From positions 1-39,659 of the forward strand of contig CALVKJ010000004.1 in NCBI GenBank assembly GCA_944332675.1: a stretch of 39,659 bases of DNA, read 5' to 3'. The first letter of the stretch is position 1; each line of letters opens with the position of its first letter. A model generated the notes under the pieces. That model was not told the DNA's origin. It saw only the letters and a list, made by a program, of their open reading frames with translations, and did not search any database. Of the stretch, positions 1 through 39,659 are shown piece after piece. The stretch is from an uncultured Bacilli bacterium. GTDB lineage: Bacteria > Bacillota_I > Bacilli_A > RF39 > UBA660. Made by a program: the position numbers and the translations under genes.

Positions 1-74
1 AAAGTTTGTCCTTCAGCATCGATTACATACCAATTTCTTTCAACAGTTTCTTTTTTTTGCATAAATGTTTTCAT
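1..74 (-). CDS. rplM: 50S ribosomal protein L13, 5' part (runs off the window)
   Basis: Hand translation MKTFMQKKETVERNWYVIDAEGQT is the L13 N-terminus; GAAAGGA RBS; follows truA as usual. Not in the ORF track. Confidence 0.95.
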   Translation of the reverse strand, partial: MKTFMQKKETVERNWYVIDAEGQT

Positions 75-88
75 ACTAATCCTTTCAA

Positions 89-133
89 TTATGTTCCTTA
101 TTTAATTTTCCCACGACTAAATAAATCACATAA
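89..133 (-). promoter_or_regulatory. Putative L13 ribosomal leader hairpin
   Basis: The rplM 5'UTR folds: TTATGT/ACATAA and TTTATTTAGT/ATTAAATAAG stems around a CGTGGGAAA loop. Position fits the Firmicutes L13 leader. Confidence 0.55.
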
Positions 134-152
134 ATAAAATGTACCGATTAAA

Positions 153-181
153 ATTATATGAAAAAAAACGCTAAAAGTCAA
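153..181 (-). promoter_or_regulatory. sigmaA promoter of rplM
   Basis: TTGACT-17 bp-TATAAT on the minus strand. Confidence 0.8.
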
Positions 182-384
182 ATACTTTTAGGCATTTTCA
201 TTCATTTTTAGACACTTTTCTATTATTTTCGCTTCAATAATACTGCTATAAAATCTCGGAAGTAAACTTCTAACGATTAACTTCTGTCAAATTTATTTCA
301 TCATTACTCTTGCAAATAAGTATATCTTCTAGATTACTTTGATTAATTAAACAATAATAAATTTTTATCATTATGTCAAATTAA

Positions 385-1104
385 TCAATATTTAACATCT
401 ACTAGATAAAGCCCATCCGCCGGAACGACACTTAAATTTTTTTCCACCAAGGGATTATCAAGCATACGTTCTACATCGCTAACTTTAGCCTTACCTCGTC
501 CAACATCCACTAAAGCTCCAACCAAATGCCTTACCATATACCGATAAAAACCTACACCCACAAATTCGAATAAAACAATACTTCCCTTTTTCTTAAGTTT
601 AGCCTTATATATTGTTGTAGTATAATCAATTCTTGGGCCACTGACAAAATTACGAAAATCATGAGTACCCACAAAAAGTTTCATAGCTCTTTTCATCAAT
701 GAAAAGTCTAGCTTAAATTTCCTTTGATAGTAATACCCTTCTTTAAGTTTATCAAAATCACCAATATTTAATTTATAAACATATTTTTTATATTTCACAT
801 CGTGTCTAGCATGAAAATCATTTTTAACTAATTTATAATTTTTGATAACAATATCTTCATTCAAGATTCTATTTATTATATTAATATCTTCTTTAGTTAT
901 TTTCTTATCAACATCAAAATGAGCACATTGCGCTTCAGCATGCACACCAGCATCAGTTCTGCCACTTCCCTTAATAACTATATCACTTTCAAAAACATCA
1001 CTTAAAACTTTCTCTAAAGTTCCTTGAACATTTTTTACATCATTTTGCCTTTGAAACCCATGAAACTTGGTTCCATCATAACTAAATTTAATTAAATATC
1101 TCAT
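385..1104 (-). CDS. truA: tRNA pseudouridine(38-40) synthase
   Basis: YDGTKFHGFQ, GSGRTDAGVHA, GTHDF, YRYMVR motifs. Confidence 0.97.
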   Translation of the reverse strand: MRYLIKFSYDGTKFHGFQRQNDVKNVQGTLEKVLSDVFESDIVIKGSGRTDAGVHAEAQCAHFDVDKKITKEDINIINRILNEDIVIKNYKLVKNDFHARHDVKYKKYVYKLNIGDFDKLKEGYYYQRKFKLDFSLMKRAMKLFVGTHDFRNFVSGPRIDYTTTIYKAKLKKKGSIVLFEFVGVGFYRYMVRHLVGALVDVGRGKAKVSDVERMLDNPLVEKNLSVVPADGLYLVDVKY

Positions 1105-1658
1105 GACTTAATCCTATATATTGCCTTTAAAAGTTCATCTAATTCTGTATAATGATCTAGTCTTATACCATCACTTTCACATTTTAAAGAAAACTCAACA
1201 ATCTTTGGCAAATCAACATATAACTTTAAAATCTTATCAAATATATCGACAGTTTCATACTTAATTTCATCATTATTAATAACATATATTCTATCAACAC
1301 AATTTAAAAACAAATCTGTATTTTTATCAATCAAAATAATTTTACGATTATAGGAAGCTATTTTTTTAAAAAGAGTTTTAAAATAATTAAAATCACTTTT
1401 AATTAATCCTTGTGAAAAATTCACTAAGACAATTTCTTTATCATGCAGTTTACTAGCAAGTATTACCTTTTCTTTATTTCTAATAGATAAATCACTAAAT
1501 TTTTTATCTAAAAAACTTTCATCTAATTTAACCATCTTTAAAGACTCAGGCACTTTTTTTACTATTATATCTCGCACTAAAGAATCTTTAAAATCATCAC
1601 TTGGATAGTCATCTATAATTACACCAACAATATTGCCATTTAAATTATTTAATTCCAT
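1101..1658 (-). CDS. Degenerate EcfA2-like ABC ATPase-fold protein (no Walker A, altered signature/Walker B/H-switch)
   Basis: LKMVKLDESFLDKKFSDLS resembles EcfA2 LELVGLDESYLDRSPFELSGG; C-terminal LPKIVEF...ELLKAI; syntenic upstream of truA. Confidence 0.65.
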   Translation of the reverse strand: MELNNLNGNIVGVIIDDYPSDDFKDSLVRDIIVKKVPESLKMVKLDESFLDKKFSDLSIRNKEKVILASKLHDKEIVLVNFSQGLIKSDFNYFKTLFKKIASYNRKIILIDKNTDLFLNCVDRIYVINNDEIKYETVDIFDKILKLYVDLPKIVEFSLKCESDGIRLDHYTELDELLKAIYRIKS

Positions 1659-2122
1659 AAATCATCCACCAACTCATCTAAATTAAAATAAACTTTAGAA
1701 AATATATCATAGTAAGTTAATTGCGTTGATAAATCAACTGCAAATGGTAATCCATAACCGATATGTTTCAAAGTTTTTTCTTCCTTTAATACAACTTCTT
1801 TTACTCCTTCTAAAATTATATCCTTACCATCATATACAATTATATAATCTCCATACAATGCTTCTTCAATATCACTAGTGATAAGCACAAATTTGATATT
1901 TTGTTTCTTCAAAAGTTCCAATATTTCCTTTTTTTCTTCTTCGCGATATCCATAAAAGGCATTATTAAAAACAATTCTTTTTGAGGTATTAAATTCAAGT
2001 TTAGCTTTTAAATCATTGAATTTGATATTATCTATTATGGGATATTCGGCATATTTTCCTAAAAATACTCTATCAATATCATTAGCTAATATAATATAGT
2101 TATATTCGTCGTTACTAATCAT
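1649..2122 (-). CDS. Degenerate EcfA1-like ABC ATPase-fold protein
   Basis: ITSDIEEALYGDYIIVYD and IGYGLPFAVDLS...DELVDDLW match the EcfA1 C-terminal half; no P-loop. Confidence 0.65.
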   Translation of the reverse strand: MISNDEYNYIILANDIDRVFLGKYAEYPIIDNIKFNDLKAKLEFNTSKRIVFNNAFYGYREEEKKEILELLKKQNIKFVLITSDIEEALYGDYIIVYDGKDIILEGVKEVVLKEEKTLKHIGYGLPFAVDLSTQLTYYDIFSKVYFNLDELVDDLWN

Positions 2123-2612
2123 ATATTTTTACAACTTCTCCTTTTTCTAAACTCTTTTTAACATCTATTACTCTTTGGTTAGTACTACCTCTAAATTTAC
2201 AAGCTAAACTCTTATTTTCTATTTCAAATCTTCCATCAACTAAAACATCAGTATTTTTAAGTAATTCCATTTTTTCATCATTAGCATCGATTATTTCATC
2301 ATATGTAAACCCTGTGTAACACCATACATTTAAACCTATACTATGAGCAAATTTAGCAATTTCTGCAGCTGCTGAAGCTTGAAAGAAAGGATCTCCCCCC
2401 GATAAAGTAATACCAGTTTGATATTTTAGATTCTTCATTTGTTCCTTTATATCTTCAACGTCAAACTCTATCCCACCATCAAAACTCCAAGTTTCAGGAT
2501 TTTGACATTCTCGACAATGATGCCCACAACCTTGAAACCATATAACAGTTCTAATTCCATCACCATCAACAATACTATCACTTTGTAAATTACTAGCTAA
2601 CTTTACTTTCAT
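2115..2612 (-). CDS. nrdG: Anaerobic ribonucleotide reductase activating radical SAM protein
   Basis: VDGDGIR, CGHHCREC (CxxxCxxC), LSGGDP, DVLVDGRF, FRGSTNQR. Confidence 0.93.
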   Translation of the reverse strand: MKVKLASNLQSDSIVDGDGIRTVIWFQGCGHHCRECQNPETWSFDGGIEFDVEDIKEQMKNLKYQTGITLSGGDPFFQASAAAEIAKFAHSIGLNVWCYTGFTYDEIIDANDEKMELLKNTDVLVDGRFEIENKSLACKFRGSTNQRVIDVKKSLEKGEVVKIYD

Positions 2613-3528
2613 CATTACTCCTCTTTTCTTTATGCCTTTTAACTAAATTACTAATTTTTATAAAATGATGATTTATCCCTGATTTACCAATCCTATAATC
2701 CATTTCCTTAGTAATAATGTCTGCCAGCTCTTGATAAGAAAGTTCTGGATACTTAATTCTAGCATCAGCAACTATCTTTGTTTTATCATCAAGTAAATCA
2801 TATAAATCCATATTTTTCAAATAATTAATATCTTCCAATTGCTTTTGACCAGTCTTAAAAGTTTTCTCCTGATTAGCTATCTCACAATTATTAAGTCTAT
2901 TAACCATATTTTTATGATCTCTATATATTCTTATATCTTCAAAATAAAATAATGAACTAGTTGCTTTAAAAAGTTTAATTAAATCACTAATATTTTCACT
3001 AGATTTAATGTAAACTACTGTTTTATATCCTCGCTTTATTATTTTCGCATTTAATTTAAAATACTCAAGTAGCTTAAGTATTTGCTTCGCAAGTCGTTCT
3101 TTTGTAAAAATAAATTCTAAGTGATATCCACTAGTACTAGGATTAGAAATATTACCAACAGCTAAGAAAGACCCTTCAATAAAAGCAATCTTTTCTTCAT
3201 CGGTAACAAGCGTTTCTAAATCAATCCTTGTTCCCAAACTAATCGAATCTTTAATAAAATCCAATCTTTCTTTAATACTTAAGATATATATTTGTTTAAT
3301 TTTAAATCTCTTTTGGGTTCTTATTATTATTTTTGGACTAACACTATATATTTCCTTTATTTCTTTATATACTCGTCTAGCAATACTAGCATTCTCTACA
3401 GTTTTTACTCATTCATCTTTACTACACTTCCCTAAACAATTTAAAAATGCTATAAGTTCATATCTTGCTTCAACAATATTAAAATCATTCTTAGCAATTT
3501 CTTCTTTTAACATTGTAGTAAAAGTCAT
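2593..3528 (-). pseudogene. whiA: WhiA DNA-binding protein with one in-frame TGA at codon 40 (3409-3411); nonsense mutation or sequencing error
   Basis: MTFTTMLKEEIAK start overlaps the yvcK stop; the frame continues past the TGA into the 2593..3264 ORF; GYHLEF, NRLNNCEIAN, KSGINH motifs. Confidence 0.85.
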
Positions 3529-4481
3529 TATTTTCTACCATCCATTAAATATGAAAATATTAAATATGCTGTCTTCAAAGAATCATGTCTATAATAACCA
3601 TCTTCTACTGTAAATAGTTTATCAGCAATAACATAGATATTTGTATCTTCTAACTCGTGCATATCTAGTATGACTGGATCTTTTTGTTCTTCATTAGCGT
3701 ATTTCATAGCTAACTTACTACTCATAATGGCATTATTAGCAATTACTACATCAATACTTCCTTTACCCAAATATTTTTCCAAAAAATCAATATGATCTCT
3801 TACTGTAAAATCATCAGTTTCTCCCGGTTGCGTAAATAAATTACATATATACATCTTATCAGCCTTAGCTTTATTTATTACTTCCACAAGCCCTTTATCA
3901 ACTAAATGCGGTGTAATACTTGTAAGTAGGCTTCCTGATGAAAATATTATTAAATCGGCATCATCCACTGCCTTTATTACTTTCGGATTAACTGTAAACT
4001 CTTTATCATATTTTACATAATCAATCCGACTTGCACACTTTGTTACTTGTTCTTCCCCTTTAATTTCTTTACCATCAAGAGTAACCCCCACTAAATTTAC
4101 ATTATCTTCTGTTAAAGGTAACACTGTTCCTTTTAAATCAAGCATACCACCAAGTACTGGTATAGCACTATCAAAGTTACCTTTTAAATCCAAAAGTGCT
4201 GTAAGCAACAAATTTTTAACAGAATGATTACCTAATGTCTTTGACTTAGTAAATCGATAATTCATCAAATCTATCACATCTTGATCCACATTTGCCATAC
4301 TAAGCATTACTTTGGAGATATCTCCCACTGCAGGTATTTTCATTTCTCTACGTAATCTACCAGTACTTGCTCCATTATCAGCAACAGTAACTACTGCTGT
4401 AATTTCTACTGGAAATAATTTTATTCCTTTTAAAAGTTGTGAAAGCCCACTTCCACCACCAAATATAACAATTTTTTTCAT
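3528..4481 (-). CDS. yvcK: YvcK/GlmR (CofD-related, UPF0052) protein
   Basis: IVIFGGGSGLS, VTVADNGASTG, NLFTQPGET, RHDS; upstream of whiA. Confidence 0.93.
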   Translation of the reverse strand: MKKIVIFGGGSGLSQLLKGIKLFPVEITAVVTVADNGASTGRLRREMKIPAVGDISKVMLSMANVDQDVIDLMNYRFTKSKTLGNHSVKNLLLTALLDLKGNFDSAIPVLGGMLDLKGTVLPLTEDNVNLVGVTLDGKEIKGEEQVTKCASRIDYVKYDKEFTVNPKVIKAVDDADLIIFSSGSLLTSITPHLVDKGLVEVINKAKADKMYICNLFTQPGETDDFTVRDHIDFLEKYLGKGSIDVVIANNAIMSSKLAMKYANEEQKDPVILDMHELEDTNIYVIADKLFTVEDGYYRHDSLKTAYLIFSYLMDGRK

Positions 4482-4707
4482 ATTCATCACAAGTTAAGTG
4501 TAACATAAATACCCCAAAAGGTAAAGTTAGAGAAAGAAAAAATCCAGTATGTTTACTATTCATACTAGATTATAATTTAATTTAAAATTATTGCTTATCT
4601 TGTATTATTTTTTTATTAACTTATTCAAAATAAATCGATCACTATTAAAAAACATTTAGTCCTGTCTATATTTGGCTTTACGGATTTTTTTCAAAAATGT
4701 CCTCTAA

Positions 4708-5832
4708 TTAAGATATTAGATACGGATTATCTTGCGTTCCTATTCCCAAAATGTATTGTACATCAGAATTTAGATAAAAGGTAGGCCTTACTGCAAAATT
4801 ATTATTATAAAGACTATGATACACAACTCCGCTACTATTAATTGAATGTATTGTTGTGTCTTTAACCGGCTCACAACAATATCCAGTTATAGTCCATTCA
4901 CTTATTCCTAGATATAACCAATTATTATCTATATTAAGAGAATCACTATAAGAGTCAATAGTTAACGACCAGTTTTCTGGAACAGTAGCATATGTATAAT
5001 CACTAATATATATCAAACCTATTTTATCCTGATAAATTGAATTATAATTTTTTAATTCCTGATTAAACACTTCTTTAGTAGTTTTATAAACCACATAAGA
5101 AGTTCCTGAAAGATACCAATTAGCAGATGATATCATATTCATCCATTTTGCTCCAAAACTGTTTAAATATATATCATTTAAAGTAACAGTATTTAATGTA
5201 TTATTATCCCAACTACCAGTACCATTACTACTCCAATAATAATTTCCAATGCTTTCAGATTTTATTAGTTTTACTTGACCATCAAATACTCCTATTATCC
5301 TATATAGGTTATCTGCTGGACAAGTTGATTCATCTGAACCAAAACATACGTAGTTATTTGGATTGGCTCCTATATAACGATAGCTATTATCTTCTGCTTC
5401 TAATGTTCCGTATGTTCCCACTCCATCGTGGTAGTATAGTCCATTTTCTCCATCTTCTGTGTAAACATAATTTATTATATAATTAGCTAAAGTAATTGTT
5501 TTATCAAAATATACATAGCATTTATCACTAGTATTTGCTTGCATTACAACTCTATTAGTTTCACTATTCCAAGTTAGTGTTCCACCATTCTCACATCTCG
5601 ACAAAGTTTCATTAAATGTATATCCATCCTGTGGCCAACTCGTATCACTAGAAACTTGATATTCCCCACTATTTGCTTCAGTTTCATACATCATAGTAAG
5701 TGCATTAGTATTTATTATTTGCTTGCTTTTCTCAGAATAAATAACTTCACTACTTCTATTAAAATTTAAAATTAAAACTAATAAAAAGGCTATTGAAAGT
5801 ATTACACCAAATACAATTATCTTCTTACTCAT
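4708..5832 (-). CDS. Membrane-anchored surface protein: N-terminal TM, conserved 71-aa two-Cys module, C-terminal DUF6273-like domain
   Basis: Hydrophobic N-terminus; module shared with 35521..36150; YRYIGANPNNYVCF, LYRIIGVF, IGLIYISDY, AVRPTFYL, GTQDNPY motifs (family name from recall). Confidence 0.75.
   Translation of the reverse strand: MSKKIIVFGVILSIAFLLVLILNFNRSSEVIYSEKSKQIINTNALTMMYETEANSGEYQVSSDTSWPQDGYTFNETLSRCENGGTLTWNSETNRVVMQANTSDKCYVYFDKTITLANYIINYVYTEDGENGLYYHDGVGTYGTLEAEDNSYRYIGANPNNYVCFGSDESTCPADNLYRIIGVFDGQVKLIKSESIGNYYWSSNGTGSWDNNTLNTVTLNDIYLNSFGAKWMNMISSANWYLSGTSYVVYKTTKEVFNQELKNYNSIYQDKIGLIYISDYTYATVPENWSLTIDSYSDSLNIDNNWLYLGISEWTITGYCCEPVKDTTIHSINSSGVVYHSLYNNNFAVRPTFYLNSDVQYILGIGTQDNPYLIS
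5500..5712 (-). repeat. Copy 1 of a 213-bp coding module (copy 2 at 35809..36021)
   Basis: Ungapped alignment, 61/71 aa identical. Confidence 0.95.
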
Positions 5833-5851
5833 AAAAATATACTCTCCACTC

Positions 5852-5916
5852 TAAAACATATTGTTATATATACATTTTAAAACAATATGTTTTAAAAATC
5901 AATACAACAAATTGTT
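5852..5916. promoter_or_regulatory. Three AACA-N3-TGTT operator-like sites between divergent genes
   Basis: 5855-5865, 5881-5891 and 5906-5916; the first two form a perfect 14-bp inverted repeat TAAAACATATTGTT/AACAATATGTTTTA. Confidence 0.7.
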
Positions 5917-5947
5917 TTATTTTAGAATAATGTCTAGGTGATTCTAA

Positions 5948-6190
5948 ATGAGAATTAGAGAAATAAGAGAAGATAAAGATTTGACCCAATCACATATTGC
6001 CAAGATTTTAAATGTATCCCAAGTTGCATATAGTTTTTATGAAATAGGGAAAAGACAGCTCCCAATTGAGTTATTAATAAAACTAGCTAAATATTACAAT
6101 ACATCAACTGATTATTTATTAGAATTAACTGATGAAAGAAAACCTTACCCCAAATCTATAATAGAAAAAAACAAAAAAACAAGTAACTAA
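5948..6190 (+). CDS. XRE-family helix-turn-helix transcriptional regulator
   Basis: IREIREDKDLTQSHIAKILNVSQVAYSFYEIGKR...LAKYYNTSTDYLL; AGGTG RBS. Confidence 0.93.
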   Translation: MRIREIREDKDLTQSHIAKILNVSQVAYSFYEIGKRQLPIELLIKLAKYYNTSTDYLLELTDERKPYPKSIIEKNKKTSN

Positions 6191-6200
6191 GTACTTGAAT

Positions 6201-7079
6201 TTATAAAAATGGTAATGTCTTTCTTTTTACTCCACCGTTAACTTCATAACAACTATTGATAATTATAAATGCTTGAGGATCTATCTCTAATATCTTTTGT
6301 TTAAACAAATAATAATCTCGATTAGAAACTACACACATAATCATAAAGCCTCTTTTTTTCGAATATCCTCCCCGACTTGGAATACTTGTAAAACCAGTTT
6401 GAAAATCATTTAATATTAGCCTCTTTATTTTTCTTACCTTTTTTGTATAAATATAAAATACTTTACTATCAGATAAGCCAAACATTAATTTATCAATGAA
6501 GTATGTAGAACAAATAAGGATTATAAAGGAATAAACACCTTTAGTAAAACCAAAAACTAACATACTTGCTATAATAATTAAACTATTTGCAACAATCATC
6601 GCTTTAGATTCGCTAATTTTTAAATACTTATTTAATATCTGCATTATTATATCAGAACCCCCAGTAGAAAACCCAGTTCGATATATAAGTCCACTACTAA
6701 CACCATACATAATAATTGCAAATAATAGTATTAAATAAAAATCATCCCCCATAATATAACTATTTAAAAATTTTGCGATTGGCTCTGAAGCTGTAATCAT
6801 AACAGGATACATAACCGATCCTACTATATTTCGTTTTGTCATCTTCCAACCTAAAAATATTAAACTAACAATTAATAATATTCCATTAGTAATATAGATA
6901 AAAGCTGATGCTGACCAACCGAATAATCTTTGTACAACTATAGCAACACCACTAAATCCTGATACAACTAAATCATTGGGAATTAAAAACATATTAAAAC
7001 ATAGAGCATATAAAAATACTCCCAAAACTAGTGATATCCCATCAATTATAGCCTTTTTAGTATCAATATTACTTAACAT
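6201..7079 (-). CDS. YitT family membrane protein
   Basis: Multi-TM, GFSTGGSDII, C-terminal IDPQAFIII...EVNGG. Confidence 0.88.
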   Translation of the reverse strand: MLSNIDTKKAIIDGISLVLGVFLYALCFNMFLIPNDLVVSGFSGVAIVVQRLFGWSASAFIYITNGILLIVSLIFLGWKMTKRNIVGSVMYPVMITASEPIAKFLNSYIMGDDFYLILLFAIIMYGVSSGLIYRTGFSTGGSDIIMQILNKYLKISESKAMIVANSLIIIASMLVFGFTKGVYSFIILICSTYFIDKLMFGLSDSKVFYIYTKKVRKIKRLILNDFQTGFTSIPSRGGYSKKRGFMIMCVVSNRDYYLFKQKILEIDPQAFIIINSCYEVNGGVKRKTLPFL

Positions 7080-7173
7080 TCTATCACCTATTATAAATAT
7101 TATAAAACATCAAATAATTTTTAGCAATTATTATTAATTAAAAGCATATATTGTTTTGAGGTGAATATTAAAA

Positions 7174-7533
7174 ATGAATGGTCAATTTTATCAAAATCCA
7201 ACATTTCCAAGTAATAATTATACAACTCCACCAGGTAATATTTCCATAAACGAAGTAAATGCGCAAAATGTACCTAGAGAACAAAGTTATATTGAAAACA
7301 TATTAAGACTTAATAAAGGGCAAAAAGTAAAAGCATATGTATCTTATCCCGATAGTAGTGCTTGGCAAAATAAAGTATATGAAGGAATCATCGAAGAAGC
7401 CGGAAAAGATCACTTAATTATTCGTGATACGATGAATAATATTTGGTACTTAATACGTATTATCTATTTAAATTACGTTGAATTTTTTGATCCAATTGTA
7501 TATTCTCATACTTATTCTGAAAAGACATATTAA
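7174..7533 (+). CDS. gerQ: Spore coat protein GerQ
   Basis: EQSYIENILRLNKG and GIIEEAGKDHLII are GerQ signatures. Confidence 0.9.
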   Translation: MNGQFYQNPTFPSNNYTTPPGNISINEVNAQNVPREQSYIENILRLNKGQKVKAYVSYPDSSAWQNKVYEGIIEEAGKDHLIIRDTMNNIWYLIRIIYLNYVEFFDPIVYSHTYSEKTY

Positions 7534-7560
7534 AAGAATCGCAAAAAAACGATTCTTTTA
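7531..7560. terminator. Bidirectional intrinsic terminator
   Basis: TAAAAGAATCG-N8-CGATTCTTTTA perfect inverted repeat between convergent genes. Confidence 0.8.
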
Positions 7561-7568
7561 TTTATTAT

Positions 7569-8786
7569 CTATCTTGAACCAGTAATATAATTTTTAGATA
7601 TTTCTTCTTTCCGTTCTGATATAAATGCTAAAGTTTTAGCAAATGCTTCTTTATTACTTGTTATTGTTTTAGCATAAGTGCCTCTATCTCCATAAGGAGC
7701 AATTGGATTTCCTCCCATTACAGATAATTCTACTAATAATGTAACTGGCAAATAACTACGCATTAAATCACCACAACCTGTTATACTCGGTTCATCTAAA
7801 TAAGTTCTACCACCAGTTGCATAACCACAAGCTTCACCATAACAATTAGCTACTTCTTCATTTATTTTTTTATTTCTTTCGTAATTTTCATTATTAATAA
7901 ATTTATAAGGGCGATGATATACTACTCCACCAGTTCCATGATAAGTGATTAATCCCACAAAAGATTCACTTTCATGTAAACCAGATAACATATTAAATAA
8001 TGCTAAGTTTTCTGGTTCAAATTCAAAATGATTAGCATCTTTTCTCGGGCATCCAATCGGAGAAGGAATATTATTAGGTAAATTATTGTATCTTGCTCCT
8101 CCATAAGTTATTACTCCAGTTTGGGCATACATAGCTTCATTTTTGGGATTATCTGGGGTATTGGCATTTAAATCAACACCTGATCCATTAGCTGTCCAAT
8201 TAATCATTGATCCAGGTGGATAATGATAAGTATCCCAAAGTTTCTTAACACTTTCTTTTAGTTCATAATTATCATCACTTAGATCATCTGGTGTAACACT
8301 TGCAAACATCATTTGATGCATTTTTATTGATCTATCACTAGGATTTTCCCGAGTGTGGATATCATCTTGTTTAAAATTCCACCAGTAATCGTGGCAAATT
8401 TTTTCTATTTCCTCATCACTTGTACCATCGGGAATAACTTTTTTAATTGCAGTTGTATTAATCACGAATCCTTCCGGATTTTGCAAAGGAATAAAATGAG
8501 TAGTAAACTCTTCAGGATTAAAACTAGCAAATTTGCCTTCACCCCGAGCAATACTACTCATAAGTTGAGTTACAAAATCAACACTGATTAATTCATTACC
8601 ATGGGTTCCCCCCATTACAACTAAATGATTTGGTCCATCCCCAATTGTATAATGTTCTACCGGAAAATCACAACGCGTATAAACAAGAGGTTCTTGCTTA
8701 ATTACTCTAAAAATATTTCCTTCGTTATTTATTAATTCATTAATTCTTTCTTGATACTTTTGATAATCTAATAATTCATACCTCAT
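7569..8786 (-). CDS. M14 zinc carboxypeptidase-family peptidase (possibly peptidoglycan-peptide active)
   Basis: GGTHGNE (HxxE), NPEG, NGSGVDLN, TYHG, VEL motifs. Confidence 0.8.
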   Translation of the reverse strand: MRYELLDYQKYQERINELINNEGNIFRVIKQEPLVYTRCDFPVEHYTIGDGPNHLVVMGGTHGNELISVDFVTQLMSSIARGEGKFASFNPEEFTTHFIPLQNPEGFVINTTAIKKVIPDGTSDEEIEKICHDYWWNFKQDDIHTRENPSDRSIKMHQMMFASVTPDDLSDDNYELKESVKKLWDTYHYPPGSMINWTANGSGVDLNANTPDNPKNEAMYAQTGVITYGGARYNNLPNNIPSPIGCPRKDANHFEFEPENLALFNMLSGLHESESFVGLITYHGTGGVVYHRPYKFINNENYERNKKINEEVANCYGEACGYATGGRTYLDEPSITGCGDLMRSYLPVTLLVELSVMGGNPIAPYGDRGTYAKTITSNKEAFAKTLAFISERKEEISKNYITGSR

Positions 8787-8794
8787 ACATACCT

Positions 8795-9292
8795 CTAATA
8801 ATAATATTTAAAATTATTTTTTTCGTATCCCAGTTTAGTTGACCCTCCGTGCCCCGGATAAAGCACAATATCATCGGAATAATTACTAATCAAGTCTAAA
8901 CTTTTTTGCATATCTACATCACTACCTGTTGGTAAATCACATCTACCAATACTGTTTAAAAAGATAAAATCACCAACAAACATAACTTTTTCATCTTGAA
9001 AATAATAACTTACTGAATCACTACTATGGCCAGGAGTTTTTATTACTTCCAGTCCCATATCTAAAACATCTTTACTTTCCTTTATTTTAAAATAATCTTC
9101 CAATTCTCTTAGTGCTCCGATATGATCAAAATGGTGATGAGTAATTAAAATACCAACCACATTTTTACCTTGACAAGCATCTATTATTTTTTGTGCTTCA
9201 TCACCAGGATCTATAATAATTGTTTTATTATTTTTAGTAACAATATAGCAATTTTCTTCTAAAGAACCTACAACTAATCTTTCTATTTTCAT
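8795..9292 (-). CDS. Metallo-beta-lactamase-fold hydrolase (glyoxalase II-like)
   Basis: THHHFDHIG, TPGHS, GD, YPGHG. Confidence 0.9.
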   Translation of the reverse strand: MKIERLVVGSLEENCYIVTKNNKTIIIDPGDEAQKIIDACQGKNVVGILITHHHFDHIGALRELEDYFKIKESKDVLDMGLEVIKTPGHSSDSVSYYFQDEKVMFVGDFIFLNSIGRCDLPTGSDVDMQKSLDLISNYSDDIVLYPGHGGSTKLGYEKNNFKYYY

Positions 9293-9301
9293 AAACCCCA
9301 A

Positions 9302-11167
9302 TTAATAACAAGTATAATAATTACTAGAAAAAACTGTAGAATCAAAAACACTTATACTATCAGTAGTAATATTGCTACTATCGATTATCATATTTGTTCC
9401 ATCAGTTAAAGATAAAACATAATTATTATCTATCATATTAACTTTGCCAAAATACGCATTAGTATCAAGTTGCAATAATCCAGAATTAACTAAATCTTCT
9501 ATCGTAACACAAGTTACTTCATTACCTTGTAAAGATTGACTTGTAAAATACAAACTAGCAACATTAACAACTTCTTGACTTGTTAGCAAGAATTGTTCTT
9601 CGCTACTTCCACTAGATAGCAAATTCTCTAAACCCAATTTTTCAAAAATATCATTAATATTATTTATTATTGTATTTTGATCATTTACAGTTAAAGTATT
9701 TACATCTTTAGCATCATTAAATTTTTTTTCTGAAACTAAATCACTACCAATATTGCTAGAAAGATTTACATCTAAATTCAAACTAACACCATTAGCAACT
9801 AACGAAATAGTACCAACTGTATCTTTTTGTGTATCACTAACATTAGTTGTTGTAATATCTACATTCATACTTACTTCTGAATCATTTAAATCTGATTCAA
9901 AATCAAATGCAATGTTTTTGACGTTATCACTAGCATTACTAACACTTAAATTAAATGTATAACCAGTAACTTCAATAATACATTTAAAAGTATAATCTTT
10001 AGTATTATAAGTTATATCAAAAGTACCTTCTGTATTTTCATAATATAATCTTACATCATCACCATTAACTGTTACATCAATTACTTCTTCATTAATTGTT
10101 AGATCATAATTATCTTTACTAACTTCATCTAAACTAATTACTAAATCACTAGTTGTAAAATCAAAACTTTTTAAATCTCCACTAGGTATTTTTACTACAA
10201 CTTCTAAAGAAAAATCTGCTATTGTTGATGCATCAATAATTGGTGTAGAAATATTTAGTGTTTCTAAGAATGCCACCATATCAGCATATTCTTCAATTAA
10301 TTCATTTAATTTATTAGCAAACGCTTCTTTATTACTATCATCTACTCTATAAGTATAAATTGCAGTAAGCCCACTAATTTTAGTAGTAACATTAGTTTCT
10401 TCGATAGCAGTACCAAGATATTTTGCAAAATTTTTCAAAAAACTTTGCATATCCATTATTGTTTGTAACCCTGATGTATCTATACTTGCAAAAGGATTAC
10501 TTTCTAAACTACTATATAAAGCATCAGGATATAAATCCTCAGAAACTAAATACATATTTGCTTCATCTATATACATTTCAGCATTAAGTAAAGAATCATT
10601 TTCCTTAAGTAATTCTAAATTTAAATCCATTATTTCTTTTGTGCTAGAAAAACTAAAATCAAAATTAAATGTAGTATCATTAAACATAGATAATTCTTCC
10701 ATATTTGTATTTATTTGAAAATCCCCACTAGTAACACTATCAGTTTCGGGATCATAATTATAACCCGCAAACATATTATCAACAAAACTTGAAAATTCTT
10801 CAATCTTTTCTTCAATATACTTTGGAGCAGTAAAATTATAATTAATATAAACTACTGTAGCTATTATAGCTAAAACAACAACACCAACTATAACACCAAT
10901 AATAATAAATAATTTCTTTTTACTCTTAGGTTTATCAGTATTATTTTCTCCTCCACCAACAGCTGCAGCATTATTTAAATCACTTGATATAGAATTATTA
11001 TTTTCTGCAATAAAGTTATTATTTACCCCCATTTCATTATTTGCAGTAGTTTCTCCTACTCCAACATCATTTAAATTGTTATTTGCAATACTAGTTTCAT
11101 TATTAGAGCTAGGTATTGCATTTTCATTACTAACATTACTGTTAGCATCAAAAAAATCATTTTTCAT
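9302..11167 (-). CDS. Single-pass membrane protein with Asn-rich N-terminus and large acidic extracellular region; function unknown
   Basis: 621-aa ORF with RBS; KSKKK followed by a long hydrophobic helix. Confidence 0.7.
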   Translation of the reverse strand: MKNDFFDANSNVSNENAIPSSNNETSIANNNLNDVGVGETTANNEMGVNNNFIAENNNSISSDLNNAAAVGGGENNTDKPKSKKKLFIIIGVIVGVVVLAIIATVVYINYNFTAPKYIEEKIEEFSSFVDNMFAGYNYDPETDSVTSGDFQINTNMEELSMFNDTTFNFDFSFSSTKEIMDLNLELLKENDSLLNAEMYIDEANMYLVSEDLYPDALYSSLESNPFASIDTSGLQTIMDMQSFLKNFAKYLGTAIEETNVTTKISGLTAIYTYRVDDSNKEAFANKLNELIEEYADMVAFLETLNISTPIIDASTIADFSLEVVVKIPSGDLKSFDFTTSDLVISLDEVSKDNYDLTINEEVIDVTVNGDDVRLYYENTEGTFDITYNTKDYTFKCIIEVTGYTFNLSVSNASDNVKNIAFDFESDLNDSEVSMNVDITTTNVSDTQKDTVGTISLVANGVSLNLDVNLSSNIGSDLVSEKKFNDAKDVNTLTVNDQNTIINNINDIFEKLGLENLLSSGSSEEQFLLTSQEVVNVASLYFTSQSLQGNEVTCVTIEDLVNSGLLQLDTNAYFGKVNMIDNNYVLSLTDGTNMIIDSSNITTDSISVFDSTVFSSNYYTCY

Positions 11168-11234
11168 AAATCATACCCTTCCTATTTAATTATACTATGA
11201 TTATAACATTTATTTCGACAATTTTCCAACATAG

Positions 11235-11260
11235 AAAAAACTGATACTTAATATCAGTTT
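11235..11260 (-). terminator. Intrinsic terminator after the M23 gene
   Basis: AAACTGATA-N5-TATCAGTTT followed by a U-tract on the minus strand. Confidence 0.65.
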
Positions 11261-12500
11261 AATCAAACCATTGAGTTCTTGAATAAAACCAAGATCCTTT
11301 ACCAGGAAATCCTGGAGGTTCTATTAAATTAGCTGTATATTTAGCCCAAGTTGTATAAGCTCCAACAGATACTCCAAAATGTAGGTGAGCACCAGTAGTA
11401 CAAGTATCATATCCGCCATTCTTCTTAGCTGTTGAATAACCACCAGACAAGGCAATAACATCATTAACAGTAACAGTATCCCCTACACTAACATACATTT
11501 CTAACAAATGGGCATATTGGGTAGTATAAACTTCACCATTTACTACTGTTTGAATATATATTTGATTTCCCCCACAAGAGCTACGACTTACAGTTTTAAT
11601 TACCTTTCCAGATGCTGCTGGATAAACTTCAGTTCCTTCAGAAACTCCAATATCTATACCACTATGGTAACTACTTTGTCCAGGAACACTTCGCCATCCG
11701 AATAAACTAGTAATACGACCTTTAGTAACAGGCTTTAACCAACCATAATTATTAATATACCATTCATAATCAGAATCACTCAAACGTGCATAACAAGCAC
11801 TAATAGTTTCTGTTTCGGTACAACCCATATCCTCATACATTTTTATAGTATTTTCCATAAGTTCTATTTCCCCATCAAGATCCATAGAAATATCAGAAAA
11901 TTGGATAATACTTGCATCAATTTCTTCTAATTGTCTTTGATATTCGGCAATATTTGCATTAAGTTCTTCTTCATACTTTATTAACTCTACTTGTTTTTGT
12001 TCATTTTCTTCAATTAAATCTTCCAACTCTACTAATTTTTCTTGATTATAGTTAGATAACATTTCAATGGCATCACTACGCATTATAAGTTCTGTCATAC
12101 TACTAGAATCTGTAATAAATTCCATATATGAATTATTACCTTGTAATATTTGATAATATGCCATCAAATCTTGAGTTTGTTGATCTAATTCAGCAATTTT
12201 TTCATTTGATTCTTCAATACTTTTCTTAGCCTCTTCAACATTTATTTTAGTTTCTTCAATTTTGGCATAAGCATCACTTATTGCTTTGTTTTTCGCTTCT
12301 TTTTCCGCTTCTGAAACTTCTTTTTCGTGTTCCGCATCAGCTTTTTCTTGATATAAATTTTCAAGTTCCTGACGCATTCCCGCTAAAGTATCAGTATTAC
12401 TTGCTGCTTTAACATACATCGGTTCTAAAATATATAAAGCCAATATTAAGAATACAAATATATATCTAATAAAATATTCACTTAACTTCTTTATATTCAC
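11259..12500 (-). CDS. FtsEX-associated coiled-coil M23 peptidoglycan endopeptidase (EnvC/PcsB-like architecture)
   Basis: Signal peptide, long coiled coil, HSGID and HLHF zinc motifs; directly downstream of ftsX. Confidence 0.88.
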   Translation of the reverse strand: MNIKKLSEYFIRYIFVFLILALYILEPMYVKAASNTDTLAGMRQELENLYQEKADAEHEKEVSEAEKEAKNKAISDAYAKIEETKINVEEAKKSIEESNEKIAELDQQTQDLMAYYQILQGNNSYMEFITDSSSMTELIMRSDAIEMLSNYNQEKLVELEDLIEENEQKQVELIKYEEELNANIAEYQRQLEEIDASIIQFSDISMDLDGEIELMENTIKMYEDMGCTETETISACYARLSDSDYEWYINNYGWLKPVTKGRITSLFGWRSVPGQSSYHSGIDIGVSEGTEVYPAASGKVIKTVSRSSCGGNQIYIQTVVNGEVYTTQYAHLLEMYVSVGDTVTVNDVIALSGGYSTAKKNGGYDTCTTGAHLHFGVSVGAYTTWAKYTANLIEPPGFPGKGSWFYSRTQWFD

Positions 12501-12516
12501 GTTTACTCCCTTCTTA

Positions 12517-13410
12517 TTATATCTTTAAATACTTTCTTACAGCTTTTAAACTACCAAGCATACCAACTACAGCTCCCAAAACTACTAATACTAAAGATAC
12601 CCAGAAAACAAAGTTATATGGTTCAATTAGTACTATCATATTTGAGAATATATGACCATTTAAAGCTCCATATAAAATAACATAACCATAAATTGTAATA
12701 CAAATTGGTATTATAGCACCGATAACTCCAATGATTAAGCCTTCAATTATAAATGGAATTTTAATAGTAATATTACTTGCCCCAACTAAACGCATAATTT
12801 CAATAGCACTTCTTCTACTAAAAATCGTCAGTTTAATAGTATTACTAATTAAGAATGCTGTTACTATAATAAGAGCAATAACAATAACTACAACAACTTT
12901 TTCAACAACATTGAATGCCGAAATAATTGAATCAACCATACCTTCGCCATATTTTACTGTATCTACACCACTAATAGAACTGATATATTCGGCAGTATCA
13001 GATAAATGGTTAACATCTTCAACTCGCACAATGAATGAATCCATCAAAGGATTTTCATCTAAATAATTTAAAACTGTTTCAAAAGTGGAATCATATTCAC
13101 TCATTTCTTCTTTCCATTCAGTTTTACTTTTAAATTCTATTTCTGCTACATTATCTTGACTATCAATATCTGCTCTTATGTTATTTATATCTTCTTCCGT
13201 AACTGTATTACTTAAATAAACTACTATACTAAGTTCATCTTCAATTGACTTAGTTGCATTTTCAATATTAGCAGCACAAATAAGAGCAACTGAAACCAAA
13301 ATCAAAGTAATTGTTGTACACATAATAGAAGCAAAACTTAAACTGAAATTTCTAAGAACACTTTTAAAAGCATCACGAATGCTTCTTCCAAAAATTCTAA
13401 CTGCCCTCAT
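12517..13410 (-). CDS. ftsX: Cell division permease FtsX
   Basis: ISNTIKLTIFSRRSAIEIMRLVGA, PFIIEG; paired with ftsE. Confidence 0.93.
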   Translation of the reverse strand: MRAVRIFGRSIRDAFKSVLRNFSLSFASIMCTTITLILVSVALICAANIENATKSIEDELSIVVYLSNTVTEEDINNIRADIDSQDNVAEIEFKSKTEWKEEMSEYDSTFETVLNYLDENPLMDSFIVRVEDVNHLSDTAEYISSISGVDTVKYGEGMVDSIISAFNVVEKVVVVIVIALIIVTAFLISNTIKLTIFSRRSAIEIMRLVGASNITIKIPFIIEGLIIGVIGAIIPICITIYGYVILYGALNGHIFSNMIVLIEPYNFVFWVSLVLVVLGAVVGMLGSLKAVRKYLKI

Positions 13411-14098
13411 GTGTCTTATAACTTCCTTTCGCATAATCGCCAGCTAAAATGCCGTGTTCAATTAATAGGACTCTTTTTTTCATTCTATTAACTATATCTC
13501 TATCGTGCGTAGCCATTATAATAGTTGTTCCCAAATCTTTATTAATACCTTCAATAACTTTCATAATTTCTTTACTAGTATCAGGATCCAAATTACCAGT
13601 TGGTTCATCACAAATAAGTAGTTTTGGATGATTAACTATAGCCCTAGCAATACAAACTCTTTGTTGTTCCCCACCAGATAATTCTCCCGGGAATGATCTT
13701 ACCTTATCCTTAAGGCCTACTCTTTCCAATGCTTTCATTACTTGTGGTCTTATTTCACTAGCTTTCATACCAACACATTCTAAAGCAAAAGCTACATTTT
13801 CATAAACTGTAAGTTTTGGTAATAATTTAAAATCTTGAAACACTATACCTAATTTTCTTCTCAATTTATAAACACGGCCATTACGTATCTTACCAACATT
13901 TAACCCACCAACCATAACAGTTCCACTCGTAGGTTTTTCTTCTCTATATAACATTTTTATAAAAGTAGATTTACCACTAGCAGTAAGACCAATAACAAAA
14001 ACAAATTCTCCCTTTTCAATGGAAACCGAAACATCTGCTAAAGCAGTAACACCATTTTTATAAACTTTATTAACATTTTTTAATTCAATAAACTTCAT
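13397..14098 (-). CDS. ftsE: Cell division ATP-binding protein FtsE
   Basis: GLTASGKST, VFQDFKLL, LSGGEQQR, DEPTGNLDP; GGAGG RBS before the ATG at 14098. Confidence 0.95.
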   Translation of the reverse strand: MKFIELKNVNKVYKNGVTALADVSVSIEKGEFVFVIGLTASGKSTFIKMLYREEKPTSGTVMVGGLNVGKIRNGRVYKLRRKLGIVFQDFKLLPKLTVYENVAFALECVGMKASEIRPQVMKALERVGLKDKVRSFPGELSGGEQQRVCIARAIVNHPKLLICDEPTGNLDPDTSKEIMKVIEGINKDLGTTIIMATHDRDIVNRMKKRVLLIEHGILAGDYAKGSYKTHEGS

Positions 14099-14247
14099 AT
14101 GGTCCTCCATAATAAATTATATCATAAAAGATATTTAATTAAATGGTAAATTTATGAAATTTTACACTATTTACTATAATTTTACCTATTAAAATTTGTA
14201 TAAAATATAAAAATTTTATATAATATACCTAATGGAGATGAAAAAGT

Positions 14248-15861
14248 TTGAAAAAAAATGAATTTATCGAAGGAGCCTTAATTGCTACAATTGCTATAAT
14301 TTTATCCAAAATTTTAGGGGTATTATATGTAATTCCTTTTTATAATATCATCGGTGAAAATGGTGGCTCTTTGTATGGTTATGCTTATAACATTTATAAT
14401 TTCTTTTTAATTATTTCATCTGCTGGTATCCCACTTGCTATTAGTAAAATAACTAGTGAATACAATACTTTAGGTAAACAAAAAGAAAAAACATATATGT
14501 TTAAATACGCCAAAAAAATAATATTTATTTTTTCCGTAATTTGTTTTCTTATATGTTTTCTAGGAGCAAACTTCATTGCTGATTCCATTGTTGGTAACTT
14601 AACTGGTGGAAATAGCGTTAGTGATGTTGCCTTTGTCATTCGCTGTGTATCATTTGCAATATTAGTAGTTCCCATATTATCAATATCTCGTGGATACTTA
14701 CAAGGACATAGATATATTACTGCCCCCTCAATTGGTCAAGTTATTGAACAATTAGTCCGCGTATTAGTAATTGTAATTGGATCATATGTTGCTCTTAAAA
14801 TATTTAATCTAACAACTGTTCAAGCTGTAGGTATTGCAGTCTTCGGAGCTTGCGCTGGAGCTTTAGTATCATATTTATATTTAATTATTAAAATGCACAA
14901 AGTTAAAGATAAAATCTTTGTACCAGATGCTACTGTAACCAAAACAGAAAAAAAGGAAATTTTTAAAAAATTAATTGGTTATTGTATTCCTTTCATTATC
15001 ATCAACGCCGCCAATAGTTTATATAATACTGTTGATATGATTTTAGTTATCAACGGTCTAAATAACCTAGGATATGCCGCAACTGATGTTGAAACAATCA
15101 GTAGTGTCTTTACAACTTGGGGAAGCAAATTAGTAAGTGTAGTAACTGCAATAGCTACGGGACTAGTAATAAGTCTTATTCCTTCAATAGTTGAAGCATT
15201 TACTAAAAAAGATATGCAAGAGGTAAATAGTCAATTTAATAAAACTATTCAAGTATTACTTTATGCTATATTACCTCTATCAATATTTTTAAGTATATTT
15301 GCTAATCAAGTTTGGACGATCTTTTATGGTGAAAGCTTCTATGGGCCAAAGATTTTCCAATTCACCATTTTACTGGCTATTATGGATAGTGCTTACATAA
15401 TGATTTGTAGTGCTTTACAAGGCTTAAGTAAAACTAAACTAATTTATACTTCCGTTGCGTGTGGACTAATTACTAAAACAATTCTAGATCTACCGCTAAT
15501 GTATTTATTTAACTATTTAGGAATATATCCTTTCTATGGTGCAATATTAGCTTCAGCCATCGGATATACTTTATCGCTAGGTATACCACTTGCAACGCTT
15601 CATAAAAAATATCATTTTGATTATAAACAAACTTTAAAATCCCTTCCTAAATTATTTTTTACAATCATTATTTTAGTAGTATTAGCGCTATTAATTAGGC
15701 ATTTTATATTTGCTCATATTACTACTAAAGTATATATGCTTATTGCTTTAGCTATAACTGGTCTAGCTCTTGCTGCAATATATTACTTAATGAATCATAA
15801 ACTTTTAAATGAACTCCTCGGTGAAAGAATACTGAGTAAATTCAAAAAGGTAAGAAAATAA
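14248..15861 (+). CDS. MOP-superfamily flippase (MurJ/YtgP-SpoVB-like polysaccharide biosynthesis protein)
   Basis: + strand reads TTG AAA AAA AAT GAA = MKKNE (ORF track strand label is wrong); SKILGVLYVIPF, AGIPLAISK, RGYLQG, QVIEQLVRV. Confidence 0.9.
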   Translation: MKKNEFIEGALIATIAIILSKILGVLYVIPFYNIIGENGGSLYGYAYNIYNFFLIISSAGIPLAISKITSEYNTLGKQKEKTYMFKYAKKIIFIFSVICFLICFLGANFIADSIVGNLTGGNSVSDVAFVIRCVSFAILVVPILSISRGYLQGHRYITAPSIGQVIEQLVRVLVIVIGSYVALKIFNLTTVQAVGIAVFGACAGALVSYLYLIIKMHKVKDKIFVPDATVTKTEKKEIFKKLIGYCIPFIIINAANSLYNTVDMILVINGLNNLGYAATDVETISSVFTTWGSKLVSVVTAIATGLVISLIPSIVEAFTKKDMQEVNSQFNKTIQVLLYAILPLSIFLSIFANQVWTIFYGESFYGPKIFQFTILLAIMDSAYIMICSALQGLSKTKLIYTSVACGLITKTILDLPLMYLFNYLGIYPFYGAILASAIGYTLSLGIPLATLHKKYHFDYKQTLKSLPKLFFTIIILVVLALLIRHFIFAHITTKVYMLIALAITGLALAAIYYLMNHKLLNELLGERILSKFKKVRK

Positions 15862-17118
15862 CTACTTTCTTACCTTTTTTAGCATTTTATAAGCCTTTAA
15901 AGCCACTTTATAAAGCATATACTTTGGTTTACTTATAATATAATCAAATTCTCCTAGTAACTCAACAATCTCTGGATTAAACCCTTTTTTTATTTCATAA
16001 ATATTATAATATGGTGAATTCTTATCCAAATCCCCTGATATACCATAAAAATTGACATATTCTTTCTTCAATTTTATTGCATCCTTAATATGTTCATTAT
16101 AAAAAGCATATTTTGGACTAAACACACGATACTCTGTTGCTGTACCGCTCATAAAAGTAATACCCTCATTACCAATAAATATCGACATTAAAGCTCCAAT
16201 ATCAACATTACCCTTTTCTTTTAACTCTTTAGCTTTATCAATTTTTTCTTGTAGTTTAGCTAACTTTTTAACTAAATCTTGATGATGTTTTTTAACCTTA
16301 CTACCATTATTAATTTTTTGCATCTCTAATTCAAAATCTTTTAATTCTTTTTTAGTTTCTTCATATTCTTTAAGTAATATTTGATAATATTCTAAGGTAT
16401 CTAAATAAACAACATATAATTTAATATAATCACTCATTAAATCATACATTTTTTTATAATAAGAACTAGGACGAATAATAAAGTTATTTTTATCAGCTGA
16501 TTCTTTAAGTAAATTTGTAAAATTATCAATTTCATCGTTTCCCACGCATCTTACTTTTACACCTTGACTTAATGTTTTAATTATATTTTTTCGCGTATTT
16601 TTAGTAAATGTTTCTAAAGTTTCCTCATAGGTATCAGCAAGTTTAATTCGGCATAAAAACCTCGGCTGCAAAGTTTCAAAGTTTTTCGTAAACCCTAAAT
16701 GTTTAAAACCTAAATTTACAAAATTAGCAAATGCCTTTTCCCCGCACTTTTCTTGTATTTTACCTTCTTTATCATATAGTGCATAAATTACATTGGGATC
16801 AACTTTTAATAAAAATCCATTATTCCTTTTTACATAATCCACGACTAAACTATGAAACTCTTTTAATAAATCATAGTCAAATACATCAACTAAATAACCT
16901 CGCGGAGCATAAAATAAACTCATATTAAAGGGTTCCTTTTTTTCTAATAACAAAGTTACTCCTTTTAAATCTTCTTTATCGTATACCCCAATTAAATGTG
17001 ATATCCAACCAGTAGATTTCTTTAATTCTCCCCATTCTGGTAACTGATAAATTGAAATATAAGGATTTTTTAAAGCAAATTCTTTATATGTATTCTTATC
17101 AATAATTTTTAATTCCAT
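15862..17118 (-). CDS. FemABX/MurMN-family peptidoglycan bridge peptidyltransferase
   Basis: YQLPEWGELK, YAPRG, NFYGISG, KKGFN, GEFD. Confidence 0.9.
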   Translation of the reverse strand: MELKIIDKNTYKEFALKNPYISIYQLPEWGELKKSTGWISHLIGVYDKEDLKGVTLLLEKKEPFNMSLFYAPRGYLVDVFDYDLLKEFHSLVVDYVKRNNGFLLKVDPNVIYALYDKEGKIQEKCGEKAFANFVNLGFKHLGFTKNFETLQPRFLCRIKLADTYEETLETFTKNTRKNIIKTLSQGVKVRCVGNDEIDNFTNLLKESADKNNFIIRPSSYYKKMYDLMSDYIKLYVVYLDTLEYYQILLKEYEETKKELKDFELEMQKINNGSKVKKHHQDLVKKLAKLQEKIDKAKELKEKGNVDIGALMSIFIGNEGITFMSGTATEYRVFSPKYAFYNEHIKDAIKLKKEYVNFYGISGDLDKNSPYYNIYEIKKGFNPEIVELLGEFDYIISKPKYMLYKVALKAYKMLKKVRK

Positions 17119-17120
17119 AA

Positions 17121-18341
17121 TTATCTTCTTATCTTTCTATAAATACCTAACAATGTCGGTAGCATTTTATATAGTACTTTTTTATTAACTAAATCAAATT
17201 CTCCGATAAATTCAATATATTTATCTCCATATTTTCTTTTAAAATCGTGTAATTTAGCTAAATTTTTATATGTTGTATGTGGATCTCCTGGTGTACCAAA
17301 TAAATCAAAGAAATCATATCCCTTATTAAATGCATCCTTTATAGCTTCGTAATAACAACGCATTACTGCACAAGTAGCTCCCGCTAATTCATCTCCACCT
17401 TGGAAAAAACTCCAAATACGATTTTTAGTGGAAATGCATATAATTGTACAAATTACTCTTTTTTCTTCCGGATATTTACTAAATAGATCTTGTTCTTTTT
17501 CTAACCTTTTTATTTTATCATTATAATCCGCCAATTTTTTCTTATTAACACTAGCAATATTATCCTTCAAATCCTTTAATTCTTTTTTTATTTTAGTCAT
17601 CATCTTTTTTATATCGATTGTAACATTAAAAAACTTAATATTATCTTTAAATTCATCAACCAAAGTTTCATAATATTTTTCATCGTGTGGATTAAAACCA
17701 TCTCGTTCACTAGTATTTTTAATTAGTTTATAAAATTCTTTAATTTTAATTTCATTATCAATTTCTAAATCATATTGATAACTTCTTTTAACAGATTGTA
17801 AAAAAGATTTACTCATCCTAGATTTAATTACATCCCAATCTCTTTTTAAATCTATTCGAAAAGTATATCTTGGTTGATTGCCTTCATAAAGACGATAAAA
17901 ACCTGTATGAATATAACCTAAACTTAACATATAATTATAAAGTTCATAATTATTATTGCCCCCTTCAATAGGATTGGCATCTTGATCAATATCTTGATAT
18001 GGTATATCAGGATCAAACTTTATATAAATAAATTTATTCTTTTTCATATATTCTTTTAAATATTCTGTAAACTTTTTTATCAATTCTTTATTTTTATAAT
18101 CGATAATAAATCCCCGCGGAGCATAGCCGTAACTAAACCCAAGTGGAGTTTTTCGCTCTAGTATTAAAGCTGTTGCTACCAATTGATCATTATCATCAGT
18201 CATTCCTACATAATGTGGTGTTTGGCCTTTTATTTTTTTACAAAATTCCCCCCATTCATAGGATTGTAAAAAATGACTTTTTTCATGATTACTTGTAAAA
18301 CTTTGATATTTTTCCTTAGCAACATCCTCTAAAAATTTCAA
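17121..18341 (-). CDS. FemABX/MurMN-family peptidyltransferase (FemX-like)
   Basis: HFLQSYEWGE, YAPRG, QPRY, FDLFG, FIGEFD; likely TTG start after a GGGTG RBS. Confidence 0.9.
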   Translation of the reverse strand: MKFLEDVAKEKYQSFTSNHEKSHFLQSYEWGEFCKKIKGQTPHYVGMTDDNDQLVATALILERKTPLGFSYGYAPRGFIIDYKNKELIKKFTEYLKEYMKKNKFIYIKFDPDIPYQDIDQDANPIEGGNNNYELYNYMLSLGYIHTGFYRLYEGNQPRYTFRIDLKRDWDVIKSRMSKSFLQSVKRSYQYDLEIDNEIKIKEFYKLIKNTSERDGFNPHDEKYYETLVDEFKDNIKFFNVTIDIKKMMTKIKKELKDLKDNIASVNKKKLADYNDKIKRLEKEQDLFSKYPEEKRVICTIICISTKNRIWSFFQGGDELAGATCAVMRCYYEAIKDAFNKGYDFFDLFGTPGDPHTTYKNLAKLHDFKRKYGDKYIEFIGEFDLVNKKVLYKMLPTLLGIYRKIRR

Positions 18342-18448
18342 TATAATCACCCTAACAAAATAATAACACACAGTTATAAGCAAAACAAGTTATTAAACTT
18401 ATTTTCAAATCATCCTTTTTCTGATATAATTAATTAAGGTGATCCTAA

Positions 18449-18988
18449 GTGAGTTTAGCAAGCATAATTTTACTTATTATAATTATTATTGGTGTTCTAG
18501 CCCTTATTTATGTAATGACTTATAATAATTTAGTTAACTATAAAATAAAAATTGAAAAAGCTGAAGGTATAATTGATGAAAATCTTCGCCGCAAATATGA
18601 TTTAATTGCTAAAATGAATATTGCTATTAAAAAGGTCGTTAACAAAAAAGATTATTTAAAGGAATATATTGAATTAAAAGATAAAAGAATAAGCAATTAT
18701 GAATTAGATAGAAAATTAACTGAAGCTATGAACATTATTTTAGAAGTTAAAAATGATTATAGCGAACTTGACACTAAAGAGTTTAATAGTGATTTAAAAG
18801 AAATAAATGCCATAAATGAAACTCTTACATCTTGTAAAACCTATTACAATAAAAATACAACCGAACTTAATCAAATAATTCGCAAATTTCCTTCAAATAT
18901 TGTTGCTAAAATTCATCGTTATAAAATAAAACCATTCTTTGATGGTAAAAATATGCAAGATGCTGTAATTGATGATTTTAAACTATAA
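18449..18988 (+). CDS. LemA family protein
   Basis: N-terminal TM, YNNLV, RRKYDLI, YN...FPSNIVA. Confidence 0.8.
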   Translation: MSLASIILLIIIIIGVLALIYVMTYNNLVNYKIKIEKAEGIIDENLRRKYDLIAKMNIAIKKVVNKKDYLKEYIELKDKRISNYELDRKLTEAMNIILEVKNDYSELDTKEFNSDLKEINAINETLTSCKTYYNKNTTELNQIIRKFPSNIVAKIHRYKIKPFFDGKNMQDAVIDDFKL

Positions 18989-18989
18989 C

Positions 18990-19018
18990 AAAAGTCCTCA
19001 GTAATTTGAGAACTTTTT
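18990..19018. terminator. Probable bidirectional terminator between the LemA gene and ung
   Basis: AAAAGTCCTCA-N6-TGAGAACTTTT imperfect inverted repeat. Confidence 0.6.
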
Positions 19019-19676
19019 ATTTTGACCAATCAATCGGAGCAAGGCCTTTACTTATCAAATAGTTATTTGTTTTCGAAAAAGGTTTACTACCGAAAAATCC
19101 TGAATATGCCGAAAATGGTGAAGGATGCGGACTAATAATTATATAATGATTAGGATTGGTTATTAATTTTGCTTTTTCCTTAGCGAAATTCCCCCATAAA
19201 ATAAATACCACTGGTTCATCTTTTTTATTTAAAATCTTAATTATATAATCAGTCAACGGTTCCCAACCTAAATTTCTATGACTTGCTGCTTTATCCTTTT
19301 CAACTGTTAACACGGCATTAAGCATCAATACTCCTTGTTTTGCCCAACCAGTTAAATCTCCATCATTCCGTGGTGGTATTACCAAATCACCTTCTAATTC
19401 TTTATAAATATTTTGTAAAGACGGCGGTAATTTTACTCCTTTTTGGACACTAAATGATAAGCCGTGAGCTTGATGTTCGCCATGGTAAGGATCTTGCCCT
19501 ACAATTACAACCTTGGTATCTTTATAACTAGTTAATTTTAACGCATTAAATACATAATCCTTCGGCGGATAGATAACCTTTTTATCATATTCTGCCATAA
19601 TCATTTTATAAAATTTTTGAAAACCAGGACTATTCCAAATTATTTCTAATTTTTGATCCCAATCATTACCTATCAT
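19017..19676 (-). CDS. ung: Uracil-DNA glycosylase
   Basis: GQDPYH, HGLSFS, PPSL, HPSP motifs. Confidence 0.97.
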   Translation of the reverse strand: MIGNDWDQKLEIIWNSPGFQKFYKMIMAEYDKKVIYPPKDYVFNALKLTSYKDTKVVIVGQDPYHGEHQAHGLSFSVQKGVKLPPSLQNIYKELEGDLVIPPRNDGDLTGWAKQGVLMLNAVLTVEKDKAASHRNLGWEPLTDYIIKILNKKDEPVVFILWGNFAKEKAKLITNPNHYIIISPHPSPFSAYSGFFGSKPFSKTNNYLISKGLAPIDWSK

Positions 19677-19677
19677 T

Positions 19678-20487
19678 TTATTCCTCCTTCAAAGCTAACT
19701 GACAAGCCTTTTTTACATCTTCCAATGTCTTGCCACCAATTAAAAACCTACTATTATGGCAAAAAGTAAGATATTCTGGTAAATGTTTAGTCCAAGATTC
19801 CGGAAAAGGCTTTTTCAACTCAACTGTATCACTACTTTTAGGTACACCTTGTGCTAAAAATCCTCCTCTTTTTGAAGGAAAAATTACATAAATAGCTTTT
19901 GTATCTGGTAAAGTATCTGTAAAATGTAAGCCTTCATCTAAAATAATAATCTCTTTATCTATCGCTTGCTCATAAATTTTCTTTACCTTTTCTTCTTCTT
20001 TTTGCTTAACTTTTTCATTTTCAATTAAATTAGTCAATATCTTATAAGCAAAATTTAGTGCTTGTTCAAATTCTTCATCCCCAGTTTTCGAATTATCACT
20101 TGGATTAAAGCTAGCAATAGCGGTACATAAAGTATCAGCTTTACCAGTATTATCTGATAAATCTAAAGCTTGTATTAACTTTTTATCTATTTTTTTGTAT
20201 ATCGCTTCCCCATATAAAACTGGTGCAAAAGCGGCCCAAACTTTACCAAATGCTGCATAAGGAATACCATTAGCTCTCTTAGTATTATCACTAGAATGGT
20301 GATCAAATTCCCCGTTTCCAATATCATAAACGATGCCTTCAAAATGATCTGGAACTATATTTCTTCTAATGATTTTAATATTAGGATTTATCATCTTAAT
20401 AAATGCACTAGCAAAAACATCATCCGCATGAAAAGTACCACCATGCGTTAAGCCAAATTTACATTTCTTTAAGTCATTTAAAGTCAA
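19678..20487 (-). CDS. MYG1 family (UPF0160) exonuclease-like protein
   Basis: THGGTFHADD, YDIG, FDHH, FCH. Confidence 0.88.
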   Translation of the reverse strand: MTLNDLKKCKFGLTHGGTFHADDVFASAFIKMINPNIKIIRRNIVPDHFEGIVYDIGNGEFDHHSSDNTKRANGIPYAAFGKVWAAFAPVLYGEAIYKKIDKKLIQALDLSDNTGKADTLCTAIASFNPSDNSKTGDEEFEQALNFAYKILTNLIENEKVKQKEEEKVKKIYEQAIDKEIIILDEGLHFTDTLPDTKAIYVIFPSKRGGFLAQGVPKSSDTVELKKPFPESWTKHLPEYLTFCHNSRFLIGGKTLEDVKKACQLALKEE

Positions 20488-20495
20488 TTTACCAC

Positions 20496-20933
20496 CTACT
20501 TATGATATGTTTCATTATTAATTATTTTAAAAGCCCGATATATTTGCTCTAGTAATATTCCTCGAAATAATCCGTGCGGAAATGTTAAGTCCGAAAAACT
20601 TATAACTTTAGAACATTTATCTAAAATTTCTTTATTAAGTCCTTCTGAAGGACCAATAATAAATGTTATATTACTATTAATAATTAATGTCTTTTCAATT
20701 ACCTTAGCAAATTCTTCACTATTTAATTTTTCTCCTTTTAAATCCAAAGCTATATTATAATCACTTCTTTTTATAGCAGCACTTAGACTTGCTATTTCTT
20801 TTTCATGAATGGGATTATCTTTCAATTCAACTATCGATACTAACATATATTTACTTATTCTTTTGACATAATCATTAATCATTTCTTTTAAATAATTCTC
20901 TTTAATTTTTCCTACACATAAAATCTTAATCAT
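20496..20933 (-). CDS. rlmH: 23S rRNA m3Psi1915 methyltransferase
   Basis: VGKIKE, TFPH, LLEQIYRAFKI, YHK. Confidence 0.96.
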   Translation of the reverse strand: MIKILCVGKIKENYLKEMINDYVKRISKYMLVSIVELKDNPIHEKEIASLSAAIKRSDYNIALDLKGEKLNSEEFAKVIEKTLIINSNITFIIGPSEGLNKEILDKCSKVISFSDLTFPHGLFRGILLEQIYRAFKIINNETYHK

Positions 20934-21694
20934 ACTTCTATCACTTTCGTTACTTCATTTTGCCTAGCACAAATAATATTATGAAAATCTATACCATATT
21001 CCATAAAAGTATTATTAATGGTTTCTAATGCTATATCTTCTAAATTATTTGTTTCACTCAAATGAATCAATATAATTTCTTTTGTTTTATCACCAATTAG
21101 TTTGGTAAGATAAAATGCTGCTGCTTTATTTGATAAATGTCCATCATCACTTAATACCCTTTTTTTAAGCCACGCCGGATATGGTCCGTGTTGTAAGAGT
21201 TCAATATCGTGATTACTTTCAAACAAATAGATATCTAAATTTTTTAAATATTTAAAATTTTTCGTATTTATATATCCTGTATCGGTTATATAACCAATTT
21301 TAACATTGTTTTCCTCAATAACAAAATTCCTAGAATCTATCGCATCATGACTAGACTTAAAAGAAGTAATTTTTATATCATCTATCATTAACTCATCCTC
21401 ACATACAAGGATGTGAGGATAGTCATTTAAATCTTCAATTTGATAAAGTAGTTTTTGGCTAAGAATTACTGTTGCTCCAGTCTTCGCAATTAAAGTCTTT
21501 AATGCTGATACGTGATCACTATGATCATGACTAATAATTACATAATCAATCGATTTAATATCAACATCAATGCTTTTTAAAGCATCGCTTATATATTTAT
21601 AGTTACGACCCGCATCGAGTAAAAATCTTTTGCTGTTTGCCTCTAAATAAGTTACATTCCCTTTGGAACCACTTGATAACACAGAAACTTTCAT
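20930..21694 (-). CDS. walJ: WalJ/YycJ/VicX MBL-fold nuclease
   Basis: SSGSKGN, SHDHSDH, TDTG, ESNHD, GHLSN, HLSETNN. Confidence 0.85.
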   Translation of the reverse strand: MKVSVLSSGSKGNVTYLEANSKRFLLDAGRNYKYISDALKSIDVDIKSIDYVIISHDHSDHVSALKTLIAKTGATVILSQKLLYQIEDLNDYPHILVCEDELMIDDIKITSFKSSHDAIDSRNFVIEENNVKIGYITDTGYINTKNFKYLKNLDIYLFESNHDIELLQHGPYPAWLKKRVLSDDGHLSNKAAAFYLTKLIGDKTKEIILIHLSETNNLEDIALETINNTFMEYGIDFHNIICARQNEVTKVIEV

Positions 21695-23181
21695 TAGTAA
21701 ATACTCAATGGATTAACAAATCGATAACTACCCTTATATGGCCAGCCATAAGATACAGACAAGTGAAGATGAACTCCAGTTGCATAACCTGTATCACCCA
21801 TTGTTCCAATTACATCTCCTTTTCTAACTTTTTGACCAACTGAAACTAATAACGAATCCATATGAGCATATAAACTATATACATTATTAGCATGTTCAAT
21901 AACAGCATATGTACCATCACTTCTTGAGTGAGTTCCAACAACAGCAGCTTCAACTACAGTACCATCACCAATTGCATAAATAGGTGAACCACGTCCAGGA
22001 CCAGAAATATCAATGCCATAATGCATACTTCCCCAACGATATGCATATTGACTTGTAATTCTATATGGGTAAGCAGTAGGCCAGCCCCAATCACCAGAGA
22101 TATAAACACCAGAATATGAAGGACCAACAGTTGTAACTTGTTCAACAGCTTCTCTAATCGTTTCGGTATATAAGAAGTCTACTTGTTGGCTTTCTTCTCC
22201 GTTTATTACCTCATAAGTTTCATGAATTAACTCAATACCAGATACTCCCGCTTGCGTAATTTCTTTATATCCATAACCTTTAGTATTATCCACAACCGTT
22301 TTACCTGGTAAATCAATAATAGATTCTTCAATTCGATATACGTTATAAATAAATGTAATGATCGGATCAAGTAATGTAACATTAACAGTATCACCAATTC
22401 TAAGCATTACATCTTCACTCCGATAATTAGGATTAGCAATCAAAAATTCTTGGGGATTTAATTTATAAGATTCACTAATACTTTCAATATTATCACCAGC
22501 TTGTACAGTATAACTATCCATTTCAGCATCTGGTCCAAACAATAACAATTGTGATAATTCAGCAGCATCAGTATATATTTTTTCATTTGCACTAATGTAA
22601 GCTTCTTTAATAGTTATAGTTTCTTCAAAATACATATTATTGATAATTTCCCCAATATCTGTAAGTTCTTCTGTTTCTCCATTAATATATGTATTAAAAC
22701 TTTCTTCTGTAACAAACGCTAAAATATATCTTTTAATAGCTTCTTCAAATACTTCTTTGTCTAATACATTTATTGTATAGTCTTCCGGTACTTCTTCTCC
22801 CTCTTGATAATCTTCAGCATCATATTTAATAGTAATGACATAACCTTGTACAGTAAAGTCATCCCTTGCTTCAATCAAATTATAGATTTCCGTCGGAGTT
22901 TTATAATTATCACTATACGTATTTACAGCTACTATCTTAAATGCATTGGGGGGATAAACACTATCAACATCATATTTATCCTTTATTTCTTGTTGTTCAT
23001 TGTTAATTAAATCATACAATTCTTGTTCATTTTCAATTAAACCAATTACTTCCCCATCCAAATATATTTGGTAAGCAGTATTTGCATAATTAATTTCTGT
23101 ATTCATCATTCTATCAATAATAAATAATACTATAACTATACAAGACAGCACAATTGTTATAATTATATCTTTAGTTTTCAT
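21694..23181 (-). CDS. Membrane-anchored LysM-G5-M23 peptidase
   Basis: YTVQAGDNIESI (LysM), G5-like segment, HYGID and HLH. Confidence 0.87.
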   Translation of the reverse strand: MKTKDIIITIVLSCIVIVLFIIDRMMNTEINYANTAYQIYLDGEVIGLIENEQELYDLINNEQQEIKDKYDVDSVYPPNAFKIVAVNTYSDNYKTPTEIYNLIEARDDFTVQGYVITIKYDAEDYQEGEEVPEDYTINVLDKEVFEEAIKRYILAFVTEESFNTYINGETEELTDIGEIINNMYFEETITIKEAYISANEKIYTDAAELSQLLLFGPDAEMDSYTVQAGDNIESISESYKLNPQEFLIANPNYRSEDVMLRIGDTVNVTLLDPIITFIYNVYRIEESIIDLPGKTVVDNTKGYGYKEITQAGVSGIELIHETYEVINGEESQQVDFLYTETIREAVEQVTTVGPSYSGVYISGDWGWPTAYPYRITSQYAYRWGSMHYGIDISGPGRGSPIYAIGDGTVVEAAVVGTHSRSDGTYAVIEHANNVYSLYAHMDSLLVSVGQKVRKGDVIGTMGDTGYATGVHLHLSVSYGWPYKGSYRFVNPLSIY

Positions 23182-24518
23182 TGCTCATCTCCATTTACTT
23201 TTAATTGACTCTTAAAACTAAGCATATTAAGTTCAAATAAAAGATTAACTGTACCTAAGCCTCCCTTTCTGTGCTTAGCAATAATTAATTCTGCTGGCAC
23301 AATTTTTTGATTAAAATCTTTTGCTTTATCATAATAATCTTTTCTATTTATAAAAAGTACCATATCGGCATCTTGTTCCAAAGATCCTGATTCCCGTAAG
23401 TCTGCTAACATTGGTTGGTTACTTTCTCTTTTTTCAGCACTCCGCGAAAGTTGTGATAGTGCAATAACTGGCACATTTAACTCTAAAGCCATAGTTTTTA
23501 AAGCACGAGATATTTCTGATACTTCTACTTGTCTAGATTCCACTCTTCTATTACCACTACTAATAAGTTGTAAGTAGTCAATTACAACCAAACCAAGCCC
23601 CATTTGACTATTTGCAAGTCTTCGGCACTTAGCTCTAATTTCTTGCACAGTAACTCCCGCATTATCTTCAATAAAAATATTAGTATCAGCAAGCTGACTC
23701 ATTGCTTCATTATATCTTTTCCAATCTTTTTCTTGCATATTACCAGTTTGCAATTTATATGAATCGATTTGTCCAATTGATGCAATCATACGATTAATAA
23801 GCATATCTGCGGACATTTCCAAATTAAATATAGCAACAGCTTTTCTTGTATGCATCGCCGCATAGCTGGCCATATTAAGTGCAAGTGCTGTTTTACCCAT
23901 ACCAGGACGAGCAGCCAAAATAATCATTTCACTACCTTGTAACCCTGTAGTAATTTTATCAAAATCTGGAAAACCTGTTTCAAGCCCCGTTATACTTCTT
24001 TTATTCTTAGCAAGTTCTTCTAGCTTTGCTTGTGCTCTTCTCAAAATTTCTTGAATTGGCACAAAATCTCCGACTGTTCTTGCTCTAACAACATTAAGTA
24101 TATTTTTTTCCGCATTATCAAGTAAACTAGTTACATCTTCATCCTCATAAGTATTATTGATTATTTCTGTTGCTGTTTCAATTAAATTTCTTCTAACAGC
24201 ATAATCTTTAACAATTTTTATATAAAAATCCAAATTAGCACTAGTAACAACTGAATCAATAACTTCTGATAAATAATCAAGTCCCACAGTATTTAACTTC
24301 TTATCTTTATCAAGTTCATTTTTAACAGTCATTATATCAATTGGAACTTTTGCATCGTGAAGATTCTTTATGGCATTAAAAATAAAACGATTTCTTTCAT
24401 CGAAAAACATATCAACAGTTACTTCTTCAACTATCTTGGCAACATCATATTCATTGATAAAAGCAACACCAAGTACACTCATCTCAGCTTCTAAATTCTG
24501 AGGCATTTTTCTTGCCAT
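23178..24518 (-). CDS. dnaB: Replicative DNA helicase
   Basis: AARPGMGKT, IDYLQL, LSQLSR, LRESGSLEQDAD. Confidence 0.97.
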   Translation of the reverse strand: MARKMPQNLEAEMSVLGVAFINEYDVAKIVEEVTVDMFFDERNRFIFNAIKNLHDAKVPIDIMTVKNELDKDKKLNTVGLDYLSEVIDSVVTSANLDFYIKIVKDYAVRRNLIETATEIINNTYEDEDVTSLLDNAEKNILNVVRARTVGDFVPIQEILRRAQAKLEELAKNKRSITGLETGFPDFDKITTGLQGSEMIILAARPGMGKTALALNMASYAAMHTRKAVAIFNLEMSADMLINRMIASIGQIDSYKLQTGNMQEKDWKRYNEAMSQLADTNIFIEDNAGVTVQEIRAKCRRLANSQMGLGLVVIDYLQLISSGNRRVESRQVEVSEISRALKTMALELNVPVIALSQLSRSAEKRESNQPMLADLRESGSLEQDADMVLFINRKDYYDKAKDFNQKIVPAELIIAKHRKGGLGTVNLLFELNMLSFKSQLKVNGDEQ

Positions 24519-24531
24519 AAGTCCTCCTTAT

Positions 24532-24972
24532 TTATTTTACTAAACTAATTTTCAAATTAAATTTAACCTTTTTATGCAATTCAACTTCCACATTAGTAAT
24601 ACCAAGTGCACTAATTGCATCATTTATTTTAATACATTTTTTATCTATTTTATATCCCATTTCTTTTAATTTATCACTAATTTGTTTACTAGAAACAGTA
24701 CCAAATACTTTATCATTTGCACCAGTTTTTACTTTAAATTCAATAACTTTATCATTTAATTTATTTTTTATTTCTGTTAATTCATCTACTAACTTTTGTT
24801 CATTTTTTTCTCTTACATCAATTTCATAATCCAATATCTCTTTACTCTTTTTTGTATATGGAACTGCTAAACCATTTTTAATTAAATAGTTATTAGCATA
24901 TCCATCACTTACATCAAGGATAGCATCCTTTTTTCCTTTACCTTTAACATCTTTAAGCAAAATCACTTTCAT
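24532..24972 (-). CDS. rplI: 50S ribosomal protein L9
   Basis: [13 protein letters not shown]...GYANNYLI; true start at 24972 after GGAGG. Confidence 0.96.
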
Positions 24973-25055
24973 AAAGTTACCTCCCCTAAGCACTAATATT
25001 ATATCATTATTACTTAAATTAGTAAAATGAAAATACTGTGTAATATTTAACACAG

Positions 25056-25907
25056 TTATTTACTTTCTATTAAATTATCCTCTTTATATTGATAATTTAA
25101 AGCATTATTTTCACTAACAATACTTTTACCTAATTTATTTTCTAAATCTTTCCTTGTATTATCTGCAATACTTCCTCCAATATTAGCAATTCTTTTATTA
25201 GCATCCATCCCATAAGGCTTATATTCTTTAGCTAATTCCCTAGTTGCTAGTTCCCCTAAATCAGTGAGAGCCACTTCTAAATCAGTCATATTATCTCTTA
25301 ATGACTCTTTTCTAATACCTTTAAATTTTTTATACTCACTAGCAGTCATACCCGACCAAGCTTTATAAATTTCATTAGTTAATACCGCATATTCATAACC
25401 TTCTGTTATCCCACCTTCCTTCCATACGTCAGTAAGTTTATTTCTATTAATAATTGCTTTAATTCTTCTTTCAATCCATCCATCATCATAACCACGATTG
25501 CGATAATATTCTATTGCCCGTCGCATAGCAATCTCTGGATCAAATACCTCATCAATTCTTTCACTACCTAAATTAGCTAGCCACAATTTAAATGGCTCGG
25601 CCTTTGGACTAGAAACTGATTCAATAAGTCTTAAAATACCTTTAGTATCTAAAGTATCTGTTTCCCGCAATTTACCATCTTGAGCCTTCATTTTCAACCG
25701 TACGATAAAATCGTACAATTGACTTCCTTCTTCTTGAAGTTTATTTTTTAAATCTGCCCAGTATCTTTTGGGAACAGTGCTATTTGTTAGTGCACTAATT
25801 ACATCAACAACACTAAAATAATAATTTTCCTTTTCACTATCCCAGATACTTCTAATTTCACTACCCTCAAATAAATTTGTAATTGTTTTCAATTTTTCTT
25901 CTTTCAT
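25056..25907 (-). CDS. Bro-N domain DNA-binding (phage antirepressor-like) protein, copy A
   Basis: [35 protein letters not shown]; AGGAGG RBS before 25907. Confidence 0.85.
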
Positions 25908-25931
25908 TAAATATACCTCCTTTAAAAACAA

Positions 25932-26776
25932 CTATTTAATTAATTTTTTATCAACATACTCATAAGGCAAAGCATTTTCCATAGATATAGCACTTTCATT
26001 AACTTCCTTTTCATAAGCATCTCTTGTTTCTTTAGCAACACTTCCACCACGTTTAGCAACATTTAAATTTTCTTTTAACCCTTTAGGATTTTCTTTTCTA
26101 GCAATATTTCTCGTAGCTATCTCACCAACATTCGTTAAAGCAACTTCAATATCAGTCATATTATCTCTTAATGATTCTTTTCTTAACCCTTTAAAATCTT
26201 TGTATTCTCTTGCAGTCATCCCCGACCACGTCTTATAAATTTCATTAGTAAGCATTGCATATTCTAGTGGTTCACTAATTCCACCTTTTTCCATATATCC
26301 GTTAATTTAAACCTATCAACTATTGCTGATAATCTTACTTTAATCCAATCATCATCATAACCTTTAGCACGGTAATATCGAACTGCTCTATTAATTGCAA
26401 TCTCTGGATCAAATACTTCATCAATTCTCTCACTACCTAAATTGGCAAGCCATAACTTAAATGGTTCAGCCTTTGGACTAGGAATAGACTCAATAAGTCT
26501 TAGGATATCTTTTGTTTTCATAGCGTCCCTTAATCTCATTTTTCCATCCGGGGCTATCATTTTCAACTGACTACAATTTGTAGTCACTTCGCTTCCTTCT
26601 TTTTTTAATCTCATTTTTAATACTGCCCAATACTTTCTAGCATCTTTAGGATTTGCTAATACATTAATTACATCAACAACACTAAAATAATACTCTTCTT
26701 GTTCGTTATCCCAAACACTTCTTACTTCATTACCTTCAAATAAATTTGTTATTGTTTTTAATTTTTCTTCTTTCAT
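25932..26776 (-). pseudogene. Bro-N domain protein, copy B, frameshifted at an A5 run (26286-26290)
   Basis: ORFs 26264..26776 and 25932..26294 join into a full-length paralog of copy A if one base is added at TGG AAA AA GGT. Confidence 0.8.
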
Positions 26777-26955
26777 TAAACATACCTCCTTTTAAAAATT
26801 AAAAATAATAATTTAATTAATAAACGATCATCTCCCTTCACTATAATATTGTCTTCAAAAAGCCGATTTCCTTTTTTTTAATCAAATTTTCACAAAAAAA
26901 TTATCAAAAATAAAAAAAGTTGACAACATTTAAGTTATCAACATTTTTATTTAAC

Positions 26956-26985
26956 AAAAAAATATAGACTATTACATCTATATTA
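26956..26985 (-). terminator. Intrinsic terminator after rpsR
   Basis: TATAGA-N8-TCTATA stem plus a long U-tract. Confidence 0.6.
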
Positions 26986-27198
26986 TTTTACATATGGTAT
27001 TAAAGCCATAAATCTTGCATATTTAACTTGTTGAGCAATATGTCTTTGGTGTTTAGCACAAGCACCAGTCATACGACGAGGTAAAATCTTACCCTTATCA
27101 TTAATATATTTATTAATAATCATAACATCTTTATAATCAACGCTTTTACCAGCACACATTTGACATATTTTTTTCTTCTTACGATAATATTCTGCCAT
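26983..27198 (-). CDS. rpsR: 30S ribosomal protein S18
   Basis: DYKD, GKILPRRMTG, HQR; zinc-binding CxxC form. Confidence 0.97.
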   Translation of the reverse strand: MAEYYRKKKKICQMCAGKSVDYKDVMIINKYINDKGKILPRRMTGACAKHQRHIAQQVKYARFMALIPYVK

Positions 27199-27214
27199 TG
27201 TTTAATCCTCCTTT

Positions 27215-27694
27215 TTAAAATGGTAAATCATCACTACTTAAAGTAAATTCGTCACCAAAGTCTTTATAAGGATCTTCAGAAATATCAGTTGTTTCAATAT
27301 TACTACTTGGAGCACTTGATGCACTTGGACTATACGAAACACTATTATCAACTGCTGGAGCACTATCTCCTCCACCTTGTCTTGAACCTAAAAATTCCAT
27401 TTGTTCAATAACAACATCTGTTGTATATCTTTTACTTCCATCTTGCGCATCATAACTACTATTTCTAATTCTACCAGTAGCACTAATTAAACTACCCTTA
27501 CGACAATACTTATTAATAGTAGTAGCAAGTCTATTAAAAGCAACACAGTTGACAAATTCAACTTCTCGCTCACCATTTCTGTTAACAAATTCTCCTTGAC
27601 AAGCAAGTGAAAATCTTGCTATTTCCATATTACTTTGGGACATTCTTGATTCTGGATCTCTTGTAAATCTTCCAATCAATATTACTTTGTTCAT
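27215..27694 (-). CDS. ssb: Single-stranded DNA-binding protein
   Basis: NKVILIGR, OB fold, C-terminal DDLPF. Confidence 0.97.
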   Translation of the reverse strand: MNKVILIGRFTRDPESRMSQSNMEIARFSLACQGEFVNRNGEREVEFVNCVAFNRLATTINKYCRKGSLISATGRIRNSSYDAQDGSKRYTTDVVIEQMEFLGSRQGGGDSAPAVDNSVSYSPSASSAPSSNIETTDISEDPYKDFGDEFTLSSDDLPF

Positions 27695-27695
27695 A

Positions 27696-27989
27696 TTATT
27701 CTCCTTCTAATTTGATAATTAAATGTCTTAAAACATTTTCATTAATAGAAACTTTTCTATCAAATTCAGCAATAGTTTCATGTGTAGCTTCTACAGTCAT
27801 CACAAAGTAATAACCACTAACTTCTTTCTTAATAGGATAAGCTAGTTTTTTTCTACCCATTTCTTTGAATTCGATAACTTTTGATGGTTTAATGTTTATA
27901 AGTTTTTGAATATCTTCACTAGTCTTCTTTATAGCATCTTCTTCCATAGTAGCTTTAACTATAAACATAATTTCATATTTAGTCATCAT
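27696..27989 (-). CDS. rpsF: 30S ribosomal protein S6
   Basis: KYEIMFI, LAYPIKK, VLRHLI. Confidence 0.97.
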   Translation of the reverse strand: MMTKYEIMFIVKATMEEDAIKKTSEDIQKLINIKPSKVIEFKEMGRKKLAYPIKKEVSGYYFVMTVEATHETIAEFDRKVSINENVLRHLIIKLEGE

Positions 27990-27990
27990 T

Positions 27991-28048
27991 TCACCTCCTT
28001 ATGGTCTATCTCGGCTTCCGAAGAAGCAAGGAGTAATTTCTTTACTCG
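27991..28048 (-). promoter_or_regulatory. S6:S18 ribosomal leader RNA
   Basis: CTCCTT pairs with the AAGGAG SD, enclosing a GCTTC-TTCG-GAAGC hairpin, in the rpsF 5'UTR. Confidence 0.75.
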
Positions 28049-28053
28049 CAAGT

Positions 28054-28082
28054 ATTATAACAAATATATGTTCTAAATTCAA
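28054..28082 (-). promoter_or_regulatory. sigmaA promoter of the rpsF operon
   Basis: TTGAAT-17 bp-TATAAT with extended -10 TG. Confidence 0.8.
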
Positions 28083-28095
28083 TAAAAATACATAC

Positions 28096-28118
28096 AAAAA
28101 AGAGCAATTTCTTGCTCT
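28096..28118 (-). terminator. Intrinsic terminator after the acyltransferase gene
   Basis: AGAGCAA-GAAA-TTGCTCT plus U-tract. Confidence 0.8.
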
Positions 28119-29268
28119 ATGCTACTTTTTTTCTAGTACTCTTCTTTTCTTCTTCTTTTGGTTTCCTAAATATTGGTGTAATTACATAATCATCAATACA
28201 CATTACTATAAACGAAGCACAAGTTGTAAATAAAATATTAAATACGATACTTGCATGATAACTCATTTCTGGGAATAAATAAGCTAGTAAGAAGACAAAT
28301 ACTATATGAATTGCATAATAGTAAAGCGATAACTTTCCTAAAAATGCACAAACACCACTTTTATTATAAAGTACTGAAATATAATCTTTATTTGTAAGAA
28401 GTACTACACAAAATACAAATAGTATTATTCCATTAGTAAATTCACTCCACGTAATTCCCGCATAGATAGTATATAGGAAAAATATAGCAATACCAATATG
28501 CAGTAAACTAAATGCCATCATCATTACTTCACTGAATTTTTTCTTTCTAAAGTATTCAACTACATAATACATAAGCATTCCTAAACACATACCAGCCATA
28601 ACTCTAGCAAGTCCATTTGGAAATCCTATAGCATTAACCATTGTTCTATCCCAGCCAATTTCCGTTAATCCTACACTAGCATATGTAAGTATAACAAATA
28701 CTGGAGCAAAGAATCCAGTAAAGAAATCTTCACTTTTAGAAACAATATAATATAAAATTAAACTAGCAATAATTAATGCAGAAATATACCATAACGGACC
28801 ATTCCAAAGTTGGGAAACACCTAAAGTCGTATCAAATGTAATTGACTTTAACTCTAAAAGTCCCACAGCTCCAATCTGCGAAATCCCTAAGAACTCCCAA
28901 ATAGAATCCATAAATACTCCGAATATTTGTGTTATTTTTGTACCATTTATGGCATTACGAACAATAAATGCCAGTAGCACACCGATAAATAGTGCTGGAT
29001 ATAATGCCTTAAATCTTCCCCCAGCATATTTCCAAGCTTGCTTTGATGGAGCTTCATCCTTAGTATTGCCTTTTGCTTTTTGTTTTTTATAATGCGACAT
29101 TAAAAAATATCCTGATAAAAACATAAAAAACGCTAAAACTCTGCCACCAGTAAATATTAAGTTTTCACCAGTTTCACGCCAAACAAAGGTATTTAAATGA
29201 CCTAAAGCAATAGCAACAGTAAAAATAAAACGCCATAATTCAATTGTTGTTATTTTCGAATTTTTCAT
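28117..29268 (-). CDS. Acyltransferase-3 (OafA-like) membrane protein
   Basis: IELWRFI...H, FFMFLSGY, RFKALYP, LWY, LGKLSLYYYAIH; many TM helices. Confidence 0.85.
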   Translation of the reverse strand: MKNSKITTIELWRFIFTVAIALGHLNTFVWRETGENLIFTGGRVLAFFMFLSGYFLMSHYKKQKAKGNTKDEAPSKQAWKYAGGRFKALYPALFIGVLLAFIVRNAINGTKITQIFGVFMDSIWEFLGISQIGAVGLLELKSITFDTTLGVSQLWNGPLWYISALIIASLILYYIVSKSEDFFTGFFAPVFVILTYASVGLTEIGWDRTMVNAIGFPNGLARVMAGMCLGMLMYYVVEYFRKKKFSEVMMMAFSLLHIGIAIFFLYTIYAGITWSEFTNGIILFVFCVVLLTNKDYISVLYNKSGVCAFLGKLSLYYYAIHIVFVFLLAYLFPEMSYHASIVFNILFTTCASFIVMCIDDYVITPIFRKPKEEEKKSTRKKVA

Positions 29269-29354
29269 AATCAATCCCTTTCTAGTATCTCTACTGTATC
29301 AATAGTATAATAATTATCAAATTTTGTCAATTGTAGAAAAAAAAGAAAAAGGAT

Positions 29355-30128
29355 TTATTCCTTTTCCTTGCTTGTTTTAGATTTCTTACTACTCTTTTTA
29401 TTTGCAATACTCTTATTAGTTTCTTTCTTTTTTACATTCTTTTTTTCTTGTACTTCTACTTCTTTAGTTTCTATAATTTTTTTATCCTCACTTACGTTAC
29501 TGTTGGCCTCTTCAACTACCATTGGATTTAAATCTATTACCTTAGTACCAGCTACAACATCGTGAAGTCCTCTAAAATCTTTACGAAGTACAACCATTAA
29601 CATAATTATCGTTGTTACAAGCATTTGCAAATAACTAACAACCATTGACAAAGTATAAAAACCATTTTCCTTGAAAATATATACTCCTACAATCAATATT
29701 ATAGAAAATACAATATTATTAAGAATTAATGAACGTAAGAAGTAATTGCCGATATTTAACTCTTTATCTTCCTTATTAGCAACAACTCTTATTTTCATAA
29801 GTTTTTTACCAAGAGTTTGACCTTTTAAAGCCCATTGTAATACCACAAAGTATAAGATCATTCCCACAACTGTAATACTACTACTTACAACTTTATACTT
29901 ACTAACTTCATAATTTAAAGCTATTGTCTTTTCTTTATATTCTTCTGTATCAGTATCAATTTCTCCATCTTGCGCTTTTTGTACTAATTCTGTATATTCA
30001 TTATAACTATCCATATATTCATCTATATATGGATTAATAAAACTTTGACTAACTATAAAAGACATCAGTAATGTAACAATTAAAACATCTATTACATAAG
30101 CCATTACTCTTTTTAAAACTAAATCCAT
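29355..30128 (-). CDS. RDD family membrane protein with Lys-rich tail
   Basis: KRVMAYVID, GQTLGKKLMKIRV, GLHDVVAGTKV. Confidence 0.9.
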   Translation of the reverse strand: MDLVLKRVMAYVIDVLIVTLLMSFIVSQSFINPYIDEYMDSYNEYTELVQKAQDGEIDTDTEEYKEKTIALNYEVSKYKVVSSSITVVGMILYFVVLQWALKGQTLGKKLMKIRVVANKEDKELNIGNYFLRSLILNNIVFSIILIVGVYIFKENGFYTLSMVVSYLQMLVTTIIMLMVVLRKDFRGLHDVVAGTKVIDLNPMVVEEANSNVSEDKKIIETKEVEVQEKKNVKKKETNKSIANKKSSKKSKTSKEKE

Positions 30129-30136
30129 AAATACAC

Positions 30137-30781
30137 CTAATCCCTACTACGACCAAATAATGATAACAAATGAATAAATAAATTAATAAAATCTAAATAT
30201 AAATCAAGTGCTCCATAAATAGCTAAGTTTTCTTTTGGTAATCCGCTATTTTCTAACATTTTAATCTTTTGGACATCATATGCCGTAATACCTATGAATA
30301 CTAAGACACATATTATAGAAACGATCATTGATACCATTGAATTATTTAAGAATATATTAATTAACGCAACAACTAAAACTGCAATTAAACCAAAGAACAA
30401 ATAAGTTCCTAGTTTTGTAAGGTCAACGTTAGTTGTATAACCAATTAAAGCCATAACAGCAAAGATAACTGCTGCAACTAAGAATATCAACATTATTGAG
30501 TCTATTGCATAATAAACAAATATTGATGCAAAAGTAAGGCCACTTACAAATGAATAAAGTAAGAAACATACCTTTGCTGTTGCAGGTTTCATTTTCATTA
30601 CCCTTGCAGATAATACTATAACTAGTACTAACTCAACTATAACAAAAATCCAATATCCCATTCCTCCATAAATATTTTCTAACATTACTTCATTATTAGC
30701 AACAAAATAACCAGTTAGAAATGTAATAAGTAAGCCAAAACACATCCATAAAAATGTTTTACTTATCAAATTATCCTTCAT
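30137..30781 (-). CDS. Bax inhibitor-1/YccA family membrane protein
   Basis: 7 TM, AYDVQKIK, ALDLYLDFINLF. Confidence 0.92.
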   Translation of the reverse strand: MKDNLISKTFLWMCFGLLITFLTGYFVANNEVMLENIYGGMGYWIFVIVELVLVIVLSARVMKMKPATAKVCFLLYSFVSGLTFASIFVYYAIDSIMLIFLVAAVIFAVMALIGYTTNVDLTKLGTYLFFGLIAVLVVALINIFLNNSMVSMIVSIICVLVFIGITAYDVQKIKMLENSGLPKENLAIYGALDLYLDFINLFIHLLSLFGRSRD

Positions 30782-30800
30782 CTAATCCTCCTTTTATAAT

Positions 30801-31901
30801 TTATACATTAAAGCGGAAATAACATATATCTCCATCTTTAATTATATACTCTTTTCCTTCAATTCGCAACTTTCCCGCTTCTTTGACGTTTTTTTCACTA
30901 CCTAGTTCTTTTAAATCATCAAAACTCATTACCTCAGCTTTGATAAATCCGCGCATCATATCACTATGAATTATTCCGGCACATTCTGGAGCTTTCATAC
31001 CTTGCTTAAATGTCCAAGCACGAACTTCATCAGAACCAGCTGTAAAAAATGTTGCTAGTCCCAATAAATTATATGTTGCAAATATTAATTTATCCAAACC
31101 ACTATTAGTTATACCAACACTTGCCAAAAATTCATCTCGTTCTTCATTTTCAAGTCCCGCTAAATCAGCTTCCAACTTAGCGCACATTACAATTACACCA
31201 GCGCCTTCAGCTTCCGCATAATTTTTAAGCTTCAAAGAATATTCATTATCTCCAACAACTATTGCTTCTTCATCAACATTTGCTACATATATTATTGGTT
31301 TTATTGTAAGTAAATTAAAGTTTTTTAAAATACTTAGAGAATCTTCATCAAAAGACAATCTTCGTAAAGGAATATTATTTTCCAAATTAGTTTTACATTT
31401 TTTCAATACTTCTACTTCAGCTTGCATCGCTTTATCTTTAGTAGCTTCAGCCTTTTTTTCAATTTTACCTAATCTATTATTTACTACATCTAAATCCGCA
31501 AGTACTAATTCTATATTAATAATTTCTATATCACTTACAGGATCTGTCTTACCGGTAACGTGTGTTATGTTAGCATCATCAAAACATCTAACAACTTCCA
31601 CTATTGCATCAACTTCTCTTATATGTGATAAAAATTTATTACCTAACCCCTCACCAGTTGATGCTCCTTTTACTAATCCTGCAATATCCGTAAACTCAAA
31701 TGTTGTAGGAACTATACTTTTAGGTTTATATAATTCTGCTAGATAGTCCACTCTCGTATCTGGTACAAATACCACTCCGACATTTGGTTCAATGGTTGCA
31801 AAAGGATAATTCGCCGCCAGAATATTTTGTTTAGTTATCGCATTAAAAAGGGTTGATTTACCAACATTGGGTAACCCCACTATCCCTGCTTTTAAACTCA
31901 T
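30801..31901 (-). CDS. ychF: Ribosome-binding ATPase YchF
   Basis: GLPNVGKST, ANYPFATIEPN, DIAGLV, TGS domain ending FRFNV. Confidence 0.97.
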   Translation of the reverse strand: MSLKAGIVGLPNVGKSTLFNAITKQNILAANYPFATIEPNVGVVFVPDTRVDYLAELYKPKSIVPTTFEFTDIAGLVKGASTGEGLGNKFLSHIREVDAIVEVVRCFDDANITHVTGKTDPVSDIEIINIELVLADLDVVNNRLGKIEKKAEATKDKAMQAEVEVLKKCKTNLENNIPLRRLSFDEDSLSILKNFNLLTIKPIIYVANVDEEAIVVGDNEYSLKLKNYAEAEGAGVIVMCAKLEADLAGLENEERDEFLASVGITNSGLDKLIFATYNLLGLATFFTAGSDEVRAWTFKQGMKAPECAGIIHSDMMRGFIKAEVMSFDDLKELGSEKNVKEAGKLRIEGKEYIIKDGDICYFRFNV

Positions 31902-31916
31902 TTTAATCCCCCATTT

Positions 31917-33458
31917 CTATAAAGCAACACTAGATCCTACTCCTAAAGGAATACCAGTTATATACCAAACAATTATTATTACTAAGAAAACTGCAAGACT
32001 AATAACTGCAAAAGGCATTTGATATTTTACTGCTTCTAACATTGTTACAGGTTTATTACTTTGATTATAATTTTCCATAAATGCTAAATAAACAATAAAG
32101 TATACAAACACTGGTGTAAGTCCAATTGCAACGGATCCCCCTAAACGATAAACTAATTGCGCAAATTCTGGACTAATGCCAGCTTCCATTAAAGTAGGAA
32201 CTGTTGCTGATAATATCGACCAACTATTTATAGCATTAGGTAAGAACAGTGATGAAATAACTGTAGCAATAAACAATAGTATTAAAAGTGGCAATCCTCC
32301 AAAATTAGAGTTAATTATCAAATTAGCAAACGCTGCAGTAATAACATTACCAATATTAGATTCTTTAAAGATATTAATAAATATCGAAACAGCAAATATC
32401 ATTACAAGTATTTTACCAATACCATTTAATGAATGCCCTAAAGCATCAATAAATTCTTTATTATTATTTATTGTTTTAGCACCAATTCCATAAGCTAGCC
32501 CTAATATAACAAATAACACAGCTACAACAAAGACAAAACCATTACTAAAAAATGAATCATAACTAAATAACTTATCAATATATAAAGTTTGACTATAATC
32601 TAGTAAATTACCTGAAAAAGGAAGTCCAGGAATAATATTATAAATAAATATTAACAAATATATAAGTCCTGCTCCTAAAGAAAATATTAATCCCCGCATT
32701 TTTTTCTTAGTTAAAACTAATTCTTCTTCGACATCTTCTTCTGGGAAATCATACTTAGGTACTTTTTTAGCAATATAATTTTCACTAATATTAGTAATAA
32801 CTACACTCATTACAATTATTAAAACTAACATAACAAGAAGATAACTAAATTGACCAATTGCGTAATCTCCAACTATTATGTGAGCATTAGTTAAAGTCAA
32901 TGTAATTAAACTAGAATCGACACTAGTTATAAAAAAACTTATTCCACTACCACAAGTTAATGCTGCAAAAGATGTAATAATACCTATTATTGGACTTCGC
33001 TTTCCATAAAGAAACAACAAAGCACTAAGAGGAATCAATACCACATAAGGTAGATCCCCAACTATACTAGCAATTATGCAAATAAGAACCAACACAAAGG
33101 TAACAGTTGTTTTCTTAGCTTTTTTCGTAAGCAGGATTATAAGTGTTTTTAAAAATCCACTTTTAACCATTATCCCAATACCAATAAGAATAATAATTAA
33201 ATTTGATAAAACCGCTAAATTAGCAAAATTAGCAACAGTAGATGTAAATATATATTTTAAACCACTTAAACTAAATAGGGATTTAACAGCTTCTGTAGTT
33301 ACTTCATAATCTCCAGTAATACTTGACACTTTACTATAAGTTGCTTGTACATCAAAAAAACTTAATATTCCACTTAAAATAATTACTACAAAACAAAGTA
33401 TTAGTAGCATCATCACCGGATGTAAACCAATTCTTTCCTTAACTCGAAGTTTTTTCAT
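31917..33458 (-). CDS. AbgT-family transporter
   Basis: LHPV N-terminus, VKSLFSLSG, YVVLIPL, ISPEFAQLVYRLG, GIPLG. Confidence 0.8.
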   Translation of the reverse strand: MKKLRVKERIGLHPVMMLLILCFVVIILSGILSFFDVQATYSKVSSITGDYEVTTEAVKSLFSLSGLKYIFTSTVANFANLAVLSNLIIILIGIGIMVKSGFLKTLIILLTKKAKKTTVTFVLVLICIIASIVGDLPYVVLIPLSALLFLYGKRSPIIGIITSFAALTCGSGISFFITSVDSSLITLTLTNAHIIVGDYAIGQFSYLLVMLVLIIVMSVVITNISENYIAKKVPKYDFPEEDVEEELVLTKKKMRGLIFSLGAGLIYLLIFIYNIIPGLPFSGNLLDYSQTLYIDKLFSYDSFFSNGFVFVVAVLFVILGLAYGIGAKTINNNKEFIDALGHSLNGIGKILVMIFAVSIFINIFKESNIGNVITAAFANLIINSNFGGLPLLILLFIATVISSLFLPNAINSWSILSATVPTLMEAGISPEFAQLVYRLGGSVAIGLTPVFVYFIVYLAFMENYNQSNKPVTMLEAVKYQMPFAVISLAVFLVIIIVWYITGIPLGVGSSVAL

Positions 33459-33645
33459 TTTTTATCACCTTTTTAAGTTTACGCATAAACTCTAAGCGGT
33501 CCATCATTATTTCTCGACCACAATTGTTACATTTAATTTTTATATCGGCACCATTCCTAGTAATTGTCCACAAATTTGTGCCACATGCATGAGGCTTTTT
33601 CATAATAACCTCATCTGCCAAATTAAACTCAACATTATTATTCAT
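33439..33645 (-). CDS. DUF951 family protein
   Basis: MKKPHACG...W...GADIKIKCNNCGR. Confidence 0.92.
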   Translation of the reverse strand: MNNNVEFNLADEVIMKKPHACGTNLWTITRNGADIKIKCNNCGREIMMDRLEFMRKLKKVIKNEKTSS

Positions 33646-34523
33646 TATTCATCCTCGATATCTATATGCATTTTTGCTAAAATATCTTCTAGTTCATTAA
33701 CCCCATCAAAATATACTTCTATTTTATTCTTATGTACTCTTACCTTAGTATTGAGCGCATCCATAATTATATTTTCAAACATTCTATATTTCGTATCATA
33801 ATTACTTTTACTTTTAACTTTAGTTACTTGTTTTTCTTCCTGACTTAGTTTTTCTAAATCATGAACACTCAAATTATCAGTTATTACTTTTTTAGCTAAT
33901 AGAATTGCTTTATTTTCATCATCTATTTTACTTATAACTCTAGCGTGCGACATAGACAAATTTTTCTTTTCCACTAATTTTTTAACTTCATCAGGTAATT
34001 TAAGTAACCCTAAAATATTGGTAACATAAGTTCTACTCTTACCAAATTTATTTGCAAACTCTTCTTGCGTATATCCCCTTAATTTAATTATATTACTAAT
34101 AGATGTTGCTTCATCTATTGGATTTAAATCTTCTCTTTGAATATTTTCTACCAAAGCAATTTCCATCATTTCTTGATCATCAAAGTCTTTAATTATTGCT
34201 GGTATCTTTTTTAGTCCTGCTATTTTAGCAGCCTTAGTTCTTCGCTCCCCTGCAACAAGTTCATATCCTTTGATACTTTTCTTAACAATAATGGGTTGCA
34301 CTACACCATATTCTTTAATAGATTTTGCAAGTTCATTTAAAGATTCAATATCAAAAGTTTTCCTAGGTTGATACGGATTACTTCTAATATCATCAATATT
34401 AATCTCCGTTACATTTTTTTCATTTTCTTCAACAATATCTTTTTCAAAATTATCAAAATCAATTACTGTATTTGAAAATAATTGTTCAAGTCCTTTCCCT
34501 AAAGCTTTCTTCTTAGTTTCCAT
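33645..34523 (-). CDS. parB: Chromosome partitioning protein ParB/Spo0J
   Basis: LGKGL, NPYQPR, AGERR, ENIQREDL, HTH. Confidence 0.96.
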   Translation of the reverse strand: METKKKALGKGLEQLFSNTVIDFDNFEKDIVEENEKNVTEINIDDIRSNPYQPRKTFDIESLNELAKSIKEYGVVQPIIVKKSIKGYELVAGERRTKAAKIAGLKKIPAIIKDFDDQEMMEIALVENIQREDLNPIDEATSISNIIKLRGYTQEEFANKFGKSRTYVTNILGLLKLPDEVKKLVEKKNLSMSHARVISKIDDENKAILLAKKVITDNLSVHDLEKLSQEEKQVTKVKSKSNYDTKYRMFENIIMDALNTKVRVHKNKIEVYFDGVNELEDILAKMHIDIEDE

Positions 34524-35298
34524 CGCGACTTATCACTTCCTTTGCCAAGTTATGATATGCTTCAGTTGCTCTACTTGTAGGATCATATTCATTGATTGGT
34601 TTTCCATGTGATGGTGCTTCAACTAATCTAACAAGTCTTGGAATAATTGTATTAAATACTTTATCTTTAAAGTATTTTCTTATTTCTTCAATTACTTCAA
34701 GTCCTATATTAGTTCTACCATCAAGCATTGTTAAAAGTACACCTTCAATTCTTAAATCTGGATTCATACTAGATTGAACCATAATTATTGAATTTAAGAG
34801 TTGCGTAATTCCTTCAAGAGCAAAAAATTCACATTGCACCGGAATAATTACACTATCACTTGCCACCAAAGCATTCATTGTTCCTAAACCTAGTGATGGT
34901 TGACAATCAATTATTATATAATCATAATTATCTCTAATTTCATCTAACTTTAACTTAAGTTGCATATTTTGTTGAAAAGTTTTATCTTCAAGCATCATTT
35001 TAACAAATTCAACATCAACACCAGCAAGATTAATTGTTGCAGGTATAATGCTTAAATTATGAAACTTAGTCTTCTTAATAGCTTTTTTAACTTCACATTT
35101 GCCTGTTATTAGTTCATAAATATCATTCTTAAAATCATTAGAGTTTAACCCAAGTCCAGTTGTAGCATTACTTTGGGGATCCATATCAATAAGTAACACA
35201 CGTTTCCCAAGTTGCCCTAATGCTGCCGATAAATTTATACTAGTAGTTGTTTTACCAACTCCTCCTTTTTGATTAACAAGTGATATTATTTTTGCCAT
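34513..35298 (-). CDS. parA: Chromosome partitioning ATPase ParA/Soj
   Basis: NQKGGVGKTT, DMDPQ, EAPSHG. Confidence 0.96.
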   Translation of the reverse strand: MAKIISLVNQKGGVGKTTTSINLSAALGQLGKRVLLIDMDPQSNATTGLGLNSNDFKNDIYELITGKCEVKKAIKKTKFHNLSIIPATINLAGVDVEFVKMMLEDKTFQQNMQLKLKLDEIRDNYDYIIIDCQPSLGLGTMNALVASDSVIIPVQCEFFALEGITQLLNSIIMVQSSMNPDLRIEGVLLTMLDGRTNIGLEVIEEIRKYFKDKVFNTIIPRLVRLVEAPSHGKPINEYDPTSRATEAYHNLAKEVISRDGN

Positions 35299-35388
35299 AC
35301 TACACCTCTATAACTTTTGTACTCTTCTATTTTATCATACATTCACTTCATTTTGAAATGTTTTTAAGAATTATTTTTAAATTAAAAG

Positions 35389-35411
35389 AAAAAAGCCTTA
35401 GAAATAAGGCT
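35389..35411 (-). terminator. Intrinsic terminator downstream of the 35521..36150 gene
   Basis: AGCCTTA-TTTC-TAAGGCT plus U-tract. Confidence 0.75.
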
Positions 35412-35520
35412 AATAAATATTGTTTACAAATAAATTATGATAATTTGCTTTCATCATTAATTATATAAACATTTTTTACACGGTCACACTTTTTCAAAAA
35501 AGTTATAAAACAAAATTTAT

Positions 35521-36150
35521 TTAACACATAACAGAATTGGCAGTAAAATAAGAATTAAAAACATCAGATTTGTTACCCAAAGTATCAACTACATACAATG
35601 AATAGTTTATTCTTTCTCCTCTTGAAGCACAAATTACTACACTTGGATTATAATCATTTAGTCCCACCTTAGTATAGCTACTTTCTCCATTGATAGATAA
35701 GTAGTACTCAGCTATACTTGTTTCCACATTCAATGATACACTAGATATTGTTACATAGCCATCCCCATTATTACCTACATCTGCATCAATTATTTGCAAA
35801 TTAAGATTTTTATCAAAATACACATAACACTTATCAGATACATTGGCTTGCATAATTACCCCATTTGTTTCACTATTCCAAGTTAAAATACTTCCATTTT
35901 CACATCTCGACAAAGTTTCATTGAAGATATAACCATCCTGTGGCCACGTGGTATCACTAGATACTTGATATTCTCCACTTTGATAACCTGTTTCATACAT
36001 CATTGTAAGTGCATTAGTATTTAAAATGTTTTTATTGTTTTCTTCACTACTTATAATAAGCTTTTCATTATTATCGCTTATAAATACATATAAACAAGTT
36101 GTTAAAACTAATAAAATACTTATACTAATAATTAAATATTTCTTTTTCAT
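35521..36150 (-). CDS. Membrane-anchored surface protein: TM, conserved 71-aa module, C-terminal Ig/FN3-like beta domain
   Basis: Module shared with 4708..5832; IAEYYLSING...YSLYVVDTLGNKS pattern typical of small beta-sandwich domains. Confidence 0.75.
   Translation of the reverse strand: MKKKYLIISISILLVLTTCLYVFISDNNEKLIISSEENNKNILNTNALTMMYETGYQSGEYQVSSDTTWPQDGYIFNETLSRCENGSILTWNSETNGVIMQANVSDKCYVYFDKNLNLQIIDADVGNNGDGYVTISSVSLNVETSIAEYYLSINGESSYTKVGLNDYNPSVVICASRGERINYSLYVVDTLGNKSDVFNSYFTANSVMC
35809..36021 (-). repeat. Copy 2 of the 213-bp coding module
   Basis: Aligns without gaps to 5500..5712. Confidence 0.95.
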
Positions 36151-36299
36151 ATTCACCAATCCTTTAGACTATTCTACCAAATTTAACCACACTATCTTTG
36201 TCGAATCTTGTCTACTATTAATATAATATCACAAATGACGCTATTAGGCTATATTAAATTGAATAATTGTTAAGCAAAATATGAGTTAGGTGATACATT

Positions 36300-36646
36300 T
36301 TGATAAAAGAAACACTTTATTTTCACGATGATGAATACTATTATGAAATAGTAAGAACAAATATTAAAAATATCGATTAGAAAACAAATTAACTCAACAA
36401 AATCTAGCAGATCTTTCTGGTGTATCTCGTAAATATATTTGTGATATAGAAAACAAAAATAGAAACAAACACATAACAATAGCTATTCTTGGCAGGATAG
36501 CTGATGCCCTAAATCTAAACATAGTTAAATTTTTTATAAAAGAAGATGAATTAAGAGTTGAAATTAAAAATGTAATAGAAACATTTAATAAAAATAAAGA
36601 AAAAGAAGTAGTAAATATAGAACAAAAGTCAAGCAAGTTTGACTGA
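36300..36646 (+). pseudogene. XRE-family HTH regulator with a frameshift at A5 (36366-36370); missed by the ORF track
   Basis: AGGTG RBS, TTG start MIKETLYFHDDEYYYEIVRTNIK, then in the shifted frame YRLENKLTQQNLADLSGVSRKYICDIEN...LGRIADALNLNIVKFF. Confidence 0.8.
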
Positions 36647-36761
36647 CCTTGCATCACTACAAGGCATTTCTACTTCATAGGACTCTTTGAGTCCTCCATA
36701 GACCAACTTCGGATGGTCGCCACCCTACTAAATTTTTGTTTACTTTGTTCACTTATTTATA
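36623..36761 (-). ncRNA. TnpB omega/reRNA: scaffold ending ...GGTCAGTCAA (36639) plus ~16-nt guide ACTTGCTTGACTTTTG
   Basis: GC-rich structured tract after the tnpB stop: GACCA/TGGTC, AGGACTC/GAGTCCT and CCTTGTA/TGCAAGG stems, terminal TCAA. Confidence 0.7.
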
Positions 36762-37910
36762 TTATAAACTATTCACATACATTTTTAAACCCTCAAACAT
36801 TATATTTACACTAGCATTTATATCTCGATCCTGTAACGCACCACATTTTGGGCATTCCCAACTTCTTATACTTAAATCCTTTACTTCCTTATTTTGATAT
36901 TCACATACTGAACACACTTGACTACTTGGATAAAATCTATTTATGATAAGTAGTCTTTTATTTTGCCATTTGCATTTATATTCCAAAACTCGTTTTATTT
37001 CTGCAAGTGGAATGTTGCTTAAGGATTTTGCTATAGAGTGAAGTTGATACATACCTTTAATATTTAAATCTTCCATAACAATAATGTTATTTTCTTTAAC
37101 TATTTTGTTTGTTACATTGTGTATTAAATGCTTACGAATATTCTTAAGTTTCATATATGCTCTTTGTAATTTTAATTTCACTTTATATCTATTTTTACTT
37201 CCTGATTTACATCTAGCAAGCCACCTTTGTAATCCTTTTATTCTTTTCTTTACTTCTAATGAAGATAAACTGTTTTCGCATTTGTAATTATAGCTCGTTA
37301 TTATTATATCTTTTATTCCTAAATCTAGTCCTACAATACTTCTTGGAACAAATTCGGGTAATATTAGTGGTTCTTCCACTAACACACTTACATAATATTT
37401 ATTTGCTACTCTTCTTATTACTGCACTTTTTATATTACCTATAAAATTTGTCTTATTTCTATATCCTCGAAATCTTACTTCTTTTAGTTTTGGTAATGTA
37501 ATTATTTTATTTTGAAAATCTACTTTTATACTTTCATAATTTTTATCTTTATAGGTACTTTTTATATTATTTGTTTTATAACTATTTCCTATATCTTTGT
37601 TTTTAAATCTTGGAAATTCATTTTGTTTATTAAAGAATCTTTTATAAGCATCTTCTAAATTAAATAGCGACGTTCTTAAACTACAACTATCCACTTCACT
37701 TAACCAAGAATACTCTTTACATAAAGCTGGTAGTTCTTTTATTTGGTCATAACAAGACTTAGATTTACTACTTGTTTTATAATCTTTTATTTTCTCATCT
37801 AAAAAATGATTATAGATAAATCTAGTACATCCAATAGTTTTGTTAATTAATTCTTTTTGCTTATCTGTTGGATATAATCTTAAAACATATCCTTTTAATA
37901 TTTTCTGCAT
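36762..37910 (-). CDS. tnpB: RNA-guided endonuclease TnpB
   Basis: LRLYPT...GCTRFIYN, RuvC triad GLDLG / MEDL / RDINA, zinc finger CSVC...CPKC. Confidence 0.95.
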   Translation of the reverse strand: MQKILKGYVLRLYPTDKQKELINKTIGCTRFIYNHFLDEKIKDYKTSSKSKSCYDQIKELPALCKEYSWLSEVDSCSLRTSLFNLEDAYKRFFNKQNEFPRFKNKDIGNSYKTNNIKSTYKDKNYESIKVDFQNKIITLPKLKEVRFRGYRNKTNFIGNIKSAVIRRVANKYYVSVLVEEPLILPEFVPRSIVGLDLGIKDIIITSYNYKCENSLSSLEVKKRIKGLQRWLARCKSGSKNRYKVKLKLQRAYMKLKNIRKHLIHNVTNKIVKENNIIVMEDLNIKGMYQLHSIAKSLSNIPLAEIKRVLEYKCKWQNKRLLIINRFYPSSQVCSVCEYQNKEVKDLSIRSWECPKCGALQDRDINASVNIMFEGLKMYVNSL

Positions 37911-37934
37911 AATGTCCCCCTGAATGATAAATTA

Positions 37935-37963
37935 ATTATATCAAACAAATGTATGTGCGTCAA
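37935..37963 (-). promoter_or_regulatory. sigmaA promoter of tnpB
   Basis: TTGACG-17 bp-TATAAT with extended -10 TG. Confidence 0.8.
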
Positions 37964-37999
37964 GTAAATTTTGCAAAAAATATGACTTTCCTATTATAT

Positions 38000-38030
38000 A
38001 AAAAACAAGAAACTATCAAGAATCTTGTTA
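38000..38030 (-). terminator. Intrinsic terminator after the AAA ATPase gene
   Basis: AACAAGA...TCTTGTT stem plus U-tract. Confidence 0.65.
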
Positions 38031-39224
38031 TTATTTATTTAACAACCAATCTATTATATTTTTATGGATTATGCCATTTTGGGAATAATCTAATTTATCA
38101 GTAGAAATTACATATTTAGGATAATTATCATTAATATTATCAAATGCACTAAATTCTCTTTGTTCTGTATTTTCGTCCGCTAAAGTATAGGTAACTTGAT
38201 AATATTCTTTAATATTATGTTTAGTAGCTATAAAGTCTATTTCTCTTCCGTCATTATTACCAATGCTTACTTCATATCCACGATATATTAATTCATTATA
38301 AACGATATTCTCTAAGTAAGCTCCATATTGAGCTTTTTTATTTGTATTAAGTATTTGTCCTAATCCCAAATCCGTTAAATAATATTTATCTTTTCTAGAT
38401 AGCATCTTCTTTCCTCTTATATCATATGCTGAAATTCTTTCCATTAACATTGCTGATGTAGCATAATCTAAACACTCATAAATTGTTTTTGAAGATATTG
38501 GAATATTTTCTTTAGAAAATTCATTCATCATATTTGCTGGAGAAAAAGATTGACTAGGAGTAGTTACTAAATATTCCATAACTCTTTCAAATAAATCTAT
38601 ATTTTTTATATTATTTCTTTTTACAATATCTTTTAAAACAATAGAATTAAATACATCTCGCAGATATGATATCATAGCATCTTGACTTACAAAATCAAAT
38701 CTCTGAGGTAATCCCCCCCATAAGATATAATCGTTAAAAGCATCTTCGATATCGCGAATATCTGTTATGTTTTTCAAATCTATAACTTCTTTAAAAGAAA
38801 AAGGTAGTACTTTAAATGATACGTAACGACCTGATAGTAATGTTGCAAGTTCTCCTGACAAAAGTTTAGAATTAGATCCTGTAATAAAAATAGAAACATT
38901 TAAATTTGCTTTAAAAGAATTGATTGCTTTTTCCCAATCTTCAAGCATTTGTATTTCATCAAAAAATAAATAATATTTTTTATCATCAACTATTCTTTTA
39001 TTTACATAATCATTTAAATCCAAATAGTTTTTTATATATGAATAAGTCACATCTTCAAAATTAATATATATAATATGATCATCATCAACATTAGTTTTAA
39101 TTTCATCTATTATTTGTTTTAATAAAACTGATTTACCACATCTTCTAATACCTATTAATACTTTAATAATATCCAAATTGTAAAACTCTCTTATTTTCGA
39201 TAAATAGTCTTCTCTTATTAGCAT
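38031..39224 (-). CDS. AAA_14 ATPase with DUF4143 / PD-(D/E)xK-like C-terminus
   Basis: GIRRCGKS, FFDEIQ, ITGSNS, LSGR, YLTDLG, LENIV, EIDF...YYQV. Confidence 0.9.
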   Translation of the reverse strand: MLIREDYLSKIREFYNLDIIKVLIGIRRCGKSVLLKQIIDEIKTNVDDDHIIYINFEDVTYSYIKNYLDLNDYVNKRIVDDKKYYLFFDEIQMLEDWEKAINSFKANLNVSIFITGSNSKLLSGELATLLSGRYVSFKVLPFSFKEVIDLKNITDIRDIEDAFNDYILWGGLPQRFDFVSQDAMISYLRDVFNSIVLKDIVKRNNIKNIDLFERVMEYLVTTPSQSFSPANMMNEFSKENIPISSKTIYECLDYATSAMLMERISAYDIRGKKMLSRKDKYYLTDLGLGQILNTNKKAQYGAYLENIVYNELIYRGYEVSIGNNDGREIDFIATKHNIKEYYQVTYTLADENTEQREFSAFDNINDNYPKYVISTDKLDYSQNGIIHKNIIDWLLNK

Positions 39225-39265
39225 TTATATCACCAATAACATAATATCACAAGTATTACTTATTT

Positions 39266-39332
39266 GCCAATATATTTTCCCGCAGGAAAATATATTGGCT
39301 TTTTTAGTTTTATATTTTCCCAAAAGAAAATA
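39266..39332. repeat. Perfect 15-bp inverted repeat plus a degenerate second copy upstream of the AAA ATPase gene
   Basis: GCCAATATATTTTCC-CGCA-GGAAAATATATTGGC (39266-39299) and TATATTTTCC-CAAA-AGAAAATA (39311-39332). Confidence 0.85.
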
Positions 39333-39350
39333 AGAGATAAACATCTCTTA
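39331..39350 (-). terminator. Probable terminator of the small CxxC gene
   Basis: TAAGAGAT-GTTT-ATCTCTTA followed by TTTTCTTTT. Confidence 0.55.
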
Positions 39351-39536
39351 TTAATTATCAATTGTTTTCCATTCAGTTGTACCGCACTTTGTACAAATCT
39401 TCGGAGCTAGTATCTTTTTACCCTTTGGTAACTCCATATCAGTATCAATTTTACTACATAGAATACCACTTTCTGGATCTATATAAGCTACTCCAAATTT
39501 GGCATCTTTACAACTATCACATTGTGCATTTTTCAT
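39351..39536 (-). CDS. Small putative zinc-ribbon protein
   Basis: 61 aa with CDSC and CTKC pairs; GGTG RBS. Confidence 0.65.
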   Translation of the reverse strand: MKNAQCDSCKDAKFGVAYIDPESGILCSKIDTDMELPKGKKILAPKICTKCGTTEWKTIDN

Positions 39537-39659
39537 TTAATCACCATCCATGATTATTATGGATTAAACATCACTTTTTATACAAAATACTGCATATAAA
39601 GGAACAGACTTAATATTATTTTCAAAGCCAAAATTTTTAGTAGATATTCTAATACCATA

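Follow-up and report, generated by a model that had tools for sequence, protein, structure and literature searches.

Two genes in the 39,659-nt stretch of DNA analysed here (the window) encode proteins, P1 and P2, that share one short module and differ entirely beyond it. The locus raises the questions of what family these genes belong to, how their C-terminal parts come to differ, and what the small regulator gene beside each of them does. In the reading that we consider probable, they belong to a repertoire of surface binding proteins that is specific to this lineage and shuffled by recombination, with a private repressor for each protein. The assembly that holds the window comprises 1.05 Mb, is 67.8% complete, and comes from an uncultured bacterium of the gut whose genome is very small.

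Two cassettes with a shared module

The features of the two loci are the following.

4708–5832, minus strand: P1, 374-aa family member (ORF; AF2 model)
4711–5490, minus strand: P1 tip, aa 115–374, predicted DUF6273/C-type-lectin-fold domain
5500–5712, minus strand: P1 constant two-Cys module, aa 41–111 (profile search; aa 47–117 of the 380-aa stop-to-stop frame)
5852–5919, no strand: three 17-nt palindromes, TAAAACAnnnTGTTTTA, spaced by about 25 nt, candidate XRE1 operators (repeat search; window scan with shuffles)
5948–6190, plus strand: XRE1, 80-aa HTH_3 regulator divergent from P1 (PF01381, 1.2e-14, 54.5 bits, cut-off 23)
35521–36159, minus strand: P2, 212-aa family member (TTG start) with a short, probably FN3-like tip (ORF; AF2 model)
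35524–35799, minus strand: P2 tip, aa 121–212, predicted FN3-like beta-sandwich
35809–36021, minus strand: P2 constant module, aa 47–117 (profile search; comparison with locus L078)
36300–36646, plus strand: XRE2, HTH_3 regulator gene divergent from P2, with a −1 frameshift (frames; PF01381 match)
36647–37994, minus strand: IS605-type element with tnpB at 36762–37910, outside the system (Pfam OrfB_IS605/Cas12f1-like_TNB)

Direct alignment bears out the ungapped module described from the sequence beforehand: the P1 and P2 copies (NTNALT...YFDK) are 71 aa each and identical at 61 of 71 positions. BLASTP aligns the two proteins at 2e-45 and yields only noise alignments past YFDK, which confirms the abrupt end of similarity noted there. 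The many silent DNA changes reported between the two modules are also real, with pN at 0.10 and pS near saturation at 0.57.

P1 consists of a short Lys-rich N-terminus, a TM helix, a disordered linker, the constant module, and a lectin-type tip. Its AF2 model (pLDDT 85.5) predicts a helix at aa 4–24, disorder at 24–42, a six-stranded module at 45–111, and the tip at 115–374. The cassette lies between a CofD/YvcK-like gene (3528–4490) and YitT (6201–7079), and in 17 of 19 loci spanning this site yvcK and yitT are immediate neighbours. At the borders of the insertion, neither a target duplication nor terminal repeats can be made out clearly. Scans of locus 1 for promoters and terminators stay at the level of shuffled sequence (15 promoter-like sites, with 13.1 expected). 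The TAAAACAnnnTGTTTTA palindrome has five matches with at most one mismatch in the 1.05-Mb assembly, three of them in the P1–XRE1 intergenic region; it is absent from the other cassettes, and neither of the two remaining sites is near a family gene. Genome G024 retains an XRE1 orthologue, 91% identical, next to a surface-gene stub of 58 aa.

For P2, the likelier start is the ATG at 36150 behind AAGGA, which would give 209 aa. Its model (pLDDT 78.6) predicts a helix at aa 2–31, disorder at 31–47, module strands at 51–117, and tip strands at 123–206. A divergent XRE gene had been claimed at both loci. Both genes do match HTH_3, but XRE2 is frameshifted at an A5 run (36366–36370). Its HTH frame (36368–36646; PF01381, 3.2e-9, 37.1 bits, cut-off 23) lacks a start codon, the frame opened by the TTG at 36300 stops at 36375–36377, and intact orthologues of 83–84 aa span both frames. 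The closest orthologues have A6 or A7 at the break. Contigs (not reads) from sequencing runs carry A5 in X1 and X3, as in the window, and A6 in X7 and X8. Because A6 is a short tract and more distant orthologues have it interrupted (AAGAAA), simple decay may account for the frameshift instead of a switch. BLASTP does not align XRE1 with XRE2, in agreement with the divergence ascribed to them.

The placement of both loci between housekeeping genes holds for locus 1, but locus 2 lies between parA and the IS605-type element. This element begins one base past the XRE2 stop and is missing from L078, the orthologous locus of a close relative, in which window positions 36628–37994 have no equivalent. 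Loose ends at 36647 in run contigs come from other insertion sites, and a joint of 36730 to 37925 in contigs of three runs probably reflects other copies of the element. Judged by gene order, the family genes are single insertions between housekeeping genes, present or absent between species.

A large family with private regulators

The number of copies goes well beyond two. A search of 11,613 ORFs in the window's own assembly returned 12 full-length module genes, two partial ones, and one distant tandem form. Module matches occur in all 24 other congeneric genomes sampled (4–25 each), and one relative has 28 copies of the family. Within the same taxonomic family, matches are present in 21 of 119 other genomes and, counting the window's own genus, in 7 of 73 genera; 16 genomes from 16 other families contain none. 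E≤1e-3 is reached by 800 of 812 module candidates. At the same threshold, a public protein library holds 988 representatives at 50% identity. The module lies at about aa 40–115 in nearly all of the best 150 of these 988, and the off-position representatives among those listed are short or N-terminally cut entries. The module family is thus large, and its range is limited to a single family of gut Bacilli with small genomes.

Genomes in this lineage measure about 1–1.5 Mb, and the sequencing runs that contain the locus are mostly labelled chicken gut. Since so many copies are kept despite this genome size, the family must matter for gut life. Its members are candidate adhesion determinants for a lineage known solely from metagenomes.

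Adjacency to XRE genes is enriched, as had been proposed. Among the 14 copies in the window's own assembly, eight have a divergent HTH_3 gene (binomial P(≥8 of 14) 1.2e-9; P(≥9) 2e-11), one a tandem HTH_3 gene, one a divergent Arc RHH gene, and three no small regulator at all. Partners of seven other copies also match HTH_3 (PF01381). The partner of copy C8, a 64-aa ORF, looks like a ribbon-helix-helix protein by eye and has no Pfam match. Pairing was found for 7 of 8 copies in genome G003 and 2 of 12 in the congener G066, with an HTH profile that was built from the window's own XREs and may miss others. In metagenomes, 22 of 35 loci with an XRE2 relative carry a module gene beside it.

Switching of each copy by its own repressor, part of the preliminary description, is plausible given the locus-private, operator-like palindromes and the A5/A6 frameshift polymorphism of XRE2. 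Most copies stand head-to-head with a small HTH_3 gene and one with an Arc-type gene. In the proposed arrangement, each regulator would repress its own cassette by binding palindromes that are private to the intergenic region between the two genes. Regulator loss, as in the frameshifted XRE2 allele, would therefore lock a copy on. The family thereby offers a set of small candidate repressor/operator pairs that are directly testable. A bolder extension, which we regard as rather unlikely, is that each cassette is a repressor-locked unit, with most of the 10–25 binding proteins silent and few exposed. Heritable switching would then come from mutation of the private repressor (the A5/A6 alleles of XRE2), new specificities from module crossovers, and spread from two-gene cassettes moving between intergenic sites without a recombinase of their own. 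If true, repressor-locked cassettes would give bacteria a counterpart of combinatorial antigenic-variation repertoires in which few members are expressed.

The regulators also bear on a different reading, in which the cassettes are phage-derived, a repressor with a moron-like surface gene, and serve phage exclusion or as receptor decoys rather than adhesion. XRE1 and XRE2 best match phage repressor or regulator PHROGs, the three spaced palindromes resemble a CI/Cro-type operator array, the tip fold is that of phage receptor-binding proteins, and locus 2 adjoins a candidate defence gene (PDC-S01, 6e-146). However, none of the 14 own loci has an integrase, structural, or lysis gene beside it, PADLOC returns no match for P1 or P2, and the family is found on chromosomes, within a single bacterial family. 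The PADLOC matches of the XREs are to generic HTH models. We consider a phage origin improbable.

A conserved module at which tips are exchanged

The module is the most conserved part of these proteins. Column entropy is 0.63 bits in the module, the lowest of P1, against 2.1 in the TM helix and linker, and 27 columns, both Cys among them, are invariant across 60 homologues. For 55 paralogue module pairs, the medians are 0.20 for pN, 0.54 for pS, and 0.225 for dN/dS. Near-saturated synonymous sites and a dN/dS of about 0.1–0.2 place the protein sequence of the module under selection; by this measure, purifying selection maintains it.

The module does not coincide with a domain already characterised in the resources searched. 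Pfam and NCBIfam give nothing beyond a chance-level match to TrsH (E 0.024, 14.7 bits, cut-off 150), a PDB sequence search with a 60-sequence profile gives only a chance match (E 0.34), and an atlas search with the module alone reaches a best score of 0.76, under lead level. The structure-search matches listed for whole P1 and P2 all cover the tips. A complex prediction with two module copies (score 0.01, mark 0.42) is silent either way on self-association. The module, undescribed and conserved, could seed a new protein family entry. It may act as a membrane-proximal stalk or docking domain.

Comparison of alleles and paralogues points to the module as the place of exchange. Between locus 2 and L078, amino-acid identity is 99% for parA, and DNA identity is 90% in the flanks and 79% in the stretch from module to XRE2. 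Homology of P2 to L078 stops at 35812, the 3' end of the module, and 35382–35811 of the window is replaced there by 1190 nt that encode a lectin tip. Because the stretch from leader to XRE2 falls to 79% against 90% in the flanks, whole-gene replacement also happens, besides exchange of the tip only. Among other family members, P2 and the proteins P0012, P0017, and P0090 are near-identical over the first ~65 aa (0, 2, and 2 differences), diverge from the second half of the module on, and end in unrelated tails. One leader cluster of 22 proteins spans five tail classes, which are single-linkage BLAST clusters of 238 sampled proteins and so undercount the types. Of 348 leader pairs at least 90% identical, 19 have unrelated tails, and in these 19 module positions 1–28 are 96% identical and positions 29–73 80%. 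By these alignments, crossovers within the module or at its 3' end exchange tips between alleles and paralogues. The earlier proposal that the family is polymorphic, with C-terminal tips swapped on a constant module, is thereby supported by the copy counts, by tip replacement at an orthologous locus, and by differing tails on near-identical leaders. The family is also a natural scaffold with a defined joint, where tips of lectin-fold, FN3-like, or other type replace one another.

Conserved module DNA may double as the homology patch for this exchange. In its extreme form, this idea makes the module a pure recombination handle without a function of its own, whose copies are kept alike by gene conversion alone. 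Crossovers do map within the module, and contigs break at it. However, module DNA is just 70–88% identical between paralogues, the excess of median pS over pN is the signature of protein selection rather than of recent conversion, and the invariant columns include both Cys. A pure handle is less probable still than a phage origin. The original suggestion of an assembly adaptor and/or recombination handle therefore stands in part: the module is the joining point of leader and tip but, with its protein under selection, is more than a handle.

Membrane topology and the pilus alternative

The family proteins are predicted to be single-pass surface proteins with the N-terminus inside and the C-terminus outside. 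From the N-terminus, a short Lys-rich tail would be followed by the TM helix, a flexible linker of ~20 aa, the all-beta two-Cys module of 71 aa, and the exchangeable tip. The preliminary description also saw a possible pilus accessory in such proteins, and as accessory proteins or non-canonical minor pilins they would use the TM helix and module to load variable tips onto the type IV pilus of the host. In favour, the genome has genes for PilC (T2SSF) and a prepilin peptidase, with a decayed half-module gene immediately upstream of them, and modular pilins with grafted lectin modules exist (PMC9934059). A class 3 signal peptide, however, has a short leader ending in Gly/Ala, a hydrophobic tract, and usually Glu5 (PMC9934059), and the N-termini here (MSKKIIVFGV..., MKKKYLIISI...) have neither such a leader nor Glu5. 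The models show a helix, a disordered linker of 17–19 aa, and a separate beta domain instead of a lollipop, and scans of Pfam and NCBIfam returned no pilin family. Among the matches listed, a module gene is near pilC/pilD in just 2 of 30 pilC-matching genomes (the partial copy in G000, and G014). The pilus reading is thus disfavoured and very improbable.

Tip folds

The usual tip would be a DUF6273 domain of C-type-lectin fold, and otherwise a small FN3/Ig-like or other domain. The P1 tip had been called DUF6273-like. P1 has no Pfam match to PF19789 (DUF6273) even at E≤10 and does not meet its gathering score, but the predicted structure supports the same fold as the solved DUF6273 domain. PF19789 is weakly matched by 8 of 60 homologues (best E 1e-4) and by copy C6b (E 0.0079, 16.5 bits, cut-off 23.5). 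For the P2 tip, proposed as Ig-like, the model suggests an FN3-like fold.

The tips may bind glycans or other surface ligands, which would make the family a variable adhesin or ligand-binding repertoire; we infer an adhesin function from the modelled folds. "Lectin" denotes a fold here and not an activity, because the DUF6273 (PF19789) domain at the N-terminus of the Thomasclavelia ramosa IgA peptidase (9qa6) has no significant effect on catalytic efficiency and no assigned ligand in the available part of that report (PMC12402451). DUF6273 domains of C-type-lectin fold also occur in phage tentaclins and as targets of diversity-generating retroelements (DGRs) (PMC10743442, PMC11792537).

The least probable alternative is that the genome's DGR, not recombination, diversifies the lectin tips of the window copies: an RT homologue in the assembly (45% to the RT of a relative, tblastn 3e-72) goes with an A-rich template on contig C34, which matches a 510-aa protein (C1) at the end of its P1-like lectin domain, a module gene in G005 shows a weak match to a template, and the most variable stretch of the P1 tip (aa 306–346) is the VR-equivalent, where DGRs mutate related domains, but P1 and five other own module genes reach a best ungapped match of just 26–31 of 70 template nt, with most mismatches off template adenines (P1: 31/70 matches, 27/39 mismatches non-adenine). 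By these matches, the window copies are not current DGR targets; the C1 protein fits better.

Comparison with known systems

The modular type IV pilins PilB and PilC of Streptococcus sanguinis likewise carry an adhesion lectin module on a membrane-inserted N-terminal helix (PMC9934059), whereas the family described here has no class 3 signal peptide, pilin head, or conserved linkage to pilus genes. Known carriers of DUF6273 are a sortase-anchored peptidase and phage tails; here the domain is joined to a TM helix and a novel module, P1 itself is under the Pfam threshold, and the window copies are not current DGR targets.

In polymorphic toxins (CdiA-CT, Rhs), a constant N-terminal part ends at a sharp demarcation motif, past which recombination swaps unrelated C-termini. 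The same plan is seen here, with CYVYFD as the demarcation motif. However, the tips are predicted binding folds (lectin-fold or FN3-like) instead of toxins, and the partner is a divergent DNA-binding protein, with no downstream immunity gene. Membership among polymorphic toxins was rejected on these tips and on the neighbours, which are housekeeping genes or the divergent regulator.

The Vlp, Vsa, and Vsp families of Mycoplasma are variable surface lipoproteins whose expression can be switched by homopolymer tracts. Mycoplasma too is a small-genome Bacillota relative in which a considerable fraction of the genes encode surface proteins whose N-terminal part is conserved and whose C-terminal part varies. 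Unlike those families, the proteins here have no lipobox (by eye) and carry folded domains rather than repeats as tips. No invertible promoter or site-specific recombinase was seen, and the sole tract change found sits in a repressor gene and is not conserved.

The Cwp/CWB2 family of Clostridioides difficile and the pneumococcal choline-binding proteins combine a constant anchoring module with a variable functional domain. Shared with them are the many paralogues per genome, the conserved envelope-side module, and the differing outward domain. In contrast, the anchor here is an N-terminal TM helix, the module matches no known wall-binding domain, and the genes are scattered single-gene insertions with tips exchanged at the module and mostly private regulators. 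DUF6273 domains of lectin fold, familiar from an IgA peptidase and from receptor-binding proteins of phages, here serve as the principal variable tip in a family of bacterial surface proteins. The module-plus-tip family is a new example of an already familiar way of varying the cell surface.

Anatomy of the two loci

The window holds two cassettes, each pairing a predicted surface gene with an HTH_3 regulator gene, and locus 2 also carries a mobile element:

4708-5832, minus strand: P1, surface gene of locus 1, an ORF of 374 aa
5948-6190, head-to-head with P1: XRE1, regulator gene of locus 1 (HTH_3, 1.2e-14)
35521-36159, minus strand: P2, surface gene of locus 2, an ORF of 212 aa, or 209 aa if it starts at ATG 36150, which is likelier
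36368-36646, head-to-head with P2: XRE2, regulator gene of locus 2 (HTH_3, 3.2e-9)
36647-37994: IS605-type element with tnpB only (382 aa), beginning one base past the XRE2 stop

P1 and P2 both begin with a few Lys residues followed by a hydrophobic helix. They share a module of 71 aa (NTNALTMMYE...CYVYFDK), aligned without gaps and identical at 61 of 71 positions (BLASTP, 2e-45), and past YFDK there is no meaningful alignment. BLASTP finds no alignment between XRE1 and XRE2. AlphaFold2 models built with alignments (pLDDT 85.5 for P1 and 78.6 for P2) give both proteins a common layout, in which an N-terminal helix (aa 4-24 in P1, aa 2-31 in P2) leads through a disordered linker to an all-beta module of six strands (pLDDT ~70-84) and then to a separate tip domain. 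The preliminary description of the P1 tip as DUF6273-like holds at the level of the fold, but P1 misses the Pfam profile, which touches only 8 of 60 homologues. Two papers place DUF6273 in phage receptor-binding proteins as a C-type-lectin-like domain and identify its C-terminal part with the variable region (VR) of diversity-generating retroelements (DGRs) (PMC10743442; PMC11792537).

The IS605-type element is absent from the closest related locus, the metagenome locus L078. In contigs of four sequencing runs, loose ends at 36647 come from other insertion sites and the summed depth of the element is much higher, so it is multicopy. The adjacent 38031-39224 encodes an ATPase of AAA_14 + DUF4143 type with a match to PDC-S01, a candidate defence family of PADLOC (6.4e-146); other genomes again have relatives of this ATPase (38-47% and 93% identity) at this same variable site. 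Near locus 1, 7174-7533 encodes a spore coat protein of the GerQ type (PF09671, 9.5e-29), the genome measuring ~1-1.5 Mb; the gene keeps its position next to yitT in 18 of 19 spanning loci of relatives.

Exchange of tips at the module

Comparison among loci and predicted proteins demonstrates, at the level of sequence, that tips have been exchanged at the module. L078 matches the window closely in parA (99% at the amino acid level) and the AAA gene (93%), and DNA identity is 90% across 33600-35381 and 37995-39563 and 79% from the module to XRE2 (35812-36627). The P2 tip (35382-35811) is replaced in L078 by 1190 nt encoding the lectin tip of a 419-aa protein, and homology breaks at the last module codon. 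A cluster of 22 proteins with P2-type leaders at least 70% identical contains five tail classes. One member, P0012, is identical to P2 through the leader, the linker and the first third of the module (~65 residues), a stretch in which two others, P0017 and P0090, have two differences each. In the module's second part all three diverge from P2, and the tails that follow are unrelated. Conversely, one lectin tail stands behind at least four different leaders.

Among 348 protein pairs with leaders at least 90% identical, 19 have unrelated tails. In these 19, module positions 1-28 are 96% identical and positions 29-73 only 80%, whereas the remaining 329 pairs show 99% and 98%, respectively. The drop after position 28 places crossovers inside the module. 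The mosaics are predicted proteins from assemblies and, short of long-read data, some chance of chimeric assembly at the repeated module remains. The 238 sampled tails of at least 60 aa form 22 single-linkage classes; the largest class, which includes the lectin-type tails, has 196, an upper bound because single linkage drew in some unlike tails.

Gain and loss of cassettes

Cassettes have been both gained and lost. The locus-1 site is spanned by 19 loci of other species in the genus (a twentieth is cut by a contig end). In 17 of these yvcK lies directly beside yitT, and in another an unrelated 189-aa ORF separates the two genes. The last, in genome G024 (yvcK 93% identical), keeps XRE1 at 91% identity with a 58-aa stub, the remnant of a deletion from the module to just beyond the stop.

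The site upstream of parA is hypervariable across the 20 stretches compared. Five carry a module gene (208-568 aa), and in two further stretches lectin tails run off the contig. Module-less lectin proteins (376-382 aa) occur in five, one of them beside a module gene; the remaining stretches are cut or contain unrelated genes. In metagenome loci with XRE2 relatives, a module gene adjoins the regulator in 22 of 35 (386-590 aa where complete), and nine have larger proteins with no module detected, four of the nine with a P1-like match.

In three congeners (L047, L048 and L050, from genomes G014, G005 and G009), the site upstream of parA has a reverse transcriptase (RT) gene and a template/variable pair of repeats (72-80% identical over ~90 nt), together with a lectin protein of ~380 aa that lacks the module. 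A module-bearing gene of G005 is 85% identical in DNA to this DGR target over 864 nt and also matches the template weakly. A DGR-like cassette lies in the window's own assembly, outside the window (C34:1-2440 and C1:58866-60398). Contig C34 encodes an RT homologue (45% to the RT of a relative) and has an A-rich template at 72-141, encoding AFNVNNTGYVNNNNVNNTNAVRP. The template has its match at the 3' end of a gene on contig C1, whose 510-aa product has a lectin domain very like that of P1. Ahead of a 3-nt indel, most mismatches are at adenines of the template. Contig C39 begins with another copy of the template.

Family size and range

A two-sequence module profile finds 12 full-length module genes among 11,613 ORFs of the assembly that contains the window (1.05 Mb in 69 contigs, 67.8% complete, 28.8% G+C), as well as two partial genes (on C43 and C1) and one marginal match. 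One 679-aa frame on C22, which gives 670 aa from its start codon (C22:12338-14350; L015:1030-3042), has diverged tandem modules.

This C22 protein, encoded next to recA, has a TM helix and two module copies by profile, with more by eye; it also matches fn3 weakly and contains an ALK/LTK glycine-rich domain (PF12810, 2.5e-39). Conservation of the tandem-module protein is suggested by matches elsewhere in the genus that lie in open frames of ~650-690 aa, and the protein may represent the ancestral state of the module, one without shuffling.

An 11-sequence profile gives 4-25 module matches in each of the 24 other species sampled in the genus and no match in 16 genomes that represent 16 other families. 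In a wider draw from the same family, the module is matched in 21 of the 119 other genomes; by genus, counting the window's own, the figure is 7 of 73. Outside the genus scores are much weaker, yet one genome has 28 matches. In public protein collections, 800 of 812 candidates match, as do 988 representatives at 50% identity (585 at E<=1e-10), almost all nameless. Of the 150 matches listed, nearly all have the module around residues 40-115; the exceptions are short or N-terminally cut. The module is unrecognised by Pfam, NCBIfam and PDB sequence search. Among the papers listed for DUF6273 and for DGR/C-type-lectin surface families of Firmicutes, none describes the family, which is not proof of absence.

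Conservation of the module

Column entropy over 60 lectin-type members

TM helix: 2.09 bits
Linker: 2.15 bits
Module: 0.63 bits
Tip aa 115-305: 1.59 bits
Tip aa 306-346 (DGR variable region equivalent): 2.73 bits
Tip aa 347-374: 1.44 bits

Among 11 own paralogues (55 pairs), module medians are pN 0.20, pS 0.54 and dN/dS 0.225; P1 and P2 give pN 0.10 and pS 0.57. Given these values and DNA identity of just 70-88% between paralogues, the module is old and kept by selection on the protein. Its similarity is, on this substitution pattern, due to protein-level selection and not to recent gene conversion. A module serving purely as a recombination handle is a less likely reading. Diversification of the tips by DGR targeting, which the variability at aa 306-346 brings to mind, is also less likely.

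Regulators and intergenic DNA

Divergent regulators are enriched beside module genes. Of the 14 family genes in the own genome, 8 are paired with a divergent HTH_3 gene (P(>=8 of 14) = 1.2e-9, with 33 HTH_3 matches among ~1148 genes). Of the other six, one has a tandem HTH_3 gene, one an Arc-type RHH gene in divergent orientation, one a divergent ORF of 64 aa that Pfam does not match, and three have no such neighbour. Elsewhere the frequency of a divergent HTH gene varies, from 7 of 8 module genes examined in genome G003 to only 2 of 12 in G066, where some copies lie 2-3 kb apart on one contig.

The P1-XRE1 intergenic region contains three 17-nt palindromes, TAAAACAnnnTGTTTTA, spaced by ~25 nt, out of only five assembly-wide matches (<=1 mismatch). 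All six other divergent HTH-paired intergenic regions have inverted repeats of 11-21 nt with differing sequences, which is weak evidence in AT-rich DNA. The element CTTGTCGAAnnnTGTCTACTA, just upstream of the surface gene, is common to cassettes C4b (window 36160-36299), C6a and C35 and partly to C6c, so some duplications took the promoter region along.

XRE2 is a broken gene, its HTH frame having no start codon. Another frame begins with TTG at 36300 and stops at 36375-36377; orthologues of 83-84 aa in two congeners cover both frames. The tract at 36366-36370 is A5 in the window and A6 or A7 in the closest orthologues. An extra A restores the frame in contigs of X7 and X8 (two runs, two studies), and contigs of runs X1 and X3 have A5, as in the window. 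Thus both alleles circulate, as read from contigs, which compare samples and not variation inside one population.

Possible function and comparison with known systems

The analysis establishes the anatomy of these proteins and the size and range of their family. Because of the Lys-rich start and single helix, they are predicted to be N-in/C-out and surface-exposed. The tips would bind ligands, the module would act as a stalk or docking element, and each cassette would be repressed by its own regulator. A phage-derived exclusion function, which the phage setting of DUF6273 might recall, is less likely than this surface role.

A 172-aa gene on C1 (22725-23243; L095:10726-11244) has the first half of the module only. 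It and the next gene, for a TM protein of 206 aa, immediately precede pilC (T2SSF) and a gene for a prepilin peptidase. This arrangement is not conserved in the genus. A link to the pilus is also less likely than the surface role.

Families that combine a constant anchoring module with a variable functional domain are well known, as are polymorphic proteins shuffled by recombination. What is new here is the module itself, a TM-helix carrier for DUF6273 lectin tips, a defined crossover joint and the frequent presence of a private, putative repressor.
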